DNA from: an uncultured Gammaproteobacteria bacterium
Lineage (GTDB): Bacteria > Patescibacteriota > Microgenomatia > UBA12405
Direction: 5' to 3'
NCBI GenBank assembly: GCA_964405765.1
Contig: CAYOPC010000004.1
Location: forward strand, 1 to 41,232
DNA: 41,232 nucleotides
Part shown: positions 1 to 41,232 of the stretch, piece by piece
How the letters are laid out: the number at the start of each line of letters is the position of its first letter
How positions within the stretch are numbered: position 1 is the stretch's first letter
The notes under the pieces: generated by a model
Told to the model about the DNA's origin: nothing
What the model saw: only the letters and a program-made list of their open reading frames with translations
Database searches by the model: none
Program-made: the position numbers and the translations under genes

Positions 1-156
1 TCTTGTTTCGCTTCGTTATAATTCCCTAAAGGGAATCGGATAGGTTCTCTTGAAATAACTTAACCAAGCCTGAAAGGCTATCATTTCTTTTTGAGAAAGT
101 GAATAGAAAAGTGTTGAAAAGTGGGCAGTATTGATTGATATTGTATAATAATACCC

Positions 157-708
157 ATGAAATTAATTATTGTCAGACACGGGGAAACTGTGGCTAACAC
201 CAAACGAATTATTCAGGGCAGAGAAAGTAATAAATTGACGGAAAAAGGTAAAGACCAAGCAAAAGAGGCCGGAAGACATTTAAAAAAACATAAAATTGAT
301 ATGGTTTTTTGCTCACCTTTGGATAGATGTGTGGAAACATTGGAAAATATTATGACGGAGTGTGAAATTGAGGGAGAAATTTTTATGTCGAATTTGATTG
401 AAGAAAGGTTTATGGGAGAATATGTCGGGTCTAATTTGGATATGGTGGACTGGAAGGAAATTGATGAGGATAATAAAATTAATCGGGAAATGGGAGTAGA
501 AAGTTTGGTTGATTTTAGAAAAAGGGTGGAGCTGTTTTTGGAAGATTTGAAACTGGAAGAGGGAGAAAAAACAGTTTTGGTGGTGAGCCATGCCGGACCG
601 ATTGAAATAATGGTAGATAAAATTACCGGCAAAGAGATGGATATTAAAAATGCTCAAGTAATAGAATTAGATTACGAGACGAGTTTGGATTTTGATTATT
701 CTAAATAG
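157..708 (+). CDS. histidine phosphatase family protein (phosphoglycerate-mutase-like)
   Basis: N-terminal IVRHGET..N catalytic motif and C-terminal VVSHAGPI motif typical of the histidine phosphatase superfamily. A TGTATAAT extended -10-like box lies a few nt upstream of the ATG. Confidence 0.8.
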
Positions 709-1781
709 TCCTGGAGTTTCTTTCTTCTGGAAGGGTGGCGGAGTTTACGAAGGGCTTTGGCCTCGATTTGGCGGATACGTTCGCGGGTAACATTGAATAT
801 TTTACCAACTTCCTCGAGAGTTTTGGGAGTTTCCCCCATTAGACCAAAACGGAGAGATAAAACTTTGGTTTCGCGTTCGTCAAGAGAGCTAAGAACTTCT
901 TCAATAGATTCGCGGAGTAATTCTTTACTGGTTTCTTCGTATGGGGATAATTGAGTGGTATCTTCGATGAAATCACCTAAAAATGAGTCTTCGTCGTCAC
1001 CAACCGGAGTAGAAAGCGAAGTGGTGTCCTGGGAAATACGATAAATTTCTTCGACCTTATCAATAGATATACCGACTTCATTAGCAATTTGCTCAACAGT
1101 AGGTTCTTTACCCAATCTTTGAGTTAAGGCCCGAGTGGCTTTGTAAACTTTATTGATGGTTTCGACCATATGGACCGGAATGCGAATGGTTTTGGCCTGG
1201 TCGGCGATAGCCCGGGTAATAGCTTGACGAATCCACCAAGTGGCATAAGTCGAGAATTTAAAACCACGATGCCAATCGAATTTTTCGACAGCGCGCATGA
1301 GACCCTGATTACCTTCCTGAACCAAATCAAGGAAAGTTAGTCCCCGACCGATATATTTTTTGGCAATAGAAACAACCAGACGTAAGTTGGCGTTGATAAG
1401 ACCTTCACGGGCGAGAGTGGAACCTTTTTCGATATCTTTGGCTAAAGAAACTTCTTCATCAAAAGTGAGAAGGTTGATTTTACCGATCTCCTTGAGGTAC
1501 ATCCGGACAGAATCAACGTTACCTTTTTGGGTCAAAAGACTAAGAAGATCGGAAGAACTGGTTTTGTTATTTTCTTTTTCAATAACTTCTTTGGATTCAA
1601 CCTTATCAAAAACATCAACTCCTCTTTCAAAGAGATAATCAAAAAGGTTATCAACTTCATCAATATGTTTTTCTGGTTCGGGGATTTGAGCTAAAATCTC
1701 ATCGTTGGTGAGGTAATGAAGTTTTTTGGCTTGAGACAATAATGTTTGTTTGATTTTGGAAAGGTTGAGGGTGGCGGCCAT
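696..1781 (-). CDS. rpoD: RNA polymerase sigma-70 factor RpoD
   Basis: Sigma regions 1.2-4 are recognisable ([74 protein letters not shown]). Lies directly downstream of dnaG, as in the classical macromolecular-synthesis operon. Confidence 0.92.
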
Positions 1782-1814
1782 AGCCTGTATTGTATACGAA
1801 ATTAACGAATAAAT

Positions 1815-3620
1815 CTAGCTTTTTTTGATTTGGACCTTGGATAATTCAGAAAGCAGTTTATTATACTCTTTTTCGACGGCGGCGAGTTTGTCTTCGTCAC
1901 CATTATTTTCTAATTGGGCAATTTGACTACTAAGAAAATTTAACTTATCTTTTAGATAAAAAGTGTCAAGAATGGCGACAGTTTTTTGAATTTCTAAAAG
2001 GCGCTGGCGAGATTCAATAGGATTGACGGTGGTTTCTAAATAAATTGATTGAAAAACAGAATGAATTTCAGCCGGGAGTAAACTTTCAAATGATTTTGGG
2101 TTGAATTCGTTAATTTTTAATAAATTATTGCCAATTATTTGAAAACGATGGTCCTGAAGACGGGAAATTTGAGCGGTAATTTTTTTGGCCACTTTGACAG
2201 GATTTTTGGCACCAATAATTAAGGTTAATAAAAGTTGCTCAAATTTTTCAGTTTTGGAAGATTCGACCGGAATATTTGGTTTTGGGGTAAGGTTAAGTAG
2301 GGACCCACCAACAGCTGCCGCAGTTTTGGTGGGCAGGTTTTTTTGAGCTTCTTCAAGAATAGCCTGATAATCGGAACCGATTTCGTTGGCTAGTTTTTTG
2401 AGATAATCGGAGCGAATGACAGAATTTTTGATTTTAACTAAAAAGGGCAAAACTATATTTAAGATTTCTTTTTTACCTTTGACAGTATCAGGGTTATTTA
2501 TTTTAACTTGGGATTGGATAATAAAATCCCAGATAGAAACGGTTTGGTCGAGTTGGGTTTTGAAAAATTCTAAATCGTTTCTGACGGCTTCGTCAGGGTC
2601 TTTGTATTTGTCGCCTAAAGTGAGAACTTTAATGTCAAATTCCATAGAATCGGCAAGTTCGATACTTTTACGGGAGGCATTGGAACCGGCAAAATCAGAA
2701 TCAAGCCCCAAAATAAGAGTGTCGGTGTAACGACGAAGAAGTTGGAGTTGTTCCTCGGTAAAGGCAGTACCTTTGATGGCAACAATATTTTTAATACCGG
2801 CTTGGAAAGGAGAAATCATATCGAACTCACCTTCGGTAACAATGACAGTATTAAGTTGTCTAATAAAATCCTTGGCCAGATGGAGGCCAAAAAGATTGAA
2901 ACTTTTGTGGTAAATTTCAGTTTCAGGAGAATTGATATATTTGCCGGAGTCCTGGTTTTTGGTAGTAGGTAACATGCGACCAGAAAAACCTAAGATCCGG
3001 CCGCGATAATCGGAAAGAGGAAAAGTCAGACGACCCTGAAAACGGTCGTAAATTCGGGAATTGTATTGGCTCTGGCCAAAAGTGCCGGAAGCAATGAGAT
3101 CGGCGATCTTATAACCTTTTTTAGTTAAAAAATTAACAGTAATGGCGGGATTTTCGGGAGAATAACCCAAACCAAATTGTTTAATGGTGGTTAAATTAAT
3201 GCCCCTTTTGGTAACATAATCAAGAGCATTTTTCCCTAATGGATGAGATAAAAACATGTATTGATAAAATTTTTCAACTTGAGCATTTAGATCCATTAAA
3301 ACTTTTTTGCGGGAATCCTGCTTATTATCAAATTCGCTTTTTTTGAGAACGATACCGGCAATAGTAGCCAATTCGACTAAGGCTTCACGAAAATCAATCC
3401 GCTCATATTCCTGGACAAAAGTAAAAACATCACCGGATTTGCCGCAACCGAAACATTTAAAAATCTGAAGTTCTTCGGAGACGGTAAATGAGGGAGTCTT
3501 TTCGCCATGAAAAGGACAGCAAGCAATGTGATTGCGACCACGCTTTTTGAGAGGCAGGAAACGATTAATAACATCGACAATGTTGAGTTTTTGTTTGATT
3601 TCTTCGACCTGATTCTCCAC
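1815..3620 (-). CDS. dnaG: DNA primase DnaG
   Basis: Zinc-finger motif CPFHGEKTPSF...CFGCG and TOPRIM motif VTEGEFD. GTG start. 601 aa. Confidence 0.92.
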   Translation of the reverse strand: MENQVEEIKQKLNIVDVINRFLPLKKRGRNHIACCPFHGEKTPSFTVSEELQIFKCFGCGKSGDVFTFVQEYERIDFREALVELATIAGIVLKKSEFDNKQDSRKKVLMDLNAQVEKFYQYMFLSHPLGKNALDYVTKRGINLTTIKQFGLGYSPENPAITVNFLTKKGYKIADLIASGTFGQSQYNSRIYDRFQGRLTFPLSDYRGRILGFSGRMLPTTKNQDSGKYINSPETEIYHKSFNLFGLHLAKDFIRQLNTVIVTEGEFDMISPFQAGIKNIVAIKGTAFTEEQLQLLRRYTDTLILGLDSDFAGSNASRKSIELADSMEFDIKVLTLGDKYKDPDEAVRNDLEFFKTQLDQTVSIWDFIIQSQVKINNPDTVKGKKEILNIVLPFLVKIKNSVIRSDYLKKLANEIGSDYQAILEEAQKNLPTKTAAAVGGSLLNLTPKPNIPVESSKTEKFEQLLLTLIIGAKNPVKVAKKITAQISRLQDHRFQIIGNNLLKINEFNPKSFESLLPAEIHSVFQSIYLETTVNPIESRQRLLEIQKTVAILDTFYLKDKLNFLSSQIAQLENNGDEDKLAAVEKEYNKLLSELSKVQIKKS

Positions 3621-3633
3621 TGGCTAATTATAC

Positions 3634-3757
3634 CTCAATCTCCCCTTAATCCCCTCTTTCACAAGAGGGGAAAATAAAACCCCTCAGCCCCGACTAAAGT
3701 CGGGACAGCTCCCTCGCCTCGAATCCGAGTTGGAGCGGGCATTGAAAAATAGAGGGC
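3634..3757 (+). repeat. two abutting palindromic repeat units (type A + type B with nested hairpin)
   Basis: CAATCTCCCC..CCCCTCTTTCACAAGAGGGGAAAA, followed by AAACCCCTCAGCCCCGACTAAAGTCGGGACAGCTCCCT[CGCCTCGAATCCGAG..]. Nearly the same string recurs at 21936..22017. Confidence 0.85.
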
Positions 3758-3773
3758 TTTAAGACAATAATTA

Positions 3774-4085
3774 TTGGTGAAGATTACTTTCTTTAATTCT
3801 GATATTGATAAATTTATTCAAAGCCTAAATAAATCGACTTATTCAAAAGTACTTCGCCACCTTAAACTTTTAGAAACTTACGGTCCTCGGTTAACCATGC
3901 CATATTCTAAACCAATATCGCGCAATTTATTTGAACTTCGAAGCAGAGGTAATCAAGAAATTCGTTTGTTTTATTGCTTCTATAAAAATCAAATTGTGAT
4001 TTTGCATGGCTTTATTAAAAAATCTCAAAAAACGCCATCAAGAGAAATTAATTTAGCTTTACAAAGAATTTCCAATTTGCCATAA
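3774..4085 (+). CDS. type II toxin, RelE/ParE superfamily (HigB-like / phage Gp49-like)
   Basis: 103 aa. The pattern LELLETYGP...LFELR...EIRLFYCF..NQIVILHGFIKKSQKTP..EI matches the Gp49/HigB-like killer family. TTG or GTG start. The toxin gene precedes the HTH gene, as in hig-type modules. Confidence 0.8.
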   Translation: MVKITFFNSDIDKFIQSLNKSTYSKVLRHLKLLETYGPRLTMPYSKPISRNLFELRSRGNQEIRLFYCFYKNQIVILHGFIKKSQKTPSREINLALQRISNLP

Positions 4086-4110
4086 TATAACATATATGTT
4101 ATAAATAATT

Positions 4111-4401
4111 ATGAATAATAAATTTAATCCAACTTCATTCAAAGACTTTTTTGACAAGTCCATGAAGGATCCAGAAATTAAGGCTGGATACGATCGTCTT
4201 GGTCCAGAGTATGAAATCATCAATGCTTTAATCAAAAAAAGAATTGCCAAAAAAATTTCTCAAAAGGATTTGGCGACCAAAATAGGAACCAAACAATCAG
4301 CTCTTTCCCGTTTAGAATCCGGCACTTACAACCCGTCACTTATCTTTCTGAAAAAAGTTGCGGCTGCTCTCGATTGTCAATTACACATCACTTTAAAATA
4401 A
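4111..4401 (+). CDS. XRE-family helix-turn-helix antitoxin (HigA-like)
   Basis: 96 aa. HTH core ISQKDLATKIGTKQSALSRLESG. Lies 25 nt downstream of the toxin gene. Confidence 0.78.
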   Translation: MNNKFNPTSFKDFFDKSMKDPEIKAGYDRLGPEYEIINALIKKRIAKKISQKDLATKIGTKQSALSRLESGTYNPSLIFLKKVAAALDCQLHITLK

Positions 4402-4412
4402 ATCTTTGAATC

Positions 4413-4466
4413 AAAACTTACTCGTCCCTCGACAAGTTCGGGATGCCTTCCATTGAAAATGGAGAA
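4413..4466 (+). repeat. palindromic repeat unit (divergent type D)
   Basis: AAAACTTACTCGTCCCTCGACAAGTTCGGGATGCCTTCCATTGAAAATGGAG. Same two-hairpin plan as 36682..36738. Confidence 0.7.
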
Positions 4467-4486
4467 ATCTTAAAACAAAACCTATC

Positions 4487-5083
4487 TTATTCCAAATCCC
4501 CTTCCGCTTCGCGGCTTTCCCCTTTGACAAAAGGGGAACTTTTAACCAAATATTTTCTTTTTAAAATTAAATAGACACTTTTGGCGGTGACACCGTCGGG
4601 CCATTCGGGCCAATGGCCAGTAATATAACCATTTTCTCCACGACTAGTATCAATTTGCCAACCCCATTTTTGATAAATTTCGATAGTTTTAGTGTTGTGA
4701 GTGTAAATTCCAAGTAATAAATCGCGATTTTGAGAAAAAGCCAAAACTTTTTGATAGAGTTTTTTACCGATACCTTGGTGCTGATAAGATGGAAGAACGT
4801 AAAAACCGGAAAATTCGGCTTTATTTTCATTAATTATTTTACAGGTGGCCGAAGCAATTAACTTTTTATTATCAAAAACCAACCAGGTTTTTTGATCAGA
4901 AGAGTTAATTAATTTAGTGGCTAGATATTTTTGAGTGTCCAGAGTATTAAAAACTTGAGAAGAAAAACATTCTTTGGTTAAACCAATTTCTGGATTAGTA
5001 TAAGCAGATTCGTAGGTTTGCTGAAGTAAATCAGTGTATGGTTTTAGATCGGTGAGAGTGGCCAGATGAATTTTAAGAGGCAT
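4487..5083 (-). CDS. GNAT family N-acetyltransferase
   Basis: Acetyl-CoA binding motif VLPSYQHQGIGKKLYQKV. The C-terminal ~17 aa (SSPFVKGESREAEGDLE) are encoded by repeat unit 4494..4538. Confidence 0.72.
   Translation of the reverse strand: MPLKIHLATLTDLKPYTDLLQQTYESAYTNPEIGLTKECFSSQVFNTLDTQKYLATKLINSSDQKTWLVFDNKKLIASATCKIINENKAEFSGFYVLPSYQHQGIGKKLYQKVLAFSQNRDLLLGIYTHNTKTIEIYQKWGWQIDTSRGENGYITGHWPEWPDGVTAKSVYLILKRKYLVKSSPFVKGESREAEGDLE
4494..4538 (+). repeat. palindromic repeat unit (type E-like) forming the 3' end of the GNAT ORF
   Basis: AAATCCCCTTCCGCTTCGCGGCTTTCCCCTTTGACAAAAGGGGAA, made of hairpins CCGC-TTCG-CGG and TCCCCTTT-GACA-AAAGGGGA. Confidence 0.75.
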
Positions 5084-5101
5084 TTAGTGAAATTTTAACA
5101 G

Positions 5102-5151
5102 AAAACCTCTCTGTCACTTCGTGATATCTCCCCTTAAAAAAGGGAGAAGTC
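5102..5151 (+). repeat. palindromic repeat unit (type D)
   Basis: AAAACCTCTCTGTCACTTCGTGATATCTCCCCTTAAAAAAGGGAGAAGTC. Near-identical copies at 36682 and 40419. Confidence 0.9.
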
Positions 5152-5168
5152 ATTAATCTTTCATTTTT

Positions 5169-6242
5169 TTAATGATTGCGGGTGGTGATAAAGTCGATAG
5201 CGGCGGAAAGTCGGGAACGGAAAGGTTCAATCGATAAAAAGGTTAATTCGTTATCAAAAATTTGACGGGCTTCTCGCGAATAATCAGTAGCTAATTGTCG
5301 AGCAAAATCGAGGCTGCCACAAGTTTTCATTTGATGAATTACCCAAGCAACTTCGGTGGCGGTTTTTTGACTACGTGGTTTATTTAAAATATTGATTAAC
5401 TTAGTTTTGTTTTTTGGATCAATATTTTCTAATAAGTGAATTAAAATAACAGTTCGTTTGCCTTCGTAAATATCGTTGCCTTGCTGATTTTTTTGACCAG
5501 AAAAATCGGAAGTCAAATCAAGAAGATCATCAATAATTTGGAAAGATTTACCTAAAGCAAGCCCGAATTTGTAAATTGAGTCGAGTTGAGAATCGGTGGC
5601 ACCGACCAGGATAGCGCCCAAGCGCATGGGGCCGGAAATGGTGTAATAGCAAGTTTTACTTTCGGCAATTAACAAAACATCATCTATAGTAAGGTCGTAT
5701 CGATTATCTTCAATCCATTTGATTTCGATGGTTTGACCTAAAATAGTCCGATTTAACATAGTAAAAAATTCCTGGTGAATTTGCTGAGCAATATTTTTAT
5801 CCAATATGGAAGAATTTTGAGATAAAACCTGCCACATGAGAACATGGAGAGCATCACCGGCATTGAGAGCCAGATGGTCGCCGTAGATTTTTTGGATAGC
5901 CGGAAGACCACGACGTTGGTCTGATTGATCTTCAATATCATCATGAGCTAAAATCCAATCTTCGGAAATTTGCATAGCGGCAGCAGTGGGCAGGGATTTT
6001 TCTAAAGAGAAACCCATGGACTGAGCAGTAAGTAAAAGCAATGACGGACGAATGTATTTACCCTTTCTTTGGGGATAATCAGAAACCATATTAAAATGAA
6101 AATCAAGAATTGATTGATATGGTGATGGGAGACGACAAAAGGCGGGATAATCTCTGATTTGATTAAGATTGGCTTCAATAAAAGGCCAGAGAAGATTTTT
6201 GTAGTTAGTTAAAACTTCGATAAAATTAATTAGTGGTGACAT
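5169..6242 (-). CDS. polyprenyl (geranylgeranyl/farnesyl-type) diphosphate synthase
   Basis: First and second aspartate-rich motifs are present (AHDDIEDQSDQRRG and IIDDLLDLT). I place the start at the ATG at 6242 (MSPLINF...). The longer tracked ORF (to 6467) runs through the upstream gene. Confidence 0.85.
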   Translation of the reverse strand: MSPLINFIEVLTNYKNLLWPFIEANLNQIRDYPAFCRLPSPYQSILDFHFNMVSDYPQRKGKYIRPSLLLLTAQSMGFSLEKSLPTAAAMQISEDWILAHDDIEDQSDQRRGLPAIQKIYGDHLALNAGDALHVLMWQVLSQNSSILDKNIAQQIHQEFFTMLNRTILGQTIEIKWIEDNRYDLTIDDVLLIAESKTCYYTISGPMRLGAILVGATDSQLDSIYKFGLALGKSFQIIDDLLDLTSDFSGQKNQQGNDIYEGKRTVILIHLLENIDPKNKTKLINILNKPRSQKTATEVAWVIHQMKTCGSLDFARQLATDYSREARQIFDNELTFLSIEPFRSRLSAAIDFITTRNH

Positions 6243-7389
6243 TATTTTGGGTGTTTTCAACTTTTTTAACCCGAGAACCGAGGGAAACAATTTTACCAAA
6301 AGTATAGGGATAAACCATATACATAACTTCGAAAGTAGCGACGGATAATTCAAAAGCGGAAGGAATCTGATTGGTGATAAAGAAAGCCCCGGCACCCAAA
6401 ACCAAGGCGTTACGAAGACTACTGCGCATTTTTTCTTTAAAAACTTTACTAATAATTTTTGGGGCAATACCGGCTAATTTGGCTTCCCTAGCGGCCAGAG
6501 AATTACCTTTGTAACCGGCATGAATAGTAGTAATAAAAGTACCGACGGCAGTAACAAAATTCATAGGGGTATTTTGGCGAGTGAGGTCGACTTTGAGTAA
6601 CAGACCGGCAAAAGCGGTAGGAATATGACGGAGAAGAAAGATAAGAGCAATAATAAGGACGCCGCTAAAACCACCAATGGCGGCTAAAAGCCGATTATAG
6701 CGAATACGGGCGTAAAGGATTTTTTGATTTTTTTTGAAAATGAAACGGACCAGCCGCCAAAGAAGACGCAAGCCAATTAAAAATAAAATAACTCCGCCGA
6801 TAACCACGAAAATGGTATTCCAGGAAACGGCGGCAGTATCAGTAATTTTAAAAAAAGGAAAAGGAAAGATAGTTCCCTGAAGGGGGTAGGTGGGAGAGGG
6901 AACCCATTTATAAAGAAGGTTCATTTTTTGAAGTTTAAGAGGATCGGTGTAAAAATCGATTAAAAAAATACGTCCGGCAGAAAAAAAGGCAATGGCGTTG
7001 ACGAAAAAATTAAAAATATAGTAGACAATGGCAGTATTACCTTCACGAATTTTTTTGGTAAAAACTAATTGCTGTTGTTTGGTTTCCATGGTGTCAAGTT
7101 CATCTTCGAAATCTTTGAGAGGCTGATCCATGGCATTACCAATAAGACGGAGGGGGATAAAAATAACATTTTGGAGAACACCAATAAGGAGTACCGAAAC
7201 CCAAACCTGATGAGTAATAAAATAAAGGCTAAAAAAAAGACTGGCGTAGAGACGAAAACTGCCACCACGGAAAAACCAGATAAAAAGATAAATAAGAAAG
7301 ATAAGTAAAAAAGTAGTAAGGAATGGCAACCACTGGCGGCTATTGTCGATACGACGAACTTGAGATAAGGTTGACCGGTTTTCTACCAT
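6226..7389 (-). CDS. polytopic membrane protein (weak YidC/Oxa1-like features only)
   Basis: 387 aa with many hydrophobic helices. The segment IPLRLIGNAMDQPLKDFEDEL loosely resembles the YidC first-helix/coiled region. Overlaps the polyprenyl synthase start by 17 nt. Confidence 0.6.
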   Translation of the reverse strand: MVENRSTLSQVRRIDNSRQWLPFLTTFLLIFLIYLFIWFFRGGSFRLYASLFFSLYFITHQVWVSVLLIGVLQNVIFIPLRLIGNAMDQPLKDFEDELDTMETKQQQLVFTKKIREGNTAIVYYIFNFFVNAIAFFSAGRIFLIDFYTDPLKLQKMNLLYKWVPSPTYPLQGTIFPFPFFKITDTAAVSWNTIFVVIGGVILFLIGLRLLWRLVRFIFKKNQKILYARIRYNRLLAAIGGFSGVLIIALIFLLRHIPTAFAGLLLKVDLTRQNTPMNFVTAVGTFITTIHAGYKGNSLAAREAKLAGIAPKIISKVFKEKMRSSLRNALVLGAGAFFITNQIPSAFELSVATFEVMYMVYPYTFGKIVSLGSRVKKVENTQNNVTTN

Positions 7390-7423
7390 TGGTTAATTAT
7401 ACAATCTAATTTATACTGTAATT

Positions 7424-7798
7424 ATGCCAGAAAATAGAGAACGATTAGTTGCTCAAGAAACAATTAGAGAACAATCAAAAAATCACGAAGTATCGGTGGT
7501 AATGACGGATTTGCAAAAAGAAAGAGATATACTAATTCCCCGAGAAGTTAAAAATTGGATGCAAAAAGTGGAAGAAGATCCGATCTTGAAACAAAATAAT
7601 CAAAAAATTAATGGCGATGATGATTCAGTATTACAACCAATAGCCAAAACAGTAACAAAAATAACCTTACCTAGCGATAAAAAAATATTTACCGGGGGAT
7701 TTTCTAAACCGGTAGATAATGCCTGGAGATGGTTGTCAGAATTTATTCTTAGAGTTATCAAAAAAAATGAAGGTAAGGTAAAATTTAAAGAGGAATGA
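7424..7798 (+). CDS. hypothetical protein, translationally coupled to the downstream ATPase
   Basis: 124-aa ORF. Its stop overlaps the next start (ATGA at 7795..7798). No motif recognised. Confidence 0.5.
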   Translation: MPENRERLVAQETIREQSKNHEVSVVMTDLQKERDILIPREVKNWMQKVEEDPILKQNNQKINGDDDSVLQPIAKTVTKITLPSDKKIFTGGFSKPVDNAWRWLSEFILRVIKKNEGKVKFKEE

Positions 7799-10128
7799 AC
7801 GAGTCTATATTAATGGGTTATGTAAATACTTTAGTATCGGTTTTAGTACTGACGGTATTAATTAGCGGTTTATTGTTTTTGATTTTTTGGGGATTAATAA
7901 TGTGGTTTAAATGGAAAGATAGAGAAGAAAAATCTTTAAAACAGGTGAATTTGTTGGTGGCAGTACCTCAAGATAATGAAGTAAAGATTGACGCTATGGA
8001 ACAGATTTTGAATTCGTTTGGAAGTATGTATAAGAATGCTAAAGTAAAAATTTGGCAATTATTTATGAGTCAACCAAATGCTTCGTTGGAGATTATTGGA
8101 ACTGACGAAGATATTAAATTTTATGTGTCAGTACCAGAGAAATATCAGGATTTAATTGAGAAACAAATTTACAGTGTCTATGCCGGAGCCGACATTAAAG
8201 TAGTAGAAGAACCCAATATTTATACTAAAGACGGAGCGGTGGAATATGCCTGGTTAGGACTAAAAAAACTTCCCCATTATCCGTTGAAAAGCTACAAAGA
8301 AATTTCGACTGATCCATTGGCAGCGATAACTTCGGCTTTGTCAAAACTTAATAAAGATGAAACTGTGGCGATACAGTTAGTAATAACACCAACAGATGGT
8401 TCGTGGTCAAAAATAGGTAAGAGTTTTATCAGCAGCACCAAAAAAAGCGAGTCAAATCCGGAAAAGGCATCTTATAAGGTAGATGCTAAACAACTAGAAG
8501 GAATTGAGCAAAAATGCGGTAAGACAGGTTTAGAAACGGTAGTCAGGATTGTGGCGGTGGCACCAAATAAAGAAATTGCTAAAATGAATATTTCGAATAT
8601 TAAAGCCTGTTTTGGGCAATTTGAATCACCGTGGAATAAATTTAGCAGTAAGAAAATTTACTTAAAATCGATGTTTATGGATGATTTTATTTATAAATAT
8701 CCGGTAATGTTTTGGGTTAAACACAAAACAATTTTGTCGGTAGATGAGTTAGCGTCGATTTTTCATTTGCCAAACAAACAGATAGTGACGCCAAATATTT
8801 ATTGGCTGAAAGCTAAAAAAGCCCCAGCACCAGTAGATTCACCACAAGAGGGGTTGTATGTGGGAGATAATTTGTACCGAGGTGTAACTAAAAAGTTTTG
8901 TATGACACTGACTGATAGACAAAGGCACTTTTATATAGTCGGACAAACCGGTGTGGGTAAATCGTGGTTACTAGCAGATATGGCGTTGCAGGATATTAAA
9001 GCCGGTAAAGGAGTGTGTTTTATTGATCCGCATGATACTTTTGAAAGTATACTGGAAAGAATTCCCCCGGAAAGAGTGGATGATGTGATTTATTTTGATC
9101 CATCACAAACCGAGCGGCCGATGGGTTTTAATGTGATGGAGTGCGAACGGGAAGACCAAAAAGATTTCGTGACCTCGTCAATTATTAACTTAATGTACAA
9201 ACTATATGATCCTTATAAAACCGGTATCGTCGGCCCTAGATTTGAACATGCTATCAGGAATATTATGTTGACAGTAATGACAGAGCCGGGAGCAACTTTT
9301 ATTGAAATTGTCCGTTGTTTGACAGATCAAAGTTACGTTCAGGAAATTTTACCAAAAGTAAAAGATCCGATGGTCAGGCGTTATTGGACAGATCAAATTG
9401 CTCAAACAAGTGACTTTCATAAATCAGAAGTGCTGGATTATATCGTGTCGAAATTCGGTCGGTTTATTACTAACACAATGATGAGAAATATTATCGGTCA
9501 GAGTACATCTTCGTTTAACTTCCGCCAGGCGATGGACGAGGGGAAAATTTTAATCATTAATTTGGCTAAGGGAACTATCGGTGAGGAAAATTCAGCCTTC
9601 TTGGGTTTGGTGTTGATTCCTAAAATTCTGATTGCGGCGATGAGCCGTCAGGATATCCCAGAAGACAAACGAAGAGATTTTTATTTATATGTAGACGAAT
9701 TCCAAAATTTTGCGACTCAAGACTTTGCTGTGATTTTATCAGAAGCCAGAAAGTATCATTTGAATTTGACGGTGGCTAACCAATTTATTTCTCAAATGGA
9801 TGATGAGGTTAAAAATGCGGTGTTCGGAAATGTAGGGACAATTTGCAGTTTTAGATTGGGTATTTCGGACGCTGGATTTTTGACCAAGCAGTTCCAGCCA
9901 GAATTTGGAGAACATGATTTACTCAACTTGGGAACCGGAGAAATTTATTTAAAAACTATGGTGAATGGAATACCAAAAGATCCATTTTCTTTGAAAGTGG
10001 CAGCAATAGAAAAGAAAAAGCCAGGTAACCCAAAAATGGCGGAAGCAATTAAAAGATTGTCAGCACTAAAATACGGTAGGCCGAGATCGATTGTAGAAGC
10101 GGAAATAGCACAGAGAGCGAGATTATAA
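7795..10128 (+). CDS. VirD4/TraG/TraD-like coupling-protein-type P-loop ATPase with N-terminal membrane anchor
   Basis: N-terminal TM helix. Walker A is HFYIVGQTGVGKSW and Walker B is FYLYVDEFQNF. The following LSEARKYHLNLTVANQ segment is typical of the TraD/VirD4/HerA-like family. Confidence 0.7.
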   Translation: MNESILMGYVNTLVSVLVLTVLISGLLFLIFWGLIMWFKWKDREEKSLKQVNLLVAVPQDNEVKIDAMEQILNSFGSMYKNAKVKIWQLFMSQPNASLEIIGTDEDIKFYVSVPEKYQDLIEKQIYSVYAGADIKVVEEPNIYTKDGAVEYAWLGLKKLPHYPLKSYKEISTDPLAAITSALSKLNKDETVAIQLVITPTDGSWSKIGKSFISSTKKSESNPEKASYKVDAKQLEGIEQKCGKTGLETVVRIVAVAPNKEIAKMNISNIKACFGQFESPWNKFSSKKIYLKSMFMDDFIYKYPVMFWVKHKTILSVDELASIFHLPNKQIVTPNIYWLKAKKAPAPVDSPQEGLYVGDNLYRGVTKKFCMTLTDRQRHFYIVGQTGVGKSWLLADMALQDIKAGKGVCFIDPHDTFESILERIPPERVDDVIYFDPSQTERPMGFNVMECEREDQKDFVTSSIINLMYKLYDPYKTGIVGPRFEHAIRNIMLTVMTEPGATFIEIVRCLTDQSYVQEILPKVKDPMVRRYWTDQIAQTSDFHKSEVLDYIVSKFGRFITNTMMRNIIGQSTSSFNFRQAMDEGKILIINLAKGTIGEENSAFLGLVLIPKILIAAMSRQDIPEDKRRDFYLYVDEFQNFATQDFAVILSEARKYHLNLTVANQFISQMDDEVKNAVFGNVGTICSFRLGISDAGFLTKQFQPEFGEHDLLNLGTGEIYLKTMVNGIPKDPFSLKVAAIEKKKPGNPKMAEAIKRLSALKYGRPRSIVEAEIAQRARL

Positions 10129-10131
10129 AAC

Positions 10132-10177
10132 AAACCCTAACCCTACCCTTTCCCTTGACAGGGCAAGGGTAAAAAAA
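10132..10177 (+). repeat. palindromic repeat unit (type C)
   Basis: AAACCCTAACCCTACCCTTTCCCTTGACAGGGCAAGGGTAAAAAAA. Confidence 0.9.
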
Positions 10178-10197
10178 TAACCCCGAAAACGGAGTTA
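10171..10197 (-). terminator. rho-independent terminator downstream of the recombinase gene
   Basis: The minus strand reads TAACTCCG-TTTT-CGGGGTTA followed by TTTTTTT. Confidence 0.55.
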
Positions 10198-10219
10198 TTA
10201 ATTAATCACGTAATTATTT

Positions 10220-11086
10220 TTATAATTCTTTGAGTTTGATACCGCGGGCTTCGTCTTTGGCTTCGATTAATTCAAGGTATTTTTCGGTAGTAGAAATACG
10301 TTTGTGACCGACGACTTGAGAGACAACATCAATAGGAACACCGGATTTGAGTTGAAAGACAATAAAAGTGTTACGTAAGTCGTTAACTTTGATGTCTTTA
10401 AGATCAGCTTTATTAAAAAACCGATTTAAAAGACTTCTGATATTTCTGGCTAATAAAGTTTTGCCGGTTTTGGTAACAAAAACATTTTTTGAGCGGCCAG
10501 GATAGCGGCCTTCGGCTAAGTATTTTTGGAGGGCAAGTTTAGCAGAATTGTTTAACGGGACGTTTCTAGACGGATGGCTCTCATAACTTTCAATAAAAAT
10601 ATCGTTATCTTTGATATTGTCTAATTTTAAGTTTTCGATTTCTTTGATACGAAGTCCGGCCTGAAGCATAAGTTCAACGATAGCAGTAGCCCGAGTGTCA
10701 TTACGGCAGGCATCACGAAGTGAACGGTATTCAATTGGTTTTAAGATTTTTGGAGTATCATTTTCATATTTGGGATGTTTAACTTCAGTTGACGGATCAA
10801 TTTCAATTAAGGCTTCATTTTTTAAGAAAGAAAAAAAATTCTTAATAGAATTAAGCTTACGGGAAATTGATTTGGCAGTATAGTCGTTTTTAGCTAAATC
10901 TTCCTTGAAATCGTTAATATGTTCCGGAGTAATGAGATTAATATCTCCTACTCCTCTGGCTGACAAAAAAGCAAACAATTGGTTGATATCACCCTTGTAG
11001 GCTACAATAGTATTAGTGGACTTGCCTTTCTGGGTAAGCGCCTGAGTGAAGGTATTTAATGAACTATTGAAAGATAAATCAGCCAT
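10220..11086 (-). CDS. tyrosine recombinase, XerC/XerD family
   Basis: N-terminal SAM-like domain (NTIVAYKGDINQLFAFL). Catalytic region has AGLRIKEI and VVGHKRISTTEKYLEL (the R..H-x-x-R..Y pattern). Confidence 0.85.
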   Translation of the reverse strand: MADLSFNSSLNTFTQALTQKGKSTNTIVAYKGDINQLFAFLSARGVGDINLITPEHINDFKEDLAKNDYTAKSISRKLNSIKNFFSFLKNEALIEIDPSTEVKHPKYENDTPKILKPIEYRSLRDACRNDTRATAIVELMLQAGLRIKEIENLKLDNIKDNDIFIESYESHPSRNVPLNNSAKLALQKYLAEGRYPGRSKNVFVTKTGKTLLARNIRSLLNRFFNKADLKDIKVNDLRNTFIVFQLKSGVPIDVVSQVVGHKRISTTEKYLELIEAKDEARGIKLKEL

Positions 11087-11144
11087 GGTTATAGATATTT
11101 AAAACGACTTATAATAACATAAATTAGGACAATTTACAAATACT

Positions 11145-11504
11145 ATGAAAAGAATAAAGAATTCAGTATTATTAATACTGTCAATAATTATCCTAATATC
11201 AACAATTTTTAATGTTATAAACCAGTATAACACCCTGAAAAGAGCCAAGAAAAAAAATGAGGAACTTAGGGTAAGTCTGGAAAAAATGGAAACCAAAAAA
11301 CAACAATTAATTAAAAAAATAGAATATGCGACGACCAGTGCTTATATAGACCAACAAAAGAGGGAATTGTTGGCTTTGGGGACAGAGGGAGATGTATGGT
11401 TGGATTTGCCTAAAAATGAAGAGAAAATGGAATATAAACCAGAGATAAATGAGACAACAACAGAAACAAATTGGGAAAAGTGGATAAAACTGTTTACTGA
11501 TTAA
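11145..11504 (+). CDS. FtsB/DivIC-like septum-formation protein (single TM + coiled coil)
   Basis: 119 aa. An N-terminal TM helix is followed by a heptad-rich segment (KKKNEELRVSLEKMETKKQQLIKKIEY). The call rests on architecture only. Confidence 0.4.
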   Translation: MKRIKNSVLLILSIIILISTIFNVINQYNTLKRAKKKNEELRVSLEKMETKKQQLIKKIEYATTSAYIDQQKRELLALGTEGDVWLDLPKNEEKMEYKPEINETTTETNWEKWIKLFTD

Positions 11505-11570
11505 AAAACTTGTGCTAAACTTCCACCACTGAAGTCACCTAAACTTAGTTTGAGGTGGACTTAGGCAACA

Positions 11571-11640
11571 TGCGGGGTAGTGTACGGCTGCACGTGAGGC
11601 TCATAATCTCACAGACCTGGTTCAACTCTAGGCCCCGCAA
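11571..11640 (+). tRNA. tRNA with anticodon CAT (Met or Ile2)
   Basis: Hand fold: acceptor TGCGGGG/CCCCGCA, D arm GTGT-ACGGCT-GCAC, anticodon arm TGAGG-CTCATAA-TCTCA, T arm CCTGG-TTCAACT-CTAGG, discriminator A. The D loop is short and no CCA is encoded. Confidence 0.6.
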
Positions 11641-11650
11641 CAAACAAAGA

Positions 11651-11678
11651 GGTCGTCATTAGTTTGACGGCTTTTTTG
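11651..11678 (+). terminator. rho-independent terminator after the tRNA
   Basis: GGTCGTCA-TTAGTT-TGACGGCT followed by TTTTTTG. Confidence 0.55.
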
Positions 11679-11704
11679 TTGAAAAATATTTTCAGAAGGC
11701 ATAT

Positions 11705-11732
11705 TTGACTATGCCCGATATATAGGTATAAT
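11705..11732 (+). promoter_or_regulatory. near-consensus sigma-70 promoter at the left edge of the islet
   Basis: TTGACT, 16 nt, TATAAT. Confidence 0.5.
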
Positions 11733-11790
11733 ACACCAGATAATACTATGTTACTCGATATAAGTATTATGAAATTAAGCACTTTAAAAT

Positions 11791-11847
11791 CTAGAAGGGA
11801 TGTATTTGGGTCATAAATTAAAAATGATTTAAATACATCCTTTCTAG
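11791..11847 (+). repeat. 17-nt inverted repeat (long hairpin) in the islet 5' leader
   Basis: CTAGAAGGGATGTATTT ... AAATACATCCTTTCTAG with one mismatch and a 23-nt spacer, immediately upstream of the AAGGAGG ribosome-binding site. Confidence 0.7.
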
Positions 11848-11877
11848 GAAAGGAATACTTTGAAAGGAGGGAAAGCG

Positions 11878-12159
11878 GTGGAAAGTTGGATAAGATTTGC
11901 CCAACCAACCTTGATTCCAGCGGTGGAATGGGTGCTGGCGGTACTTTTGCTGACAGTGGTAGCGGTGGTGATAGCAAAAAATTGTACTGACGATAGGCTG
12001 ATTAAGAGACGAATAATCTTAATCGGTACGGCTATCATCTGTATAATTATTGTGACTACTGCCGTGAGGCTGATTGAAGCATGGATAACCAACTCTACTG
12101 GCCGAACGACAATTGACACTCAATCAATCAACTACGACCGGTTTTCGCCAGAAAAATAG
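11878..12159 (+). CDS. small two-TM membrane protein
   Basis: GTG start 6 nt after AAGGAGGG, and two hydrophobic helices. GC-rich codon usage matches the following gene. The tracked ORF starts at a TTG at 11860. Confidence 0.5.
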   Translation: MESWIRFAQPTLIPAVEWVLAVLLLTVVAVVIAKNCTDDRLIKRRIILIGTAIICIIIVTTAVRLIEAWITNSTGRTTIDTQSINYDRFSPEK

Positions 12160-12183
12160 GAAAATAGAGAGAGGTATAAGGCA

Positions 12184-13137
12184 ATGAAGAAGTGGAAATC
12201 ATTCCTGGTTCTGGTCCTGACGGTGGTGATTGTTCTGGCGATGACAGCCTGTAGTGTCGGTAACTATGTGAACATTCCTTCCGGATACGTGGGAAAAATT
12301 CTGAGACCGACCGGTTGGGACGAGGATTGGTTGACGGCGGGTCAGGTTGATCTGGGAATTGCCAATAATAATGGTAGTTACAATCAGCTTGTCTTGCTAC
12401 AGACTACCAGCGAGACTTATCTGGAGGCATTTGGTTCGATCGGGAGTTTTACTGATGGTCAGGATCATAGGATTTTGACACAGGACGGTGTGCCCTGTGA
12501 AGTCAACGTGACACTGAGAATGATTGTTCCTGAGGATAACGATTCCCGGGATGCAATTTTGGCTCAGGTGAGTCCGAAGCAGCTTTACAGCAACCTATCT
12601 ACAGTTACCGGTATAACCGTTTCGGATATCTATTTGAAATTCGCCCAATCGGAGGTAAGAAGCGTAATTCGAGCAACTTTGGCAATGTACGAAAGCTACA
12701 ATGCCATTTATGCCGATTACGCCAATGTTTCTGATAAGTTGGGTGAGAAAATCGGTGTGATATTCGATAAGGCTGGCGTGCCATTGAAGCTAATGCAGGT
12801 GGCTCTGTCGAATGTGAAACCTGACGAGACAGTGTGGTCGGCAAAGAATCAAAACGCAGCGGCGGCATCACAAGTATCGACCATCCAAGAGGTTGGTAAG
12901 GCAATAGAGGCCAACCCGGGATATCTGGAGTACATGAAGTGGCAATATCTTAAGGATATTGCTCAGACAGGAACTAATGTAACTATCGTTATCGGTGATA
13001 GTGGTGACAGCAACAATGCAGCGAATGACTTTGCGGCAGCGCAATATGTCATTGATAAACTGGAGGAGAGACTTCAGTTGCGCCAACCTCAGCCCCTGCT
13101 GAACAATCAAAGTAAGACATCTAGGGCTCTGGGGTGA
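12184..13137 (+). CDS. SPFH/band-7-like lipoprotein
   Basis: Signal peptide with a lipobox-like LAMTAC. The mature part begins NIPSGYVGKIL.., like SPFH-domain N-termini. It has a central alpha/beta segment and an Ala/Gln-rich helical tail (NQNAAAASQVSTIQEVGKAIEANPGYLEY). Confidence 0.55.
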   Translation: MKKWKSFLVLVLTVVIVLAMTACSVGNYVNIPSGYVGKILRPTGWDEDWLTAGQVDLGIANNNGSYNQLVLLQTTSETYLEAFGSIGSFTDGQDHRILTQDGVPCEVNVTLRMIVPEDNDSRDAILAQVSPKQLYSNLSTVTGITVSDIYLKFAQSEVRSVIRATLAMYESYNAIYADYANVSDKLGEKIGVIFDKAGVPLKLMQVALSNVKPDETVWSAKNQNAAAASQVSTIQEVGKAIEANPGYLEYMKWQYLKDIAQTGTNVTIVIGDSGDSNNAANDFAAAQYVIDKLEERLQLRQPQPLLNNQSKTSRALG

Positions 13138-13214
13138 GAGTATGTGGAAACACAAACTCTTTACCCGGGGCCCTAATTAATTAAAATATTGGTATAATTT
13201 CTGGTACAAATCAA

Positions 13215-13288
13215 GGCAGGGTAGCTCAGCTGGTTAGAGCGTAGCATTCATAACGCTAAGGTCGCGGGTTCGAGCCCCGCCCCTGCTA
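13215..13288 (+). tRNA. tRNA with anticodon CAT (Met or Ile2)
   Basis: Cloverleaf GGCAGGG-TA-GCTC-AGCTGGTTA-GAGC-G-TAGCA-TTCATAA-CGCTA-AGGTC-GCGGG-TTCGAGC-CCCGC-CCCTGCT-A. There is one A:C mismatch at 31:39, and a TATAAT box at 13193. Confidence 0.8.
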
Positions 13289-13293
13289 CACAT

Positions 13294-13328
13294 TAGATAT
13301 TAGATGATAGATCTTAGATCGTAGAAAA
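13294..13328 (+). repeat. five tandem heptads TAGATNN
   Basis: TAGATAT TAGATGA TAGATCT TAGATCG TAGAAAA, lying between two tRNA genes. Confidence 0.7.
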
Positions 13329-13337
13329 TTAAAATAA

Positions 13338-13391
13338 GGGTATGTAGCTCAGTTGGTTAGAGCAGTCCGAAATTTCGGACGAGTCCATGGT
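13338..13391 (+). pseudogene. 5' portion of a tRNA-like gene (acceptor 5' strand to T-stem 5' strand), truncated
   Basis: GGGTATG-TA-GCTC-AGTTGGTTA-GAGC-A-GTCCGAAATTTCGGAC-GAGTC-CATGG, then unrelated sequence. There is no matching 3' acceptor strand until 13552..13558. Confidence 0.6.
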
Positions 13392-13423
13392 TATATTAAG
13401 ATATATGGATACTTTAAAAATTT

Positions 13424-13497
13424 GGATGCATAGCTCAGTTGGTTAGAGCACCGATCTTATAAGTCGGGGGTCCATGGTCCGAGTCCATGTGCATCCA
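13424..13497 (+). tRNA. tRNA-Ile (anticodon TAT)
   Basis: Cloverleaf GGATGCA-TA-GCTC-AGTTGGTTA-GAGC-A-CCGAT-CTTATAA-GTCGG-GGGTC-CATGG-TCCGAGT-CCATG-TGCATCC-A. Confidence 0.8.
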
Positions 13498-13502
13498 CAA
13501 AA

Positions 13503-13559
13503 TGGTTAGAGCAGTCCGAAATTTCGGACGAGTCCATGGTCTGAGTCCATGCATACCCA
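13503..13559 (+). pseudogene. 3' portion of the same tRNA-like gene (D-loop to 3' end), lacking a 5' acceptor strand
   Basis: Repeats 38 nt of 13354..13391 exactly, then continues CTGAGT-CCATG-CATACCC-A. That supplies the T loop, T stem and an acceptor strand complementary to GGGTATG at 13338. Confidence 0.6.
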
Positions 13560-13719
13560 CCCGTGGTACTGAAAAATATTTTGCTTGTAAATATATCCCC
13601 CTCTTTCATTCGATCAAGGAAATCTACTATTATCTTGAATTAAGCAGGGTCAACAGGTCTGGAGTCTCCGCCAGAAGCGGACAGGCATGCATGCCCACAA
13701 AAAAATTAGTATCTAATAT

Positions 13720-14139
13720 TTAGATTGCTAAGAGAACGAAGCCACCGGTCATGAGAATTCCAGCTATAATGGTTTTCCAAGTAAAAGTTTCGTGGAAGAA
13801 AAATACTCCTAGTATGGCTGAAAATAGGGGATAAAATAATGTCATAAGAGAAGCCAAAGTTAGTGATGGAGCCTTTTGAAAGCCATAAATATATAAAAAT
13901 TCGGCAACAACTAACCAAATAAAAGCACACAGAATAAAAGGCCAGATATTTTTGAAGGTGAATTGACCGATGGTATTTTTGAAGCCGATAAATAAAATCG
14001 GCAGAAAAATTAAACCGCTAATGACCGCCATTAAGCTACTAACGAGTAATGGATTGTAGTTGTTTAAAAATTTTCTGATTAAAACTCCACCAAAAGCATA
14101 AGCTATCTGAGCAAATATAATTAAAATTAGTCCAAACAT
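13720..14139 (-). CDS. EamA/DMT-family small membrane transporter (single EamA domain)
   Basis: 139 aa with 4-5 TM helices. The N-terminus LIIFAQIAYAFGGVLIRKFL is typical of EamA domains. Confidence 0.6.
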   Translation of the reverse strand: MFGLILIIFAQIAYAFGGVLIRKFLNNYNPLLVSSLMAVISGLIFLPILFIGFKNTIGQFTFKNIWPFILCAFIWLVVAEFLYIYGFQKAPSLTLASLMTLFYPLFSAILGVFFFHETFTWKTIIAGILMTGGFVLLAI

Positions 14140-14143
14140 AGGT

Positions 14144-15154
14144 TTATTTTAATATTCCCATAGCAGTAAGGACGTCGTCGAGGGTGGTTTGGGCCTCGAG
14201 AGCAGCTTTTTTGCTTCCCTCTTCGATAATACTGTCGATAATATCGAATTTACCTTCATATTGAGCGCGTCGCTCACGAATTGGAGTTAAAAATTTGTTA
14301 ATGGCTAAAGCTAGCTTGGTTTTGACTTCGACATCACCTACTTGACCAATCAAATAACGCTTCTTAAGATCATCAACTTCGGCTTGGTTATCATTGAAAG
14401 CATCGTGATAAATAAAAACCGGATTACCTTCGACATGACCTGGATCGGTGGGTTTGAGATGGGTGGGGTCGGTATACATACCTTTAACCTTTTTATTAAC
14501 AGTCTCCTCATCATCAGAAAGATAAATACAGTTACCAATAGATTTGCTCATTTTAGCCTGGCCATCAGTACCAATTAAAGTGCCGCCGTCACCAATCAGG
14601 GCTTTGGGTACAGGGAAAACTTCACCATAAAGTTTGTTGAAATCACGGGCAATTTCGCGGGTAACTTCGACGTGACTTTCCTGATCTTTACCGACGGGAA
14701 CTAAATTAGCTTTGACCATAAGAATATCGGCAGCCTGAAGAACCGGGTAGTTTAATAGTCCTAAAGACGGCTGTTCGATGTGAAGATCATGCATAATATC
14801 TTTGAGCGTCGGAACCCGTTGAGCTCGGGGAACAGTGACTAAATTAGTGAATATGGTGGAAAGATAAGTAACTTGTGGAACACGACTTTGCTGATAAATA
14901 ACACATTTGGCCGGGTCAATGCCAACAGAAAGGTAATCAAGGACTAATCCCCTAACCCGGTCGCGAATAGTGGAAGTACGTTCTTGGGAAAAATTGGTAG
15001 TTAAAGTATGAAGATCGGCTATAATAAAAAAACAGTCGAATTCATCCTGAAGTTTAACCCGATTTTTGAGGCTGCCAATGTAGTGGCCTAAATGAAGCGG
15101 ACCGGTTGGCCGGTCACCGGTAAGAATGCGAGGTTTTTGATTTGTTTGAGTCAT
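14144..15154 (-). CDS. trpS: tryptophan--tRNA ligase
   Basis: Class I motifs TGPLHLGHYIG (HIGH) and KMSKS, with TrpRS-like size (336 aa) and sequence. Confidence 0.92.
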   Translation of the reverse strand: MTQTNQKPRILTGDRPTGPLHLGHYIGSLKNRVKLQDEFDCFFIIADLHTLTTNFSQERTSTIRDRVRGLVLDYLSVGIDPAKCVIYQQSRVPQVTYLSTIFTNLVTVPRAQRVPTLKDIMHDLHIEQPSLGLLNYPVLQAADILMVKANLVPVGKDQESHVEVTREIARDFNKLYGEVFPVPKALIGDGGTLIGTDGQAKMSKSIGNCIYLSDDEETVNKKVKGMYTDPTHLKPTDPGHVEGNPVFIYHDAFNDNQAEVDDLKKRYLIGQVGDVEVKTKLALAINKFLTPIRERRAQYEGKFDIIDSIIEEGSKKAALEAQTTLDDVLTAMGILK

Positions 15155-15267
15155 AAGTTTATTGATAGTTAAATTTTAACATTAAGAAAAAAGATTACTC
15201 CGATAAATCGGAGTTTGATAAATAGGCAAAATTTCTTCGTCTTTAACTTGAAATTTAGTCCTATTTA

Positions 15268-15392
15268 ACAAAAAAAATCTCCCAATTGTCGGGAGATTTG
15301 GATATTTTTAAAAAATAGTTTTATGCCGTTAAAACATCTCCCGATTGGGCTAGTTGAAGTCGCCAAGAACGAGATAATTTTATGAATGACAT
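15268..15392 (-). promoter_or_regulatory. putative transcription attenuator in the trpS leader (leader ORF, antiterminator, terminator)
   Basis: The minus strand has a 23-codon ORF (15392..15321, MSFIKLSRSWRLQLAQSGDVLTA) with one in-frame TGG. The segment CCCAATCGGGAGAT can pair with the 5' arm of the downstream hairpin AAATCTCCC-GACAATT-GGGAGATTT, which is followed by TTTTTTTT. Confidence 0.4.
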
Positions 15393-15423
15393 AGTTGAGA
15401 GAATAATAGCACAAATTTAGGAC

Positions 15424-15475
15424 AAAACCCACCCCCTCCGAAATTTCGGAGACTCTCCCTTGATGAAGGGAGGGC
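15424..15475 (+). repeat. palindromic repeat unit (type E-like)
   Basis: AAAACCCACCCCCTCCGAAATTTCGGAGACTCTCCCTTGATGAAGGGAGGGC. Its first hairpin holds the 14-mer TCCGAAATTTCGGA, which is also found in the tRNA-like gene at 13366 and 13515. Confidence 0.8.
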
Positions 15476-15507
15476 TTTATAAAAAAAATATTTTATTAAA
15501 GAGAAAT

Positions 15508-15537
15508 GTGACAAAAATTATTTTTTGTTGGTATAAT
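15508..15537 (+). promoter_or_regulatory. candidate sigma-70 promoter for rplY
   Basis: GTGACA, 18 nt, TATAAT. The context GGTATAATACACC is also seen at the islet promoter (11725). Confidence 0.45.
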
Positions 15538-15613
15538 ACACCTTAGTTTATAAGAGCCGAGGTCAGGTAGTCCCGCAGCGGCGGGACGAAGGGGCGCTAG
15601 GCAGACAAAAATA

Positions 15614-16294
15614 ATGACCAAAGAAAAACATCAAGTGAAGGCAACCACCAGAACTGTTGCTGGGAGAAAAGTTAAACACTTAAGAAAAGAGGGGTTTTTA
15701 CCAGCAACTGTTTATGGAAAAGCTTTTGAGTCTTTATCGGTTCAGTTTAATGCGGCTGAAATTGAAAAATTATTTAATGACATTGGAGAATCAACTTTAG
15801 TTGAGGTGATTTTGGATGAAAAAGAAAAATTACCTGTTCTTTTTAGAAACCCTCAATACCATCCAGTGGAAGGAAATATGATTCATATTGACTGTTATAA
15901 AGTTAATTTGAAAGAAAAGATTTCGGCAATGGTACCAATTGAATTTGTAGGCGAATCTCAAGCGGTTAAAGATGGTAATACTTTGGTAACAGTTACTGAT
16001 GAAGTAGAAATTGAAGCTTTGCCAGCTGATTTGCCAGAAAGTATTGAAGTTGATTTGGCGGTTTTGGATAATTTGGAAGCAACTATTACTGTGGCTGATC
16101 TAAAAATTGATACTTCTAAACTAGAAGTTTTGACTGATGCTGAACAATTGATTGCTAAGGTTGAAGAACCACGAGCTGAAGAAGAAGTGGCTCCGGTTGA
16201 AGAAACAACTCCGGTTGATGTACCAGCGATGAATCAAAAGACTGACGAAGAAAAGGAAGCTACAGCTAAAGCCAAAGAGGAAGAAAAAGAATAA
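15614..16294 (+). CDS. rplY: 50S ribosomal protein L25/general stress protein Ctc
   Basis: The N-terminal GRKVKHLRKEGFLPATVYGK motif and an acidic C-terminal extension are typical of long-form L25/Ctc. Confidence 0.9.
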   Translation: MTKEKHQVKATTRTVAGRKVKHLRKEGFLPATVYGKAFESLSVQFNAAEIEKLFNDIGESTLVEVILDEKEKLPVLFRNPQYHPVEGNMIHIDCYKVNLKEKISAMVPIEFVGESQAVKDGNTLVTVTDEVEIEALPADLPESIEVDLAVLDNLEATITVADLKIDTSKLEVLTDAEQLIAKVEEPRAEEEVAPVEETTPVDVPAMNQKTDEEKEATAKAKEEEKE

Positions 16295-16295
16295 T

Positions 16296-16742
16296 TTATT
16301 GAGTAATTTGATAGAAAAGCCTGTCAACGTCGGGCCGAACAGGGTCGAGTTGGTGGGCTTTTTTGATGGAATCGATGGCTAAGTTATTTTCACCTAAAAG
16401 GGACTGAGATTTGGCAAGCTCGATATAATCATCGGCAGTTTTTTGATTATTAACGGCGAGTTGATCAATTTTCTTTTGAAGTTCCTGGGGTTGATGGTTT
16501 AGTTTGTAAGTAATTACTTGATCGGGATTTAATTTATTTTCTAGAGTGGCAGCATGAGCCCAATCCCCATTTTGAACTAAAAGATGCCAAAAATCGAGAC
16601 GACCTAGATAACTGGTACTACCAACTAAACTGGATAAATTAATTTTGGCTTGGGTGTATTTGTCCGGTTTTTTTTGGGAAGAATAGAAATTAGTGGTAAG
16701 AAGAGTGATTAAAATCAGAATAACGAATATTTTAGATTTCAT
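16296..16742 (-). CDS. secreted or membrane-anchored hypothetical protein (TPR-like C-terminus)
   Basis: The ATG at 16742 gives MKSKIFVILILITLL.. (signal/anchor). The C-terminal YIELAKSQSLLGENNLAIDSIKKAHQLDP is TPR-like. Confidence 0.5.
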   Translation of the reverse strand: MKSKIFVILILITLLTTNFYSSQKKPDKYTQAKINLSSLVGSTSYLGRLDFWHLLVQNGDWAHAATLENKLNPDQVITYKLNHQPQELQKKIDQLAVNNQKTADDYIELAKSQSLLGENNLAIDSIKKAHQLDPVRPDVDRLFYQITQ

Positions 16743-16743
16743 A

Positions 16744-16792
16744 CTCAATCTTCCCCTATTCCCCCTTCTTTCACAAGACGGGGGTAAAACAA
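16744..16792 (+). repeat. palindromic repeat unit (type A)
   Basis: CTCAATCTTCCCCTATTCCCCCTTCTTTCACAAGACGGGGGTAAAACAA. Confidence 0.9.
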
Positions 16793-16804
16793 TTCCTTTT
16801 ATAA

Positions 16805-19150
16805 TTAATTTTTACCTGTAGGCCAGGAGGAAGAAATTAAAAGTTCTTTGGGTAAATTATACTGGGAAATTAGGTCTTGATAAACAGTTTCGGTGATAAA
16901 AGGAATAAAGGGATGAAGTAGTTTGAGACAGGTTATTAAGACTGTTAATAAAACTGAAACAATAATTTCGGCATTTGATTTGTCCGAATATTCGGGTGAA
17001 TCAAGTCTTTTTTTGGCGCCTTCGATATAGATATCACAAAATTCGTGCCAAAAAAATTGGTAAAGGTCTTCGCTGGCTTGGCCAAAACGATAATTATTTA
17101 AATTTTTGGTAGTGGAAATAATTAAATCATTAAGTTTGGTGAGAATAGATTGATCAGCTTGATTCAAACCCTTCCCCAACCCTTCCCTTGACAGGGCAGG
17201 GAGATCTAATGTGGAAATTTTGAGGTCGGGATTGGTTTCGCGGAGGCGGTCGATAAGCATTTCGACAAAGCGGGAGGCGTTCCAAATTTTGTTAACGAAA
17301 TTGCGTTGGGCGCGGATTTTATCTTCGGAAACGACAAAATCACTAGCCGGAGCAATACCATAAACCAGAGACATACGGAGAGCATCAGTGCCATATTTTT
17401 CGGTCATATCAAGCGGATTAATGACATTGCCTTTGGATTTACTCATTTTTTGGCCTTTGGCATCGGTAACTTTGGAGTGAAGATGAACAGTTTTGAAAGG
17501 AACATCACCAGTTAGATAAAGACCAAACATGGTCATGCGAGCGACCCAAAAAAATAAAATGTCCCACAAAGTGTCCATGACGGTGGTGGGGTAAAAATAA
17601 TCAAAATCAGGGGAAGATTTAGAAGGATCAGTGGTGTTGAATTCAAGAGTACTGAGAGGCCATTGGCCACTTAAAAACCAAGTATCAAAAGTATCAGTTT
17701 CCTGAATTAAATTTTTGGACTGACATTTGGGACAAGAATCAAGATGTTCGACAGTAAAATTAGTACCGACAGGGGCAACTAAGGATTGCAGACCATTATT
17801 AATTTCATCAAAAGAATATTTATCTTTTAAATCACGATAAAAACCAGAAACTATATTCTTATTTTTGTCGAGAAAATTTAATTTGATGTCAGGATGACAA
17901 TCTAAACAATACCAAGCCGGAATACGAGGTCCCCAAACAATCTGACGGGATATGTTCCAATCACGAATATTTTCCATCCAAGTAGTAAAGGATTTTTTGA
18001 AACGAACGGGGAAAAATTTGAGTTTGCCAGTTTTGGCAGCGTCGATAGCGGGCTTGGCAAGGGAATCGATTTTGACATACCATTGAGGAGCAGTGATAGG
18101 TTCGATGGGGTGGCCACAACGATAACAATGACCAACTTCATGAGAATAGTTTTTAATTTTTTCCATGAAACCGGCGGCAGTTAAGTCGTCGATAACCATT
18201 TGGCGAAGCTTCTGGGGGTAAAAACCACGATATTTTTCGGGGACATTGTTGTTGGATTTACCGTCGTAATCGAAGATGCGAACAAACTCTAAATTGTGTT
18301 TTTTGGCCATGTCATAATCTTCGGGAGAATGAGACGGAGTGACTTTAACAGCACCGGTACCAAATTCCATATCAATAGTATCTTCCCCTATTACAGGGAT
18401 TTCTTTGTTGACTAATGGGAGAGTAACGGTTTTATCAATTAAATTCCTATATCTTTCGTCCTTGGGATTAACAGCGACAGCAGTATCGCCAAGCATGGTT
18501 TCGGGACGGGTAGTAGCAACAGTTATGGGGCCATATTTAATGTACCAAAGATGAGAGTCGACAGTTTTATGATCAACTTCGAGATTGGAAAAAGCAGTGC
18601 CGCAACGAGTACAGTAATTAACGATTTTTTCATCGCGATATACCAGACCATCCTGATAAAGTTTTTTGAAAGTAGCTAAAACATTTTCGACAATGGCTGG
18701 TTCTAAACTGTAGTGATAACGAGTCCAATCCATAGAAAAACCGAGTTTCTTCATTTGGAATTGATTTAGTTTTCGGTTATCTTCGACAAAATCCCAAATC
18801 ATTTGGTAAAGAGTTTGGCGATCAAAATCAAAACGACTTTTGCCCTCTTTGGCTAATCTTTTTTCAAAAACAAATTGGGTTTCAATACCGGCGTGATCAC
18901 CACCCGGCAACCAAAGAGTGGGTTGACCAAGCATGCGGTGGAAACGGACTAAAATATCTTGGATAGTGAACAGAGCGTGACCCATGTGCATGGGATCGTT
19001 GGCATTGGGAAGTGGAAGAATTATGGAATAAGGATTATCTTTAATTTTGGCAACTTTGGGATTTTTGGGGACTTTGGGAGTGAAGGCGCCAGAATTTTGC
19101 CAAAGGTCGTAAATTTGGGCCTCAGATGCGGGATTGTAAACTTTGTCCAT
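16805..19150 (-). CDS. valS: valine--tRNA ligase (short form, no long C-terminal coiled coil)
   Basis: PLPNANDPMHMGHAL (HIGH-type), WLPGGDHAGIETQ and KMSKSKGN, with a CP1 editing-domain-sized insert. 781 aa. Confidence 0.88.
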   Translation of the reverse strand: MDKVYNPASEAQIYDLWQNSGAFTPKVPKNPKVAKIKDNPYSIILPLPNANDPMHMGHALFTIQDILVRFHRMLGQPTLWLPGGDHAGIETQFVFEKRLAKEGKSRFDFDRQTLYQMIWDFVEDNRKLNQFQMKKLGFSMDWTRYHYSLEPAIVENVLATFKKLYQDGLVYRDEKIVNYCTRCGTAFSNLEVDHKTVDSHLWYIKYGPITVATTRPETMLGDTAVAVNPKDERYRNLIDKTVTLPLVNKEIPVIGEDTIDMEFGTGAVKVTPSHSPEDYDMAKKHNLEFVRIFDYDGKSNNNVPEKYRGFYPQKLRQMVIDDLTAAGFMEKIKNYSHEVGHCYRCGHPIEPITAPQWYVKIDSLAKPAIDAAKTGKLKFFPVRFKKSFTTWMENIRDWNISRQIVWGPRIPAWYCLDCHPDIKLNFLDKNKNIVSGFYRDLKDKYSFDEINNGLQSLVAPVGTNFTVEHLDSCPKCQSKNLIQETDTFDTWFLSGQWPLSTLEFNTTDPSKSSPDFDYFYPTTVMDTLWDILFFWVARMTMFGLYLTGDVPFKTVHLHSKVTDAKGQKMSKSKGNVINPLDMTEKYGTDALRMSLVYGIAPASDFVVSEDKIRAQRNFVNKIWNASRFVEMLIDRLRETNPDLKISTLDLPALSREGLGKGLNQADQSILTKLNDLIISTTKNLNNYRFGQASEDLYQFFWHEFCDIYIEGAKKRLDSPEYSDKSNAEIIVSVLLTVLITCLKLLHPFIPFITETVYQDLISQYNLPKELLISSSWPTGKN
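17166..17203 (+). repeat. palindromic repeat unit (type C) inside valS, in frame
   Basis: AAACCCTTCCCCAACCCTTCCCTTGACAGGGCAGGGAG, translated on the minus strand as ..LPALSREGLGKGLN.. within ValS. Confidence 0.85.
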
Positions 19151-19271
19151 GAGGATATTTTAGCACGAAACTCTTTTTATCTGTCCTTTGACAGAACAAA
19201 AGTTTAATGAAAAAGATGATAATGTAGATAAGTTTTTATTTATATAAAAAATTTTTTGGTTTTAGAAAATA

Positions 19272-19949
19272 ATGGAAAATACTGGCGAAAAATTTATAGC
19301 AATAAAGCATAGTGATAATAGTCAAACTACTGTTGAGCTCATAAATAAAGAGGACGGCAAAATTCATTCGGGATTACATAAGGTTGTTGCCGCAGTTTTG
19401 TCAAAAGACGGCGAAGATGATGGGAGAAAGATAGAAATCCCTATGATTAGAAAAAAAGTAGCATCCGCAGATGGTTATTGTGAATATTGGGAAAGATTAA
19501 GAAAGGCCGCTATTCCGACTATACCTACCGTTAGGAAAATTAGTGAAAATGAAGTTTTAATGACCGATTTAACAAAAGACGGAAGTTCATTTTATGGTAA
19601 AGATAGTGTTTTTGGTTGTTTTAATAGATTTAAAAAAAATGAAATTAATATCTTAGATAGGTATTTTTTAGCTATTCAGACAAGTGTTTTAGAAAACGAG
19701 ATAAGGGGGATATCTCGTAAAGCTGATGAAAATGGAATAGTTTTACCGATTGACGACCCGTTTGATTTATTGGTTCATCCTGGTGGTAGTTGGGAAGTAT
19801 TAGTACTAGACCTAGAAACAGAAAGCTACAATACTTCAGAAGATCAGATTAGGATGTTTAATATTGAGAGTGTTGGTCATTATTTGACTTTGCTGAAAAT
19901 AAATAGAAATAGTTTATTAGGGAAAGAACCCCCATCGATTATTTCTTAG
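19272..19949 (+). CDS. hypothetical protein (faint kinase-fold-like motif)
   Basis: 225-aa ORF. VLMTDLTKDG and DLLVHPGG..VLVLDLE loosely resemble the hinge and catalytic/DFG-like segments of APH/RIO-type small kinases. This is not secure. Confidence 0.45.
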   Translation: MENTGEKFIAIKHSDNSQTTVELINKEDGKIHSGLHKVVAAVLSKDGEDDGRKIEIPMIRKKVASADGYCEYWERLRKAAIPTIPTVRKISENEVLMTDLTKDGSSFYGKDSVFGCFNRFKKNEINILDRYFLAIQTSVLENEIRGISRKADENGIVLPIDDPFDLLVHPGGSWEVLVLDLETESYNTSEDQIRMFNIESVGHYLTLLKINRNSLLGKEPPSIIS

Positions 19950-19983
19950 GTCTAATCTGGTTGGGTAGAATTTACTAGAAAAT

Positions 19984-20568
19984 TTGAGTGATAAAATTAG
20001 GGATATGACTCAAGAAGAAATATATAAACTTCACCAAAAATATGCCGAAGGAGAAAAGCAAAAAGAATTGTTGGATTTGGTCTGGGGACATAGCCTGATT
20101 GTCAGAGATATAGCTATGCAATTGGCCGATAATTTGATTAAAAAAGGAATAAAGATTAATAAAGAATTGGTGGAAATTGGAACATTAGTACACGACATCG
20201 GTTGTTATGATTATTATAAAAAAATTAATAATATGCCGTATATTTTGCATGGGGTAAGAGGTTATGAGATTTTGAAAAATGAGGGTTTTGAGGAAGAAAT
20301 TGCCAGAATAGCGACGATACATTTGGGTGTAGGGTTAATAAAAGAAAATGTATTGGCAAATAATTTACCATTGGAAGCAAAAGATTATATTCCAATAACT
20401 TTAGAGGAAGAATTGGTGGCTTATGCAGATAATTTTCATTCTAAGAAGGGCCCGGTTTTTATAAATTTTAGTGAAGCTAAAGAAAAATTAGCTGGTTTAT
20501 GGAGTGAATCGCCGATAATTTTTGAAAGGTTTAGGAAAAAGTTTGGAGAACCGGAAATTAAACCCTAA
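19984..20568 (+). CDS. HD/HDIG-domain metal-dependent phosphohydrolase
   Basis: H...LVHDIGCYD...H motif set. The start may be the TTG at 19984 or the ATG at 20005. The last codons and the stop lie inside repeat 20560..20602. Confidence 0.72.
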   Translation: MSDKIRDMTQEEIYKLHQKYAEGEKQKELLDLVWGHSLIVRDIAMQLADNLIKKGIKINKELVEIGTLVHDIGCYDYYKKINNMPYILHGVRGYEILKNEGFEEEIARIATIHLGVGLIKENVLANNLPLEAKDYIPITLEEELVAYADNFHSKKGPVFINFSEAKEKLAGLWSESPIIFERFRKKFGEPEIKP

Positions 20569-20602
20569 CCCTTCCCTTTCCCTTGACAGGGCAAGGGTAA
20601 AA
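20560..20602 (+). repeat. palindromic repeat unit (type C)
   Basis: AAACCCTAACCCTTCCCTTTCCCTTGACAGGGCAAGGGTAAAA. It supplies the K-P-stop end of the HD-domain ORF. Confidence 0.9.
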
Positions 20603-20671
20603 GCCAATTAGACTAGGTTGATGATATAATTTATGTGATAGAAATAGTGGAAATTAAGACAAAACCTAATG

Positions 20672-20767
20672 TTCAATCTCCCCTACCCCCTCTTTGACAC
20701 GAGGGAGAAAAGACAAACCCCTCAGTCCCTCGTTGAACTCGGGACAGCTCCCTTTGACAAGGGAGCC
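20672..20767 (+). repeat. two abutting palindromic repeat units (type A + type B)
   Basis: TTCAATCTCCCCTACCCCCTCTTTGACACGAGGGAGAAAAG, then AAACCCCTCAGTCCCTCGTTGAACTCGGGACAGCTCCCTTTGACAAGGGAGCC. Confidence 0.85.
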
Positions 20768-20782
20768 TCTAAAAGAAAAAAT

Positions 20783-21928
20783 ATGGAGATAATTGATATT
20801 AAAAATAACTATAATCAAGTAATAAAAAAAACAGCTGAAATAATTTTGGCTGGTGGATTAGTAGTGTTTCCGAGTGATACGGTTTATATTTTGGCAGTGG
20901 ATGCGACTAACGAAAATGGAGTAAAAAAGTTACTCGAATTTAAAAATAGGTGGACCGGAAAAGCCATTTCGGTAGCCGTGTTGGATGAGAAAATGGCTGA
21001 GGATTATGTGGTGTTAAATGAAAACAGCAGAAATATTTATGAAAATTTGTTGCCGGGACCGTTTACTATTGTAAGTGAAGGCAAGCATCAAGTAGCTGCC
21101 GGAATTGAGGCGGAAAATGGAACTTTGGGAATAAGAATTCCGGATAATAAATATATTCATGATTTGGTGGAATTGGTGGGTAAACCAGTGACGGCAACTT
21201 CGGCAAATTTGTCAGGGAGGACACCGAATTATTCGATTCAAAGTTTTTTGAGGCCATTGTCAAAAAAGAAAAAAGCTATGATTGATTTGATAGTTGATGG
21301 CGGTAAATTGCCAAAAAATAAACCCTCAACGGTGATTGATGCGACTGAATCGGAAATAAAAATTTTAAGACGAGGAGATTTGATTACTGGAAAAACTACC
21401 AGTTTCATTAGCAAGTCGGAAAAAGAGACAGAAAAGATTGCGGAGTTTTTGTTGAAAAGATCCAATCTTCCCCCTTCCCCCTTCTTTCACAAGACGGGGG
21501 TAAAACAAAATAAGCCGTTGGTGTTTTTATTGAGCGGAGATTTGGGTTGCGGAAAGACAGTTTTTAGCCGGAAAATAGGACATTTATTGGGAGTAAAGGA
21601 AAAGATTACTAGTCCAACTTATATGATTTATAATGAGTACAAAACCCTAACCCCCTCCCCCTTTCCCTTGACAGGGCAAGGGGAGAAAATGATCAAATTT
21701 TTACATATGGATTTGTATAAAATTACATCGGAAAAAGATTTGGAGGAAATAAAATTTCTTACTCTATTTTCTGAAGATACAGTCAGTTGTATTGAATGGC
21801 CGGAACAAATGGGAGAAAAATTTTTGAAAAAATTGAGAGAAAAAACTAAGGTAGTTTCGGTGAATTTTGAATATATAGATCAGGAGACGAGAAGTATTAG
21901 TTTCTCAGCTGATCAGTTGGTCAGATAA
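20783..21928 (+). CDS. fused L-threonylcarbamoyladenylate synthase (TsaC/YrdC domain) and t6A ATPase TsaE
   Basis: The N-terminal half has the YrdC/Sua5 pattern (GGLVVFPSDTVYILAVDA, TATSANLSG, PSTVID). The C-terminal part has the TsaE P-loop GDLGCGKT and SPTYMIYNEY...HMDLYK. I place the start at the ATG at 20783, because the 38 upstream codons are repeat-derived. Confidence 0.75.
   Translation: MEIIDIKNNYNQVIKKTAEIILAGGLVVFPSDTVYILAVDATNENGVKKLLEFKNRWTGKAISVAVLDEKMAEDYVVLNENSRNIYENLLPGPFTIVSEGKHQVAAGIEAENGTLGIRIPDNKYIHDLVELVGKPVTATSANLSGRTPNYSIQSFLRPLSKKKKAMIDLIVDGGKLPKNKPSTVIDATESEIKILRRGDLITGKTTSFISKSEKETEKIAEFLLKRSNLPPSPFFHKTGVKQNKPLVFLLSGDLGCGKTVFSRKIGHLLGVKEKITSPTYMIYNEYKTLTPSPFPLTGQGEKMIKFLHMDLYKITSEKDLEEIKFLTLFSEDTVSCIEWPEQMGEKFLKKLREKTKVVSVNFEYIDQETRSISFSADQLVR
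21462..21510 (+). repeat. palindromic repeat unit (type A) inside the tsaC-tsaE ORF, in frame
   Basis: CCAATCTTCCCCCTTCCCCCTTCTTTCACAAGACGGGGGTAAAACAAAA, translated NLPPSPFFHKTGVKQN. Confidence 0.9.
21641..21689 (+). repeat. palindromic repeat unit (type C) inside the TsaE domain, in frame
   Basis: AAAACCCTAACCCCCTCCCCCTTTCCCTTGACAGGGCAAGGGGAGAAAA, translated KTLTPSPFPLTGQGEK. Confidence 0.9.
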
Positions 21929-21935
21929 TCAGATC

Positions 21936-22017
21936 AAAACCCCTCAGCCCCGACTAAAGTCGGGACAGCTCCCTCGCCTCGAATTCGAGTCGGAGCGGGC
22001 CTTAATGAAAAGGAGCC
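21936..22017 (+). repeat. palindromic repeat unit (type B with nested hairpin)
   Basis: Near-identical to 3676..3757, differing in GAATTCGAGTCGGAG versus GAATCCGAGTTGGAG. Confidence 0.9.
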
Positions 22018-22140
22018 TTTTAAAAATTATGGTAAAATGCCTAAATTTAAAACATATGAATAATAAAGAAAATCCAAATAGAATATTAGCTCCAAAAAAG
22101 AGAGATAAGGGTAGAGAAAAATTTTGAGATGCAGATTTTA

Positions 22141-22827
22141 CTAGAGTAATTTGAAGGAAGAGATAAAGGTTTCACACTCGGTTTTGAGAGTGGCATTGCC
22201 ATTGTGGACACATTGAATAGTGTAGTTTTTACTATTGGATTGAATATCGACAATGGTTTGAGCGGCGATGTCGTAGCGGAATGATGGTTGGCCAGCAATC
22301 AAAGAGTTATCGTCAAATTGACGGTCAGGGTGAGTCCAGGACCATTGACCGTTTAAGCCAACATGAACGGCAAAATTACCTGAGGACAGGTAAAAGGTAT
22401 AGCGATTACCGGAGCTTTCGGTATCCTGATAAAGTTTTCTGCTGGTAGAGTAGTCGACAGAAAAACCATCTTGGTCAGAGGTAAAAGTTTCGATACCAGA
22501 TGAAGAAGTTGAAGTTGGGGTAGTGGTTGGAGTGAGGACTGGTATTTTGGTTGGAGTAATAGTATTTTTGGCGGTAGTTGGGGTAACTTTTCCGGAAATA
22601 GAGGCAATTGGAGTGATAATTGAGGCAGAGGTAGAGGCTGGAGTGATAGTATCGGTTTCTTCATCCGGTGAATCAGTTGGGAGTAATTCTATTTTGGGAG
22701 TGGTTTCGGAAGTATAAATGTTTTGTTGGTTGGTTTGATAAACTTGAAAGAGGAAATACCCACCAATTACTGATAAAATCAGCAGAAATAAACCTAAAAT
22801 TAAATAAGTACTATTTTTAGTTGACAT
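22141..22827 (-). CDS. membrane-anchored protein with Thr/Pro-rich linker and globular C-terminal domain
   Basis: I place the start at the ATG at 22827 (MSTKNSTYLILGLFLLIL..). TM anchor, then TPTTTPTSTSS-type linker. No enzymatic motif recognised. Confidence 0.55.
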   Translation of the reverse strand: MSTKNSTYLILGLFLLILSVIGGYFLFQVYQTNQQNIYTSETTPKIELLPTDSPDEETDTITPASTSASIITPIASISGKVTPTTAKNTITPTKIPVLTPTTTPTSTSSSGIETFTSDQDGFSVDYSTSRKLYQDTESSGNRYTFYLSSGNFAVHVGLNGQWSWTHPDRQFDDNSLIAGQPSFRYDIAAQTIVDIQSNSKNYTIQCVHNGNATLKTECETFISSFKLL

Positions 22828-22851
22828 ATTTATAGTTAATAATACAAACAA

Positions 22852-24123
22852 ATGAAAATATTGGCAATAGAGACGAGTTGTGATGATACTTGCGCGGCTG
22901 TTTTGGAAAACGACCGAGTGCTGTCAAACGTGATTTCATCGCAGACTGATTTGCATGCCAAATGGGGCGGAGTAGTGCCGGATATTGCTAAAAGAGCACA
23001 TACGGAGAGAATTGAGGCAGTAATTGCGGAAGCATTAAAAAGAGCAAAACCTTCCCCTTCCCTTGACCCTCCACTTCGGCGGGCAGGCAGGGTGGGGCAT
23101 AAATTATCCCCTGAAGAAATAATTGAGAGAGAAGTTAAAAATATTGATGTGATTGGGGTGACACAGGGGCCGGGGTTGGCAATTGCTTTGGGGATTGGAG
23201 TAAATAAAGCCAAAGAACTGGCGAAAAAATATAATAAAAAATTGGTGGCGGTAAATCATATTGAGGGGCATATTTGGGCAAATTTTTTGAAAAATAAAAA
23301 GGGAAAACCGGAAAGAGAATTGGAATTGCCGGCGATGGCATTGACGGTGTCAGGAGGACATACAAAAATAATACTAATTTCTAATAACCAATTTCTAAGT
23401 CAAAACCTAGAAGAACTCAATCTTCCCCCTTCCCCCTTCTTTCACAAGACGGGGGTTAAAACAAACCCTTCCCAAACCCTTCCCTTGACAGGGCAGGGCT
23501 TAAAACTCAATCTTCCCCTAACCCCTTCTTTAACAAGACGGGGAATAAAACAGAAGTTAATTTATACGGTTGTTGGAGAGACGTTGGATGATGCGGCGGG
23601 AGAGGCTTTGGATAAAGCGGCAAAAATGTTGGGGTTGGGATATCCGGGCGGACCGATTATAGAAAGATTGGCGAAAGACGGTGAGATAAATTTCTTGGAT
23701 CTTCCCCACCCACTGGCTGACAAAAAAATATTGGATTATAGTTTTTCGGGTTTAAAAACCAGTTTTTATTACAAAATAAAAGATTGGCCAAAAGAAAAAA
23801 TTTATCAAAATTTGAATAATTTGGCGGCGACTTTTCAGAATGCAGTGTTGGAAACATTATTGAGAAAATATAAATTGGCCATAGCTAGATACCAACCAAA
23901 AACGTTGCTAGCAAGCGGCGGAGTGTTGGCAAATTTGGAATTGAGAAAAAGGTTAAGAAAATTAGCCAAAGAAGTTAATTTACCAATTTATATGCCGGTC
24001 CATAAAAATTTAAATACAGATAATGCGGCCATGGTTGGAAGAGTGACATATAATAAGGCACTGATGGGAGAATATGTTGAGGATATAGACGCGTTGGATA
24101 GAGACCCGAGACTTACTATTTAA
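22852..24123 (+). CDS. tsaD: tRNA N6-adenosine threonylcarbamoyltransferase TsaD, carrying in-frame repeat insertions
   Basis: MKILAIETSCDDT, GVTQGPGL, HIEGH, SGGHT, GETLDDAAGEALDK, GYPGGP, FSGLKT. 423 aa, against about 340 aa for typical TsaD. Confidence 0.9.
   Translation: MKILAIETSCDDTCAAVLENDRVLSNVISSQTDLHAKWGGVVPDIAKRAHTERIEAVIAEALKRAKPSPSLDPPLRRAGRVGHKLSPEEIIEREVKNIDVIGVTQGPGLAIALGIGVNKAKELAKKYNKKLVAVNHIEGHIWANFLKNKKGKPERELELPAMALTVSGGHTKIILISNNQFLSQNLEELNLPPSPFFHKTGVKTNPSQTLPLTGQGLKLNLPLTPSLTRRGIKQKLIYTVVGETLDDAAGEALDKAAKMLGLGYPGGPIIERLAKDGEINFLDLPHPLADKKILDYSFSGLKTSFYYKIKDWPKEKIYQNLNNLAATFQNAVLETLLRKYKLAIARYQPKTLLASGGVLANLELRKRLRKLAKEVNLPIYMPVHKNLNTDNAAMVGRVTYNKALMGEYVEDIDALDRDPRLTI
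23046..23097 (+). repeat. palindromic repeat unit (type C with nested hairpin) inside tsaD, in frame
   Basis: AAAACCTTCCCCTTCCCTTGACCCTCCACTTCGGCGGGCAGGCAGGGTGGGG. Compare 29123..29184 and 31459..31520. Confidence 0.85.
23416..23552 (+). repeat. three abutting palindromic repeat units (A-C-A) inside tsaD, in frame
   Basis: CTCAATCTTCCCCCTTCCCCCTTCTTTCACAAGACGGGGGTTAAAACAA / AAACCCTTCCCAAACCCTTCCCTTGACAGGGCAGGGCTTAAAA / CTCAATCTTCCCCTAACCCCTTCTTTAACAAGACGGGGAATAAAACA. Confidence 0.9.
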
Positions 24124-24170
24124 TTAAGAATTAATAATTAATAGTTAATAATTAATAGTTAAGAGTTAAT
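24121..24170. repeat. AT-rich TAATTAA-type motif block
   Basis: TAATTAAGAATTAATAATTAATAGTTAATAATTAATAGTTAAGAGTTAAT. Related blocks at 24518, 26693, 31181 and 40292. Confidence 0.75.
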
Positions 24171-24513
24171 TTTTTGATGTTTTTAATATTTTAGTAATTA
24201 TCTTGATAATTTCTTCACAATCACTTATTAATGAACAACTTTGAGTTTGATTTAAATAACCACTTTTGTTTAACAAATTAATCCAATAAAGAGTTTCTCT
24301 TGATTCTTTATAGGCGACAGAGATTTTAGAAATAAAGTCTTTTTTGGATTGACCGCCAAGAGCTTCTTGAATATTTGCTCCGATTGACGTGCCACTTCTG
24401 AGTAATTGTTTGGATAAAATAAATTCTTTTTTATTTTCTTTAAGATATTTATAGAGATTAATTATTCTGAGAGCAAAATCAAAACTTTTTTGAGAGACAA
24501 TACTGTCTTTCAT
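24166..24513 (-). CDS. four-helix-bundle protein (23S rRNA intervening-sequence protein family)
   Basis: SFDFALRIINLYKYL....LSKQLLRSGTSIGANIQEA....DFISKISVAYKESRETLYWINLL is the hallmark pattern of this family. Confidence 0.85.
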   Translation of the reverse strand: MKDSIVSQKSFDFALRIINLYKYLKENKKEFILSKQLLRSGTSIGANIQEALGGQSKKDFISKISVAYKESRETLYWINLLNKSGYLNQTQSCSLISDCEEIIKIITKILKTSKN

Positions 24514-24517
24514 TTTT

Positions 24518-24533
24518 TTAATTAGTAATTAAT
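24518..24533. repeat. AT-rich TAATTAA-type motif (short block)
   Basis: TTAATTAGTAATTAAT, between the four-helix-bundle gene start and the VanW stop. Confidence 0.5.
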
Positions 24534-24534
24534 C

Positions 24535-26256
24535 TTAGTTGGTGGGGCCGCGGCGATAGACGGCGGCCCAAGGGACAAAGTTTGATTGAAAAGTTTTTTG
24601 ATGAATAACTTGGCCGTCTTTGTCGGTGACAGTCCAATCGAAAGCAGTTTTGAGACCGGGAATGGCATGTTCATCCTGAATAACTTTGCCGACAGGAAGA
24701 GTAGGGTCGTCAATCCAAACATCGGGAGGAGCTGGAGTAGCGTCCCATTGACGATAATTGCTGATTTCAACTTTGCGACCATCAGAAGTGCCGTAAATTT
24801 CGTAAGTTAGACGGCGAGCGTCCATATCGAGAACACTTTGAATAAGCAGATAATGAGCGGTATCATTGGTAAATTTTAAATCGGGACTAGGGATAAAAAC
24901 AGTAGCGTCGAAGCCGGGTTTAGAATCTTCTTCGTAATAACTAACCCGATAGGCATGGGCTTTACGCTCGGTAATATCTAAACCAGCATTGAGCATGGCC
25001 CGAAAAAGAGTGGTAGAAACCTGGCAGATTCCCCCACCGACATCAAGTTCAGTTTTACCCTGACGAATAATGTAAGCTTTGGCGTAACCAGCTTCAAGAG
25101 TAACCTCACCCAGTGATTTAATAAAAGAAAAGGTATCGCCAGGGGCAACTAAAATTCGATTAACAATGGATGAGCCTTTGGTGATATTGACATTACGGGT
25201 AGCGCTGGAATGCTTGAAAGTAGAAGTGCCACTGCCAATAAGTTCTTTTATCCCGAGATCATTGGCATCGGAGTTTTTAATTTTAGGTTCGGTAGATTGA
25301 TAAGAGAGATTAAATTCAATACTGGTTTTGTCGGAGTTCTCTAAATTAGTAAAAGCAGAAATAATATCTTGGGAAAGTTGATCGGAATCGATGTCAATAC
25401 CATTTTTGGCAGTCTGGAATTCTAAAACTTTATTATTTTCAAATTTAAAAACGGCATCAATAGGATCATGTTTAAAACTTTGAGAAGTGTTTTGGGAATA
25501 TAAATTAATTTTATCTTTTTGAAAACCATTATCGAAATCTATCCAAGAAATTAAGGTTTGATCGTTAAGGGTTACCCGATCGGAGGGGGTAATTAGAACA
25601 ATGGATTTACCGATTAACTTTTGAGCTCGGGAAATAGTTTGATTAACTTGATTTTGATCAGGAATAGTACCAATAGAATTAAGAGGAAGAGAAATTGTTT
25701 CGGTAAAATTGGCAAATTCGAGATTGTTAAGAATTTGTTCCTGAAGTTTACTTTGATCAAGACTTAGTCCGATAGAACCAGAGTTAGTAGAAATTTTTTT
25801 GTCTTTAAGAATAAGTTCGGTAGGAATAAAAGGTTTGTCGATTTGAGAAGCAATGTTTTCGATGGCCTGAGATAGTTGATGAGAGTCGTAGTTAACACTG
25901 AGAGAAAATTCTTTGGGATTAAAAAAGTATTTAATGTAATTAAATAAGCCTTCATCAAGACGACGATAAAGAATATTACCGGCGATTCTGTTAGTGTCAA
26001 GAGAAGCAGAGATAGAGGCGGTGGAAATGTCAAAGTTTTTTCCTTGATATTCAACTTTAATGTTGGTTGGCAAGACAAAATCCTGGTTGAGTTTATCAAT
26101 AATTTGACTGCGGGACAGATGAGAATAATCTTTGCCTAAAATTTTGGTATTACTGGCACTTTTGTTGTAATTGATGATGAGGGGAGCAAATAAAAAAAGG
26201 AGTGGAAAAAGAGTAATGATGAAGGCGACTAATAAGTTTTTGGTAGTGGATTTCAT
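24535..26256 (-). CDS. VanW-domain protein with N-terminal membrane anchor
   Basis: VanW core GGGICQVSTTLFRAMLNAGLDITERKAHAYRVSYY, plus an N-terminal TM helix. 573 aa. Confidence 0.8.
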   Translation of the reverse strand: MKSTTKNLLVAFIITLFPLLFLFAPLIINYNKSASNTKILGKDYSHLSRSQIIDKLNQDFVLPTNIKVEYQGKNFDISTASISASLDTNRIAGNILYRRLDEGLFNYIKYFFNPKEFSLSVNYDSHQLSQAIENIASQIDKPFIPTELILKDKKISTNSGSIGLSLDQSKLQEQILNNLEFANFTETISLPLNSIGTIPDQNQVNQTISRAQKLIGKSIVLITPSDRVTLNDQTLISWIDFDNGFQKDKINLYSQNTSQSFKHDPIDAVFKFENNKVLEFQTAKNGIDIDSDQLSQDIISAFTNLENSDKTSIEFNLSYQSTEPKIKNSDANDLGIKELIGSGTSTFKHSSATRNVNITKGSSIVNRILVAPGDTFSFIKSLGEVTLEAGYAKAYIIRQGKTELDVGGGICQVSTTLFRAMLNAGLDITERKAHAYRVSYYEEDSKPGFDATVFIPSPDLKFTNDTAHYLLIQSVLDMDARRLTYEIYGTSDGRKVEISNYRQWDATPAPPDVWIDDPTLPVGKVIQDEHAIPGLKTAFDWTVTDKDGQVIHQKTFQSNFVPWAAVYRRGPTN

Positions 26257-26257
26257 A

Positions 26258-26674
26258 TTAAAAACGGTTATCCATGGCCTGATTGGCTAGTTGGTCAGCT
26301 AATTTATTAAATTCACGGCGAACATGGGTGTATTTGATGGGTAGATTGATTTGAGTAAGTAATTGTTGAACTTGGGCAAAGAGGGGTAAGAGGGTTGGGG
26401 CTTTAACTTTATAGATGCCTTGAAGTTGACGAATCATGAGCTGAGAGTCGGCAAAAAAATTTACCTGAGAAATCCGATAAAGGGTTTGGTGTTTTTTAAC
26501 CCATTCCAGAGCAGCAATAATACCAGAATATTCAGCTTCATTGTTGGTTTTTATGCCCAAAAATTTTTCTTCCTGATAAAGCGGTTTATTTTGATCGTCG
26601 TAAATAACTAAGCCATAACCGGAAACACCCGGATTACCCCGAGAACCACCATCAGTATAGACATTGATAAGCAT
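26258..26674 (-). CDS. rnhA: ribonuclease HI
   Basis: VYTDGGSRGNPG, TNNEAEYSGIIAAL, DSQLMIRQ and the C-terminal NKLADQLAN catalytic pattern (D-E-D-D). Confidence 0.88.
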   Translation of the reverse strand: MLINVYTDGGSRGNPGVSGYGLVIYDDQNKPLYQEEKFLGIKTNNEAEYSGIIAALEWVKKHQTLYRISQVNFFADSQLMIRQLQGIYKVKAPTLLPLFAQVQQLLTQINLPIKYTHVRREFNKLADQLANQAMDNRF

Positions 26675-26692
26675 AAGAAATGATAACAGGAA

Positions 26693-26729
26693 AATAATTA
26701 CTAATTAATAATTAAGAATTAATAGTTAA
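26693..26729. repeat. AT-rich AATTAATAATTAAGAATTAAT motif
   Basis: AATAATTACTAATTAATAATTAAGAATTAATAGTTAA, 18 nt upstream of the rnhA start and abutting repeat 26728. Confidence 0.75.
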
Positions 26730-26775
26730 ACCCTTTGTCGTGATAAATCACGACATTTCCCTTAAAAAGGGAAAC
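26728..26775 (+). repeat. palindromic repeat unit (type E)
   Basis: AAACCCTTTGTCGTGATAAATCACGACATTTCCCTTAAAAAGGGAAAC. Confidence 0.9.
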
Positions 26776-26785
26776 TAAAAAGGTT

Positions 26786-27526
26786 TTATTCTAAAAAGAA
26801 GAGGCAGAACATGAGACCAATGCCCAAAAGAAGACAAATTAGCTGAGTAGCGGTAATGGAGATTTTGGGGTCGTGGCGGTGGAGCTCGGGAGTTAAGTCG
26901 GTGAGAGCTAAATAAATAAAGCCGCCGGCAGTAATGGGAATAAGATAGGAAGAAAAATCATAGTTTAAAAAAGAGATAAGAAAAACACCCAAAAAACTAG
27001 TAAGAGAAGTAATAAAGTTATAAAGAACGGTTTTTTTGAGGGGAACTTGGTGGTGGATAAGAATACCAAAATCACCTATTTCCTGGGGAATTTCGTGGAG
27101 AATTACAGCTAAAGTAGTGGTTAAACCAACAAAGGTGCTGATTTGGTAACTGGCGGCGATGAGGGCGCCGTCAATAAAATTGTGAACGCTATCGCCAATT
27201 AAATTTAGGGTGATAACATGTTTTTCTTCCTGGTGGCAATCAATTTCGTGGCAATGATGCCAACGAAGAATTTTTTCCAGAATGAAAAAGAGGATAATGC
27301 CAAATAAAATAAGTAAAGAAGAAGTGGATTTTGATGGAAAAAATTCAAAAGACTCAGGGATTAAATGAATAAAAGCATCGCCAAGCAGGCCACCAACAGC
27401 AAAGCTAACCAGAAAGAGAGTGATTTTTTGGATAGTTTTTTGGTTGATAAAAACAAGAGACAGACCAATAAGAGAAAGTAAACTAACTATAAGAGTAGAT
27501 AAAAGTGATAAGATGAATGGTGACAT
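26786..27526 (-). CDS. ZIP-family divalent metal transporter (ZupT-like)
   Basis: HNFIDGALIA and HEIPQEIGDFGIL motifs with about 8 TM helices. Confidence 0.85.
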   Translation of the reverse strand: MSPFILSLLSTLIVSLLSLIGLSLVFINQKTIQKITLFLVSFAVGGLLGDAFIHLIPESFEFFPSKSTSSLLILFGIILFFILEKILRWHHCHEIDCHQEEKHVITLNLIGDSVHNFIDGALIAASYQISTFVGLTTTLAVILHEIPQEIGDFGILIHHQVPLKKTVLYNFITSLTSFLGVFLISFLNYDFSSYLIPITAGGFIYLALTDLTPELHRHDPKISITATQLICLLLGIGLMFCLFFLE

Positions 27527-27592
27527 ATGGTTTATTTTACCAATAAAAATTGAATGTGGTAACTACCGATTGGTTTAGGGTATGATATAAGT

Positions 27593-29119
27593 GTGGATCT
27601 TGAAGATATAAAATCACCATTACCGCCAAGAAGGGTAAGTATTCAAACCGAACCTGAACCAGAAGAAAAACAGGTATTGGAGATACCTGAAGACAGGTTA
27701 AATCCGCAGGAAACTACGGTTTTTAGTGAAACTAAATTAAAAAGTGAAAGTAAATTGGCTTGGGTCAAAAATAAATGGGTAATGAGAGGAGTAGTAGTAG
27801 TCTTGGTATTAATAATAGGTTTAGGAGGGTTTAAAATAATTGGAAACAAAAAAGCTATTACAGAGACAGTGACTTTGAACTATTGGGGATTGTGGGAAGA
27901 TCCATCGGTAATGAATACAATCATAAGCGACTTTGAATCTAAAAATCCAGGAATAAAAGTGAATTATAAAAGGGGTCAAAGAACAGATTACAGAACTCGT
28001 TTAACTAGTAAATTAACAAAAACAAGTAATGGGGATGAAGATGTAGATGTATTTAGGTTTCATAATACCTGGATACCAATGATGAAGGATTATTTGGAGC
28101 CAGTACCGACGGAAACGGCAACAGCAATAGGGCTAGAAAATGATTTTTTGGATATTTATAAAAATGATTTGAAATTGAATGGAAAATGGGTGTCGGTACC
28201 AATAATGTATGATGGTTTAGCTTTATTTTATAATAAGGAATTATTAAATAAAGCTGGTTTGCCAATACCGGATGATTGGTGGGAGTTAAGAGAATCGGCA
28301 ATTAAATTAACTCAAAAAAATGAAGATGGTAAGATAATGGTAGCGGGAGCAGCTTTGGGGCTGGCCAATGTTAATGTGGATCATTGGAGTGATATTGTGG
28401 GATTAATGATGAAGCAAAATAACATAAATTTAGCTAAAATTTCTTCGACAAGTACGGATGAAAATCTTGAAGATGTATTAAAATTTTATGCTTCTTTTGC
28501 CAAGTCGGTTAGTAATGTTTGGGATAGTTCGCTACCAAATTCGACATCTTTATTTGCGGCCGGAAAATTGGCATTTTATTTTGGACCATCATGGCGAGTA
28601 TTTGACTTGCAGAATTTAAATAAAGATCTGGATTATGGAATTACTACAGTACCTCAATTACCGACTCTGGGAGTAACAAGTACTGATAGTACCCAATTAA
28701 CAGACAACCATTGGGCAAGTTACTGGACTGAAGGGGTTAATAACAAGAGTAGACATAAAGAAGCAGGGTGGAAGTTTTTGGAATATCTAAGTTCGGTTGA
28801 AGCATTGGAAAAAATGTATACGGCCGAGTCGCAATTAAGAACTTTTGGAGAAATATATCCAAGGAAAAGTATGTCAGAAAAACTTAAGAGTAATGAAAAA
28901 GTTTGGCCGTTTTTGTCGGTAGCTAATAAGGCCAGTAGTTGGTATTTGGCTTCGGAAACCGGAGATGAAGGGGTTAATACGGAGATGCAAAAATATTTTA
29001 CGGATGCAATTAACGGTTTATCAGGAATCAGTGGAAGTGCAACTGAAACAACTGAAATTATAACCAAATTAAAGAACGGAATAGCTCAATTACAAAAAAA
29101 ATATAATTTAACTAAATAA
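27593..29119 (+). CDS. membrane-anchored ABC-type extracellular solute-binding protein (family 1)
   Basis: GTG start and a TM anchor. LNYWGLWED....FESKNPGIKVNY and later W/Y-rich segments are typical of sugar-type SBPs. There are no adjacent permease or ATPase genes. Confidence 0.68.
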   Translation: MDLEDIKSPLPPRRVSIQTEPEPEEKQVLEIPEDRLNPQETTVFSETKLKSESKLAWVKNKWVMRGVVVVLVLIIGLGGFKIIGNKKAITETVTLNYWGLWEDPSVMNTIISDFESKNPGIKVNYKRGQRTDYRTRLTSKLTKTSNGDEDVDVFRFHNTWIPMMKDYLEPVPTETATAIGLENDFLDIYKNDLKLNGKWVSVPIMYDGLALFYNKELLNKAGLPIPDDWWELRESAIKLTQKNEDGKIMVAGAALGLANVNVDHWSDIVGLMMKQNNINLAKISSTSTDENLEDVLKFYASFAKSVSNVWDSSLPNSTSLFAAGKLAFYFGPSWRVFDLQNLNKDLDYGITTVPQLPTLGVTSTDSTQLTDNHWASYWTEGVNNKSRHKEAGWKFLEYLSSVEALEKMYTAESQLRTFGEIYPRKSMSEKLKSNEKVWPFLSVANKASSWYLASETGDEGVNTEMQKYFTDAINGLSGISGSATETTEIITKLKNGIAQLQKKYNLTK

Positions 29120-29122
29120 GGC

Positions 29123-29184
29123 AAACCTTAACCCGACCCTGTTTCCTAACCCTCCACTTCGGCAGGCAGGGCAAGGGTAAAAAA
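29123..29184 (+). repeat. palindromic repeat unit (type C with nested hairpin)
   Basis: AAACCTTAACCCGACCCTGTTTCCTAACCCTCCACTTCGGCAGGCAGGGCAAGGGTAAAAAA. Confidence 0.85.
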
Positions 29185-29191
29185 TAAAAAT

Positions 29192-29851
29192 ATGATTGCG
29201 GTAAATTTTAAGATTTATGAAAATACTTTTGGAGATGGAGTAGAAAAATTAGCTAGAATTTGTAAAAAAGTGTCAGAAAAGACGGGGGTCAAAATAGTGC
29301 CGGTGGTATCGGCGTTGGATGTTAGAATGGTTAAGGAAAAATTGGGAATGGAAGTTTGGGTTCAAAATGTGGATGAATTTTTTGAGGGAGCAAAATCAGG
29401 GTCAATATCGCCTATTCAAGTAAAAGAGGCAGGTGGAGACGGGACTTTATTAAATCATTCTGAATGTCGAAAAAAGCCCGGAACAATTAAAAAAATGCTT
29501 AAAGCCTGGCCAAAAAGTTTTACTTTAACACTGTGTTTAAGTAGTTTGGGTCAAGCTGAAAGTTGGGCGAAAAATGTTAAACCTAATTTTATTGCTTATG
29601 AACCAAAAAACTTGATTGGAAGTAAAGATAAGTCGGTGGCGACAGAGAAACCAGAGATAATTAAAAAAATAGTTAAAATGTATCCTAAAATACCGGTTTT
29701 AGTAGGTGCGGGAATACATTCACCAGAAGACGTAAAAGTTTCTTTAAAATTAGGAGCTAAGGGAATTTTGATTTCATCTTATATTGTTAAAAACAAGAAT
29801 CCCGAAGAAAAATTAATGGAATTAACCAAGTGTTTTATTAAAAATAAGTGA
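29192..29851 (+). CDS. tpiA: triosephosphate isomerase, archaeal-type (short, ~220 aa)
   Basis: AVNFKIYE, GTLLNHSECR, IAYEPKNLIGS and VLVGAGI match the archaeal TIM pattern (..NHSE.., ..EPPELIG.., ..GAGI..) rather than the ~250-aa bacterial form. Confidence 0.78.
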   Translation: MIAVNFKIYENTFGDGVEKLARICKKVSEKTGVKIVPVVSALDVRMVKEKLGMEVWVQNVDEFFEGAKSGSISPIQVKEAGGDGTLLNHSECRKKPGTIKKMLKAWPKSFTLTLCLSSLGQAESWAKNVKPNFIAYEPKNLIGSKDKSVATEKPEIIKKIVKMYPKIPVLVGAGIHSPEDVKVSLKLGAKGILISSYIVKNKNPEEKLMELTKCFIKNK

Positions 29852-29882
29852 TTTTTATTAATGGTTGCTGTATACTCGTATC

Positions 29883-30593
29883 ATGGCATCAATAGATAAT
29901 TTGCTCGTCTCTTTGCTAGTAGATGAGGTGGTCGGGGGTTTTATAGTAACAGTACCCCCAGGTCATGTAGGGTGTATTTATAGTGTTTTTAGGGGGGTGT
30001 TAAAAAATGTCTGGCATCCGGGGATGCATTTTAAGGTACCAATAATTCATCGGGTAAAACTTTTTAATGCTCAGCTGATTGAATATACGGTAGCCAAGGA
30101 TATTATACTGAAAGATAATAAAGAGATCATGGGTGATGAAGTGATTAATGCGGTAACTTCGGATAATAAGTTTGTAGCCGTGGAAGCAACAGTTTTGATT
30201 AAATTAGATACCGAGAGATTGCCGGAGATTTGGCAAAATATTGGAGAAAATTTTGTGTCGAAAGTGGTCCGACCAGTAACTAGAAGCCGAATTAGAAAAG
30301 TATTGACTAATCATACTTTAATGAATGCTTTGTCGACTGACAGAAGTTTGATTGAAGAAGAAGTAACTAATGAGTTGAGAGAATCTTTGTCGGGTCACGG
30401 TTTGAATGTGGAAAATTTTTATTTGAGTTCCTTGACCCCGATTGAAGGCTGGCAAATAACTGATGGTGATTTGCCCAAGGCAATGGAGGTTGAAGTGATT
30501 CAGCCAAAAACGGCCGAACAGATTAAAAGCGAAAGATTGTTTACTAACCAGCCAGAGTCAGGTACCAACAACGACTTAGGCCATAGGATGTAA
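29883..30593 (+). CDS. SPFH/prohibitin-family protein
   Basis: VPPGHVGCIYSVFRGVLKNVWHPGMHFKVPIIHRV is the typical SPFH N-terminus. The start may be the ATG at 29883 or the TTG at 29865. Confidence 0.75.
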   Translation: MASIDNLLVSLLVDEVVGGFIVTVPPGHVGCIYSVFRGVLKNVWHPGMHFKVPIIHRVKLFNAQLIEYTVAKDIILKDNKEIMGDEVINAVTSDNKFVAVEATVLIKLDTERLPEIWQNIGENFVSKVVRPVTRSRIRKVLTNHTLMNALSTDRSLIEEEVTNELRESLSGHGLNVENFYLSSLTPIEGWQITDGDLPKAMEVEVIQPKTAEQIKSERLFTNQPESGTNNDLGHRM

Positions 30594-31179
30594 GACTGCT
30601 AAGAGCAGAGTTGAGAGTGGAAAAACTGGTAGCGACATCATCAAAAAGAATGAGGTTTTGAGGAATGGGTAAAATTGGAGTAAAGGCTTGATGAAGGTTT
30701 TCTAATCGTTTTGGGTGACTTTTAATTTTTGCCTGTGAATGGGTATATTTAGACCGTAAAATAATCTGATCAGAAAATTTGAGATTTAGTTTTTGAGAGA
30801 TAGATTGACCAAGTAGAACAGATTGATTAAATCCACGCCAGTTTTGGCGGGAGTAATGAAGAGGAATAGGAGTTAGAACAAAATTATTTTGTTGCCAGTA
30901 TTTAATCAGATGAGGATAACATTTTTTGAGTTTTTGAGTAAAAATATTACTCATTTCGTCGGTGATATCGGTGGTAAATTCATATTTTAAAGATTGAATA
31001 GCGCGACGAATAAGGCCATGGAAATAAAAAAGACTAAGCCGGCCCTCTTTGGGTGGGTGGGAAGAAAATTTGGGAGAATGATATTTAATTTGTTGTTGAC
31101 AGTTAGGACAAAAATATTGACCGGCACGGCCGCAACCAAAGCAGGTTTTAGGAAAGAGAAGGTCGATGATAAAAGACAT
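30544..31179 (-). CDS. ComF-family phosphoribosyltransferase-like protein
   Basis: N-terminal double CxxC (CFGCGRAGQYFCPNC) and a C-terminal LILFDDVATS PRT-type motif. The convergent 50-nt overlap with the SPFH gene is tolerated. Confidence 0.7.
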   Translation of the reverse strand: MSFIIDLLFPKTCFGCGRAGQYFCPNCQQQIKYHSPKFSSHPPKEGRLSLFYFHGLIRRAIQSLKYEFTTDITDEMSNIFTQKLKKCYPHLIKYWQQNNFVLTPIPLHYSRQNWRGFNQSVLLGQSISQKLNLKFSDQIILRSKYTHSQAKIKSHPKRLENLHQAFTPILPIPQNLILFDDVATSFSTLNSALSSLTSYGLSRCWYLTLAG

Positions 31180-31180
31180 A

Positions 31181-31216
31181 TTAATTAATAATTAAGAATT
31201 AATAATTAATATTAAT
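31181..31216. repeat. AT-rich AATTAATAATTAAGAATTAAT motif
   Basis: TTAATTAATAATTAAGAATTAATAATTAATATTAAT, starting 2 nt upstream of the comF-like ATG. Confidence 0.75.
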
Positions 31217-31217
31217 A

Positions 31218-31520
31218 CACAATCTCCCCCTAACCCCCTTCTTTGACCCACCGACAGTTTCTCAGTCTGGTGGGCAGGCAAGAGGGGGAATCAAAACCCC
31301 TCAGGCTCGCTTTTCTCGCCAGCTCCCCTTGATAAAGGGGAGCAATTTTTCTTTATAGTGTCCGTGGTAGGATGAGGATAAAACCCTTTGTCACGATAAA
31401 TCGTGACATTTCTCCCGCAGTAGCGGGACTTACGCCTTAAAAAGGGAAACTTTAAAATAAACCCTAACCCTTCCCTTTCCCTTGACCCTCCAGAGGCGGG
31501 CAGGCAGGGCAAGGGTAAAG
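31218..31520 (+). repeat. cluster of four palindromic repeat units (A-nested, B, E-nested, C-nested)
   Basis: Units at about 31218..31296, 31293..31343, 31380..31450 and 31459..31520. Three of them carry an extra hairpin inserted in their own loop. Confidence 0.85.
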
Positions 31521-31538
31521 CAAAGTTAGTCTAGTTTT

Positions 31539-31568
31539 TTGGACAAAAAGGGCCAAATTTGATAAAAT
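31539..31568 (+). promoter_or_regulatory. candidate promoter for ssrA
   Basis: TTGGAC, 18 nt, TAAAAT, ending about 9 nt before the tmRNA 5' end. Confidence 0.4.
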
Positions 31569-31577
31569 ACAAGCTCT

Positions 31578-32035
31578 GGAGATGTATTGCATCGACGGAG
31601 CATGAACTTTAAAAAACGGCAAGCCGACTTTGATCCATTGAGTCGTTTCGTCCATAGGACGATCAGCCTCTGGCTGAAAACAGGGTTAAAACAAAAAATG
31701 CTAAAGAAAAACTTAGCAAGTTAGCTACCGATTTCACTGCCTATTTAGGTAAGGTTGCCGGTACTTCTTATCAACCAGCTTTGGCTGTTTGCTAAGAGAC
31801 TCATCACTTAGTTTTCTGTTTCGAGGGGAATTGGGTGGTGTAAATTAAATCGAAATGCAATCTCGATCTTCTCGGTTAGATCGTGGATTAAAGCGAGGGG
31901 TAATGCCCTCAACAATCGACATCCCGACACATTTTATGAATTTCTGTCGTCGGGAGTGTAGGTCAAAATTCTTTAAGCTTGTAGATGTTTTTTTGAGTCT
32001 GCTTTCGGACCCGGGTTCGTTACCTGGCATCTCCG
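31578..32035 (+). ncRNA. ssrA: tmRNA (SsrA)-like RNA
   Basis: 5' GGAGATG pairs with 3' CATCTCC. The 5' box GCATCGACGGAG resembles the tmRNA GGATTCGACGGG box. T arm is CCGGG-TTCGTTA-CCTGG. An internal frame ends ..YQPALAVC-TAA (stop at 31793..31795). smpB lies 4.2 kb away. Confidence 0.72.
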
Positions 32036-32040
32036 CCTTC

Positions 32041-32087
32041 GTCCCGCAGTAGCGGGACTACGGCGTGACGCAGTCCGCTTTTTTTTG
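32041..32087 (+). terminator. hairpin(s) plus T-run downstream of ssrA
   Basis: GTCCCGC-AGTA-GCGGGAC, then ..GTCCGC followed by TTTTTTTT. Confidence 0.45.
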
Positions 32088-32109
32088 ATTACTACTTCTA
32101 TCGAATTTT

Positions 32110-32376
32110 GTGTCAGAATTATTTATATATTGGGTTTATATATTGAAATGTAGTGATAATGGATTTTATGTTGGATGTACTGATGATTTAAAGAAAAGGA
32201 TAGAAAATCATAAAAATGGTGAAGTTAAAGAAACGAAATATAGATTACCAATAACTTTAAATAGTTATTTTGGTTTTAAAGAGAAACAAATTGCTTTTAA
32301 TTTTGAAAAGTATTTAAAAACAGGATCAGGTAGAGCTTTTGCTAAAAAGCATTTCAGGATTATGGTCACTGAGTGA
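32110..32376 (+). CDS. GIY-YIG nuclease-domain protein (UPF0213/YhbQ-like)
   Basis: YWVYILKCSDNGFYVGCTDDLKKRIENHKNG is a GIY-YIG core. 88 aa with a GTG start. Confidence 0.72.
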   Translation: MSELFIYWVYILKCSDNGFYVGCTDDLKKRIENHKNGEVKETKYRLPITLNSYFGFKEKQIAFNFEKYLKTGSGRAFAKKHFRIMVTE

Positions 32377-32394
32377 TTTTTTGGGTTTTTTATT

Positions 32395-35300
32395 TTAGGA
32401 GATATCTCGGACAAGGTAGCACTGATGGGTAATATCGTAACCGTTGAAATTGAAAGTTTCTTTAAGTGGGATATTCTTTTGATCCCTGACGTATCTGGAG
32501 ATAACATAGTTATTGGTGACAGAATAGTTAGAGATGGTTCCTTGTGTACCCGCAGTAATAATTTTTTTAATTCCCATATTTTTAGCAATTGGAGCAAGAT
32601 GGCCAACAAAAGATTCAAAGAATTTACCAATATCAACTGATTGTTCATTGGGAATATCAAAGGCACGGATTAAAAAAACTGGTTGATTATCAGCATCTTC
32701 AACTTTGAAGACTAATGTAGATCCAATAAATTCTGGATTTTCTGATTTGCTATTAGCAACAAATTTGTATGGAACTAAGTCTGGATAAGTTTTTAATAGA
32801 GGGTACACTTTGGTATAACAAACATCAGCCATATAGCCTGACATTTCACCAATAAGGCCACGATCAGGAATTATTGCTGTTGTTTGGTTCTGACCTAATT
32901 GAATGACAACAAAAGATTCCCGATAAGAATTTAATTCATTAATAAAAGATTGGAAAGAAAGATTTTTCTTGAATGGAGTGGAATATTTTTTAACAACTTC
33001 GAAAGTTGATTCGCTCCAATAGCCGTCTTGATTCTTGGTTTCAAAATTTAAAACATGGTCTTTGATGGTGTTATTTATAAGGTCAGTCATCTGACTAACA
33101 GCTATTGGGGTATTGTTGCTTTCCAATGAATTTTTAATGTTTTCTTTCCACCCGGGAGAATTTTGGTGTTTATCAAAGACTTTTTTAAAGACTAGCTGGC
33201 GAAGAATAGAATTGTATTTTTCTTGATCAGCACCTAAACCTAAAGTAAAAGGAATTAGCTTTGATAATAAACCATCGACGGAATTTGAAGAAGAAATCAG
33301 TTCTATTTCTCGGATGAAAGCATTTATTTGTTTTTGGAGATACTCTTGTTTTTTAGAATTACCACCGCTATCACTTGATGACAATTGAGAAACTCTTTGA
33401 TTAAACATTTCAATTAAAATACTTTTTTCTGAAGAAATATCATTACCATCAACAATAGCTTTAAGTATTTCTTCACTCAAGACGGTGAGAGGTTGACTAT
33501 CACTGATTTTTTTATCTGTTTCAACTTTAATGGAATTAGTGCTGATAATCTCTGGATAAAACTCACTGGGTAATGGGTTAATTTCTCCGTTTGATAAATT
33601 CTGGGAGAAATCAGAAATAATAGTTTGAATAGGAATTCTTGTAAAACGATTAACACTGTGGCCGGTAGCAATAGAAAGGGATTCGATCTGGAATGGGGTT
33701 AAATTTGATAAATCAGTTAACGGTTCTGGGCTAAAACAAATTTTTTGGATTTTTTTAACTTCTCGTCTTAGGTCTTCAATAGAAAAAATTCCACTTTGCA
33801 AAAGCTCTTCTGGAAGCTGGGGAGTCTTTTCTTTTTCATAAAGATAAAGAACTTGAAAATATTGATAAAATTTAGCTGATTTAGCAAGACCAAAGTTTTT
33901 AATATATTCGGTAGCAATTTTGAGGTGTTCTTGGTTAAGCTGAAAACCGGAATTTTTGTCAGTAACTAAGAATTCAAAAAACTTGCTGGTCCGATCGTAC
34001 TCATTGTGGGTGAAGGCATTGCGTTTTTCATCGGTAGATGTTGGGAGCGAGTTTAGAAGACCAGAAATAGTTTCTTGACCAAAGACTAGTACCCAAGAAT
34101 GGCGATCATGATATTTAATAAAATTTTCTGGATATGTTTGAGCATATTTTTTATAAAAGTATGGGGTAAATTCATTATTTTGGTCTAGAAATTTAACTCT
34201 TTCTTCTGGATATTGATATAGGAAAAATTCTCTGGCGGTAGCTTCTGAAATTCTTGAAGCTGCGAGGATGTCTCTTTGATCTGATTCTGAAGTAATAAGA
34301 TCTTTAATTTGGTCTATTTTAAGAGGATTATTGATAATATTTTTCTGTAAAAGAATATCTCTAAATAAGTGTTGTGGTTGATAAGTTAATTTACCTTCAT
34401 AAAAAAAGGAGGAGGGAGATAGACTTCTTTTGTCCGCATAAGCAAGAATATAGTGTTGAATCTGACCATCTTGGAGATTTGATAAAAATTGATAAAAATC
34501 TTTAGTGGTCTGGTCTGAGATAGAATCTAATAAATTTTGAGGAATAGTAACTTTTTGGGAGATAGTTTCAGAGTGACTAAGGTAGTGTTTGTAAAATTCT
34601 AAATTTGGTTGATGATTTTCGTCGAAATATTTTTTTATAAAACTTTCACGAGGATAAAAATCAATAATATTTTTACAAAAAAAGGCTTGTTGTTGACGAT
34701 CGGTTAGATTTAAAAGACAGTTTATTTGGTCTATTTCTTCTTCTTTAGCAAAAGACAAAATTTCTGATGGAAACTCAATTCTTTCTTGATTGTTGATATC
34801 TGATATAGCAATAGAACTAATTAAGGGAAAGAGATGTCTATGATTGTGATTACTGTTAACAAAAACAGCAAAGTCTGGTCGTCTATCATAATGGTAGTCT
34901 GGTATAGACAAAACTTCTGTTAGTTTTTTTTCGTTTGACGAATTGTAAAAGAAATTATTTTTGAGATAGTCTAGAGCAGTAATACTTTCCGAACTAAGCC
35001 CGTCGCTTGAAAGAAAATAAGAGATAGTTTGAGGTATCGGTAAAAAGGTATATTGGGTTAATTTATTTTTAGTTTCAGCAAATACGGAATCTGGGCTGTG
35101 ACTTACAAATCCGGCGTTAGTAAATAATTGTTTAAAAGCATCATCTGAATTAAAAGATTTTGATTCAAATTCTCCAAGAGAATCGAGGCGATCAATCCCT
35201 TTGATAATAGACGAATCAACATAAATATAAGAATCTAATTTTTTATCTCCTAACCTACTTGAACTATGATCATCATTCTCCATAATTTGGGCACGGGAAA

Positions 35301-35970
35301 TTCCCCTCGAACGTAGGCCATCATAAACTTGGGCGGCATTTATAACTCTTTCTTGCTGTAAAGCTTTAATGTCTTGCTGGCGAGTTTTCTTCCCTTCTTT
35401 AGTTTTAAGTTCCTCTTCATAAGAGGAAAAATGCTTCATGTAAAGCCTGTACTGACCGTAATCAATAATTTGGCCTTTGGTTTCTAAAATTAGGCCTCGA
35501 GGGACACCTCTTTTGACAAGACTATCGTAAACCTGAGAGGTGTCGGCAACACCAGATTTTTTGAGAGTTTGAATATCTTTCTGCCGAGTTAAAAAAGAAA
35601 CTTTAGTTTTTCGATTTGGATCTTGAGCAATTAATTCATCTAAGCTGGGGCGATTGGGAAAAAGATGAGAATTATTAGTGGAAGTTTCCGGTGTGATGAT
35701 TTCTCCTGATTCTTGTTTAATTTCATTTGATAAACGGGTAATTTCTAGCTGATCGGGGTTTGAAGATGGATGAGGTGAGGATGGAACAATTTCGGCAGTG
35801 GTGAGAGAAAGTTGATTTTCGCTTGGTTGGTCTGATGGCAGTTCGGCTAGTTGGTGAAAAGTTTCTGCTGGGTTTTGACGAGTTCGGTGGTTAAGAATTG
35901 ATCTAATTTGATCGCCAAGAGAAGATTTTTTTTCGGCGATTTTTAGTTCCGCTGAATTATCAATTGGCAC
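32395..35970 (-). CDS. giant hypothetical protein (1191 aa), no recognisable catalytic motif
   Basis: Long uninterrupted ORF. The N-terminal region is low-complexity and holds two copies of a ~36-aa module (TRQxDIxxLxx....QVYDxLxxRGxxRxxIxE). Its start overlaps the stop of the upstream 90-aa ORF by 11 nt. Confidence 0.8.
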   Translation of the reverse strand: MPIDNSAELKIAEKKSSLGDQIRSILNHRTRQNPAETFHQLAELPSDQPSENQLSLTTAEIVPSSPHPSSNPDQLEITRLSNEIKQESGEIITPETSTNNSHLFPNRPSLDELIAQDPNRKTKVSFLTRQKDIQTLKKSGVADTSQVYDSLVKRGVPRGLILETKGQIIDYGQYRLYMKHFSSYEEELKTKEGKKTRQQDIKALQQERVINAAQVYDGLRSRGISRAQIMENDDHSSSRLGDKKLDSYIYVDSSIIKGIDRLDSLGEFESKSFNSDDAFKQLFTNAGFVSHSPDSVFAETKNKLTQYTFLPIPQTISYFLSSDGLSSESITALDYLKNNFFYNSSNEKKLTEVLSIPDYHYDRRPDFAVFVNSNHNHRHLFPLISSIAISDINNQERIEFPSEILSFAKEEEIDQINCLLNLTDRQQQAFFCKNIIDFYPRESFIKKYFDENHQPNLEFYKHYLSHSETISQKVTIPQNLLDSISDQTTKDFYQFLSNLQDGQIQHYILAYADKRSLSPSSFFYEGKLTYQPQHLFRDILLQKNIINNPLKIDQIKDLITSESDQRDILAASRISEATAREFFLYQYPEERVKFLDQNNEFTPYFYKKYAQTYPENFIKYHDRHSWVLVFGQETISGLLNSLPTSTDEKRNAFTHNEYDRTSKFFEFLVTDKNSGFQLNQEHLKIATEYIKNFGLAKSAKFYQYFQVLYLYEKEKTPQLPEELLQSGIFSIEDLRREVKKIQKICFSPEPLTDLSNLTPFQIESLSIATGHSVNRFTRIPIQTIISDFSQNLSNGEINPLPSEFYPEIISTNSIKVETDKKISDSQPLTVLSEEILKAIVDGNDISSEKSILIEMFNQRVSQLSSSDSGGNSKKQEYLQKQINAFIREIELISSSNSVDGLLSKLIPFTLGLGADQEKYNSILRQLVFKKVFDKHQNSPGWKENIKNSLESNNTPIAVSQMTDLINNTIKDHVLNFETKNQDGYWSESTFEVVKKYSTPFKKNLSFQSFINELNSYRESFVVIQLGQNQTTAIIPDRGLIGEMSGYMADVCYTKVYPLLKTYPDLVPYKFVANSKSENPEFIGSTLVFKVEDADNQPVFLIRAFDIPNEQSVDIGKFFESFVGHLAPIAKNMGIKKIITAGTQGTISNYSVTNNYVISRYVRDQKNIPLKETFNFNGYDITHQCYLVRDIS

Positions 35971-36232
35971 GGGAATTATTTAAAGCAGTAATAGTTTTTT
36001 GGAGATTATACTTAAAAAGTGGATATTGGTTAACAAATTGACGAAGATGTTTGAATAAATCAGTGGTATTGGTTGAACTGTCGATGCCGGCGAGAACGGT
36101 TTGGGAAATTTTGACAATTTCAGTTCCGGTGATTTGTTGGTCGGTAAAAAGGAAGTCAAGAGTATTTAAGATCTGACGTTCGATAATATTTTTGGTATAA
36201 GAAAATTGATCGGGTTGGGTTGGAGAGGACAT
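35960..36232 (-). CDS. hypothetical small protein, co-oriented between smpB and the giant ORF
   Basis: 90-aa ORF that starts 15 nt after the smpB stop and overlaps the next start. Confidence 0.5.
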   Translation of the reverse strand: MSSPTQPDQFSYTKNIIERQILNTLDFLFTDQQITGTEIVKISQTVLAGIDSSTNTTDLFKHLRQFVNQYPLFKYNLQKTITALNNSRAN

Positions 36233-36247
36233 TAACTAAGTATACAT

Positions 36248-36661
36248 TTATCTGATGGTTTTTTTGATTTCCTGATCTTTGATTTTGGCGCGTTTTTCGT
36301 ACTTACGCATTTTGCGGCCGACACCGATTTCGACTTTAAACCATTTGCCGTGAAGGTAAATGGCGATGGGAATAATCATGTATTTTTGGTGACGGAAAGA
36401 CTGCAGTTTGGCAATTTCTTTTTCGGATAACAAAAGATTTCGGTCAAGGGTTTTGTCGGTGGCGATATTTTGAGAATATTTGTAAACAGGAATTTTGAGG
36501 TTAAATAAAATGGGCTGACCGTTGACAACTTCGACTTTGGAACCAATGAATTGGGGTGTTTGGAGACGCAAAGATTTGGCGTCAGCGCCAGTAAGGGCTA
36601 GCCCGGCTTCGAATTTGTGAATAAACTGGTAATCAAGGGAGTCCTTGTTGAAGTAACGCAT
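36248..36661 (-). CDS. smpB: SsrA-binding protein SmpB
   Basis: FEAGLALTGADAKSLR, LLLSEKEIAKL, the VEIGVGRKMRKYEKR basic tail, and 137 aa length. Confidence 0.9.
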   Translation of the reverse strand: MRYFNKDSLDYQFIHKFEAGLALTGADAKSLRLQTPQFIGSKVEVVNGQPILFNLKIPVYKYSQNIATDKTLDRNLLLSEKEIAKLQSFRHQKYMIIPIAIYLHGKWFKVEIGVGRKMRKYEKRAKIKDQEIKKTIR

Positions 36662-36681
36662 GCGTTAGTTTAACAGATTTT

Positions 36682-36815
36682 AAACCTCTCTGTCCCTCGA
36701 CGAGCTCGGGACATCTCCCCTTAAAAAAGGGAGAAGTCTTTAAGACAAAACCCACCCTTTGATTTAAACCCCTCAGACTCGCTTTGCTCGTCAGCTCCCT
36801 TTGATTAAGGGGAGC
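36682..36815 (+). repeat. palindromic repeat units (type D, short remnant, type B)
   Basis: AAACCTCTCTGTCCCTCGACGAGCTCGGGACATCTCCCCTTAAAAAAGGGAGAAGTC ... AAACCCCTCAGACTCGCTTTGCTCGTCAGCTCCCTTTGATTAAGGGGAGC. The 3' flank TTATAGTTTGCCAGTGGCAGACTGAGG resembles 31353..31378. Confidence 0.85.
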
Positions 36816-36860
36816 AATTTTTTTTATAGTTTGCCAGTGGCAGACTGAGGTTTGTAATTT

Positions 36861-37142
36861 TTAAAATTTACAAACTAATTCACAAACAGCTGCACAAAAA
36901 CCCCCAGGTGAATGACGACAGGGGGAAGTACAGGAATCGAACTGACCCAAAACAGAAGCACAAAGAAAAGAAAGTTTATAACTACCAGACCGCATTAAAT
37001 AACATTCATTATATTCAGAAGAATATTTTCCCCCAATACTAAGACAGGTGTTTTTAAATCTAGATCTTTGAAAAAGAATATAAATAATAATTAAGACTAT
37101 TACAGATAGAATACTTAGAAAAAATTTTAATTTTTTGGGCAT
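36861..37142 (-). CDS. small membrane-anchored 8-cysteine protein (paralog 1)
   Basis: 93 aa with an N-terminal TM anchor. The conserved C-terminus SC.SPCRHSPGG.C...CE.VCKF is shared with the neighbouring ORF. Confidence 0.6.
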   Translation of the reverse strand: MPKKLKFFLSILSVIVLIIIYILFQRSRFKNTCLSIGGKYSSEYNECYLMRSGSYKLSFLCASVLGQFDSCTSPCRHSPGGFCAAVCELVCKF

Positions 37143-37179
37143 ATTTTTAAGGAGATTTTTGGTTAGTAATTTTCAATTT

Positions 37180-37452
37180 TTAAAATTTACAAACTTGTTC
37201 ACACATAGTAATACAGACACCTCCTGGTGAATGGCGGCAAGGTGAGGCACAGGAACTATATTCGCTACCAGTTAGAGTACACAACAATCTGAGGACCTTA
37301 CCACCTTGACATTCGCGATAATCAGAAAGATATTTACCGCCACTAAGAGTACAGATTGTTGAAGGTTGATATTTTTTGAGAAAAATACCAAACAAATAAA
37401 GAAATAAAAATATTATTGGAATAATTAAAAGATATTTTATTTTTTTTGACAT
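37180..37452 (-). CDS. small membrane-anchored 8-cysteine protein (paralog 2)
   Basis: 90 aa with the same architecture and the same eight Cys positions as 36861..37142. Starts 6 nt after the stop of the 612-aa gene. Confidence 0.6.
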   Translation of the reverse strand: MSKKIKYLLIIPIIFLFLYLFGIFLKKYQPSTICTLSGGKYLSDYRECQGGKVLRLLCTLTGSEYSSCASPCRHSPGGVCITMCEQVCKF

Positions 37453-37457
37453 TGTTT

Positions 37458-39296
37458 TTATAAACTAATTTGGTAAATTTTTTGGTCGGAGGCGAGAAAA
37501 TAAATGGTTTTGTTGGCTGAATCGAAAGCAACGTCGAGAACCTGAAGGTCGCCAAGATTAAATTTAAATCCAAATTCACCGGTTTTTTTGTAGACATAAA
37601 TAAGCTTTGAATTATCAGAAAAAACTAAAAAATCACTGTCAATATCGGTGGTTAGACTAGCGGCTTTGGTAAAATTAATTTCCTGATTTTGATTAAATTT
37701 ATTTTTGATGCCGCTGTTATAAAGATAGATACGACCGGATTCGGTAAGAACCCAGATTTGACTGTCAATAGAGAGTGAAGTAGCACCAAGTTCGAGTTTG
37801 GCATCATTTTTTAACCAATTTTGAGGAGTAGAATAACCAGAAGCGCTAGGGGTAGATTTCCAAACGGCTTGAGAATTTTTATCTAAGATATAAAATGATC
37901 CGTTCCAAAATTGGGCATCGGTAACAGTAATTGAAGAAGGGATATCAATTTTTGAAGTCAGACCACTTTTTTCTACTAAATTAACTTGATTTTGAGATAG
38001 AAGATAAAGATTATTACTGTCGATTAAAATTTTGGTGGCGGATTTAATTTGATCAGAGATCAAAATGTTTTTGGTAGATTTTTCCTTAGGAAGAACAGTA
38101 TCGATACGACCGTTGGTGGAATCAAGAAGATAAAGAAATGATTTTGAAAAGATTATTTTAGAAAACTGAGGATGATTGGTAATAAGAGAGGTATCGTAGA
38201 TTGATTGGGGTTGAAAACTATCACTGTCGCCAGTCTGAGATAAAATTAAATCGACTTGAGACTTGTATTGATGGACTTCGTCGGTATGAATATTAAGCTG
38301 AGACATTTGAGAAATAATTTCCTGGGCCTCTTTGGCGGATTGGTAAGTGGCTTCAAGATTGAGATTTTTGACCACAGAAATATTATTAAGTTTAGTTTCT
38401 AATTCCGACTTGAGAATTTGGAAACCAGTTTCGGCTTTTTGGGCTTGATTTTTTTGATAACCAAAATAAGAACTAACAATAAGTCCAATTAGTAAAAACA
38501 AAGCAATAGATAACTGAATTTTTTTATGATTGCCGATTTTAAATTTAAAACGGTTTTTGACATAGATATTAGGTTGGTGAGAACGAGGAGGAATAACAGT
38601 ATTCGGATTGGCTGATGGAATTGGTGGGGATGATGGAGCAATGTCCGGGGAAGGTGAAACAGTTGAAGGATTATTAATATCAGTTTCGTCTGAATGAATT
38701 TCAATTAAAAATGATGAAAGATTATTTTGGTTTTCCAGGGAATAAAGATCGGCTAAAAAGTTTTCTTCGATATTTTGAATTTTTGGATCAACAAGGGTGG
38801 ATTTGATTTTTTCCCAACCAATTTGGTCAATAAAATCAGTAGTAGCCAAGATAATTCGGTCCTGATTTTTAACAGGTCCAGAAATCTGAGAAAATTGGTT
38901 TGAAACTCCAATAATAAGTTGGCTGATTTTTGAATCACGCTGGAGAATAGCCTGGTTTTGGTTATAGACAGCGATATAAGCTTGTTGATGATGGAAAATT
39001 AACAGAGATAAGCTGATTTGAATATCAGGAAAGGTACGGTTGATAACATGTTTCTCGAAAGTTTTAGCTAGTTTTTGACTGATATCGTTTTCGGTTTGGG
39101 CGAAAAATGACTGGTTAATTTGATTAATAATTTCTCTACCAATGGTTTTGAGATCCTGAGAATTATGGTGGTCCTGAAGACTGATTAAGCCGAAAAGGTG
39201 GGTTTGAGATAAGGAAGAATCTGGTTCACTTTCCCATGTTTGAGACCAGAATTGAGGATTGTTCTTACCGATGAAAGACCGACAATTAAAATGCAT
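37458..39296 (-). CDS. bitopic membrane protein: degenerate PP2C-like N-domain, Pro-rich linker, TM helix, repeat-rich extracytoplasmic domain
   Basis: 612 aa. N-terminal HLFGLISL...LSLLIFHHQQAYIAVYNQNQAILQRDSKISQL resembles a PP2C/SpoIIE strand pattern but lacks the metal-binding Asp residues. It has a PSPDIAPSSPPIPSANP linker, one TM helix, and a C-terminal beta-rich region (propeller-like by pattern only). Confidence 0.6.
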   Translation of the reverse strand: MHFNCRSFIGKNNPQFWSQTWESEPDSSLSQTHLFGLISLQDHHNSQDLKTIGREIINQINQSFFAQTENDISQKLAKTFEKHVINRTFPDIQISLSLLIFHHQQAYIAVYNQNQAILQRDSKISQLIIGVSNQFSQISGPVKNQDRIILATTDFIDQIGWEKIKSTLVDPKIQNIEENFLADLYSLENQNNLSSFLIEIHSDETDINNPSTVSPSPDIAPSSPPIPSANPNTVIPPRSHQPNIYVKNRFKFKIGNHKKIQLSIALFLLIGLIVSSYFGYQKNQAQKAETGFQILKSELETKLNNISVVKNLNLEATYQSAKEAQEIISQMSQLNIHTDEVHQYKSQVDLILSQTGDSDSFQPQSIYDTSLITNHPQFSKIIFSKSFLYLLDSTNGRIDTVLPKEKSTKNILISDQIKSATKILIDSNNLYLLSQNQVNLVEKSGLTSKIDIPSSITVTDAQFWNGSFYILDKNSQAVWKSTPSASGYSTPQNWLKNDAKLELGATSLSIDSQIWVLTESGRIYLYNSGIKNKFNQNQEINFTKAASLTTDIDSDFLVFSDNSKLIYVYKKTGEFGFKFNLGDLQVLDVAFDSANKTIYFLASDQKIYQISL

Positions 39297-39308
39297 TAAT
39301 TAATGATA

Positions 39309-39539
39309 CTACAAAGCCAACATACTTAGGACCAAAATTACAGAAAAAATTAAGTGAATAAAAGAAAAAATAATCAGAACAATATTAAATTTATCGGTGA
39401 TACTTTTGGACATAGAGGTGACTTGTTTAACTACGATCAGGGCAAAAATTACATAGAGGATAGAAAGTATAATAAAAAATATTTTGGTAATACCAAAAAA
39501 ATAGCTACCGAGATTATTAAAATCAGTCAGGTCAAGCAT
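39309..39539 (-). CDS. small two-TM membrane protein
   Basis: I place the start at the ATG at 39539 (MLDLTDFNNLGSYFFG..), which overlaps the upstream stop (ATGCTTGA). 76 aa with two hydrophobic helices. Confidence 0.5.
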   Translation of the reverse strand: MLDLTDFNNLGSYFFGITKIFFIILSILYVIFALIVVKQVTSMSKSITDKFNIVLIIFSFIHLIFSVILVLSMLAL

Positions 39540-40278
39540 GCTTGCCTCCTTTTTGTTCTTCCAAATCACGTAACTCTTTGAGAAGTTTAATAATTTTTTC
39601 TGGATTAGGGACTTTTTCAAAATTAATCTGATTAATTTCAGAGGCGGTTTGAATGAGAACATCGCCATAATTAAAGAAAGTTCCCAAAAGACCTTTGACT
39701 GAAGAAGAAACATCCTGAATCATGGAAAGATCAGCTTCAGCAAAATGCTTGTTGAGAAGATTGTTAAAATCAATATCAACAACTCTTTCATTGGTAATTA
39801 GGAAAACATTAAAATACCAGCTGAGAAACTTTTCGAAGGCGTAAATAAAAGTAAAAAGATACCAAAAGAGAACGGCGGAAAATTGAAATTGACCGGGGAA
39901 AAAATTTAAAAAGCTAAAATAATGAAAAAATAGAGGGACAAAAAGCATAAGAATGCCAACAAAAACCCAATGAAGATTAGTAATCCAATGAGGTCGAATA
40001 GCTAAATAGATTTCTTCACCTTCGTCTCGCTCCGAAAAAGAAAAGATTTTGGGACGAACAAGAAAAGAGGAAAATGGAGTTTTGGTATGACCTAAAATAT
40101 CATAAATTTTTCGATAAAAATCTTCGTCATGGTCTGGTTTTTGAGAGGAGACTTTAACAGATTTTGAAGATTTTTCTTTGGTGATAGAAGGTTTGATGGG
40201 ATCTGTTTTTTTGGCTGATGGAGAAGTAACTACCGGGTCATCCGGAGCAATAGTATCTAAATCTTTGGAACGGATCAT
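39532..40278 (-). CDS. bacterial PH-domain (YdbS/YdbT-like) membrane protein
   Basis: Two central TM helices are followed by ITNERVVDIDF....DVLIQTAS, typical of bPH_2 domains. Confidence 0.65.
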   Translation of the reverse strand: MIRSKDLDTIAPDDPVVTSPSAKKTDPIKPSITKEKSSKSVKVSSQKPDHDEDFYRKIYDILGHTKTPFSSFLVRPKIFSFSERDEGEEIYLAIRPHWITNLHWVFVGILMLFVPLFFHYFSFLNFFPGQFQFSAVLFWYLFTFIYAFEKFLSWYFNVFLITNERVVDIDFNNLLNKHFAEADLSMIQDVSSSVKGLLGTFFNYGDVLIQTASEINQINFEKVPNPEKIIKLLKELRDLEEQKGGKHA

Positions 40279-40291
40279 AGCTTATTATAGC

Positions 40292-40323
40292 AATTAATAA
40301 TTGATAATTAAGAATTAACAATT
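40292..40323. repeat. AT-rich AATTAATAATTAAGAATTAA motif
   Basis: AATTAATAATTGATAATTAAGAATTAACAATT, 13 nt upstream of the PH-domain gene start. Confidence 0.7.
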
Positions 40324-40345
40324 CTGTTTTTTTTCGATATTGATT

Positions 40346-40467
40346 CCGTCTCCTTAAATTCTTCTTTAACCAGCCTACCCTGAAGCTACGGCTTGGCGAA
40401 GCAGGGCAGGACTTTTTTAAACCTCTCTGTCACTTCGTGACATCTCCCCTTAATAAAGGGAGAAGTC
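40346..40467 (+). repeat. palindromic repeat units (divergent A with nested hairpin, then type D)
   Basis: ..CTTCTTTAAC[CAGCCTACCCTGAAGCTACGGCTTGGCGAAGCAGGGCAGG]AC.. then AAACCTCTCTGTCACTTCGTGACATCTCCCCTTAATAAAGGGAGAAGTC. Confidence 0.8.
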
Positions 40468-40468
40468 T

Positions 40469-41017
40469 TTAAAAATTAATCAAATGGTTTAACTGTAATA
40501 GATTTTTGATTTGGGAGGCGATGAAGTTGGCGTTGGATTTGGGAGGAAGGTGAAGAAAAATTTGTTTGGTGTTGAGATGTTTTTGGTTAATATGAAGTTG
40601 AATAGAATAGGCCATCCAATTACAATTATAAGTACCCATGTTGGAACTGATGGCAAAAAATTGAGAGTCGAAATTATCGAGTGGCGGCAAACTTAGATCG
40701 AGAAGAATGGGAGAAAAAGGATAAATCGGTTGATTATTGTAAGCATTTTTGGCTTGGGTTTCGATACGAATTTTGGAGAAATTACCATATATATCACCAA
40801 GACCGATAATCAGGTCATAATGGTTGTGGGCAATGTATTTTTGAAAAAATTGGCGAGGGTGAAAATAAATTAATTGATAAACCCTTTCCGCCAGAGGCGG
40901 ATTTCCCTTAAAAAGGGCAATTTTATCTTTTTCTTCTAGAATTTTTTGTAATTCTAGTAAAGTTCGGTGAGAAATGTTGGTGCCCCATTGATTGGAAAAA
41001 GCATAGATTAGGATCAT
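40469..41017 (-). CDS. pyroglutamyl-peptidase I (C15)-like protein carrying an in-frame repeat unit
   Basis: DLIIGLGDIYGNFSKIRIETQAKN, SSNMGTYNCNWMAY and IFLHLPP resemble the C15 pattern (..lG.a.gr..i..Er.A.N.., ..S..AGtyvCN..Y.., ..FiHvP). Confidence 0.45.
   Translation of the reverse strand: MILIYAFSNQWGTNISHRTLLELQKILEEKDKIALFKGNPPLAERVYQLIYFHPRQFFQKYIAHNHYDLIIGLGDIYGNFSKIRIETQAKNAYNNQPIYPFSPILLDLSLPPLDNFDSQFFAISSNMGTYNCNWMAYSIQLHINQKHLNTKQIFLHLPPKSNANFIASQIKNLLQLNHLINF
40879..40918 (+). repeat. palindromic repeat unit (type E) inside the C15-like ORF, in frame
   Basis: AAACCCTTTCCGCCAGAGGCGGATTTCCCTTAAAAAGGGC, translated on the minus strand as ALFKGNPPLAERV. Confidence 0.85.
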
Positions 41018-41061
41018 AAACCCTATCCCTACCCTTTCCCTTGACAGGGCAAGGGTAAAAA
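41018..41061 (+). repeat. palindromic repeat unit (type C)
   Basis: AAACCCTATCCCTACCCTTTCCCTTGACAGGGCAAGGGTAAAAA, starting 1 nt after the C15-like start codon. Confidence 0.9.
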
Positions 41062-41077
41062 CAAAAATTTAATTAAT

Positions 41078-41232
41078 TTATTTCTTTTCAATATTGAAGA
41101 GGTCGGATTTGATAACGATGGCGCCGGGGGCGCGAAGATTGAAGGCAGTTTTGAAAGTGGAGGCGGAGAAAGTGAAGTCACCTTTGTCGGTAGAGAAACG
41201 AACATTTTTAGTAATACCACCAGTAGAATAGT
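41078..41232 (-). CDS. 3' end of a CDS truncated by the window edge (product unknown)
   Basis: The minus-strand frame is open to the window edge and reads ..YSTGGITKNVRFSTDKGDFTFSASTFKTAFNLRAPGAIVIKSDLFNIEKK-TAA. Its composition looks more protein-like than the tracked ORF 41029..41220. Confidence 0.3.
   Translation of the reverse strand, partial: YSTGGITKNVRFSTDKGDFTFSASTFKTAFNLRAPGAIVIKSDLFNIEKK

Follow-up and report, generated by a model that had tools for sequence, protein, structure and literature searches.

The window analysed here is a stretch of 41,232 nucleotides from a tiny-genome uncultured bacterium of Candidatus Shapirobacteria. Direct reading of positions 3635-41064 identified 28 repeat units, assigned to five families (A-E), plus about six lone palindromic modules, close to the about 30 units given in a preliminary description of this DNA, whose lone modules (15197-15214, 15570-15587, 32041-32058) and nested module (31413-31429) were all recovered. 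Units and lone modules together account for ∼3.8% of the window DNA. Units of the larger class (40–60 nt) open with a pyrimidine-rich leader, AAACC or CAATCT at its start, and close with an A-rich tail; between the two come an optional first hairpin and then a main hairpin with pyrimidines in the 5' arm, purines in the 3' arm and a loop of TTGAC/TTAAA type. The smaller class comprises palindromic modules of 16–32 nt, nested in loops of the larger units. The window was compared with related loci (L numbers below), and polarity was counted in 45 loci from about 25 related Candidatus Shapirobacteria species; because most comparisons are at 70–90% identity, whole-unit junctions are approximate. 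The features are as follows.

3635..3680, +, A unit: CAATCT leader, C-tract, single hairpin CCCCTCTT-TCAC-AAGAGGGG, A-tail
3677..3765, +, D unit with an extra hairpin nested in hairpin 2; a 94-nt copy at 21936 is 85% identical
4413..4478, +, C-like unit, first hairpin GTCCCTCGA-CAAGT-TCGGGAT
5103..5156, +, C unit, two hairpins
10132..10178, +, B unit 4 nt past the stop of a HerA-like gene; L012 orthologous copy 98% identical, flanks 76–80%
13365..13380, +, palindromic module GTCCGAAATTTCGGAC in place of the tRNA-Ile(TAT) anticodon arm; second copy 13514-13529
13667..13686, +, lone F-like element TCCGC-CAGAA-GCGGA-CAGGC
15197..15214, no strand, lone palindrome ACTCCGATAAATCGGAGT
15424..15475, +, D/E-like unit, two hairpins, the first CTCCGAAATTTCGGAG
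15570..15587, no strand, lone palindrome GTCCCGCAGCGGCGGGAC upstream of the L25 gene
16745..16793, +, A unit
17166..17205, +, B unit in frame in ValRS (− strand gene), PALSREGLGKGLN; present in L012, absent from L028 and L043
20560..20604, +, B unit forming the stop codon of an HD-domain gene; L126 (98% identical) has heptamers and an A unit instead
20673..20713, +, A unit upstream of TsaC/E; absent from L043
20715..20775, +, D unit, two hairpins; absent from L043
21462..21510, +, A unit in frame in the TsaC-TsaE linker; slot C-like in L043 and L128, B in L006 and L034, E-like in L016, empty in L014
21642..21690, +, B unit in frame in TsaE (TLTPSPFPLTGQGEK); empty in L043 and L014, C-like in L128
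21937..22025, +, D unit with nested hairpin, past the TsaC/E stop; absent from L128
23047..23097, +, B unit in frame in TsaD, nested F element 23068-23088 after TTGAC; slot with B lacking F in L006, C unit in L128, none in L043 and L014
23417..23553, +, A-B-A triplet in frame in TsaD, 46 aa; slot with B alone in L043, D-like in L006, none in L016
26728..26783, +, E unit, two hairpins, z = −7.4; L126 has an A-like unit, a hairpin and a D-like unit instead
29123..29183, +, B-like unit, nested F element 29151-29170
31217..31297, +, A unit, 32-nt nested F element 31248-31279 after TTGAC
31294..31345, +, D unit
31381..31456, +, E unit, module TCCCGCAGTAGCGGGAC nested at 31413-31429; first hairpin GTCAC[GATAAATC]GTGAC, in L126 GTCAC[TCCGCTGCTGCGGA]GTGAC
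31459..31519, +, B unit upstream of tmRNA, nested F element 31487-31505 after TTGAC
32041..32058, no strand, lone palindrome GTCCCGCAGTAGCGGGAC between the tmRNA 3' end and the tmRNA terminator
36682..36743, +, C unit, first hairpin GTCCCTCGA-CGAGC-TCGGGAC
36747..36765, +, leader-only fragment AAAACCCACCCTTTGATTT
36766..36817, +, D unit, 90% identical to the 31294 unit
40419..40472, +, C unit, 94% identical to the 5103 unit
41018..41064, +, B unit abutting the start codon of the − strand gene 40469-41017

DNA folding of most units gave z scores of −2 to −7 vs. chance. Families C, D and E (12 of the 28 units) form two hairpins, the plan previously proposed for all units, whereas families A and B (16/28) fold into a single hairpin, and the C-rich leader in front of it stays unpaired. 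Two supposed first hairpins, CCGC-TTCG-GCGG and CCGCC-AGA-GGCGG, turned out to be separate elements of 19–32 nt nested in B loops; those at 23068-23088 and 31487-31505 lie inside the loop of the B unit's only hairpin. The notion of conserved structure with variable sequence was upheld by the folds, by pairing and by compensatory changes. Over 31 distinct sequences of the first hairpin, pairing held at 80% of the end-anchored positions vs. 40% in shuffled ones, and the B hairpin, 88% paired, gave covariation exceeding all 500 shuffles. True compensatory changes include GTCGTGAT/ATCACGAC vs. GTCACGAT/ATCGTGAC and the set G[A/G/T]C..G[T/C/A]C. Identical first-hairpin modules are common to the C, D and E frames.

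All 28 units point the same way on the + strand and none on the − strand, as first described, and the host genes lie on both strands, with units within + strand genes (TsaC/E, TsaD) and a − strand gene (ValRS). Leader/core patterns of the five families gave 5+6+3+5+2 matches on the + strand and none on the − strand; nhmmer profiles gave 21 matches in the window, 21/21 on the + strand (two-sided binomial p = 1.5e-8 for 27:0 and 1e-6 for 21:0). The polarity, absolute in the window, is a strong bias in the relatives (about 80–86%, with about 14–20% opposite copies), and contig JAEWUV010000003.1 carries mixed orientations. In the orientation vs. GC skew comparison that had been recommended, the G-rich strand bears 84 of 105 copies across the 45 loci (skew sign vs. 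strand 50/13/8/34, Fisher p = 8e-10), or 75:12 with nine tail-to-tail pairs left out. Newly seen units in L126 and L128 all keep the polarity. Of the intragenic copies, 24 are sense and 14 antisense, and between genes all four configurations are present, in line with the claimed independence from gene direction. These counts tie orientation to the G-rich strand, which is expected to become single-stranded in replication, and not to gene direction. The replichore framing of the preliminary description is uncertain, since related Microgenomates show G excess on one strand along the whole chromosome (PMC7143001).

Units lie in frame even within essential genes and are present or absent among orthologues of TsaD, TsaC/E and ValRS; repeat-coded peptides occupy one TsaD site in 61 of 120 TsaD relatives, and TsaD ranges from 341 to 424 aa. 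Comparing copy positions between relatives, as had been proposed, revealed slot reuse and module swaps as well, both read from genomes 98% (L126) and 89% (L128) identical. L126 has heptamers plus an A unit for a B unit, A-like plus D-like units for an E unit, and a new hairpin-1 loop in an unchanged GTCAC/GTGAC stem; L128 has other families at three slots and lacks one unit. In the window, a module has taken the place of a tRNA-Ile anticodon arm and nearly matches it in length. Orthologous units are 93–100% identical vs. 70–80% for their flanks, which would fit renewal. This comparative sequence evidence supports the elements being mobile or exchangeable. Nested F elements (four in the window, others in L014 and L019) always lie 3' of TTGAC/TTAAC in the hairpin-2 loop of A, B and C units; small elements thus insert next to one fixed short motif inside the loops of hairpins and leave no target duplication. 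No direct repeats were found flanking the units, and the AAA preceding B units was retained in two empty-site comparisons. Insertion at a loop motif without target duplication is also the behavior of IS200/IS605-type single-strand transposition (PMC6006769).

We propose, with a probability of roughly 45%, that the units form a superfamily of miniature mobile elements, non-coding and specific to one lineage, a clade of Candidatus Shapirobacteria, and are trans-mobilised as single-stranded hairpins in an IS200/IS605-like manner. In folded, single-stranded form the units would move on the G-rich strand, which would be exposed as the lagging-strand template during replication; that the G-rich strand is this template is a textbook inference that may not hold for the replication mode of this lineage. 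A trans-acting hairpin-recognising enzyme would excise units precisely and paste them without target duplication 3' of a short motif, TT(G/A)AC for nested elements and an A-run for whole units, as in the "peel and paste" scheme of IS200/IS605. With precise excision the target would stay intact, so that permissive sites (intergenic spacers, surface loops of essential proteins, hairpin loops) could act as reusable slots occupied by different families in turn; inside genes, only in-frame, stop-free insertions would survive. We infer the single-strand chemistry, the replication coupling and, for the enzyme, both that it exists and what kind it is. For IS200/IS605 elements, insertion and excision alike take place at the lagging-strand template and rely on hairpin recognition (PMC6006769). 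Against the IS200/IS605-like reading, A and B units have one hairpin vs. the two subterminal hairpins at IS200/IS605 ends. As stated previously, no transposase of any kind, including Y1/HUH and RAYT, was found in the window; the Y1/RAYT gene then suggested was also sought in the window plus the 45 related loci (371 kb), where an HUH...Y motif screen of 641 ORFs found none. One related Microgenomates genome has been reported without mobile-element genes (PMC7143001).

The repeats might instead spread and be reshuffled without a dedicated transposase, by replication-coupled template switching or short-patch gene conversion between dispersed hairpins, when a stalled polymerase or annealing single strand copies the loop or unit of another locus, with shared stem bases, leaders and A-tails as microhomology; this process is termed "hairpin swapping" here. 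Same-slot replacements in close relatives rather than simple gains and losses, the new palindrome in an old stem, the three swapped L128 slots, the shared C, D and E modules, the tRNA arm, the greater likeness of orthologous units than of flanks and the failure to find a transposase in the window or the 45 loci would all agree with this. Though a serious rival, it is less likely than the preferred reading: the shared homology is very short (3–10 nt), first arrival at empty TsaE and ValRS sites requires an insertion mechanism, the fixed TT(G/A)AC target looks enzymatic, and gene conversion alone does not predict polarity. It counts against the preferred reading that slot replacement itself could equally proceed via gene conversion between units.

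Also less likely, yet a serious rival, is that insertion is non-polar and filtered later by replication cost or use (mirror tracts of pyrimidines and purines, G-tract runs or hairpins stalling forks in one orientation), or that the units serve the host as strand-specific signals, for instance for priming or for orienting a translocase or recombinase. In its favor, the polarity of relatives is a bias and not a rule, the units are better conserved than their flanks, the B unit reverse complement has four G3 tracts, the leaders in A, D and E mirror the 5' arm of their hairpin, B2 units carry GGGCAGGG, and the strand asymmetry of the genome is extreme (many 8-mers at 30:1). However, GGGNAGGG is unskewed outside units (23:14) and GGGCAGGG nearly absent there, and the mirror relation does not hold in B and C. 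One slot holds different families by species, and therefore no particular sequence is needed at the site; the C-tracts lie on the C-poor strand against the mutational trend, which argues for renewal rather than old selected sites. An RNA-level role, with units as terminators, mRNA stabilisers or small RNAs oriented by transcription, is very improbable. Although some copies lie just past stop codons (10132, 20560) or beside a start (41018), and a lone module between tmRNA and its terminator, what follows the hairpin on the common strand is an A-run rather than a T-run, Rfam gave no family match for the units, and coding-region copies are in genes of both strands; the sense and antisense counts largely refute this role.

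Under the preferred single-strand reading, the units resemble IS200/IS605 and their miniature (PATE-like) derivatives in bearing hairpins, in inserting 3' to a fixed short motif with no duplication of the target and, apparently, in precise loss that leaves the site reusable. The target is TTAC for IS608 and TTGAT for ISDra2. Orientation bias to the fork-exposed strand is a further likeness (PMC6006769). The units differ in being far shorter (16–60 nt), single-hairpin in A and B and often in frame within genes, with no TnpA found here and no full-length parent element known. REP/BIME/REPIN sequences, presumably mobilised in trans by the single-strand nuclease RAYT (TnpA-REP) (PMC6006769, PMC3116915), are also short, abundant, imperfect palindromes with several families per genome, and BIMEs are also mosaic module combinations. 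Membership in REP/RAYT, which the preliminary description had named as a parallel, fails: the units have no GTAG/CGTC head, are about 30% intragenic rather than extragenic, are strongly polar and form no inverted doublets in the window, and no RAYT was found. For the single-strand mobilisation suggested there, mobility, G-rich-strand orientation and loop-motif insertion speak in favor; the REP/RAYT link is not supported, and no Y1/RAYT gene was found in the window or the 45 loci.

Rickettsia palindromic elements (RPE) reportedly lie in frame in conserved protein genes and beside RNA genes, and are said, by Ogata et al. in 2000, to add peptide segments while the host gene survives. RPE are about 100–150 bp and belong to another phylum. 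The present units share the in-frame position in conserved genes and the proximity to RNA genes; compared with RPE, they are shorter, polar, nested and rapidly swapped, and RPE are not known to show the last three traits. RPE are mentioned in PMC1779305, and for the small dispersed repeats (SDR) of Nostoc and relatives PMC3116915 cites Elhai et al. 2008. Like the present modules, SDR are very small hairpin repeats that nest in other repeats. Elhai et al. in 2008 reportedly gave SDR as about 20–30 nt, hairpin-capable and inserting into one another and other repeats, by an enzymology not known. SDR are cyanobacterial with different sequences. No earlier description of the present repeats was found in the literature, and polar nested hairpin repeats look like a previously undescribed kind of miniature mobile DNA. 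The C unit at 36682..36743 is the end point of several same-species metagenome contigs.

Leader-plus-core patterns for the five families of 40-60 nt hairpin units (A to E) gave 5, 6, 3, 5, and 2 matches on the + strand of the window and 0 on the - strand. Profiles (nhmmer) built from window copies recovered 21 units, all on the + strand, and repeat pairs of 14-mers in the window were direct in 431 cases vs. inverted in 17. Direct reading of the intergenic regions added units with nested inserts and lone palindromes, which brought the total to 28 units and ∼6 lone modules between 3635 and 41064 (∼3.8% of the window DNA). The preliminary description had counted about 30 co-oriented units; this is close to the 28 found here, all on the + strand and none on the - strand, and the lone modules that it cited were located at 15197, 15570, and 32041, as well as nested at 31413. 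The units are headed by AAACC(C/T) or CAATCT. No repeat units were found inside the tmRNA gene, the extra length of which is not repeat-derived.

DNA folding gave two hairpins for C, D, and E units. The A and B units (16 of the 28) fold as a single hairpin after an unpaired C-rich leader, so the two-hairpin plan proposed for all units stands for C, D, and E only. The sequences CCGC-TTCG-GCGG and CCGCC-AGA-GGCGG had been taken for first hairpins; they belong to a sixth kind of element, F, found inside hairpin loops. F is 19-32 nt long with the form CC.CC-loop-GG.GG followed by GCAGGC, and it sits in the hairpin loop of units of families A, B, and C. Six cases are clear, four of them in the window and the others in the related loci L014 and L019 (one apiece); in every one F stands 3' of TTGAC or TTAAC and before A. 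Target-site duplications and direct repeats flanking the units were not found; AAAC or AAAAC occurs at both ends of some A units, inconsistently among copies. B units follow an AAA that is kept at two empty sites, and whole-unit junctions are approximate only.

The first-hairpin modules are combinatorial across the C, D, and E frames: GTCAC-N3-GTGAC, GTCCCTCGA-N5-TCGGGAC, and GTCGAT-AA-ATCGAC were each seen in at least two of these frames. Among 31 distinct first-hairpin sequences 80% of end-anchored positions were paired, vs. 40% after shuffling. Compensatory changes were seen in family E (GTCGTGAT/ATCACGAC vs. GTCACGAT/ATCGTGAC) and in family D, where position 2:16 is A-T, G-C, or T-A and position 3:15 is C-G or T-A. 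The B hairpin is 88% paired in 58 distinct copies; four pairs vary on both sides, and its covariation score was above those of all 500 shuffles (nine core pairs are nearly invariant and hence give little evidence for or against). Conserved pairing with variable sequence, as first described, is thus borne out.

In families A, D, and E, the hairpin 5' arm mirrors the pyrimidine leader (e.g., window 16751-16772, 20718-20752, and 26731-26766), as in TCTTCCCCC-TT-CCCCCTTCT in A, CCCCTC/CTCCCC in D, and CCCTTT/TTTCCC in E. Matching mirror changes occur in variants such as those of loci L021, L043, L006, and L040. Such a relation is what an intramolecular pyrimidine-purine-pyrimidine triplex requires of the sequence, and the positions of the first hairpin and of the F inserts coincide with the two turns of the predicted triplex. 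A stricter mirror test was supportive for A (9 vs. 2 haplotypes) and D (9 vs. 1), and not for B (7 vs. 33) or C (4 vs. 3). The triplex or mirror reading is kept as a low-probability lead only.

Seven window units lie in frame inside the genes for ValRS, TsaC/E, and TsaD. The B unit of ValRS is present in L012 and missing in L028 and L043. At the TsaE site, the window, L006, L016, and L034 have B, and L043 and L014 have no unit. In the TsaC-TsaE linker the unit is A in the window, C-like in L043, B in L006 and L034, and E-like in L016, with none in L014; the TsaD site has A-B-A in the window, B in L043, and a D-like unit in L006, with none in L016. These differences in presence or family at orthologous sites (slots) support the mobility suggested earlier. 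Repeat-coded peptides were found at one TsaD site in 61 of 120 relatives, among which TsaD length ranges from 341 to 424 aa; the window TsaD has 423 aa vs. the 341-aa baseline, and 82 of its residues (∼19%) are repeat-coded. In distant relatives (ValRS identity ≤65%), those from CPR at ≤60% identity included, the families were absent except for one A match and one B match. Most metagenome loci from the ValRS scan are non-CPR, so that screening them de novo for polar repeats was uninformative.

Host genes have co-opted unit sequence at two places. The stop codon of an HD-domain gene (20560-20568) is the TAA of a B leader (AAA CCC TAA), likewise in L043, and in the 98%-identical contig L126, without the B unit at 20560, the HD-domain protein ends differently. 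At 41015-41020, the start codon of a - strand gene lies directly against the B unit at 41018.

We compared the window with its closest relatives. No unit differences were found in contigs of 99-100% identity (L129-L148). L126, a 16.4-kb contig of 97-98% identity, differs mainly at unit sites: the B unit at 20560 gives way to a heptamer array and an A unit, and the E unit at 26728 to an A-like unit together with a hairpin and a D-like unit. For the E unit at 31390, the first hairpin is GTCAC[TCCGCTGCTGCGGA]GTGAC in L126 vs. GTCAC[GATAAATC]GTGAC in the window, and the heptamer arrays beside units also differ. In L128, a contig of 89% identity, three protein slots are taken by other families and the D unit at 21937 is missing. 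Newly seen units in both contigs have the same polarity throughout. Clearly orthologous flanks are 70-80% identical and the units within them 93-100%; taken with slot reuse, this is easier to reconcile with continual renewal than with old copies kept by conservation.

Contigs of the same species stop inside or beside units (L139, L140, L144, and L145 end at window ∼36735; L135, L136, and L138 near 10128-10146), so these repeats fragment metagenome assemblies of the organism. Metagenomes in which the species occurs include ERZ761564, ERZ27257431, and SRR8925719. Strain-level variation in gene order was seen at a unit site in the otherwise 99.7%-identical contig L134 (L134:1292-1630 vs. window 9880-10219), in which the XerC/D-like gene is followed by a four-helix-bundle gene of 23S-rRNA-IVP type, in place of the hairpin, B unit, and HerA-like gene of the window. 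Heptamer arrays (TAATTAA, TTAAGAA, and TTAGATC types) often lie immediately 5' of units; those of L126 differ in sequence (TCTAATG and TCTAATT types). In some relatives heptamers occur in frame inside TsaD and TsaE, as CCAATTT repeats coding FPISNFQF.

Tandem heptamer arrays in the window and in contig L126
Window 13293-13325, tandem heptamer array
Window 24121-24170, tandem heptamer array
Window 26693-26729, tandem heptamer array
Window 31182-31217, tandem heptamer array
Window 40292-40323, tandem heptamer array
L126 ∼4942-4975, tandem heptamer array
L126 ∼11110-11145, tandem heptamer array
L126 ∼15670-15715, tandem heptamer array

The window has a G+C content of ∼37% and carries housekeeping genes on both strands (DnaG, RpoD, ValRS, TrpRS, L25, a TsaC/TsaE fusion, TsaD, and SmpB), along with tmRNA and tRNA genes. 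An exact 24-nt repeat core is present in 45 loci of assemblies labelled Candidatus Shapirobacteria or Patescibacteria, some of whose records bear a generic "Gammaproteobacteria" title that is evidently wrong, and a window protein shares a 90% cluster with a protein that NCBI names Candidatus Shapirobacteria; this places the host in the Microgenomates group of the CPR bacteria. GC skew of the window is positive end to end with no switch. Strand composition in the window and the 45 related loci is extremely asymmetric, with GC skew of +0.1 to +0.3 whatever the gene strand and dozens of 8-mers skewed ≥25:1; many G-containing 8-mers are skewed 30:1 outside units. The asymmetry agrees with the chromosome-wide G/C disparity of related Microgenomates (PMC7143001).

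In the 45 related loci 84 of 105 profile matches lay on the locally G-rich strand (skew sign vs. strand, 50/13/8/34; Fisher p = 8e-10). Locus by locus, the majority of copies was concordant in 33, discordant in 4, and tied in 8. Nine discordant copies are partners of concordant copies in tail-to-tail pairs; no head-to-head pairs were found among the 105 copies, and with tail-to-tail pairs left out the ratio becomes 75:12. The expected relation to GC skew was thus recovered, and the strict polarity first claimed holds in the window (28:0), softening to a bias of 84:21 in the relatives. Orientation does not track gene direction: of the intragenic copies (38 of 126 HMM matches), 24 are in sense and 14 in antisense orientation, and all four configurations are represented among intergenic copies. 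The units bear C-tracts on a strand that is otherwise strongly C-poor. What is established is polarity relative to compositional strand asymmetry. The replichore may be the wrong frame for it, because related Microgenomates show a one-strand G excess over the whole chromosome, for which unidirectional replication was suggested (PMC7143001). The G-rich strand is presumably the lagging-strand template.

The explanation of the units that we prefer is IS200/IS605-like single-strand "peel and paste" transposition (probability about 0.45), the logic of which is matched by the combination of polarity, conserved hairpins, loop insertion at a fixed motif, absence of target duplication, and clean slot reuse. 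It was reported that this transposition works on the lagging-strand template via hairpin recognition (PMC6006769); the units would move as hairpin-recognised single strands on that template. The enzyme is where this explanation is weakest. Pfam scans of 45 window ORFs gave no transposase (Y1/HUH or other), as already noted in the preliminary description. An HUH...Y regular expression run on 641 ORFs of 371 kb (the window plus related 8-kb loci) gave false candidates only, and neither the window nor these ORFs yielded a RAYT gene. No full-length parent IS with matching ends was found in the related 8-kb loci. The IS200/IS605 likeness first suggested stands for fixed-target insertion without duplication and for orientation bias, and lacks a Y1 TnpA in the ORFs searched. 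Other candidate enzymes in the window, an XerC/D-like recombinase (10220-11086) and an RNase H (26258-26674), have no link to the repeats. The tmRNA, a lone palindromic module, and a terminator are followed directly by a stand-alone GIY-YIG gene (32110-32376; 88 aa). Its product was rejected as the mobilising nuclease, since none of the 45 repeat-bearing loci has a homologue of the gene.

Among the rivals, template switching between hairpins, or short-patch gene conversion, would account for the changes being replacements and for the shuffling of modules among frames, but it requires very short homology and alone gives neither the polarity nor the fixed loop target; we consider it unlikely. 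The same degree of doubt applies to selection on orientation or a strand-specific host role; either would agree with polarity being incomplete in relatives and with orthologous units being highly conserved, whereas slots take any family and the KOPS-like motif of B units is not skewed elsewhere. A KOPS- or Chi-like polar signal was rejected: B2 units contain GGGCAGGG, but GGGNAGGG is unskewed outside units (23:14). An orientation independent of gene direction, and a hairpin followed by an A-run and not a T-run, make an RNA-level role or terminator highly improbable. It is also quite unlikely that no transposase, element-encoded or dedicated, takes part, and that self-organising cassettes are moved or copied by a purely replication-coupled, hairpin-templated process on a permanently exposed strand; the A, D, and E fold would then be a triplex with nested inserts at its turns, and the host chromosome would be strand-asymmetric end to end. 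Phage origin was rejected, as the B core had no match in IMG/VR.

In their working the units most resemble IS200/IS605-derived miniature elements and REP/BIME mosaics. IS200/IS605 miniatures insert 3' of a fixed 4-5 nt target (compare F after TTGAC/TTAAC, 6/6) and make no target-site duplication, in line with the lack of flanking direct repeats here. They have subterminal hairpins at both ends on a single active strand, where C, D, and E have two hairpins and A and B one. Their orientation is biased, with the lagging-strand template as active strand; the bias here (28:0 in the window, 84:21 in relatives) is toward a strand that we infer to be that template. REP/RAYT membership, also raised at first, is contradicted by the head sequence, location, and arrangement of the units. 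REPs are 20-40 nt imperfect palindromes headed by GTAG or CGTC, unlike the AAACC(C/T) or CAATCT heads of the units, and only two lone modules follow such tetranucleotides (GTAG at 15567 and CGTC at 32038), by chance. REPs are extragenic, whereas seven window units are in frame and 38 of 126 HMM matches are intragenic. They typically form inverted doublets, of which the window has none (nine tail-to-tail pairs among 105 copies in relatives). REPs usually flank their cognate RAYT gene; none was found in the 641 ORFs of the 371 kb.

Rickettsia palindromic elements invade genes, as the units do, and share with them in-frame insertion into conserved protein-coding genes; they are set apart by size and host (100-150 bp and Rickettsia-specific vs. 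40-60 nt in Candidatus Shapirobacteria). Nostoc small dispersed repeats nest, as the units do. Integron attC sites bound gene cassettes beside an IntI integrase, whereas the units are dispersed and bound no cassettes, and the only tyrosine recombinase in the window (10220-11086) looks like the housekeeping XerC/D type. For Shapirobacteria, Patescibacteria, or CPR, a full-text literature search found no description of such repeats. The usual view of CPR genomes is that they are streamlined, with little mobile DNA, yet repeat units make up ∼3.8% of this 41-kb stretch, repeats enlarge essential proteins, and close relatives differ chiefly at unit slots. As a strand-polar marker the units could reveal the replication mode of uncultured bacteria, and an enzymatic mechanism would imply an unidentified single-strand DNA enzyme. 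The units are a natural system for the study of new peptide segments arising from repeat insertion; they also break metagenome assemblies and can mislead gene calling.

Window 13338-13391 plus 13503-13560 is the orthologue of a tRNA-Ile(TAT) gene in L012 (L012:2427-2503); in the window copy, the palindromic module GTCCGAAATTTCGGAC has taken the place of the anticodon arm, and the core of this module recurs as the first hairpin of the unit at 15424. Modules thus target or replace hairpins outside the repeat units as well. A 38-nt duplication splits the gene around a second, intact tRNA-Ile(TAT) (13338-13560). The intact copy has an identical body and an acceptor stem differing at 5 of 7 pairs, with compensatory changes (the two stems are GGATGCA/TGCATCC vs. 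GGGTATG/CATACCC).

A 0.8-kb segment at 19170-19989, with a 225-aa ORF (19272-19949; no Pfam match) and the hairpin TCTGTC-CTTT-GACAGA at its left edge, is missing in L043; the 98%-identical L126 has unrelated sequence there. Adjacent paralogous small ORFs of 93 and 90 aa (no Pfam match) lie in the region of 36851-36936 and 37170-37255. These two 86-nt stretches, 77% identical, span the 3' ends of both ORFs; the repeat starts just past each paralogue's stop codon and has no relation to the hairpin units.

What the first reader, a model, noticed from the sequence alone, without database searches (positions are those of the whole stretch)
11681..13190. GC-rich two-gene islet (small membrane protein + SPFH lipoprotein) wedged between tRNA genes
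Composition jumps inside the islet. Hand counts give 26/60 and 31/60 G+C there, against 18/60 in a typical flanking line. Codon choice also changes (CTG, GCG, GGT-rich). The islet has its own near-consensus promoter (TTGACT-16-TATAAT), a 17-nt inverted repeat in the leader and a strong AAGGAGG site. It lies between tRNA(CAT) and the tRNA cluster that carries duplicated tRNA fragments, and a Xer-type recombinase sits 0.6 kb to the left. A native low-GC SPFH paralog exists at 29883..30593. This looks like a recently acquired cargo module from a higher-GC donor, possibly the host of an episymbiont.
Basis: partly seen in the sequence, partly recalled or inferred. Interest (0 to 1): 0.6.

Follow-up and report, generated by a model that had tools for sequence, protein, structure and literature searches.

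The report
Acquired SPFH membrane cassette between tRNAs
A 1.5-kb, self-contained two-gene cassette (a tiny membrane protein plus a lipid-anchored SPFH scaffold protein) was horizontally inserted into a variable slot between two tRNA genes of a very small bacterial genome, and its few relatives sit in other ultra-small bacteria and in large phages.

Summary
Window 11681-13188 is a compositional outlier: GC 0.463 against 0.365 for the genome, and the 5th most atypical codon usage of 547 ORFs. It carries its own promoter, a structured leader, two genes and an end hairpin.

None of 37 same-genus genomes has it, although their flanks are syntenic. Two show a clean empty site. Others hold different cargo in the same slot, so this is an insertion hot spot.

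Contigs from three independent studies bridge both junctions at flank-level depth, so the join is not chimeric.

The genes are a 93-aa two-helix membrane protein of no known family and a 317-aa SPFH protein. The SPFH protein has a confident HflK/C-prohibitin-like fold and a lipoprotein-type signal. The pair is conserved in all 16 related loci that could be judged, including a 642-kb phage record and a 156-kb viral contig.

The family is rare and usually GC-richer than its surroundings. In 5 of 7 long cellular contexts it lies within about 1 kb of a tRNA or rRNA gene.

Acquisition is well supported. A host-bacterium donor and a role for the Xer recombinase are not supported. Function is inferred: an extracytoplasmic SPFH scaffold with a dedicated membrane partner.

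The parts
11571..11641 (+). tRNA-Met(CAT) no. 1, native left flank
   Evidence: ARAGORN and Rfam tRNA at 45 bits. 88-100% identical over 11567/11570-11643/11692 in the sibling loci compared.
11650..11680 (+). Native hairpin plus T-run after tRNA-Met no. 1. Last native bases before the insert.
   Evidence: The sequence ...GAGGTCGTCATTA(G/A)TTTGACGGCTTTTTTGT is shared by the window and by seven of the eight sibling loci aligned, with 1-2 changes in some; the eighth (L031) has a diverged but recognisable version. Homology to siblings ends at 11679-11692.
11681..13188 (.). The inserted islet (about 1508 bp; each boundary uncertain by about 10 nt)
   Evidence: In G004 (L028) and G047 (L010), window 11679 and window 13189 are 6 bp apart. 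None of the matches listed falls inside (133 further matches were not listed). The family profile finds 0 of 37 siblings.
11705..11732 (+). Cassette promoter TTGACT-16-TATAAT
   Evidence: 11 of 12 consensus matches, the best site in 11000-13800. Function inferred.
11791..11847 (+). Conserved leader hairpin (24-nt arms, 9-nt loop)
   Evidence: leader z -7.4. The same element is in the leaders of L032 and L002. Its lower stem is kept in sequence, apart from G-U wobble changes at 2 of its 10 pairs, and 9 of 27 pairs change on both sides. No Rfam family reaches threshold.
11864..11870 (+). Shine-Dalgarno AAGGAGG for the small ORF
   Evidence: Read. Lies 7 nt before GTG 11878.
11878..12159 (+). Small membrane protein, 93 aa. 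Two hydrophobic helices and a conserved C-terminal N-x3-R-x2-I-D motif.
   Evidence: The ORF listing ORF runs 11860-12159. The GTG 11878 start is inferred from the SD and from the aligned N-termini of relatives. N72, R76, I79 and D80 are invariant in 14 sequences. No Pfam, PADLOC, PHROG or NCBIfam family.
12184..13137 (+). SPFH/Band-7 protein, 317 aa, with a lipoprotein-type signal (Cys23)
   Evidence: Band_7 at 26 bits against a cut-off of 23.6. AlphaFold2 pLDDT 90.6. Top PDB matches are prohibitin, HflK/C, stomatin, erlin and QmcA. C23 is at least 90% conserved in 55 sequences. phrog_200 'lipoprotein' at 4.9e-9.
13122..13175 (+). GC-rich end hairpin overlapping the stop codon (probable terminator or stabiliser)
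   Evidence: -39.9 kcal/mol, z -7.3. No T-run follows, so the terminator role is inferred only.
13186..13198 (+). Native extended -10 (TGGTATAAT) of tRNA-Met no. 2. First native bases after the insert.
   Evidence: Aligned to ...ATATATTTGGTATAAT... of the empty sites. It is 12 of 13 identical to the cassette's own -10 region at 11720-11732 (family D2).
13215..13289 (+). tRNA-Met(CAT) no. 2, native right flank
   Evidence: 98% identical to G004 over 13189-13290.
29865..30593 (+). Native SPFH paralog (comparison gene, not part of the islet)
   Evidence: Band_7 at 94.9 bits. Present in 34 of 37 siblings at 80-97% identity. No significant similarity to the islet protein by BLASTP (E 0.11).

Best explanation
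Window 11681-13188 is a horizontally acquired, self-contained expression cassette. It sits in a genus-wide hypervariable slot between the terminator of one tRNA-Met gene and the promoter of the next. It brought its own promoter, a conserved structured leader RNA, two co-oriented genes 24 nt apart and an end hairpin.

The genes encode (i) a 93-aa two-helix membrane protein and (ii) a 317-aa SPFH protein. By the positive-inside rule, the short N-terminus and the conserved C-terminal tail of the small protein face outward. The SPFH protein is anchored as a lipoprotein on the outer face of the cytoplasmic membrane.

Inferred mechanism: like HflK/C, prohibitin or erlin, the SPFH protein oligomerises into a membrane-attached ring or cage on the extracytoplasmic side. 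The small protein is its dedicated membrane partner, an analogue of NfeD in SPFH-NfeD operons but not a homologue. The outward tail of the partner would contact the SPFH domain.

The cassette belongs to a rare family that moves between ultra-small bacteria and large phages. Its physiological role is not shown. It may be envelope stabilisation, or exclusion at the cell surface.

Shown: foreign composition, absence from siblings, empty sites, hot-spot status, real junctions, SPFH fold, and conservation of the gene pair and of the leader hairpin.

Inferred: lipidation, topology, oligomer formation, partner contact, role, and the route of entry (probably recombination through the conserved flanks after an unknown first insertion).
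For: Composition.

Absence from relatives: 0 of 37 genus genomes with the family profile and 0 of 40 relatives with the protein. No listed DNA match falls inside the islet, while the flanks match in all 37.

Empty sites: 6 bp separate the flanks in G004 and G047.

Hot spot. The same slot holds other cargo:
- a 383-390-aa zinc-ribbon membrane protein in G007, G001 and G024;
- a 230-aa HTH protein in G052 and G051, broken into two ORFs in G048;
- a 280-aa hydrolase-like protein in G002;
- short hairpin-rich inserts in others.

Real join: single contigs span 11632-13250, 11632-13244 and 11632-13174 in runs of three studies. Depth in the islet equals that of the flanks: 10.9 against 10.3 and 11.4; 52.2 against 50.1 and 58.9; 5.6 against 3.7 and 6.4. 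The stretch is held at half of its words or more in 17 runs; the 20 holders come from 8 studies.

Protein identity. Lgt and LspA genes are present in the genome.

Gene pair: the small partner was found in 16 of 16 distinct related loci with enough flank. It lies directly upstream in 14, is separated by one ORF in L046, and lies downstream in L041.

Mobility of the family:
- 5 word-index homologues among 5.8 billion clusters;
- 248 representatives at E of 1e-3 or better among 1.84 billion;
- 5 loci in 185,579 species genomes;
- only one other genome, with two weak partial matches (E 6.4e-8 and 1.5e-6), among the 400 other phylum genomes sampled;
- copies in a 156-kb viral contig and in the 642-kb phage record LR756502.1.

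The leader hairpin travels with the cassette.
Against: - No recombinase, terminal inverted repeat or convincing target-site duplication marks the ends. There is only an AT-rich AAAATATT at both ends and a 12-of-13 match between the cassette's -10 region and the native -10 region. The insertion mechanism is therefore unknown.
- No donor was identified. The nearest relatives are 59%, 52% and 49% identical.
- The family's GC excess over its flanks in 15 of 17 loci could partly reflect selection on the gene itself rather than recency of transfer.
- The lipobox of the window protein (M-T-A-C) has an unusual -3 residue. Lipidation is inferred from the conserved Cys only.
- Nothing here shows oligomerisation, partner contact or any phenotype.
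- No PADLOC model matches.
- In the tree, the window's clade is separate from the clade holding three of the four phage-like copies. A direct phage origin is therefore not shown.
Confidence: 0.8

Rival explanations
1. Remnant or 'moron' of a phage: the cassette entered with a phage of this bacterium, and everything but the two genes has since been deleted.
For: The same gene pair occurs in a 156-kb IMG/VR contig (L007) and in the 642-kb phage record LR756502.1. It also occurs in two phage-like metagenome contigs, L041 and L046. In L041 and L007 no other ORF has a homologue in this genome. PHROG 200 matches. The cassette is a self-contained unit with its own promoter and end hairpin, as morons are (established knowledge).
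Against: There is no other phage gene, integrase or att-like repeat at the site. The window's protein groups at 100/99 support with copies from L032 and L002, whose flanks with homologues in this genome or with rRNA/tRNA genes (shown for L002's duplicate L036) look cellular rather than phage-like. It does not group with the clade holding L007, L041 and L046.
Confidence: 0.15
2. Ancestral gene pair lost in all other sampled species of the genus (differential loss rather than gain).
For: The slot is unstable and turns over cargo in many species. Many of the sibling assemblies are incomplete (71-99% complete).
Against: It needs many independent precise losses. 0 of 37 siblings have the family, while 34 of 37 keep the native paralog found by the same method. 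Codon usage and GC3 are far from those of native genes. The two closest relatives by DNA identity have clean empty sites.
Confidence: 0.05
3. The donor is the host bacterium on which this presumed episymbiont lives.
For: The cassette is GC-richer than the recipient. Two related loci sit in MAGs labelled Gammaproteobacteria (L002, L004).
Against: L004 shows the same ORF products as L003, which is binned as Saccharibacteria, over the about 4.7 kb (7 ORFs) listed for both. The labels are therefore unreliable. L002-type contigs have GC near 0.40-0.43 and the cassette is an outlier there too. The scan of one genome for each of 185,579 species returned only 5 loci, three of them labelled CPR/Patescibacteria. 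No relative above 59% identity exists in the protein collections searched.
Confidence: 0.05
4. Assembly or binning artefact: a foreign fragment joined in silico between two tRNA genes.
For: tRNA genes are repeats shared by many organisms and break assemblies. The contigs in all runs fragment at the tRNAs.
Against: Independent assemblies from three studies each give one contig that runs from 49 nt left of the left junction, through the whole islet, and in two of them (X1, X5) on into tRNA-Met no. 2; the third (X9) ends at 13174, inside the islet. X1 and X9 show 0 differences and X5 shows one 1-nt insertion. Depth matches the flanks.
Confidence: 0.02

Closest known systems
HflK/C, prohibitin, erlin, stomatin and QmcA (SPFH/Band-7 cage-forming membrane scaffolds)
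   Same: Pfam Band_7 hit above the cut-off. The predicted fold has an N-terminal membrane anchor, an alpha/beta SPFH domain and long helices. Foldseek probability is 1.00 to 8rrh, 7vhq, 9cz2, 9z7u, 9vvg and 8z5g. The bulk of the protein faces away from the cytoplasm, as in HflK/C and prohibitin (orientation of those proteins recalled, not from a call).
   Different: Sequence identity to solved members is only 11-17%. The Band_7 score of 26 bits is barely above the cut-off. No similarity to the genome's own Band-7 protein is detectable by BLASTP. The anchor is a lipoprotein-type signal with a conserved Cys rather than a transmembrane helix (inferred). No FtsH-type client is known. Oligomer state is untested.
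SPFH-NfeD operons (for example QmcA-YbbJ, PDB 8z5g)
   Same: A small membrane protein is encoded next to, and in the same direction as, an SPFH gene. This pairing is conserved in 16 of 16 judged loci. The operon concept is named in the reference list of PMC9872710 (passages seen) and in the title of 8z5g.
   Different: The partner has no NfeD (or any other) Pfam domain at E of 0.01 or better. It has only about 30 residues after its second helix, too short for the NfeD C-terminal beta-barrel (size of that domain recalled). Both it and the SPFH domain are predicted to face outward.
Phage-encoded SPFH/Band-7 proteins (PHROG 200 'lipoprotein'; jumbo-phage SPFH proteins)
   Same: phrog_200 matches at 4.9e-9, and down to 1.4e-19 for relatives. 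Fold matches include SPFH proteins of Vibrio phage pVa5, Rhizobium phage Pasto and others. The function of such proteins in phages is described as poorly understood in PMC7760394 (passages seen).
   Different: Only one record in the 50,697-record phage collection matches by tblastn, at 37% identity. The conserved small partner and the leader hairpin are not described in the passages I saw.
tRNA-adjacent genomic islands and integration hot spots
   Same: Atypical composition, position next to tRNA genes, and absence from relatives, in a slot that holds different cargo in different species. Genomic islands and gene transfer, mostly among Patescibacteria, are reported in PMC12455944 (abstract and passages seen).
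   Different: The islet is only 1.5 kb. It has no integrase, no tRNA-derived direct repeat at its ends and no mobility gene. The nearby tyrosine recombinase is a conserved core gene.

Membership tests
SPFH / Band 7 superfamily (PF01145) | Profile match above the curated cut-off | tested here: met
   26.0 bits against a cut-off of 23.6, residues 31-229. Marginal.
SPFH / Band 7 superfamily (PF01145) | SPFH alpha/beta domain followed by long coiled-coil helices, as in solved members | tested here: met
   AlphaFold2 pLDDT 90.6. 62 PDB chains match at E of 1e-3 or better; the top ones are prohibitin, HflK/C, stomatin, erlin, QmcA and flotillin.
SPFH / Band 7 superfamily (PF01145) | Large homo- or hetero-oligomeric ring or cage on a membrane | not testable with these tools
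   No oligomer prediction was run. Inferred from the fold only.
SPFH-NfeD operon | Partner carries an NfeD domain | tested here: not met
   0 Pfam families for the small protein at E of 0.01 or better. Only spurious transmembrane hits in NCBIfam.
SPFH-NfeD operon | Small membrane protein gene conserved next to the SPFH gene | tested here: met
   16 of 16 distinct loci with enough flank. The HMM was seeded from 7 of them, so those match by construction. The window copy scores E 1.9e-6 and L046 only E 0.0028.
Bacterial lipoprotein | Signal peptide ending in a lipobox with an invariant Cys; Lgt and LspA available | tested here: inconclusive
   Cys23 is at least 90% conserved in 55 sequences, at the end of a hydrophobic stretch. 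Lgt (144.6 bits) and LspA (41.5 bits) genes are present. The window's lipobox M-T-A-C is atypical at -3. No signal-peptide predictor was available.
tRNA-associated integrative genomic island | Own integrase and att direct repeats derived from the tRNA | tested here: not met
   No recombinase lies within 11681-13188. No tRNA-derived repeat lies at the ends. The adjacent tyrosine recombinase is conserved in siblings without the islet.
tRNA-associated integrative genomic island | Atypical composition, absence from close relatives, tRNA adjacency | tested here: met
Integron gene cassette | Promoterless ORF with an attC hairpin at its 3' end, next to an integron integrase | tested here: not met
   The cassette has its own 11-of-12 promoter. 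The conserved hairpin is in the 5' leader, 110 nt inside the left boundary. No attC model was run.
Known anti-phage defence systems (PADLOC-DB 2.0) | Match to a defence-system protein model | tested here: not met
   0 families for the two window proteins and three relatives at E of 0.1 or better.
Known cis-regulatory RNA (Rfam 15) | Leader reaches a family's gathering score | tested here: not met
   The best hit is 22.9 bits against a gathering score of 65 (a generic hairpin match to a miRNA model).

The most novel reading that the evidence does not exclude
The cassette is a promiscuous, recombinase-free 'membrane cage' module: an SPFH lipoprotein, a dedicated two-helix partner and a conserved leader RNA switch. 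It is exchanged between large phages and ultra-small (CPR-type) bacteria and settles preferentially beside stable-RNA genes. Its job would be to remodel or shield the outer face of the cell membrane, for example to exclude superinfecting phages or to protect the contact zone of an episymbiont. This would be a previously undescribed class of SPFH two-component system with its own riboregulator.
Probability: 0.12. Interest if true: 0.7.

Novelty: new variant of a known kind. Interest (0 to 1): 0.42.

Why it matters
It is a clean case of very small-scale gene gain in a streamlined, uncultured bacterium. One 1.5-kb expression-ready cassette has base-level boundaries, empty sites, alternative cargo in the same slot, and population-level confirmation. 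The case shows that such genomes have insertion hot spots between tRNA genes that work without an island-borne recombinase.

It also defines a rare SPFH sub-family with an obligatory, unannotated small partner and a conserved leader hairpin, shared with large phages. SPFH proteins of phages have no assigned function, according to the passages seen in PMC7760394. A two-gene unit that can be expressed in a laboratory host would make that question testable.

Tried and rejected
- Complex prediction on SPFH residues 24-300 (alignment A2) with the small protein (alignment A4) gave 'no answer' (score 0.00). This counts neither for nor against binding.
- RNA evidence. One metatranscriptome run (X18) gave a single 212-nt contig on 12321-12532 with 0 differences, and nothing else inside the islet. 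DNA can be present in such libraries and contigs cannot show transcript ends. I do not count this as proof of expression, nor the uncovered parts as silence.
- rRNA as an explanation for the other GC-rich regions of the genome: no SSU or LSU rRNA gene is in the assembly.
- Translational selection as the cause of high GC3: the six housekeeping-type ORFs checked (RpoB, RpoC, DnaK, RplB, GAPDH, SecY) have GC3 0.27-0.33.
- attC or integron reading, IS or MITE ends, and target-site duplication: nothing convincing.
- I did not test for a dif-like site, so a Xer-exploiting element is not excluded.
- Taxonomic naming of the window's genome was not possible.
- Supplementary files of papers were not requested. 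Table S6 of PMC9872710 and the supplements of PMC12455944 might bear on the distribution of prophage SPFH genes and of islands.
- The adjacency to stable-RNA genes (5 of 7 long cellular contexts within about 1 kb) was not tested against a proper null. My chance expectation of about 12-15% is a rough estimate, not a tool result.
Full report
**What was checked first**

The 500-bp GC profile rises to 0.45-0.47 across 12000-13250. The windows wholly to the left of the islet read roughly 0.30-0.37. To the right the profile falls to 0.35-0.38 only beyond the tRNA cluster.

Against the whole 763,871-bp, 86-contig assembly laid in the script box, these figures hold:
- The ORF block 11860-13137 has GC 0.463. 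The mean for windows of that size is 0.364 with sd 0.032, which gives z 3.06. Only 0.4% of 6581 windows are as high, and this is the fifth highest region in the genome.
- The 317-codon ORF has GC3 0.508 against a mean of 0.329, rank 9 of 692 long ORFs.
- Its synonymous codon choice is the fifth most atypical of 547 ORFs of at least 150 aa (z -3.76).
- Six housekeeping-type ORFs, picked by motifs I recalled for DnaK, RpoB, RpoC, RplB, GAPDH and SecY, have GC3 0.27-0.33. Selection for expression therefore does not explain the shift.
- The tetranucleotide distance is less extreme: z 2.53, with 50 of 2082 windows at least as deviant.

The regulatory elements and neighbours are also as reported, with one correction:
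- The promoter TTGACT-16-TATAAT at 11705-11732 matches 11 of 12 positions and is the best site in the 2.8 kb scanned.
- The leader inverted repeat is longer than reported, with 24-nt arms at 11791-11814 and 11824-11847. The 148-nt leader folds far better than shuffles (z -7.4).
- AAGGAGG at 11864-11870 precedes an in-frame GTG at 11878. I take this GTG as the true start of the small ORF, because it aligns with the N-termini of relatives.
- tRNA(CAT) 11571-11641, tRNA(CAT) 13215-13289 and tRNA-Ile(TAT) 13424-13498 flank the islet.
- A tyrosine-recombinase ORF at 10220-11086 lies 595 bp to the left.
- A second Band-7 gene lies at 29865-30593.

**Presence and absence**

Protein and profile searches:
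- The 317-aa protein found no match in 24 same-genus and 16 same-order genomes.
- A 55-sequence family profile found none in all 37 genus genomes held.
- As a control, the native Band-7 paralog was found in 34 of the same 37 at 80-97% identity.

DNA search with window 10200-15200:
- All 37 siblings match the flanks: the recombinase, the DivIC-like ORF, both tRNA-Met genes, tRNA-Ile, the EamA-type ORF and the TrpRS-like ORF.
- None of the listed matches covers window 11693-13174. A further 133 matches were not listed.

Local BLAST of 20 fetched sibling loci placed the ends of homology at 11679-11692 and 13175-13189.

In G004 (L028) and G047 (L010), window positions 11679 and 13189 are 6 bp apart. 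The empty site reads ...GGCTTTTTTGT-ATATAT-TTGGTATAAT..., that is, the terminator of the first tRNA followed directly by the extended -10 of the second.

**A hot spot, not a unique event**

The same slot is variable across the genus. Gap sizes can be read, and the inserts themselves. The slot states seen are:
- near-empty in G004, G047, G014, G023 and G042;
- hairpin-rich inserts of 60-260 bp in several others;
- a 735-bp insert (GC 0.25) in G052 and G051, encoding a 230-aa protein with a resolvase-type HTH (HTH_7 at 25.3 bits). It is broken into two ORFs in G048. A gap of the same size is seen in G049.
- a 907-bp insert (GC 0.28) in G002, encoding a 280-aa hydrolase-like protein;
- a 1.43-1.50-kb insert (GC 0.34-0.39) in G007, G001 and G024. 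It has its own promoter-like site and encodes a 383-390-aa zinc-ribbon membrane protein.

The SPFH cassette is thus one of at least four alternative cargoes of a slot bounded by conserved genes. The recombinase to the left is part of the conserved flank in genomes without the islet. It is therefore not island-associated.

**Not an assembly artefact**

The 2.3-kb stretch is held at half of its sampled words or more in 17 public runs. These come from bioreactor, wastewater and anaerobic-digester metagenomes dated 2019-2025, and the 20 holders come from 8 studies.

In three DNA runs from three studies, one contig each runs from 11632 to 13250, 13244 and 13174. X1 and X9 show 0 differences; X5 shows one inserted T behind 13080. 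All three bridge the left junction with 49 nt on the native side. The first two also reach into the right-hand tRNA.

Word depth of the islet contig equals that of the flanking contigs:

| Run | Left flank | Islet | Right flank |
|---|---|---|---|
| X1 | 10.3 | 10.9 | 11.4 |
| X5 | 50.1 | 52.2 | 58.9 |
| X9 | 3.7 | 5.6 | 6.4 |

The inserted T in X5 changes the C-terminal tail. It fits the 310-aa, 97%-identical protein P0001.

**The two proteins**

The 317-aa protein:
- It hits Pfam Band_7 just above the cut-off, at 26.0 bits against 23.6.
- With a 55-row alignment, AlphaFold2 gives pLDDT 90.6. The model has an N-terminal helix, an alpha/beta domain and long helices at 215-261 and 276-299.
- Foldseek's best PDB matches are the human prohibitin complex, HflK/C, stomatin, erlin1/2, QmcA-YbbJ and flotillin, all with probability 1.00 at 11-17% identity. 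Viral SPFH proteins match likewise.
- BLASTP sees no similarity to the genome's own Band-7 protein (E 0.11).
- A Cys at position 23, at the end of the hydrophobic N-terminus, is conserved in at least 90% of 55 family members.
- PHROG 200, named 'lipoprotein', matches.
- The genome encodes Lgt and LspA.

I therefore read it as a lipoprotein whose SPFH domain lies outside the cytoplasmic membrane. This is an inference, because no signal-peptide predictor was available and the window's lipobox is atypical at -3.

The 93-aa protein:
- It matches no Pfam, PADLOC, PHROG or NCBIfam family.
- It has two hydrophobic helices separated by a Lys/Arg-rich loop.
- Its C-terminal tail has N72, R76, I79 and D80 invariant in 14 sequences.
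- By the positive-inside rule the tail faces outward, on the same side as the SPFH domain (inference).

**The family and its contexts**

The family is rare:
- 5 word-index homologues (97, 59, 52, 42 and 39% identity) among 5.8 billion clusters;
- 248 representatives at E of 1e-3 or better, 67 of them at 1e-30 or better, among 1.84 billion;
- 5 loci in a scan of one genome for each of 185,579 species;
- only one other genome, with two weak partial matches (E 6.4e-8 and 1.5e-6), among the 400 other phylum genomes sampled.

The named records are MAGs labelled Parcubacteria, Saccharibacteria and Patescibacteria, plus two labelled Gammaproteobacteria. L004, one of the latter, shows the same ORF products as the Saccharibacteria-labelled L003 over the about 4.7 kb (7 ORFs) listed for both.

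Copies also lie in four phage or phage-like contexts:
- a 156,609-bp IMG/VR contig (L007);
- the 642,428-bp record LR756502.1, 'uncultured phage';
- two phage-like metagenome contigs, L041 and L046. L046 has a tRNA cluster; L041 has HEARO RNAs and an IscB-like ORF.

The small partner is present in 16 of 16 distinct loci with enough flank. It lies directly upstream in 14, is separated by one ORF in L046, and lies downstream in L041. L040 lacks upstream sequence.

In 15 of 17 distinct loci the SPFH gene is GC-richer than its surroundings, and in 9 of them by at least 0.05:

| Locus | SPFH gene GC | Flank GC |
|---|---|---|
| L032 | 0.459 | 0.321 |
| L037 | 0.540 | 0.403 |
| L042 | 0.555 | 0.427 |
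| L048 (the 642-kb phage record) | 0.366 | 0.301 |

The exceptions are L006 and L047.

In a maximum-likelihood tree of 40 rows, the window groups as follows:
- with P0002 at 100/98 support;
- then with L032 at 99/94;
- then with L002 and P0007 at 100/99;
- then with L037.

L007, L041 and L046 form a separate clade (99/95), and the huge-phage copy lies elsewhere.

Flanking genes of L037 and L036 are 24-52% identical to this genome's genes. The SPFH proteins are 50.6% and 51.4% identical, above all four other matching flank ORFs of L037 and comparable to the best-matching flank ORF of L036. No donor can be named.

**Neighbourhood of stable-RNA genes**

Seven distinct cellular contexts have several kb of flank. 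In five of them the cassette lies within about 1 kb of a tRNA or rRNA gene:
- the window, directly between tRNAs;
- L036, with tRNA-Ala 582 nt and 23S rRNA 955 nt downstream;
- L043, with 16S rRNA 640 nt downstream;
- L037, with 5S rRNA about 1 kb upstream;
- L044, with tRNA-Lys about 220 nt upstream.

L003 and L006 are the exceptions. In the phage-like L046, a tRNA-Ile(TAT) starts 8 nt after the stop codon. The RNA genes differ from case to case, so these are separate placements. I did not compute a formal null, so this remains an observation.

**The leader**

The three members of the window's clade for which DNA is held (window, L032, L002) share a leader hairpin:
- The lower stem (AGAAAGGATG / CATCCTTTCT) is kept in sequence, apart from G-U wobble changes at 2 of its 10 pairs.
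- The upper stem differs in sequence but stays paired.
- 9 of 27 predicted pairs change on both sides.

Three sequences are few, but the pattern is that of a selected RNA structure that travels with the cassette. No Rfam family reaches its threshold.

The 3' arm contains CCUUUCU, which could pair with the downstream AAAGGAGG. A role in translational control or mRNA stability is speculation.

A second strong hairpin at 13122-13175 (-39.9 kcal/mol, z -7.3) overlaps the stop codon and ends 13 nt before the right boundary.

**How it most likely works**

Shown:
- The unit is a complete transcription unit of foreign composition.
- It sits in a hot spot and is fixed in the population sampled.

Inferred from the fold, and from what is established for HflK/C, prohibitin, erlin, stomatin and QmcA-YbbJ (titles; mechanisms recalled):
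- The lipoprotein forms a ring or cage on the outer face of the membrane.
- The two-helix protein, always encoded with it, is its membrane partner, analogous to NfeD but not homologous to it.

What the cage does is open. Occurrence in large phages and in accessory slots of small genomes suggests a conditionally useful surface function, such as envelope stabilisation or exclusion of incoming phage or DNA. No PADLOC model supports a defence role, and the complex prediction gave no verdict.

The route of entry is unknown. No recombinase, inverted ends or clear duplication exist. Exchange through the conserved flanks after a first illegitimate insertion is the simplest reading. The hot-spot concept is recalled from the literature, not from a call.

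**Comparison with what is known**

Gene transfer and genomic islands in Patescibacteria, mostly among themselves, are documented in PMC12455944 (abstract and passages seen). SPFH genes in phages are known but unexplained (PMC7760394, passages). A prophage-borne HflK/C-like protein has been studied in Pasteurella (PMC9872710, abstract and passages).

My searches of the paper library found nothing on three points (terms: SPFH, phage, lipoprotein; Patescibacteria, horizontal gene transfer, GC content, genomic island):
- this sub-family;
- its obligatory small partner;
- its leader hairpin.

Two searches cannot show absence from print.

**Verdict**

This is a real and cleanly delimited acquisition. 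The host-donor and Xer ideas are not supported. The module is a new variant of the SPFH-plus-partner theme, of moderate interest.

Noticed in passing
window 13339-13392 and 13505-13570 (around tRNA-Ile(TAT) 13424-13498): Two pieces of a second tRNA-like gene flank the intact tRNA-Ile(TAT) and share a 37-nt direct repeat. Their acceptor arms (GGGTATG / CATACCC) are those of the single tRNA-Ile(TAT) of sibling genomes. Their anticodon arm is replaced by a perfect 16-nt palindrome (GTCCGAAATTTCGGAC). The intact gene here has a different acceptor stem. This looks like a rearranged or duplicated tRNA locus. G050 shares part of the arrangement.
   Followed up: partly
sibling loci L012, L016, L029, L030, L031 (the slot homologous to window 11681/13188): Short (60-260 bp) unrelated inserts rich in G/C-stem hairpins (for example CTCCCTTAAAAAGGGAG) fill the same intergenic slot in several species. 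In G020, G003, G009 and G005 the tRNA genes to the right are inverted.
   Followed up: partly
L023 3090-4262 (G007), L025 (G001), L022 (G024); L009 93-785 (G052); L024 224-1066 minus strand (G002): Alternative cargo genes sit in the same slot. They are a 383-390-aa protein with N-terminal zinc ribbons and one transmembrane segment, a 230-aa HTH_7 protein (broken into two ORFs in G048), and a 280-aa GxSxG hydrolase-like protein.
   Followed up: partly
G000 contigs C23:4725-5486, C28:2610-3206 and 3494-4183, C42:3899-4480, C19:6398-7318: Other ORFs have GC3 0.46-0.70 and codon usage as atypical as, or more atypical than, the islet's. They include a zinc-ribbon membrane protein, a TasA/camelysin-like secreted protein (my reading of the sequence) and a Pro/Thr-rich surface protein. 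The C19 ORF may be spurious. The C23 region is only patchily conserved in siblings.
   Followed up: partly
G000:C23 about 4355-4410, with copies on C7, C10, C17, C27, C33 and C45 and in many sibling genomes: A dispersed repeat of about 45 nt, 83-94% identical, turned up as a by-product of the DNA search. Its nature is unknown.
   Followed up: no
window 13080: Run X5 carries an extra T behind 13080 in its islet contig. This shifts the C-terminal tail of the SPFH protein and fits the 310-aa variant P0001. The tail appears dispensable or variable.
   Followed up: partly
L041 62-283 and 6148-6367: Two HEARO (IscB-associated) RNAs lie in the phage-like contig that carries a related cassette. One starts 15 nt after the small partner gene and is followed by an ORF with an IscB-like N-terminus (my reading).
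   Followed up: no
L043 11501-13429: The 16S rRNA gene of the Parcubacteria-type contig is 1929 nt long. It contains a 130-aa ORF that resembles the four-helix-bundle proteins of rRNA intervening sequences (my reading). The 23S rRNA in L037 is also matched in pieces.
   Followed up: no
window 7795-10128: A 777-aa membrane ATPase with HerA/DUF87 and weak TraG/TrwB coupling-protein matches lies upstream of the recombinase. I did not check its conservation in siblings.
   Followed up: no
window 31578-32038; whole assembly: A tmRNA gene is present (67.3 bits). No SSU or LSU rRNA gene is present in the 86-contig assembly.
   Followed up: no

Follow-up and report, generated by a model that had tools for sequence, protein, structure and literature searches.

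A split tRNA-Ile(UAU) gene in Candidatus Shapirobacteria as the probable remnant of a GIY-YIG nuclease cassette

Based on an inspection of its letters, the window (the whole 41,232-nucleotide stretch of DNA analysed here) appeared to hold a tRNA-like gene that had been split by a duplication of 38 nt, with a second, complete tRNA enclosed between the halves. How such an arrangement came about, and whether the two halves still have a function, are the questions that this locus raises. The description itself proved sound: both tRNA halves were found where they had been placed, and the exact duplication was returned as a direct repeat by a repeat call over the window (Table 1).

Table 1. Coordinates of the features at and around the split tRNA-Ile gene (X) in the window.
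Feature	Positions	Strand	Basis
Extended -10 box TGGTATAAT, upstream of the tRNA cluster	13190..13198	+	Read from sequence
tRNA, anticodon CAT (Met, or Ile2 if lysidine-modified)	13215..13289	+	ARAGORN; Rfam, 65.5 bits
5' part of X, the disrupted resident tRNA-Ile(UAU) gene	13338..13391	+	Intact gene of relatives; common break point
Direct repeat copy 1 (X positions 17-54, D loop to T loop)	13354..13391	+	38 nt, 100% identical
Palindrome copy 1, GTCCGAAATTTCGGAC, in place of the anticodon arm	13365..13380	.	Perfect, 16 nt
Cassette spacer upstream of the replacement tRNA, ..ATGGATAC.TTTAAAAATTT	13392..13423	+	Aligns with the ~31-nt spacers of L100, L029, L022 and L014
Cassette-borne replacement tRNA-Ile(UAU)	13424..13498	+	ARAGORN; Rfam, 67.2 bits
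Deletion scar AAAA, where relatives have a ~270-nt GIY-YIG ORF	13499..13502	+	Alignment with relatives
3' part of X	13503..13559	+	Same layout as the 3' X of L022, L029, L033 and metagenome loci (e.g., L092-L100)
Direct repeat copy 2	13503..13540	+	38 nt, 100% identical
Palindrome copy 2, GTCCGAAATTTCGGAC	13514..13529	.	Perfect, 16 nt
~82-nt spacer of the older 'spacer + tRNA 3'-half' unit	13560..13641	+	Aligns with units in L012, L016, L020 and L002
Degenerate third tRNA-Ile 3'-half copy, anticodon-stem 3' strand to 3' end	13642..13698	+	Alignment with relatives

The split gene, hereafter X, fails as a functional tRNA gene. ARAGORN calls neither half by itself, in line with the original prediction that neither copy is complete alone; the halves received no tRNA call from ARAGORN or Rfam in scans of the window, and no tRNA match in a permissive Rfam scan of positions 13150-13750 with E values up to 10. 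Only the sequence joined in silico (13338-13391 plus 13541-13559) folds as a cloverleaf in ARAGORN, with the anticipated length of 73 nt. The repaired X has a 5-bp anticodon stem with a 6-nt loop and is reported as 'tRNA-?(Ile|Asn)(at)'; it offers no 7-nt anticodon loop with U33, and no anticodon is assigned to it. The 5' part comprises the GGGTATG acceptor strand, the D arm, a palindromic arm, the variable loop and the 5' strand of the T stem, and is broken off in the T loop after GGT(T), at a break point (directly after ..CCATGGTT) that is common to L100, L029, L022 and L014. The 3' part opens in the D loop (TGGTTAGAGCA) and then takes in the palindromic arm, the T arm, the CATACCC acceptor strand and the discriminator A. 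The insert in X is 111 nt long and holds no ORF. As aligned, the 38-nt repeat corresponds to the D-loop-to-T-loop overlap of the two parts of X, and neither of its junctions yields a complete tRNA. X in the window is most likely a non-functional relic.

The enclosed tRNA had been predicted to be complete, and both ARAGORN and Rfam call it as tRNA-Ile(TAT). It passes as a functional tRNA gene (RF00005, 67.2 bits against a threshold of 29; loop CUUAUAA) and has the acceptor pair GGATGCA/TGCATCC. Its T loop, UCCGAGU, has one oddity, a C at position 55. It had also been described as a paralogue of the split gene, and that description does not hold up: rather, the split gene was there first as the resident, and the enclosed tRNA is its replacement, borne by the cassette. 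Cassette-free Shapirobacteria have a single ordinary tRNA-Ile(UAU) at this place, with the same GGGTATG/CATACCC acceptor as X (intact and syntenic in L001-L005, L013, L017, L020, L021 and L023), and positions 1-27 of X match this intact resident gene at 100%. X thus retains the host-type acceptor, while in the GTDB survey the GGATGCA acceptor occurred in cassette carriers only. The enclosed tRNA is identical to the cassette tRNA of L029 at 75 of 75 positions and 97% identical to that of L022; in the metagenome set, a tRNA with the GGATGCA acceptor flanks the ORF in L093 and L100. A 27-mer from the cassette tRNA had no exact match in viral contigs.

The complete cassette is found in L022, L029 and L033, as well as in those metagenome loci that were inspected over their full length, such as L094-L100, L103, L105, L108 and L142. 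It consists, in order, of a palindrome-armed 5' X, a spacer of ~31 nt, a complete tRNA-Ile(UAU), an ORF for a UPF0213-type GIY-YIG protein of 88-90 aa and a palindrome-armed 3' X. In these relatives the ORF begins 0-3 nt past the tRNA and is closed by a TAG that lies within the D loop of the 3' X. The window aligns collinearly with the cassettes of L100, L029 and L022 save for the ORF: where these relatives read ..TGCATCCACA, then the ORF (GTG/ATG.. to ..AAAATTGGTTAG), then AGCA, the window reads ..TGCATCCACAAAATGGTTAGAGCA. As judged from this alignment, it has the full cassette architecture minus the ORF, with AAAA left behind, which makes the window copy an ORF-less derivative and an incomplete member of the group. 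A six-frame hmmsearch of positions 13300-13700 found no remnant of the GIY-YIG gene. The spacers of the window and L029 are only ~60-65% identical, judged by eye, so that no recent transfer is demonstrable, a point against homing.

On a TrpRS tree the carriers (the window, L022, L029 and L033) are scattered among sisters that lack the cassette, namely L012/L013 for the window, L021 for L022 and L034 for L029, while L033 pairs with L027, which has an unsplit X-like unit. Presence and absence at one orthologous site therefore appear incongruent with host phylogeny, with moderate confidence for a single marker gene. A cyanobacterial origin of the DNA, which heptamer repeats had hinted at, was rejected because the TrpRS homologues pointed to Candidatus Shapirobacteria. 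Tandem arrays of X units are found in L029, L095, L097, L099, L103, L108 and L142. The X copies are often more degraded, with T arms replaced or broken and the acceptor strands of upstream units unpaired.

The cassette ORFs match the GIY-YIG family PF01541 with E values of 1e-10 to 2e-12. Six residues (Y6, Y17, G19, R27, H32 and E64) are invariant across 33 homologues, and we take these to include the tyrosines of the GIY and YIG motifs and the catalytic Arg and Glu. In a PDB profile search, the nearest solved structures were the UPF0213 proteins 1zg2 (BH0048; E 4.5e-10) and 1ywl (EF2693; 7e-8), followed by SLX1 (~5e-5) and then the catalytic domain of I-TevI. SLX1 is a eukaryotic structure-specific nuclease that requires SLX4. 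UPF0213/YhbQ-type proteins such as 1zg2 and 1ywl, whose PDB entries are named 'hypothetical' proteins, have the same size as the cassette ORFs and likewise consist of the GIY-YIG core only: ORFs of the family encode 84-98 aa, in which Pfam finds the catalytic domain alone, without a separate DNA-binding domain. The literature search returned no reported function for small UPF0213-type GIY-YIG proteins, and we know of no described link to tRNA genes for the Bacillus and Enterococcus members.

Such a link is frequent among the 70 non-redundant metagenome ORFs, 58 of which abut or overlap a tRNA gene. The ORF begins within 15 nt after a tRNA in 27 of the 70; in a further 30 it overlaps or abuts a downstream tRNA (21 of these overlap, usually by ~10 nt), and one more ORF does both. 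TAG serves as the stop codon in 52 of the 70. Most tRNA-preceded ORFs are in turn followed by a palindrome-armed pseudo-tRNA, in CPR genomes and in at least one Planctomycetes MAG. A phage, plasmid or defence origin of the nuclease was considered and set aside: tblastn of the ORFs against 50,697 phage records and 72,556 plasmid records gave no match, there was no PHROGs or PADLOC match, and NCBIfam had no model.

The arm that takes the place of the anticodon arm in X is, as claimed, a perfect 16-nt palindrome in both copies. Its inner 14-mer, TCCGAAATTTCGGA, had been noted to recur in the window, and was found three times (13366, 13515 and 15437) against 0.49 expected, a count that 1 of 100 shuffles reached. 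In related ORF-bearing loci, 27 of 29 have a hairpin of this core or of its variants TCCCGA and GGCCGA at the same tRNA position. Likewise, a perfect hairpin of at least 6 bp begins 4 nt past the stop codon in 27 of the 29 tRNA-then-ORF loci, whereas ~1% of random sequences would have one there by chance. Fourteen different arms are seen, and stem positions 1, 7, 8 and 9 show double compensatory changes among them. Hairpins with the core NTCCGA..TCGGAN' replace the anticodon arm in pseudo-tRNAs derived from tRNA-Ile, -Val and -Thr, and those with the variant cores TCCCGA and CCCCGA do so in pseudo-tRNAs derived from tRNA-Ala and -Arg. The suggestion that a mobile hairpin has replaced the anticodon arm is thus supported by arms of this kind across tRNA isotypes. 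The X-specific 22-mer GCAGTCCGAAATTTCGGACGAG had no exact match in viral contigs or JGI metagenome contigs, so the exact arm seems limited to the source strain. A module of two hairpins in the D loop of X is kept across distant loci, whose nucleases are 52-86% identical to the query; together with the strictly kept palindrome, this module could mean that X has a function, which speaks against a pure relic.

Downstream of the 3' part of X, a third, degenerate 3'-end copy had been proposed at about 13655-13698. It is real and extends further upstream than thought (Table 1), with a hairpin (TCCGCCAGAAGCGGA, 13667-13681) inserted in its T arm. The variant CAACAGGTCTGGA(A/G)TC is common to this third copy and the terminal copy of L002, and a close variant, CCACAGGTTTGGAATC, is found in L012; the third copy is therefore old. 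The ~82-nt spacer before it has the conserved core CCCCTCYTTYATTCG..AAGGAA..TATCTTGAATT, and units of this spacer plus a tRNA 3' half occur as three tandem copies in L012 and two in L016.

The explanation that we favour, and consider probable, is that a compact selfish cassette colonised the tRNA-Ile(UAU) gene of Candidatus Shapirobacteria (CPR) and has since decayed, leaving the locus as its ORF-less remnant. By analogy, this cassette is best read as one of the free-standing homing-endonuclease type, and we infer both its mobility and the role of its palindrome. The nuclease would cut tRNA genes that lack the cassette, probably within or close to the T loop, which is where each 5' X breaks off, and repair from a cassette-bearing copy would then install the cassette, i.e., homing like that of phage SegB. 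The resident gene would be destroyed in the process, while the passenger tRNA would keep AUA decoding. Since X has a palindrome and no anticodon, recombination between the direct repeats could not restore a working resident gene; the cassette tRNA would therefore be kept even after the nuclease gene had decayed, as in the window. The palindrome is symmetric to its centre and its outer core NTCCGA..TCGGAN' is kept, which fits a role at the DNA level better than one as an RNA hairpin; it may be the binding or cleavage site of a dimeric protein, or the joined pair of element ends.

Several observations sit uneasily with homing. Mobility draws solely on the patchy distribution and one single-gene tree. 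The functional tRNA of the cassette holds every presumed target sequence, which leaves the escape of the carrier allele unexplained. In I-TevI and SegB, a separate DNA-binding domain gives site specificity, and the 88-aa protein has no such domain. Furthermore, a duplication of 38-50 nt is not the normal product of simple homing.

Among known systems, SegB is the closest analogue, as it too is encoded by a GIY-YIG gene between tRNA genes. SegB has ~220 aa with a C-terminal DNA-binding region and is phage-borne, whereas the cassette ORFs, at 84-98 aa, encode the catalytic domain only and are chromosomal. It is a free-standing GIY-YIG homing endonuclease of phages T4/T6, located in a tRNA gene cluster, and its 27-bp site in tRNA-gene DNA includes an 11-bp T-stem-loop motif (PMC2330249; PMC13096335). 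It co-transfers neighbouring tRNA genes to nuclease-free relatives and drives the recombination-dependent tandem amplification of tRNA-containing segments (PMC2330249; PMC13096335). The cassettes offer parallels to each of these traits, in that the 5' X ends in the T loop, tRNAs travel with the ORF and tRNA fragments form tandem arrays; the arrays of X resemble the nuclease-driven segmental amplification of SegB. However, SegB involves no split tRNA gene, no overlap of start or stop codon with a tRNA and no palindrome-armed pseudo-tRNA.

Another known class is that of integrative elements aimed at tRNA genes, where duplicates of the tRNA 3' segment stay behind as att sites. They are like the cassette in their insertion in a tRNA gene, their direct tRNA repeats and the working tRNA that is left, and the older 3'-half duplication (the third copy, with the tandem units of L012 and L016) looks like the att class of such elements. 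In contrast, the cassette has no integrase, its repeat runs from D loop to T loop rather than from the anticodon or T loop to the 3' end, and it leaves the resident gene unrestored and supplies a whole separate tRNA. In CPR bacteria, rRNA genes are also reported to carry insertion sequences and genes for homing endonucleases, which are likewise selfish nuclease-encoding insertions in essential structured-RNA genes of the same host group (PMC11270868). Those insertions are reported to sit within rRNA genes (PMC11270868), whereas the tRNA gene interrupted by the cassette is abandoned and replaced, and the cassette nuclease is of the GIY-YIG type. Our literature search found SegB and these CPR rRNA insertions, and no account of a tRNA-linked cassette architecture.

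When a nested repeat of this kind is met in a single contig, there is the concern that two tRNA-Ile alleles were joined in tandem by the assembler via a shared k-mer. The exact 38-nt repeat does lie within assembler k-mer range, no independent contig spanning both copies was retrieved, look-ups with the flanking EamA and SPFH proteins returned only short Logan contigs that end at the repeat, and the X-specific 22-mer has no match in viral or JGI metagenome contigs. However, the same nested architecture is present in >30 independent assemblies, with other sequences and repeat lengths and from various projects and assemblers; spacer and junctions have homologues in the cassettes that bear the ORF; and short contigs assembled independently for this strain in other samples stop exactly at the repeat edges (L006 from 13503 and L007 from 13511, the latter being the expected start if k=31 is assumed), as they would for a true repeat. 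An assembly artefact, which had been allowed for at the outset, is thus unsupported and scarcely credible. Barely more plausible is integration and excision by an integrase, with the 38-nt repeats as attL and attR of an element that has been deleted nearly wholly. Integrases classically insert at tRNA genes, the gene of a tyrosine recombinase is found 2.3 kb away (10220-11086), and the downstream 3'-half duplication is of the integrase type and has repeats of 38-41 nt in relatives. The proposal that integration made the duplication stands insofar as the resident tRNA-Ile does hold an insert with the repeat on either side. However, the repeat is internal, there is no 3'-terminal att block, neither junction restores a tRNA, and no integrase lies between the repeats; the intact inserts hold a GIY-YIG gene instead. 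The XerC/D-like recombinase gene and its DivIC and DUF87 neighbours are, moreover, kept in syntenic positions in cassette-free relatives, so that the former probably encodes a housekeeping Xer, and these genes were rejected as integrase cargo.

Two further explanations are better supported than these, and we regard each as unlikely. X could be a functional tRNA-like RNA, either a nuclease decoy or antitoxin, produced from the palindrome-armed units on both sides of the nuclease gene and akin to the repeat arrays of type III toxin-antitoxin systems, or an element for transcript processing or stability. Its hairpin is always there, at the same tRNA position and with compensatory changes, the nuclease ORF is preceded in many loci by one to four X units in tandem, and the two-hairpin D-loop module is kept despite the divergence of the nucleases; the ORF also always begins flush with the 3' structure of a tRNA or tRNA-like element and ends inside one, which suggests that RNA processing of the tRNA type sets the mRNA ends. 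Yet many arms are palindromic to the centre, with 0-1 unpaired bases, which RNA folding cannot select, GIY-YIG nucleases have DNA as their substrate, X copies have often decayed further, neither half is seen as tRNA-like by covariance or ARAGORN scans, and both halves persist in the window though the adjacent nuclease gene is gone. About equally improbable is a tiny transposon-like element that inserts in the loops of tRNA genes, with the palindromes as its joined ends, the ORF as its autonomous form and hairpins of 16-20 nt as miniatures or footprints; the window would then hold an insertion or footprint with a local duplication, rather than the product of homing by repair. In L174/L175 a tRNA-Ala is split within the anticodon, with the ORF between perfect inverted repeats of 17 nt; the ends of these (TCCCGAAATT..AATTTCGAGGA) are similar to the window palindrome, and a second inverted repeat flanks the functional tRNA. 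Same-core hairpins also occur in D loops and T arms of X and in intergenic DNA (in the window at 15198 and 15436), and there is no hairpin of this core in the 383 kb of L044-L091, which are mostly non-CPR. However, among ~70 loci inverted repeats directly flank the ORF in L174/L175 only, so they were rejected as a general rule; the Shapirobacteria ORF sits outside the palindrome, the loci showed no target-site duplication of constant length, and GIY-YIG enzymes are not known transposases.

Under the homing cassette that we prefer, the split tRNA is one decayed case of a regular architecture, which recurs across tRNA isotypes, ties a GIY-YIG family of unknown function to tRNA genes and is apparently a selfish element of a poorly known type directed at such genes. 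More tentatively, UPF0213-type GIY-YIG proteins may be the nucleases of undescribed, widespread selfish elements that home to tRNA genes, inactivate the resident copy by splitting it and exchanging its anticodon arm for a palindrome, and carry a replacement tRNA on which the host is made dependent, with the palindrome as dimer site or joined ends; such elements could occur in CPR and at least Planctomycetes, and more loosely in Bacteroidota. If mobile, they would represent a new strategy, in which an essential, conserved RNA gene is invaded without an intron, destroyed and provided with a spare. This could explain the horizontal spread of tRNA acceptor-stem variants, and also the tRNA fragments and tandem arrays that accumulate at tRNA loci of small CPR genomes. 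Candidate substrates are thereby suggested for UPF0213 proteins, namely tRNA-gene DNA and the TCCGA..TCGGA palindrome. Pseudo-tRNAs of this kind are missed or miscalled in annotation, with complete X units being labelled 'tRNA-???' by ARAGORN.

The remaining features of the window concern the surroundings of the split gene. The tRNA with anticodon CAT is the conserved left neighbour of the tRNA-Ile locus and is syntenic in L002-L005, L020 and L022. The extended -10 box upstream of it is probably the promoter for tRNA-Met, the X halves and tRNA-Ile, and tttttggtataattcgag is also found upstream of the orthologous tRNA-Met in L003, L002 and L020; a promoter and terminator scan of positions 13100-13760 gave nothing informative. 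Elsewhere in the window, positions 32110-32376 hold a UPF0213-type GIY-YIG ORF of ~90 aa, which matches PF01541 and has BH0048 and EF2693 as its closest structures.

The split tRNA gene described in the original prediction, here called X, is a real feature, and the observations made on it were confirmed. The 38-nt direct repeat (13354-13391 = 13503-13540) is identical throughout, and the sequence replacing the anticodon arm, GTCCGAAATTTCGGAC, forms a perfect palindrome of 16 nt in each copy. In silico repair (13338-13391 joined to 13541-13559) gave a 73-nt cloverleaf with a 6-nt loop, to which ARAGORN could assign no anticodon, the halves being unrecognised when alone. The 14-mer of the arm that had been said to recur does so at 15437 (3 matches, with 0.49 expected). 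The window, a chromosomal segment of ~37% G+C, carries genes for TrpRS, a further class I aminoacyl-tRNA synthetase, L25, a Xer-like recombinase and a tmRNA; among named TrpRS homologues, the closest come from Candidatus Shapirobacteria, which belongs to the CPR/Patescibacteria. ARAGORN and Rfam called three tRNAs in the window and neither fragment of X. The two CAT tRNA genes are ~1.5 kb apart in the window, compared with ~70 nt in three loci from relatives (L003-L005; L numbers denote fetched loci of relatives or metagenome contigs).

Features of the window and of the compared loci
Feature	Location	Strand	Remarks
tRNA (CAT)	window 11571-11641
24-nt inverted repeat	window 11791-11847		in 11642-13214, along with a small ORF
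SPFH/Band 7 gene	window 12184-13137		in 11642-13214, between the CAT tRNA genes
tRNA (CAT)	window 13215-13289
Heptamer tandem repeats (TTAGATC, TAATTAA, CTTCCCC) and 45-nt repeat with embedded hairpin	window 13293-13325, 24121-24170, 21467-21484, 23414-23551		intergenic
5' part of X	window 13338-13391
tRNA-Ile(TAT)	window 13424-13498		enclosed by X
3' part of X	window 13503-13559
TrpRS-L25 intergenic region	window 15155-15613		460 nt
G+C-rich hairpins in TrpRS-L25 interval	window 15197-15214; 15436-15451; 15455-15472; 15570-15587		15436-15451 carries the 14-mer
tmRNA gene	window 31578-32038
Hairpin GTCCCGCAGTAGCGGGAC	window 32041-32058		2 nt past the tmRNA 3' end
Intact GIY-YIG ORF, 88 aa	window 32110-32376	+	PF01541, E 9.5e-12
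Spacer plus tRNA-Ile 3'-half unit	L012 2400-2718		three tandem copies
Spacer plus tRNA-Ile 3'-half unit	L016 6470-6641		two tandem copies
Spacer plus tRNA-Ile 3'-half unit	L020 5005-5135; L002 7450-7545		single
Two-hairpin D-loop insertion	L014 4905-5005; L002 7640-7760; L022 5960-6020; L097; L101; L105; L106; L108; L112
GIY-YIG ORF between two tRNA genes	L153 1440-1830
Split tRNA-Ala(UGC)	L174 1400-1960; L175; L176

The original prediction had described the intact tRNA enclosed by X as paralogous. The syntenic locus (TrpRS, EamA, tRNA cluster, DivIC, Xer, DUF87) was fetched from relatives, and most of those in which such a gene could be called have a single ordinary tRNA-Ile(UAU), GGGTATGTAGCTCAGTTGGTTAGAGCACCGATCTTATAAGTCGGGGGTCCATGGTCCGAATCCATGCATACCCA, at the position of X. 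Because the acceptor stem of this gene is exactly that of X, X is the original resident tRNA-Ile(UAU) and no paralogue. The enclosed tRNA has another acceptor stem, GGATGCA/TGCATCC, which among 28 tRNA-Ile(UAU) genes (window and Shapirobacteria loci) was found only three times, in the window, L022 and L029, each of which has the nested structure. The cassette tRNA of L029 is identical to that of the window (75/75).

The insertion that splits X, here called the cassette, was seen in full at three loci from GTDB genomes (L022, L029 and L033) and at many metagenome loci. In order, the layout is a 5' part of X, which holds the acceptor strand and D arm, the palindromic arm, the variable loop and the 5' T stem and ends ..CCATGGTT; a spacer of ~31 nt; a complete tRNA-Ile(UAU); an ORF of 88-90 aa after a gap of 0-3 nt; and a 3' part of X that starts in the D loop (TTGGTTAGAGCA) and takes in the palindromic arm, the T arm and the acceptor 3' strand. 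The ORF stops at the TAG within GGTTAG, in the D loop of the 3' part. Alignment A2 shows the window and these cassettes to be collinear bar the ORF: relatives read ..TGCATCCACA, then the ORF ending ..AAAATTGGTTAG, then AGCA, and the sequence in the window is ..TGCATCCACAAAATGGTTAGAGCA. No nuclease remnant was found at the window locus in a six-frame profile search. The 38-nt duplication therefore corresponds to the stretch, from D loop to T loop, that the two parts of X have in common, duplications at such loci spanning 38-50 nt, and the 111-nt insert appears from the alignment to be the cassette minus its deleted nuclease gene. The window feature is very likely an ORF-less derivative of this conserved GIY-YIG-plus-tRNA cassette. 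Successive stages of decay can be seen: the window has lost the ORF and kept both parts of X, in L014 the ORF and 3' part are gone and the 5' part is kept, and in L002 the 5' part is more degraded as well.

The cassette ORF is, by several sequence-based measures, a predicted GIY-YIG nuclease. It matched PF01541 (GIY-YIG) with E values of 1e-10 to 2e-12, and residues Y6, Y17, G19, R27, H32 and E64, which we take to include the GIY-YIG catalytic set, were invariant among 33 homologues. Among solved structures, 1zg2 and 1ywl, both named 'hypothetical UPF0213' proteins, came closest; SLX1 and the I-TevI catalytic domain were next. An intact ORF lies 71 nt 3' of the tmRNA gene, and its protein matched the tRNA-linked family with an hhalign probability of 97%; the genome therefore still encodes one nuclease of the family, which might act in trans. 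Identical copies of this protein are present on three ENA contigs from other samples. A tmRNA has a tRNA-like end, and the hairpin just past it is of a type found in some pseudo-tRNA arms (e.g., L162). The tmRNA gene measures 461 nt against a 374-position Rfam model; its insertions are large and its average posterior is low (0.66).

The nuclease profile retrieved 80 metagenome loci, from which 70 non-redundant ORFs were counted. The ORF starts at most 15 nt after a same-strand tRNA (Ile-UAU, Ile-GAU, Val, Thr, Ala or Asp) in 27 of the 70, termed configuration A, and overlaps or abuts a downstream tRNA (Ala, Val, Asp, Pro, Thr, Arg or Ile) in 30, termed configuration B. The overlap is proper in 21 of these 30, mostly of ~10 nt, so that the ORF terminates at the TAG formed by tRNA positions U8-A9-G10. 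A single ORF combines both configurations, and the other 12 lie mostly at contig ends or beside pseudo-tRNA tails. At many configuration-B loci a palindrome-armed 5' part of X ends in the T loop exactly at the ORF start, and at some (e.g., L118, L132, L141, L163) a 3' part additionally follows the functional tRNA. Beyond the CPR, a Planctomycetes MAG has the architecture with arm CCCCGATGTTACATCGGGG and a tRNA-Arg, and a Cyclobacteriaceae contig has the order tRNA-Leu, ORF, duplicated tRNA 3' end. At L153 the ORF takes up all of the spacer between two functional tRNA genes: its start overlaps a tRNA-Val by 12 nt and its end a tRNA-Ala by 10 nt. This arrangement may be the simplest state of the ORF family.

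Cassette carriers (the window, L022, L029 and L033) are scattered on a TrpRS tree, and the sister of each of the first three is a non-carrier. Gain is more parsimonious than repeated loss, because loci lacking the cassette are clean and an X with a palindromic arm cannot turn back into a functional gene. At three loci (the window, L100 and L022) X has a host-type acceptor and the functional tRNA the GGATGCA type; in L029 the 3' part of X has the host-type acceptor, but the 5' copies carry GGATGCA. Such a distribution of acceptors is expected under co-conversion if the resident gene had its internal part replaced. The best-supported mechanism, which we consider reasonably probable, is that of a homing-type selfish element, with putative cleavage by the cassette nuclease and homing.

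The closest known system is SegB, a free-standing GIY-YIG homing endonuclease of the phage T4/T6 tRNA gene cluster, which recognises the T-stem-loop motif of tRNA genes and on which, according to a 2026 report, a recombination-dependent segmental amplification of tRNA segments depends (PMC2330249; PMC13096335). Similarly, the 5' part of X ends in or just past the T loop in every copy examined, and the tandem arrays of X units in L029, L095, L097, L099, L103, L108 and L142 recall the SegB-driven amplification. Unlike SegB, the cassette nuclease is a catalytic-domain-only UPF0213 protein whose ORF has its ends fused to tRNA sequence, and the cassette is chromosomal, in CPR bacteria, splits a resident gene with a palindromic arm and brings a passenger replacement tRNA. 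No description of this architecture was found in the searchable literature, although such absence is no proof of novelty.

The hairpin belongs to the element rather than to each tRNA, since hairpins of this kind stand in for the anticodon arm in pseudo-tRNAs from different isoacceptors. In a test anchored on the ORF stop codon only, 27 of 29 configuration-A loci had, starting 4 nt past the stop (tRNA position 27), a perfect hairpin with 6 bp or more, as against ~1% of random sequences; there were 14 distinct arms, with a conserved outer core, NTCCGA..TCGGAN', and double compensatory changes at stem positions 1, 7, 8 and 9. Many arms are palindromic right through the centre, which RNA folding could not select and which points to symmetry at the DNA level. 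The palindrome might bar regeneration of the resident gene via direct-repeat recombination, in which case the tRNA part of the cassette becomes indispensable; alternatively, it could be a putative binding or cleavage site for a dimeric nuclease, or the joined ends of a tiny element. Joined ends are suggested by L174 and L175, in which perfect 17-nt inverted repeats, their outer ends resembling the window palindrome, enclose the ORF, the whole sitting inside the anticodon of a split tRNA-Ala; this is the only such case among ~70 loci. In L174, L175 and L176 alike, a tRNA-Ala(UGC) is split within the anticodon by an insert with a GIY-YIG ORF whose stop codon is inside the right 17-nt inverted repeat, and a functional tRNA-Ala follows, between its own inverted repeat. 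Their protein, P0165, is common, being listed in 105 contig-index blocks.

Further hairpins with the NTCCGA..TCGGAN' core lie in the D loops and T arms of X copies, and some are intergenic orphans (15198 and 15436 in the window); the 14-mer recurring at 15437 probably also belongs to this hairpin family. The TrpRS-L25 intergenic region is dense in short G+C-rich hairpins; in relatives this interval holds peptide deformylase alone, or plus tRNA-Trp and others (PALP, DUF3800, Bro-N), none of which is present in that of the window. On the minus strand, 15436-15451 and its flanks loosely resemble a degraded palindrome-armed pseudo-tRNA unit. A model of X as a pure relic fails to explain the conserved two-hairpin insertion (TCCGATG..CATCGGAG then TGGGGATAAACCCCA) found in the D loop of many X copies across distant loci, into which the nuclease ORF reads in L106, L108 and L112.

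The third, degenerate fragment of the original prediction also held up, as a terminal copy in 13560-13698 homologous to a separate unit found 3' of the tRNA-Ile gene in relatives. This unit consists of a ~81-nt spacer with a conserved core, CCCCTCCTTTATTCG..TATCTTGAATT, and a 38-nt 3' half of tRNA-Ile (positions 37-74). The terminal copy is old, as it is common to L002 and, as a close variant, L012. The fragment records an earlier, different event at the tRNA-Ile gene, which could have been integrase-type (an att-like remnant) or nuclease-driven (an amplification).

The T loop of the functional tRNA-Ile(UAU) in the window (~13477-13483) is UCCGAGU, with C at position 55, where U is near-universal. 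Relatives have GGTTCGA or GGTCCGA (e.g., L003 6450-6525), and GTCCGA is also a half-site of palindromic arms; that this variation might reflect an arms race with a T-loop-recognising nuclease is pure speculation. Window 11642-13214 is a further insertion within the same tRNA cluster. Repeats of the TTAGATC type were also observed 5' of tRNA-Ile in relatives.

Follow-up and report, generated by a model that had tools for sequence, protein, structure and literature searches.

Rickettsia palindromic elements (RPEs; Ogata et al. 2000, 2002), which a passage of PMC10969869 describes as alphaproteobacterial and about 100–150 bp long, are the repeats to which the elements reported here are likened, by layout and not by sequence. 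Like RPEs, our units are palindromic repeats scattered over a small AT-rich genome; they interrupt many housekeeping genes in frame, leaving the ORF intact, and the added peptide appears to sit where the fold tolerates it. Unlike RPEs, the units are only 40–50 nt long and follow a three-arm mirror layout; they are bound by a strict chromosome-strand rule, and their slots are common to many subfamilies, which replace one another there. The 'byp' inserts of Magnusiomyces mitochondria break the reading frame of their genes and are skipped by the ribosome. Our units are likewise short GC-rich inserts in genes of an AT-rich genome, but they are always in frame and without stops. The palindromes of the REP/REPIN type are 20–40 nt long, and the units share with the REP/REPIN-RAYT system imperfect palindromes, many copies and compensatory stems (PMC2817692, PMC3116915, PMC3733652); furthermore, this genome and its relatives encode predicted RAYT-like HUH tyrosine transposases. 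On the other hand, the units have AAACCC or CAATCT leaders, and a GTAG or CGTC tag is missing from the 5′ foot of their hairpins; RAYT-like genes are not flanked by unit A or unit C, and nearly half of the copies of these units are intragenic. Finally, the PIT/BoxC/TM-ECO motifs of E. coli (PMC4666352) resemble the units in having two mirrored pyrimidine arms and a complementary purine arm on one strand within about 37–45 nt, as well as in an association with locally variable DNA. Note that the triplex likeness of the units is one of sequence layout, and that TM-ECO motifs are always intergenic and show no strand bias (PMC4666352), whereas the units are often intragenic and strand-polar (43/44 copies).

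The window, i.e., the whole 41,232-nt stretch of DNA analysed, carries a tsaC-tsaE fusion gene that is interrupted by two such units and has further copies in its neighbourhood (Table 1). The whole ORF with both units (20669–21928, 419 aa) matched the Pfam families Sua5_yciO_yrdC (2.6e-44) and TsaE (9.6e-27), the TsaC/YrdC (PF01300) and TsaE (PF02367) profile matches exceeded the curated cut-off, and an AlphaFold2 (AF2) model of the fusion matched structures of TsaC/YrdC (1K7J, 1HRU) and TsaE (1HTW, 6N9A_E). The ATG that begins MEIIDIK is probably the true start, and this start is used by orthologs and by two near-identical strains. The 38 codons in front of it are repeat units that are open by happenstance; gene callers add them as a 38-aa N-terminal extension, which is missing from the orthologs and from the gene calls of two of three near-identical strains.

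Table 1. Coordinates of the tsaC-tsaE fusion gene, its motifs, and the repeat units in and around it.
Feature	Position	Strand	Remarks
Unit C copy spanning the stop codon of the upstream HD-domain gene	20560..20606	+	Different element at this slot in a 98%-identical strain
Open in-frame stretch 5′ of the probable start	20669..20782	+	Unit A-type copy 20672-20718; two-hairpin unit about 20719-20770
tsaC-tsaE fusion gene	20783..21928	+	381 aa from probable start ATG 20783; stop 21926-21928
Unit A copy, slot 1 (TsaE alpha1-beta1 loop before P-loop)	21462..21510	+	nhmmer E=4e-14; read as NLPPSPFFHKTGVKQN
TsaE Walker A codons, GDLGCGKT	21536..21559	+	G252, G255, G257, K258, T259 invariant in 119 orthologs
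SPTYMIYNEY: conserved SPT(F/Y) motif and strand running into slot 2	21611..21640	+	
Unit C copy, slot 2 (tip of beta-hairpin after SPTY)	about 21641..21692	+	nhmmer E=5e-12; read as KTLTPSPFPLTGQGEK(MI)
FLHMDLY: returning strand with HxDxY (switch II) motif	21698..21718	+	
94-nt composite repeat directly 3′ of the tsaCE stop	21936..22029	+	85% identical to window 3676-3769
Tandem unit A, unit C, unit A in tsaD	23415..23553	+	First unit gives the peptide common with tsaE

The TsaE motifs Walker A (GxxGxGKT), SPT, HxDxY and EW, together with K54, R56, S140 and N142 of the TsaC domain, were invariant in 119 orthologs. In addition, the tsaCE gene order was syntenic among relatives, and both inserts were unchanged in three other near-identical protein sequences (ENA records). 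The preliminary description of this DNA had reckoned with a pseudogene, and the fragmented metagenome assembly (86 contigs) would suit an assembly artefact or a decaying gene; given the invariant catalytic motifs, the conserved synteny and the retention of the same inserts in near-identical sequences, however, we reject the pseudogene reading, and an artefact or decay of any kind seems scarcely credible.

The units were located by an nhmmer profile search of the genome, which found both of them where the preliminary description had placed them (unit A at 21462–21510, unit C at 21642–21692), with the translations it had given, in one 419-aa ORF. The unit A copy in slot 1 has its hairpin at 21477–21500, preceded by a mirror-image pyrimidine arm (mirror identity 0.90), and the unit C copy in slot 2, with its hairpin at 21658–21683, indeed separates SPTYMIYNEY from the HxDxY strand. 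The assignment of unit A to a linker before the P-loop needs correction, since the unit does not lie between the domains: it lies 15 residues within the Pfam TsaE match, in the loop that joins the first helix of TsaE to the strand of the P-loop. The structure comparison proposed earlier, made with H. influenzae HI0065 (1HTW) and the AF2 model, maps the inserts to the alpha1-beta1 loop and the tip of a beta-hairpin. At slots 1 and 2 the protein of the window has 22 and 19 residues, compared with 7 and 6 in the shortest orthologs, and at the unit C site HI0065 makes a turn of 5 residues; units A and C are real insertions relative to homologs. Residues 230–242 (unit A loop) and 294–299 (unit C loop) had pLDDT below 50, so that both insert loops are left without confident structure in the AF2 model. 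The peptides expected across the insert junctions include SNLPPSPFFHK and TLTPSPFPLTGQGEK.

We consider, with a probability of about 0.68, that these inserts are repeats resembling Rickettsia palindromic elements that are tolerated in permissive TsaE loops and read through in frame. Copies of the lineage's own short non-coding repeats would have lodged in the two loops and would simply be translated, adding 13–16 loose Pro/Ser/Leu/Gly-rich residues, and we infer that the translated inserts are harmless. In the T. maritima complex, the TsaE SPT(F/Y) motif enters the TsaD active site, and the contacts of TsaE with TsaBD are made by the alpha3 helix, the beta5-beta6 link and the SPT(F/Y)T/ATP face (PMC6009658). 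The protein would tolerate the inserts because the two loops lie at strand ends pointing away from the ATP site and from the TsaD/TsaB contact surfaces. The units might instead stay untranslated, being cut from the mRNA or bypassed by the ribosome like the GC-rich 'byp' inserts of yeast mitochondria, to which these short GC-rich hairpins of an AT-rich genome bear a formal resemblance. However, all inserts in the 119 orthologs, a set biased toward called ORFs, are in frame and stop-free, six-frame searches of 18 same-genus genomes met internal stops only at the gene end, and the stop-containing frame is used by no intragenic copy in the genome. Given that removal or bypass would impose no rule on frame or stops, this rule counts against such a process, which we hold to be most improbable.

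The elements belong to families with a common design. Each unit has an A-rich leader (AAACCC or CAATCT) and a TAAAAC tail; between them lie a pyrimidine arm and its mirror image, then a 4-nt loop and the complementary purine arm. Units adjoin each other at TAAAAC junctions. In the 764-kb Shapirobacteria genome, nhmmer found 44 copies of units A and C (E<1e-3), and C-rich-arm hairpins gave 109 matches (61 loci) as opposed to 6 in a Markov shuffle, i.e., the repeat number is far above chance. The distribution of the repeat core is patchy and bursty, with 26 copies each in this genome and in one relative (G031) and 0–7 elsewhere; the core is restricted to one taxonomic family, and a reversed-pattern control gave 0. 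Stem variants of the core are compensatory (CCCCTCCCT/AGGGCGGGG and TCCTTCCCT/AGGGCAGGA), and the mirror arm covaries across subfamilies. Most copies of unit A and of core unit C have a mirror identity of 0.8–0.9, those of the C1 subtype 0.33–0.73, and the mean over all 58 loci is 0.64, compared with 0.50 +/- 0.013 in shuffles. The folding z-scores of single sequences were only −1.8 to −2.1, because shuffled C/G-rich strings fold too; support for the predicted structure comes from the compensatory variants, not from single-sequence folding. No Rfam covariance model matched the units at the gathering score, nor did any at E<=1 over 20500–23700, and a literature search for these repeats in CPR found nothing. 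Within ORFs of at least 100 aa lie 20 of the 44 copies. As for the intergenic copies, no split gene was found at the five tightest tandem gene pairs that flank them; the neighbours (named by eye) are distinct genes such as EF-Ts/S2, RfbB/RfbC and Map/FolD, and the idea that these copies split genes was rejected.

It had been noticed earlier that two t6A-pathway genes, tsaE and tsaD, share one repeat-encoded peptide in the same frame, and this holds: the tsaD peptide NLPPSPFFHKTGVKTN stems from a unit A copy 94% identical to that in tsaE. The suggestion that this reflects frame or strand selection among surviving insertions did not hold up. In the consensus, the sense strand of either unit can be read without a stop in two frames, and the antisense strand of unit C in three; two sense copies would thus by chance agree in frame in half of all cases. 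The genome-wide tabulation of frames that had been proposed bears out that the stop-containing frame is unused in genes, the absence of the TGA frame being the lone visible effect; a frame preference beyond this stop avoidance was rejected, as all five open frames occur among the unit C copies within genes (sense 4+1, antisense 5+3+1). A bias relative to the gene strand was rejected as well, since intragenic copies comprise 10 sense and 10 antisense cases (12 and 13, respectively, for strict hairpins). Instead, it is the strand of background G>C skew that carries the C-rich strand of the repeat, in 43/44 copies and on 20/20 informative contigs. Given that tsaCE was on the G>C strand in 20/20 loci examined and that an antisense-type peptide was present in 0/119 orthologs, the sense orientation follows from a chromosome-strand rule, not from translational selection, and this orientation together with stop avoidance in frame accounts for tsaE and tsaD reading the same peptide. 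As regards the assignment of the leading strand, note that dnaA in this genome is on a 2-kb contig, that no skew switch was found within 40 kb of dnaA in two near-complete relatives, and that the gene-strand majority relative to skew differs between this genome and the dnaA regions of relatives.

In the alignment of 119 orthologs, large insertion columns are found at residue ~8, 225–246 and 287–305 and at the two termini, and nowhere else. Slot 1 is expanded in 73 and slot 2 in 100 of the orthologs, and neither in 13. In relatives, the slots contain AT-rich repeats, true REPs of the GTAG type, other superfamily members or a short remnant. Each slot has at least eight classes of repeat peptide, and GTAG-tagged hairpins (read as VET..SLQ) fill slot 1 in 8 orthologs. 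On the host-gene tree, the class of the occupant changes at least 63 times at slot 1 and 59 times at slot 2, compared with 69.4 and 77.4 with shuffled labels. Identical flanks can hold another cassette: between AAAAGATC and CAAAAT, the window has unit A where L037/L039 have unit C, each 41 nt long. A clean empty site or a target-site duplication, as in a test for a MITE, could not be defined at the slots; the empty site escapes definition because short alleles look like remnants. In the reading we prefer, the loops are long-standing landing slots; their flanks stay the same, and their occupant is often replaced.

The expansion of one or both slots in most orthologs, and the peptide TLTPxPFPLTGQGEK that is found in 16 of them, might also be taken to mean that the inserted peptides are adaptive TsaE parts, e.g., flexible arms touching TsaB, TsaD, tRNA or the fused TsaC. 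However, each slot has at least eight unrelated peptide classes and short alleles exist, the units are also found antisense or in other frames in unrelated genes as well as between genes, the model gives the inserts no confident structure, and conservation extends to synonymous sites and is not one of residues alone. We therefore regard an adaptive role of the peptides as very unlikely.

Between species, 46 of 47 four-fold sites were identical in the inserts, compared with 286 of 521 in the rest of the gene (p=1e-10). The slot-2 copy of the window is 93–94% identical to the orthologous copies in other species and at most 87% identical to copies of its own genome; for slot 2, homogenisation within the genome is thus unsupported as an explanation of why synonymous sites are frozen. 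A purely neutral passenger should drift, so that the frozen sites point to some nucleotide constraint. It is conceivable, although on balance unlikely, that the DNA or RNA structure itself is useful and that the coding loops are only carrier sites, with a strand-polar signal in replication, repair or chromosome handling, or a structure that makes the slot recombinogenic, as candidates. This would agree with the frozen synonymous sites and the vertical inheritance of the slot-2 cassette, with the strict polarity relative to the chromosome strand regardless of gene direction, with the compensatory stems and a mirror-arm covariation typical of intrastrand triplex motifs, with the marking of locally variable DNA by the triplex motifs of E. 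coli (PMC4666352), and with the finding that a 98%-identical strain differs precisely at the repeat-bearing slots. However, same-genus genomes have 0 to 26 copies, 13/119 orthologs have nothing at either slot, and occupants of unrelated sequence replace each other; such dispensability is unlike that of a needed signal.

Tolerated read-through in permissive loops, which we prefer, raises the matter of how the units spread. We infer that the elements move as single-stranded hairpins at the replication fork, perhaps with the RAYT-like HUH transposases of the genome as spreading agents. This genome has two candidate RAYT-like genes (C5:4735-5421 and C38:4722-5036; NF047646 E about 1e-6, below the curated cut-off); the HUH motif is present, and the C38 gene is truncated in its C-terminal part. 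Genes of this kind carry HUH and WQxxY/F motifs, with fuller versions in relatives. The truncated C38 gene has a unit C copy 43 nt upstream. At nine RAYT-like loci with an ORF in relatives, hairpins of the GTAGAGACG... or (GTA)GGGGCG type stand 5′ of some genes, and none is unit A or unit C. The flanks of the RAYT-like genes carry GTAG hairpins, which are a separate family, so that a role of RAYT as the cognate enzyme of the units is at most conjectural.

A stronger proposition, which we advance tentatively and as doubtful, is that loops of essential proteins in this CPR lineage are heritable landing slots for a strand-polar, triplex-type DNA element, where unrelated cassettes are swapped far faster than the host gene diverges and the resident cassette is near-invariant at synonymous sites while kept. 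If true, this would imply either a machinery for site-directed integration and replacement or a DNA-level function within coding sequence; to our knowledge, neither has been described for bacterial repeats.

In-frame palindromic repeats have classically been a peculiarity of Rickettsia, and the present case places them in a CPR lineage that is unrelated and very reduced. Here the elements are much shorter and differently built, and 119 orthologs allow the process to be watched. Beyond the known picture are the few fixed slots, the at least about 60 changes per slot, and the frozen synonymous sites. The slots provide a natural map of the TsaE loops that tolerate 15–40 extra residues. Moreover, the case is a warning for the annotation of CPR genomes, where repeat-encoded stretches result in inflated protein lengths, false N-terminal extensions and spurious 'motifs' common to unrelated proteins. 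If the nucleotide constraint reflects a function or targeted integration, the TsaE slots would represent a novel way in which mobile DNA and coding sequence interact.

The ORF interrupted by the repeat units matched both Sua5_yciO_yrdC and TsaE in Pfam, indicating that it encodes a TsaC-TsaE fusion (tsaCE), and a profile search of the genome confirmed that units A and C, short dispersed hairpin repeats, both lie within it. Most of the 30 relatives searched, drawn from across the order, likewise have TsaC and TsaE as a single polypeptide, and the fusion goes unmentioned in a review of the t6A enzymes from 2022 (PMC9654439). The host genome (764 kb, 36% G+C, 86 contigs) would belong to Candidatus Shapirobacteria, a CPR lineage, judging from the database names of close homologs. 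MEIIDIK (ATG 20783) was the start in orthologs and in two of three near-identical strains, and residues of TsaC-TsaE are numbered from it. The 419-aa database protein probably begins 38 codons too early (20669-20782); these codons are repeat units whose reading frame is open by chance. Similar repeat-encoded N-terminal extensions were observed in several tsaCE orthologs.

Coordinates of the gene, the two units and the RAYT-like genes (HUH tyrosine transposase genes); positions without a contig label are those of contig C4
Feature	Position	Strand	Basis
tsaC-tsaE ORF	20669-21928	+	Pfam Sua5_yciO_yrdC, residues 57-236 of the 419-aa protein, 2.6e-44; TsaE, residues 250-407 of the 419-aa protein, 9.6e-27
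unit A	21462-21510	+	profile search of genome
unit C	21642-21692	+	profile search of genome
RAYT-like gene	C5:4735-5421	-	228 aa, part = N; HUH motif; NF047646 E about 1e-6, below curated cut-off
RAYT-like gene	C38:4722-5036	+	truncated, 104 aa; HUH motif; NF047646 E about 1e-6, below curated cut-off

In an ortholog set of 119 tsaCE sequences (65-89% identity), the catalytic motifs of TsaE and TsaC were all invariant, and mostly-gap alignment columns were confined to the N-terminal extension, residue ~8, residues 229-241 (slot 1, holding unit A), residues 294-304 (slot 2, holding unit C) and the C-terminus. Slots 1 and 2 are 22 and 19 residues long in the window versus 7 and 6 in the shortest orthologs, and slot 2 is a 5-residue turn in H. 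influenzae HI0065. Both inserts were unchanged in three further near-identical ENA sequences. An AlphaFold2 model built on the ortholog alignment (mean pLDDT 79.8) matched TsaC/YrdC 1K7J (TM 0.84) and TsaE 1HTW (0.74) and 6N9A_E (0.68), and segments of at least 3 residues with pLDDT<50 were the inter-domain linker (199-205), the unit A peptide (230-242), the unit C peptide (294-299) and the C-terminal tail. Since slot 1 falls between TsaE helix 1 (213-226) and the P-loop strand (246-252) in the model, unit A lies within the TsaE domain, which rules out a position in the inter-domain linker. Slot 2 is the turn joining strands 283-289 and 303-310. In the T. maritima TsaBDE structure, the parts of TsaE in contact with TsaBD are helix alpha3, the beta5-beta6 link and the ATP/SPT(F/Y)T face (PMC6009658). 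Because the first strand of the slot-2 hairpin starts with the SPT motif and the second ends with the HxDxY motif, the hairpin tip, and likewise the start of the P-loop strand, would by topology face away from the TsaBD/ATP face. Note that a third slot, at residue ~8 of the TsaC domain (alignment columns 46-79), is empty in the window and carries repeat peptides such as TNPSVTSSVTSPLKKGRN, NPSKSTFDKG and QNPPTLRVSSLEKG in several orthologs.

Slot 1 was expanded in 73 of the 119 orthologs and slot 2 in 100 (both in 67, neither in 13), and each slot held at least 8 classes of repeat peptide, including unit C in two frames, unit A, two-hairpin units, the CCCTCCCTTGAAAAGGGAGGG family and AT-rich repeats; the GTAG-tagged REP of the lineage (read VET..SLQ) occurred in slot 1 only. 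At the DNA level, slot 1 holds unit A in the window versus unit C in two relatives (L037 and L039), 41 nt each between the same flanks, AAAAGATC and CAAAAT, while it holds a two-hairpin unit in relative L033 and a GTAG hairpin in relative L038. In slot 2, each cassette, i.e., the repeat occupying a slot, starts directly after the Tyr codon of NEY and stops before AAR-TTT-TTR-CAT. The "short" alleles look like remnants; in relative L002, for instance, the sequence AGTTTGAAACAA is similar to the end of the L033 unit. On the host-gene tree, the occupant class changed at least 63 times in slot 1 and 59 times in slot 2, versus 69.4 ± 1.7 and 77.4 ± 2.5 with shuffled labels; these counts are rough lower bounds, since the tree was computed with FastTree from about 330 columns (slot columns left out) and classes were assigned by crude regular expressions.

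The 98%-identical sister strain (L048) has the same in-gene inserts as the window and other elements in the intergenic slots 20560-20620 and 26725-26758. An AT-rich dispersed repeat, TTAATAATTAAGAATTAA..., found in the window at 24110-24176, 26677-26729, 31171-31209 and 40287-40325, is swapped for a different AT-rich repeat, TCTAATGTCTAATTTCTAA..., in this strain; AT-rich repeats of similar kind occupy slot 2 in some orthologs (LINFQFSKSNFQ, KIKNDQYLISNDQ). Between leuS and an HD-domain gene (window 19170-19989, L048 3743-4365), the window has a 225-aa ORF (19272-19949) and the sister strain a non-homologous gene on the opposite strand, making this site a small variable gene cassette.

Unexpectedly, where two species share a cassette, its third codon positions were 88-100% identical versus 54-71% elsewhere in the gene, and four-fold degenerate sites were identical at 46/47 in cassettes versus 286/521 in the rest of the gene (Fisher p=1e-10). 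Homogenisation by paralogs was not supported for slot 2, whose window copy is closer to the orthologous copies of L033 and L038 (93-94%) than to copies in its own genome (<=87%); this cassette thus looks, from sequence comparison, to have been inherited vertically with its nucleotide sequence conserved. The same comparison was non-discriminating for slot 1 (96% vs 94%). A DNA-level function of the units seems improbable to us, and what credence we give it comes mainly from this nucleotide constraint, seen as frozen synonymous sites in the cassettes.

Across the genome, the profile search returned 44 unit A/C copies (E<1e-3). Hairpins with a C-rich 5' arm, scanned for independently, gave 109 strand hits at 61 loci, versus 6 in a Markov shuffle, and 58 loci were left once tRNA and one other hit were taken out. 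All units follow one layout, in which a leader, AAACCC or CAATCT, is followed by two pyrimidine arms, the second mirroring the first. After a 4-nt loop, either TGAC or TCAC, comes a purine arm that is complementary to the second pyrimidine arm apart from a single fixed T/C mismatch, and TAAAAC forms the tail. Most unit A and core unit C copies had a mirror identity of 0.8-0.9 between arms 1 and 2, and the C1 subtype had lower values (0.33-0.73); over the 58 loci the average was 0.64, versus 0.50 ± 0.013 when upstream segments were shuffled. From one subfamily to another, the mirror arm covaries. Single-sequence folding was unimpressive (z about -2), and the units matched no Rfam family. The 22-nt unit C core, searched for in 81 genomes of the order, was restricted to one taxonomic family (26 copies in this genome, 26 in the related genome G031, 0-7 in most others; none with a reversed-pattern control), a distribution that suggests bursts or transfer, and nearly every core variant was a compensatory double change. 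The exact core was identical in several genera of that family, and other families lacked it. Small hairpins with TTCG-type loops are nested in unit C or first-hairpin loops at window 23047-23087, 31459-31519 and 31394, the last with a different loop in the sister strain.

The preliminary description had suggested, from the same peptide in tsaE and tsaD, that frame or strand selection acts on surviving insertions. Its picture of repeat units interrupting the ORF stands; the selection is not supported as it was put. Stops are absent from two sense frames and three antisense frames of the unit C consensus (the third sense frame has TGA), and from two sense frames of unit A (the third has TAA). 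Tabulated genome-wide, intragenic unit C copies used all five open frames, reading PLTGQG (four), SLDRAG (one) and a nested tsaD copy in sense, and PALSREG (five), PCPVKG (three) and PPCQG (one) in antisense, which argues against frame selection; by chance alone, tsaE and tsaD would share their frame with a probability of one half. Strand selection through genes fails similarly: copies in ORFs of >=100 aa were 10 sense and 10 antisense, but the C-rich strand lay on the G>C strand in 43/44 copies (binomial p=5e-12, elements masked) and in 20/20 informative contigs. This GC skew is very strong and strand-wide, with the same sign for genes on both strands (up to 0.4-0.68 at third codon positions). 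Unit orientation is a property of the chromosome strand, and tsaE and tsaD are read in sense because of their chromosome position. At 20/20 loci examined, tsaCE lay on the G>C strand, and an antisense-type peptide occurred in none of the 119 orthologs. About half of the copies are intergenic, though about 92% of the genome is coding on the ORF map, so most insertions into genes are presumably lost. That the intergenic copies split genes was rejected for the five tight tandem gene pairs read at such copies, since the members of each pair are distinct genes. Most genes of this genome lie on the C-rich strand, and the reverse holds around dnaA in two related genomes (G010:C1:19001-99000 and G018:C2:53001-133000, 80 kb each), and in neither does the skew switch within 40 kb of dnaA.

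IS200/IS605 elements transpose as single strands at the replication fork, and such transposition would fit the strand polarity of the units. The RAYT-like genes of this genome (HUH motifs MPNHVHIL / MPNHIHLIL) and of relatives L017-L032 together make up two families; the relatives' versions (190-220 aa) also have WQRNY(Y/F)E or WQPR(F/Y)HD motifs. GTAG-tagged hairpins (GTAGAGACG..., (GTA)GGGGCG...) precede some of the relatives' genes, and neither unit A nor C was beside them at nine loci read. Several RAYT-like coding sequences themselves contain in-frame hairpin repeats, e.g., VETPDLASLQ and NVGYCGKDVGAYCNTPL.

The units resemble REPs in size and compensatory variation but lack a GTAG tag and RAYT linkage. 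The PIT/TM-ECO motifs of E. coli have a matching three-arm layout; unlike the units, they are always intergenic and strand-unbiased (PMC4666352). Rickettsia palindromic elements also insert palindromic repeats in frame into housekeeping genes (PMC10969869), whereas the units are three times shorter, belong to another lineage, and are triplex-type in layout, strand-polar and slot-bound. Full-text literature searches turned up no account of repeats of this kind from CPR bacteria, and the value of the finding lies chiefly in the frozen synonymous sites and in a turnover restricted to slots.

What the first reader, a model, noticed from the sequence alone, without database searches (positions are those of the whole stretch)
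23046..23552. tsaD carries four palindromic repeat units translated in frame
The tsaD ORF (22852..24123) is uninterrupted but holds four copies of the window's short palindromic repeats. One type-C unit with a nested hairpin lies at 23046..23097. It is translated ~KPSPSLDPPLRRAGRVGH and sits between the HTERIEAV helix and the GVTQGPG motif. Three abutting units (A-C-A) lie at 23416..23552. They are translated ~LNLPPSPFFHKTGVKTNPSQTLPLTGQGLKLNLPLTPSLTRRGIKQ and sit between SGGHT and GETLDDAAGEALDK. Canonical TsaD has only short loops at these places (E. coli: SGGHTQL...LGESIDDAAGEAFDK). The same nucleotide units occur in intergenic DNA elsewhere in the window. The DNA element therefore looks primary, and an essential enzyme tolerates about 65 extra residues. 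This is the behaviour known for Rickettsia palindromic elements.
Basis: partly seen in the sequence, partly recalled or inferred. Interest (0 to 1): 0.8.

Follow-up and report, generated by a model that had tools for sequence, protein, structure and literature searches.

The report
In-frame hairpin repeats inside tsaD
An essential tRNA-modification gene of an uncultured Shapirobacteria (CPR) bacterium carries five copies of the genome's own 20-50-base hairpin repeats, read through in frame as about 64 extra residues in two surface loops. The same thing recurs in many housekeeping genes of this lineage, much like the palindromic elements of Rickettsia.

Summary
The ORF at 22852..24123 is a bona fide TsaD: it scores 329 bits against TIGR03723, and the metal-binding His/His/Asp residues are intact. 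Close relatives have a 341-aa baseline protein; this one has 423 aa.

All the extra sequence sits at two loop positions.
- **Site 1** holds a type-C unit with a 21-nt micro-unit nested in its loop.
- **Site 2** holds an AT-rich repeat remnant followed by units A-C-A.

Units of the same families occur about 20 more times in the window, always on the + strand. Most are intergenic. Three are in frame in other genes: two in a TsaC-TsaE fusion and one, antisense, in ValRS.

Relatives carry different unit families at exactly the same two TsaD sites, and at two TsaE sites.

A metagenome scan found 50 of 119 type-C copies inside long ORFs. Five of the six reading frames are used. Hosts include RNR, PheRS-beta, DnaG, MiaA and RadA.

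The units change less than the synonymous sites of their host genes.

The 423-aa architecture was assembled independently five times, so it is not an assembly artefact.

The best reading is an RPE/REP-like family of DNA-level hairpin elements, tolerated and probably translated in permissive loops. How they move is unknown. I found no report of this in CPR bacteria. Translation itself was not tested.

The parts
22852..24123 (+). tsaD coding sequence, 423 aa, uninterrupted. It hosts all the units listed below.
   Evidence: ORF list. TIGR03723 329 bits. PDB TsaD hits. H136, H140 and D390 are invariant in alignment A1.
23046..23097 (+). Site-1 insert: a type-C hairpin unit carrying a nested micro-unit. 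It is translated KPSPSLDPPLRRAGRVG and lies after helix 43-64.
   Evidence: pLDDT is below 50 for residues 69-81.
23068..23088 (+). Nested 21-nt micro-unit 'N' (CCTCCACTTCGGCGGGCAGGC), inserted after the TTGAC loop of the type-C unit. It adds PPLRRAG. Its boundary is ambiguous by 1 nt.
   Evidence: It is absent from the orthologous unit in L001 and L006. The same unit follows TTGAC at 31248 and 31487 and in L175.
23383..23415 (+). Remnant of an AT-rich heptamer tandem repeat (CAATTTC-like), translated NNQFLSQNLEE, at the start of the site-2 insert.
   Evidence: Relatives have expanded versions at the same place, read as FSIFNFQFS or LISNDQFL.
23413..23464 (+). Site-2 unit A1 (type A), translated (E)LNLPPSPFFHKTGVK. 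It is found only in this species-level cluster, so it is a young insertion.
   Evidence: nhmmer E=4.5e-15. 39/39 identical to the copy at 21463-21501. Hairpin z=-2.4.
23461..23508 (+). Site-2 unit C (type C), translated TNPSQTLPLTGQGLK.
   Evidence: nhmmer E=2.5e-12. The same unit sits at the same site in L001, L028 and L139, with 0-1 differences in 39 nt.
23503..23552 (+). Site-2 unit A2 (type A, older and more diverged), translated LNLPLTPSLTRRGIKQ.
   Evidence: nhmmer E=4.6e-14. The peptide NLPLTPSLTR(R/G)G occurs at the same site in P0002-P0004, P0007 and P0023.
21458..21509 (+). Type-A unit in frame in the TsaC-TsaE fusion, just before the TsaE P-loop (SNLPPSPFFHKTGVKQN).
21642..21692 (+). 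Type-C unit in frame in the TsaE part, after the SPTY motif (TLTPSPFPLTGQGEK).
   Evidence: Nucleotide-level conservation is shown.
17163..17211 (+). Type-C unit inside valS (16805..19150, minus strand), read antisense as LDLPALSREGLGKGL.
   Evidence: Pfam tRNA-synt_1 plus Anticodon_1.
10131..10178 (+). Intergenic type-C unit between convergent genes.
16742..16793 (+). Intergenic type-A unit.
20558..20775 (+). Intergenic cluster of units C (20558-20606), A (20669-20717) and S (20717-20775), upstream of the likely tsaC-tsaE start at 20786.
   Evidence: Synteny with relatives starts near 20784.
3632..3769 (+). Intergenic cluster of a type-A unit plus the 94-nt double-hairpin unit D8. A second D8 copy lies at 21933-22029.
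29143..29187 (+). Intergenic degenerate type-C unit with a nested N unit.
31215..31519 (+). Intergenic cluster upstream of the tmRNA gene: type A with a nested 33-nt N-like unit, then D13, further hairpins, then type C with nested N.
36684..36824 (+). Intergenic S and D13 units. Further S units lie at 4424-4475, 5101-5158 and 40418-40474.
41016..41064 (+). Intergenic type-C unit.

Best explanation
**What is there.** The window comes from a Candidatus Shapirobacteria (Microgenomates, CPR) genome. This genome is colonised by a superfamily of very short, GC-rich hairpin repeats set in otherwise AT-rich DNA.
- A type-C unit is about 38-42 nt: AAACCC-TWMCCC-NNN-CCC(T)TTCCC-TTGAC-AGGGCA(A)GGG.
- Type A is about 48 nt.
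- The nested micro-unit N is about 21 nt.
- Families S, D8 and D13 carry two hairpins.

**How they behave.** They are DNA-level elements that multiply or are copied within the genome. They land next to each other, giving abutting clusters, and inside each other's loops (N after TTGAC).

**Why they persist in genes.** Their C/G-rich sequence leaves five of six reading frames free of stop codons. A copy whose net length is a multiple of three, landing in a permissive surface loop, does not break the gene and can persist.

**What happened in TsaD.** Two such places have accumulated units:
- the loop after the long N-terminal helix (after ALKRAK);
- the tip of the beta-hairpin after the SGGHT turn.

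The result is one C unit with nested N at site 1, and a repeat remnant plus A-C-A at site 2. About 64 unit-encoded residues are added. They are most likely translated as disordered Pro/Ser/Leu/Gly-rich loops on an otherwise normal, functional TsaD.

**Shown versus inferred.**
- Shown: repeat identity, in-frame status, loop position, recurrence in relatives and in other genes, and nucleotide-level conservation.
- Inferred: translation, tolerance by the enzyme, and mobility.
- Speculative: the copying mechanism. Strand bias, absence of a target duplication and insertion 3' of TTGAC would fit a single-strand, hairpin-recognising HUH/Y1-type enzyme.
For: **Repeats are real and non-random.**

**All 22 window copies are on the + strand whatever the direction of neighbouring genes.** With the copies in the syntenic tsaD loci the count is 85/85. 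Across independent metagenome loci, 168 of 204 lie on the G-rich strand.

**TsaD identity and intact catalytic residues.**

**Relatives vary only at these two sites.** Thirty-seven close TsaD relatives range from 341 to 490 aa. Apart from one sequence with a long N-terminal extension (P0080) and an 8-residue insertion in P0099, all the length variation falls at the same two sites, and the insert peptides recur.

**Relatives' inserts match repeats elsewhere in their own contigs.** Seen in L002, L003, L006, L013 and L028.

**Empty and filled sites can be compared at the DNA level.** The 21-nt N unit is present in the window and absent from the L001 ortholog.

**TsaE shows the same hot-spot pattern.**

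**Type-C copies are common inside ORFs.**
- 50 of 119 metagenomic copies lie in stop-free stretches with at least 40 codons on each side; 29 are sense and 21 antisense.
- Five frames are used.
- Hosts include RNR, PheRS-beta, DnaG, RadA-like, MiaA and a GT1 glycosyltransferase.

**Units change less than host synonymous sites.**
- TsaE C unit, window vs L006: 1/48 differences against 77/300 in the flanks; third positions 0/16 against 44/100, p=4e-4.
- tsaD site-2 C unit: 0-1/39 differences.

**Structure.**
- In the AF2 model, residues 69-81 and 182-232 have pLDDT below 50 and are coil between regular elements.
- The core matches solved TsaD with TMt 0.84.
- From published structures, the tRNA-contacting tip (residues 39-45) and the SGGH turn are about 20 residues and 7-10 residues away from sites 1 and 2 respectively (PMC13276492; PMC6009658).

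**Not an artefact.** The 423-aa protein occurs in five independent assemblies.

**Frame is always kept.** Every insert seen in relatives' tsaD genes is in frame: 13 at site 1 and 10 at site 2.
Against: - No expression data exist, so translation of the units is inferred only from frame preservation.
- No transposase could be tied to units A or C. None is in the window. RAYT-like Y1 genes exist in relatives L003, L187, L136 and L094, but the L003 gene is flanked by a different hairpin family.
- No target-site signature could be defined beyond A-rich flanks.
- The strong nucleotide conservation and the strand bias are not what a purely decaying selfish insert would predict. They leave room for a host function or for ongoing homogenisation.
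- The AF2 model rests on a shallow alignment (mean pLDDT 72). Low confidence in the inserts is not proof of disorder or of surface exposure.
- Site 1 adjoins the helix that forms the TsaB interface, so it may not be functionally neutral.
Confidence: 0.8

Rival explanations
1. The units are host-functional nucleic-acid signals kept by selection, including inside genes, rather than passive or selfish inserts. Possible roles are a protein-binding or structural DNA/RNA hairpin in the manner of REP/BIME, or a hairpin/G-quadruplex switch. This is not exclusive of the best explanation.
For: - The units are nearly invariant at synonymous positions while their host genes diverge.
- There is a strong strand bias relative to GC skew.
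- A mid-stem T.C mismatch is conserved in families A, C and N.
- All 7 canonical G4 motifs on the minus strand of the window are type-C units.
Against: - Different unit families replace each other at the same site in close relatives, and many relatives have no unit there at all. No particular unit is therefore needed at a given site.
- Copies occur in every intergenic context (divergent, convergent, tandem) and in both sense and antisense within genes.
- Recent or repeated insertion, or gene conversion, would explain the conservation equally well.
Confidence: 0.2
2. The units are not part of the mature protein. They are removed from the mRNA, or skipped by the ribosome as in mitochondrial byp elements or T4 gene 60.
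For: - Mobile GC-rich hairpin inserts of 27-55 nt are bypassed in Magnusiomyces mitochondria. This rests on my own knowledge; papers holding the search terms are listed, but none was read.
- No expression data are available here.
Against: - Every insert seen in tsaD of the window and its relatives keeps the frame and has no stop: 13 site-1 and 10 site-2 inserts of many different lengths. The same holds in TsaE.
- In-ORF type-C copies use only frames free of stop codons. Removal or bypass would impose neither constraint.
- Rfam finds no intron or ribozyme at these positions.
- The units are far too short for inteins.
Confidence: 0.04
3. The inserts are selected protein modules, for example new interaction or linker loops, and their DNA repetition is secondary.
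For: - Some inserts are old and shared. NLPLTPSLTRRG occurs in many TsaD relatives, and TLTPxPFPLTGQGEK in several TsaE relatives.
- Next to site 1, a lineage-specific 'EEIIEREVKN' segment is modelled as a confident helix.
Against: - The same DNA is abundant in intergenic regions, and it is read in five different frames that give unrelated peptides.
- The one variable codon inside the TsaE unit gives S, C, V, I or D.
- Unit families swap freely at a given site.
- Conservation is at the nucleotide level, including third positions, not the peptide level.
Confidence: 0.06
4. Assembly chimera or pseudogene: the repeats were mis-joined into tsaD, or the gene is decaying.
For: Short repeats can mislead metagenome assemblers.
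Against: - The identical 423-aa architecture occurs in five independent assemblies from NCBI, JGI and ENA.
- Orthologous units occur in many other MAGs.
- The ORF is intact with all invariant catalytic residues.
Confidence: 0.01

Closest known systems
Rickettsia palindromic elements (RPE). They were first described by Ogata et al. 2000, which I cite from memory, and are summarised in PMC10969869.
   Same: - Dispersed palindromic repeats found both between genes and in frame inside unrelated housekeeping ORFs.
- Nearly half the copies are intragenic, compared with 42% here.
- Insert positions are compatible with the host fold.
- The copying mechanism is unknown.
- The host has a small, AT-rich genome.
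   Different: - RPEs are about 100-150 bp and encode 30-50 residues; these units are 21-52 nt and encode 7-17.
- The host phylum is different, and sequence relatedness was not tested.
- Here the units concatenate and nest, and the same loop sites are re-used by different families in different relatives.
- Copies are strongly strand-biased and better conserved than host synonymous sites.
REP/BIME elements and their RAYT (Y1/HUH) transposases (PMC3733652 for REP features; RAYT biology from my own knowledge).
   Same: - 20-40-nt imperfect GC-rich palindromes with a conserved mismatch.
- High copy number and clustering.
- RAYT-like genes do exist in related contigs.
   Different: - REPs are by definition extragenic, carry a GTAG or CGTC tag, and usually occur in both orientations or as inverted pairs.
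- Units A and C lack the tag, are largely co-oriented, and are frequently intragenic.
- No RAYT was found flanked by A or C units.
Small dispersed repeats (SDR) of filamentous cyanobacteria (Elhai et al. 2008, cited from memory; not found in the paper library).
   Same: - Very short palindromic units of about 21-27 nt.
- They insert into each other and into conserved genes without destroying them. The 21-nt N unit nested in a C unit behaves this way.
   Different: - Different host and different sequences.
- Here the larger 40-50-nt units dominate.
- The re-use of the same protein-loop hot-spots is prominent.
GC-rich hairpin elements of AT-rich organelle genomes: yeast mitochondrial GC clusters, sponge RHEs (PMC2800124) and Magnusiomyces byps.
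   Same: - GC-rich mobile hairpins in compact AT-rich genomes.
- They invade intergenic DNA and sometimes coding sequence.
   Different: - They are organellar.
- Byps break the frame and are skipped by the ribosome, whereas these units always keep the frame.
Intragenic enterobacterial repeat units and MITEs (ERIC, RU-1/2/3; PMC2759123).
   Same: Small repeats carrying open frames that occasionally form in-frame fusions with host genes.
   Different: - They are 100-170 bp with terminal inverted repeats and target duplications.
- Intragenic copies are rare exceptions rather than about 40% of copies.

Membership tests
TsaD (tRNA t6A37 threonylcarbamoyltransferase) | Scores above the curated cut-off of the equivalog model, and has the ASKHA fold of solved TsaD structures. 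| tested here: met
   TIGR03723 gives 329.1 bits against a cut-off of 296.1. Foldseek against 8iey, 4ydu and 6n9a gives TMt 0.80-0.84.
TsaD (tRNA t6A37 threonylcarbamoyltransferase) | Metal-binding HxxxH and Asp, the SGGH turn and the GGVVP tip are all conserved. | tested here: met
   H136, H140, D390, S167-H170 and G39-P43 are invariant in alignment A1. The roles of these motifs are taken from PMC13276492.
Rickettsia palindromic elements (RPE) | A palindromic repeat found both in intergenic DNA and in frame inside unrelated ORFs. | tested here: met
Rickettsia palindromic elements (RPE) | Unit length of about 100-150 bp, encoding a conserved peptide of 30-50 residues. | tested here: not met
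   The units are 21-52 nt. The RPE size is taken from PMC10969869.
Rickettsia palindromic elements (RPE) | Sequence similarity to an RPE family consensus. | not tested
   No RPE sequence library was available. The host is Shapirobacteria, not Rickettsia.
REP/BIME (RAYT-associated) | Short (20-40 nt) imperfect GC-rich palindrome in many copies. | tested here: met
REP/BIME (RAYT-associated) | GTAG or CGTC tag at one end of the palindrome (PMC3733652). | tested here: not met
   The logo built from 136 type-C copies shows no such tag at either end. A separate GTAG-tagged hairpin exists at 15567-15592 and 32036-32061 (I6).
REP/BIME (RAYT-associated) | Extragenic location. | tested here: not met
   50 of 119 type-C copies lie inside long ORFs.
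REP/BIME (RAYT-associated) | A cognate RAYT gene flanked by the repeats. | tested here: inconclusive
   There is no transposase in the window. RAYT-like genes occur in L003, L187, L136 and L094. The L003 gene is flanked by a different hairpin family. L187 has one type-C copy about 85 nt upstream.
MITE | Terminal inverted repeats plus a target-site duplication. | tested here: not met
   The N insertion compared with the empty ortholog has at most 1 nt of boundary ambiguity and no duplication. The units are single hairpins with asymmetric flanks.
Translational-bypass inserts (byp / T4 gene 60 type) | The insert breaks the frame or carries stop codons and is skipped by the ribosome. | tested here: not met
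   All inserts are in frame and free of stop codons.
Introns / inteins | A ribozyme structure, or intein splicing motifs and a sufficient size. | tested here: not met
   Rfam at gathering thresholds finds only a tmRNA and three tRNAs in the window. The units encode only 7-17 residues.

The most novel reading that the evidence does not exclude
The units may not be passive passengers. They could belong to an active system that recognises structure.

**Possibility 1: a site-specific insertion or conversion system.** It would target A-rich loop codons and the loops of earlier units, for example 3' of TTGAC. It would keep copies nearly identical and would swap unit families at fixed 'cassette' positions. 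The effect would be continuous diversification of surface loops of essential proteins in CPR bacteria. A single-strand DNA enzyme of the HUH/Y1 type, or one of unknown type, would be the likely agent.

**Possibility 2: a functional signal within coding sequence.** The units could be hairpin/G-quadruplex signals embedded in genes and maintained by selection at the nucleotide level.
Probability: 0.2. Interest if true: 0.8.

Novelty: new member of a known kind. Interest (0 to 1): 0.55.

Why it matters
**A second clear case of a rare behaviour.** Rickettsia RPEs are the classic example of hairpin repeats riding in frame inside essential genes. Here the same behaviour appears at comparable frequency in a very different reduced-genome lineage, the CPR/Patescibacteria. 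The units are far smaller, and they stack and nest.

**Practical consequences.**
- The units inflate and diversify CPR protein lengths. TsaD ranges from 341 to 490 aa among close relatives.
- They confound alignments, domain models and structure prediction.
- They can extend ORF calls into intergenic repeats. The tsaC-tsaE ORF, for example, opens inside a unit.

**Biological interest.**
- The units mark permissive loops in essential enzymes.
- Many orthologous filled and empty sites are available, giving a natural system for asking how short hairpin repeats spread and why they are strand-biased.
- They also allow the question of whether the repeats are selfish, structural or both.

Tried and rejected
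- **Rfam.** A scan of the whole window matched no unit to any RNA family; only a tmRNA and three tRNAs were found.
- **tmRNA.** It has extra 35-nt and ~49-nt segments, but these are not A or C units.
- **Transposases.** Pfam on 39 window ORFs found none. tblastn with IS200 TnpA and E. coli RAYT sequences recalled from memory, against 1.9 Mb of loci, gave only one weak hit. That hit led to RAYT-like genes in L187, L003, L136 and L094. Their flanking hairpins in L003 belong to another family, so no link to units A or C could be made.
- **Target-site duplication.** Comparing empty and filled tsaD sites was ambiguous because of divergence. Only A-rich flanks and the after-TTGAC position of N were clear.
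- **Strand orientation.** The absolute orientation seen in the window and syntenic loci (85/85) does not generalise. In independent loci it is an 82-84% bias.
- **Conservation test.** The six-sequence test is partly circular, because four of the sequences were found by an exact match to the unit core. I repeated it on pairs found independently of the unit.
- **Literature.** Searches for a prior description in CPR/Patescibacteria found nothing. The library is open-access only, so absence there is not proof.
- **P0126.** I considered it as an example of a recent unit swap at site 1. The whole 5' end of that gene is divergent, so it is a recombinant allele rather than a new insertion.
Full report
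**1. The observation**

The ORF 22852..24123(+) is uninterrupted and encodes 423 aa. It is TsaD. NCBIfam TIGR03723 scores 329 bits against a cut-off of 296. Solved TsaD structures (8iey, 6nak, 6n9a, 4ydu) match at E~1e-62, but in three separate stretches: query 1-67, 95-178 and 238-422. The query therefore has about 25 and 55 extra residues where the crystal structures have 3-5.

23046..23097 encodes K66-G82, and 23416..23552 encodes L189-Q234.

The four units have clear matches elsewhere in the window:
- A1 matches 21463-21501 at 39/39 and 16744-16785 at 95%.
- The C unit matches 17165-17201 at 97%.
- The site-1 unit matches 31469-31509 at 88%.

Core motifs occur 6 and 5 times against 0.00 and 0.01 expected from shuffles. 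Each unit folds into a short hairpin with a conserved mid-stem T.C mismatch.

**2. The repeats in the window**

Profile searches and direct reading define several families.
- **Type C** is about 38-42 nt. A logo from 136 copies gives AAACCC-TWMCCC-NNN-CCC(T)TTCCC-TTGAC-AGGGCA(A)GGG, with a hypervariable NNN and A-rich flanks.
- **Type A** is about 48 nt.
- **Families S, D8 and D13** carry two hairpins.
- **Micro-unit N** is 21-33 nt (CCYCC-loop-GGYGGGCAGGC). It sits inside the loops of other units, directly after TTGAC, at 23068, 31248 and 31487 in the window and in L175.

All 22 strong window copies are on the + strand, whatever the direction of neighbouring genes. They occur between divergent, convergent and tandem gene pairs. 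Units often abut, as at 3632-3769, 20558-20775 and 31215-31519.

Three further copies are in frame inside other genes:
- a type-A unit (SNLPPSPFFHKTGVKQN) in a TsaC-TsaE fusion;
- a type-C unit (TLTPSPFPLTGQGEK) in the same fusion;
- a type-C unit read antisense (LDLPALSREGLGKGL) in ValRS.

**3. Relatives**

The organism is a Candidatus Shapirobacteria (Microgenomates, CPR). This follows from the titles of the best-matching genome contigs.

Close TsaD relatives, at 69-87% identity over aligned columns, range from 341 to 490 aa. The 341-aa proteins have no insert. Apart from one sequence with a long N-terminal extension (P0080) and an 8-residue insertion in P0099, all the length variation falls at exactly the same two positions: after ALKRAK, and after GGHTKIILI. 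Insert peptides recur across relatives, for example NLPLTPSLTRRG, TLPLTGQG, NPSVLRTAPLDEREQ, SSLKEGRKSL and FLISNFQF.

At the DNA level, relatives' inserts match repeats elsewhere in their own contigs.

The unit orthologous to site 1 in L001 and L006 lacks the 21-nt N segment. N is therefore a secondary insertion with at most 1 nt of boundary ambiguity and no target duplication.

Site 2 of the window has a composite history:
- a remnant of an AT-rich heptamer repeat, which is expanded in relatives;
- A2, an older unit shared with P0002-4, P0007 and P0023;
- the C unit, shared with L001, L028 and L139;
- A1, a young unit found only in the window's 90% cluster and identical to the TsaE copy.

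The TsaE moiety shows the same pattern. It has two hot-spot sites filled by different unit families in different relatives and empty in others.

**4. Generality**

Of 119 copies away from contig ends, 50 lie in stop-free stretches with at least 40 codons on each side. For comparison, 67% of random positions do. Of the 50, 29 are sense and 21 antisense, and five of the six frames are used. The sixth frame contains the TGA of TTGACA.

Pfam identifies the hosts as ordinary housekeeping proteins: ribonucleotide reductase, PheRS beta, DnaG, a RadA-like ATPase, MiaA, a GT1 glycosyltransferase, a TraG/VirB4-like ATPase and DUF4012 proteins.

The in-frame habit is therefore a property of this element family in this lineage, not of tsaD alone.

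**5. Is the DNA element primary?**

Four lines of evidence say it is.
- The same DNA yields unrelated peptides in different frames.
- Unit families swap at a given protein site.
- The one variable codon inside the TsaE unit encodes S, C, V, I or D.
- The units are better conserved than their hosts' synonymous sites.

On the last point, for a pair found independently of the unit (window vs L006), the TsaE C unit has 1/48 differences against 77/300 in the flanks. Third positions differ at 0/16 against 44/100 (p=4e-4). The tsaD C unit has 0-1/39 differences.

The six-sequence version gives 0/16 against 62/80, but it is partly circular because four of the sequences were found through the unit core.

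This conservation could reflect selection on the nucleic-acid structure, repeated insertion at a hot-spot, or gene conversion. I could not separate these.

**6. Tolerance by the enzyme**

The invariant columns of the TsaD alignment include the metal ligands H136, H140 and D390, the SGGH turn and the GGVVP tip.

The AlphaFold model has mean pLDDT 72 from a shallow alignment. Its low-confidence coil falls exactly at residues 69-81 and 182-232, between helix 43-64 and helix 87-97, and between strands 170-177 and 237-244. Its core superposes on solved TsaD structures with TMt 0.80-0.84.

Published structures allow a rough placement of the sites (PMC13276492; PMC6009658).
- tRNA is held by the tip of the alpha1-alpha2 hairpin (residues 39-45), helix alpha7 and the SGGH turn.
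- Site 1 lies at the far (C-terminal) end of the long helix.
- Site 2 lies at the distal tip of the beta-hairpin that follows SGGH.

Both are therefore plausibly peripheral. This placement is an inference, not a measurement.

The same 423-aa protein occurs in five independent assemblies, which excludes an assembly chimera.

**7. Mechanism**

The existence, in-frame state, loop position, recurrence and conservation of the units are shown. Translation is inferred from frame preservation: all 13 site-1 and 10 site-2 inserts seen in relatives keep the frame. That would not be required if the units were spliced out or bypassed.

How the units are copied is unknown. The hints are:
- a strand bias: 85/85 in the window and syntenic loci, and 168/204 on the G-rich strand in independent loci;
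- no target duplication;
- nesting 3' of TTGAC;
- imperfect hairpins with a fixed mismatch.

These would fit a single-strand, hairpin-recognising HUH/Y1 enzyme. RAYT-like genes do occur in relatives L003, L187, L136 and L094. However, the L003 gene is flanked by another hairpin family, and the window contains no transposase. I rate this mechanism at about 0.3.

**8. Comparison with what is known**

The behaviour matches Rickettsia palindromic elements, which are ~150-bp palindromic repeats with nearly half their copies in frame inside ORFs (PMC10969869). The units are not RPE members: their size fails that criterion, and sequence relatedness was not tested.

They resemble REPs in size and shape but fail the extragenic criterion and the GTAG/CGTC-tag criterion (PMC3733652). 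They are not MITEs, since they have no terminal inverted repeats or target duplication. They are not bypass elements, introns or inteins.

The nested 21-nt unit recalls cyanobacterial small dispersed repeats (cited from memory). GC-rich hairpins in an AT-rich compact genome recall mitochondrial GC clusters.

I found no description of this in CPR bacteria in the searchable literature.

**9. Verdict**

I classify the finding as a new member of a known kind: short palindromic repeats carried in frame within genes.

Its distinctive features are very small modular units, stacking and nesting, re-use of the same loop sites by different families, strand bias, and conservation above the synonymous background. 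Interest is 0.55.

Noticed in passing
window 13338-13558: A tRNA-like gene appears to be split by a duplication. An exact 38-nt direct repeat (TGGTTAGAGCAGTCCGAAATTTCGGACGAGTCCATGGT, at 13354-13391 and 13503-13540) flanks an intact tRNA-Ile(TAT) at 13424-13498. The outer halves (GGGTATGTAGCTCAGT... and ...CTGAGTCCATGCATACCCA) would together form one tRNA-like molecule with a perfectly palindromic anticodon arm. ARAGORN does not call it.
   Followed up: partly
window 31578-32038 (+): Rfam finds a tmRNA gene here (67 bits), but ARAGORN misses it. It is 461 nt against a 374-position model, with extra segments of 35 and about 49 nt that are not A or C units. Directly upstream lies the densest repeat cluster of the window (31215-31519). 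A hairpin family follows at 32036-32061; its reverse complement starts with GTAG, and an inverted copy lies at 15567-15592.
   Followed up: partly
window 20669-21928 (+): TsaC (Sua5/YrdC) and TsaE are fused in one ORF next to tsaD. The mechanical ORF starts inside a type-A unit at 20669. Homology with relatives starts near 20784, so the true start is probably the ATG at 20786. Repeat units without stop codons can therefore extend ORF calls.
   Followed up: partly
window 2305-2338, inside dnaG (1815..3620, minus strand); also L197:2671-4467: An N-like hairpin (CCCACC...GGTGGGCAGG followed by T7) lies in frame, antisense, in the DnaG linker after the DnaB-binding domain (about aa 425-440). A metagenomic DnaG (L197) carries a type-C unit at about the same place (aa 432). 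This may be another hot-spot.
   Followed up: partly
window minus strand: 10135-10154, 17169-17187, 20563-20582, 21645-21667, 23466-23484, 31462-31488, 41021-41040: All seven canonical G-quadruplex motifs (four G3+ runs with loops of 1-7 nt) on the minus strand are type-C units. The plus strand has only one such motif, at 26374-26400. The C-rich 5' half of several units reads like telomeric CCCTAA repeats. The hairpin and the G4 would compete for the same G runs.
   Followed up: no
L003:7100-7882; L187:2697-3234; L136; L094: RAYT-like (IS200/Y1-type) transposase genes occur in related contigs. The L003 gene lies between tsaD and the VanW gene. It is preceded by three tandem copies of a hairpin (GAGACGCCCAGGTTGGTCGTCTC) and carries an inverted copy of that hairpin in frame within its own coding sequence (VETTNLGVS). 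The L187 gene is broken at a palindrome, GGGGCGTATTGCAATACGCCCC.
   Followed up: partly
window 24166-24513 (-) compared with L005 and L006: The small gene for a 23S-rRNA-intervening-sequence protein (PF05635), downstream of tsaD, lies in the opposite orientation in relatives L005 and L006. It is absent from that position in L001 and L003.
   Followed up: no
window 24110-24176, 26677-26729, 31171-31209, 40287-40325: AT-only 14-nt periodic arrays (TTAATAATTAAGAATTAATAGTTAA-like) sit just outside gene ends. Related AT-rich heptamer repeats are translated inside relatives' TsaD and TsaE as FLISNFQF or QISDLRSQ.
   Followed up: no
L199 (P0126) and P0125 compared with window tsaD: Members of the same 90% protein cluster are mosaics. 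P0126 has the window's site-2 A-C-A array, but its 5' end is divergent and carries an S-type unit at site 1. P0125 diverges only in the C-terminal third. Homologous recombination therefore shuffles unit-bearing gene segments between strains.
   Followed up: partly
window 36851-36936 and 37170-37255: An 86-nt direct repeat (77% identical, start-to-start spacing 319 nt) overlaps the start regions of two adjacent minus-strand ORFs of about 90 aa with no Pfam match (36861..37142 and 37180..37452). This is probably a tandem gene duplication.
   Followed up: no
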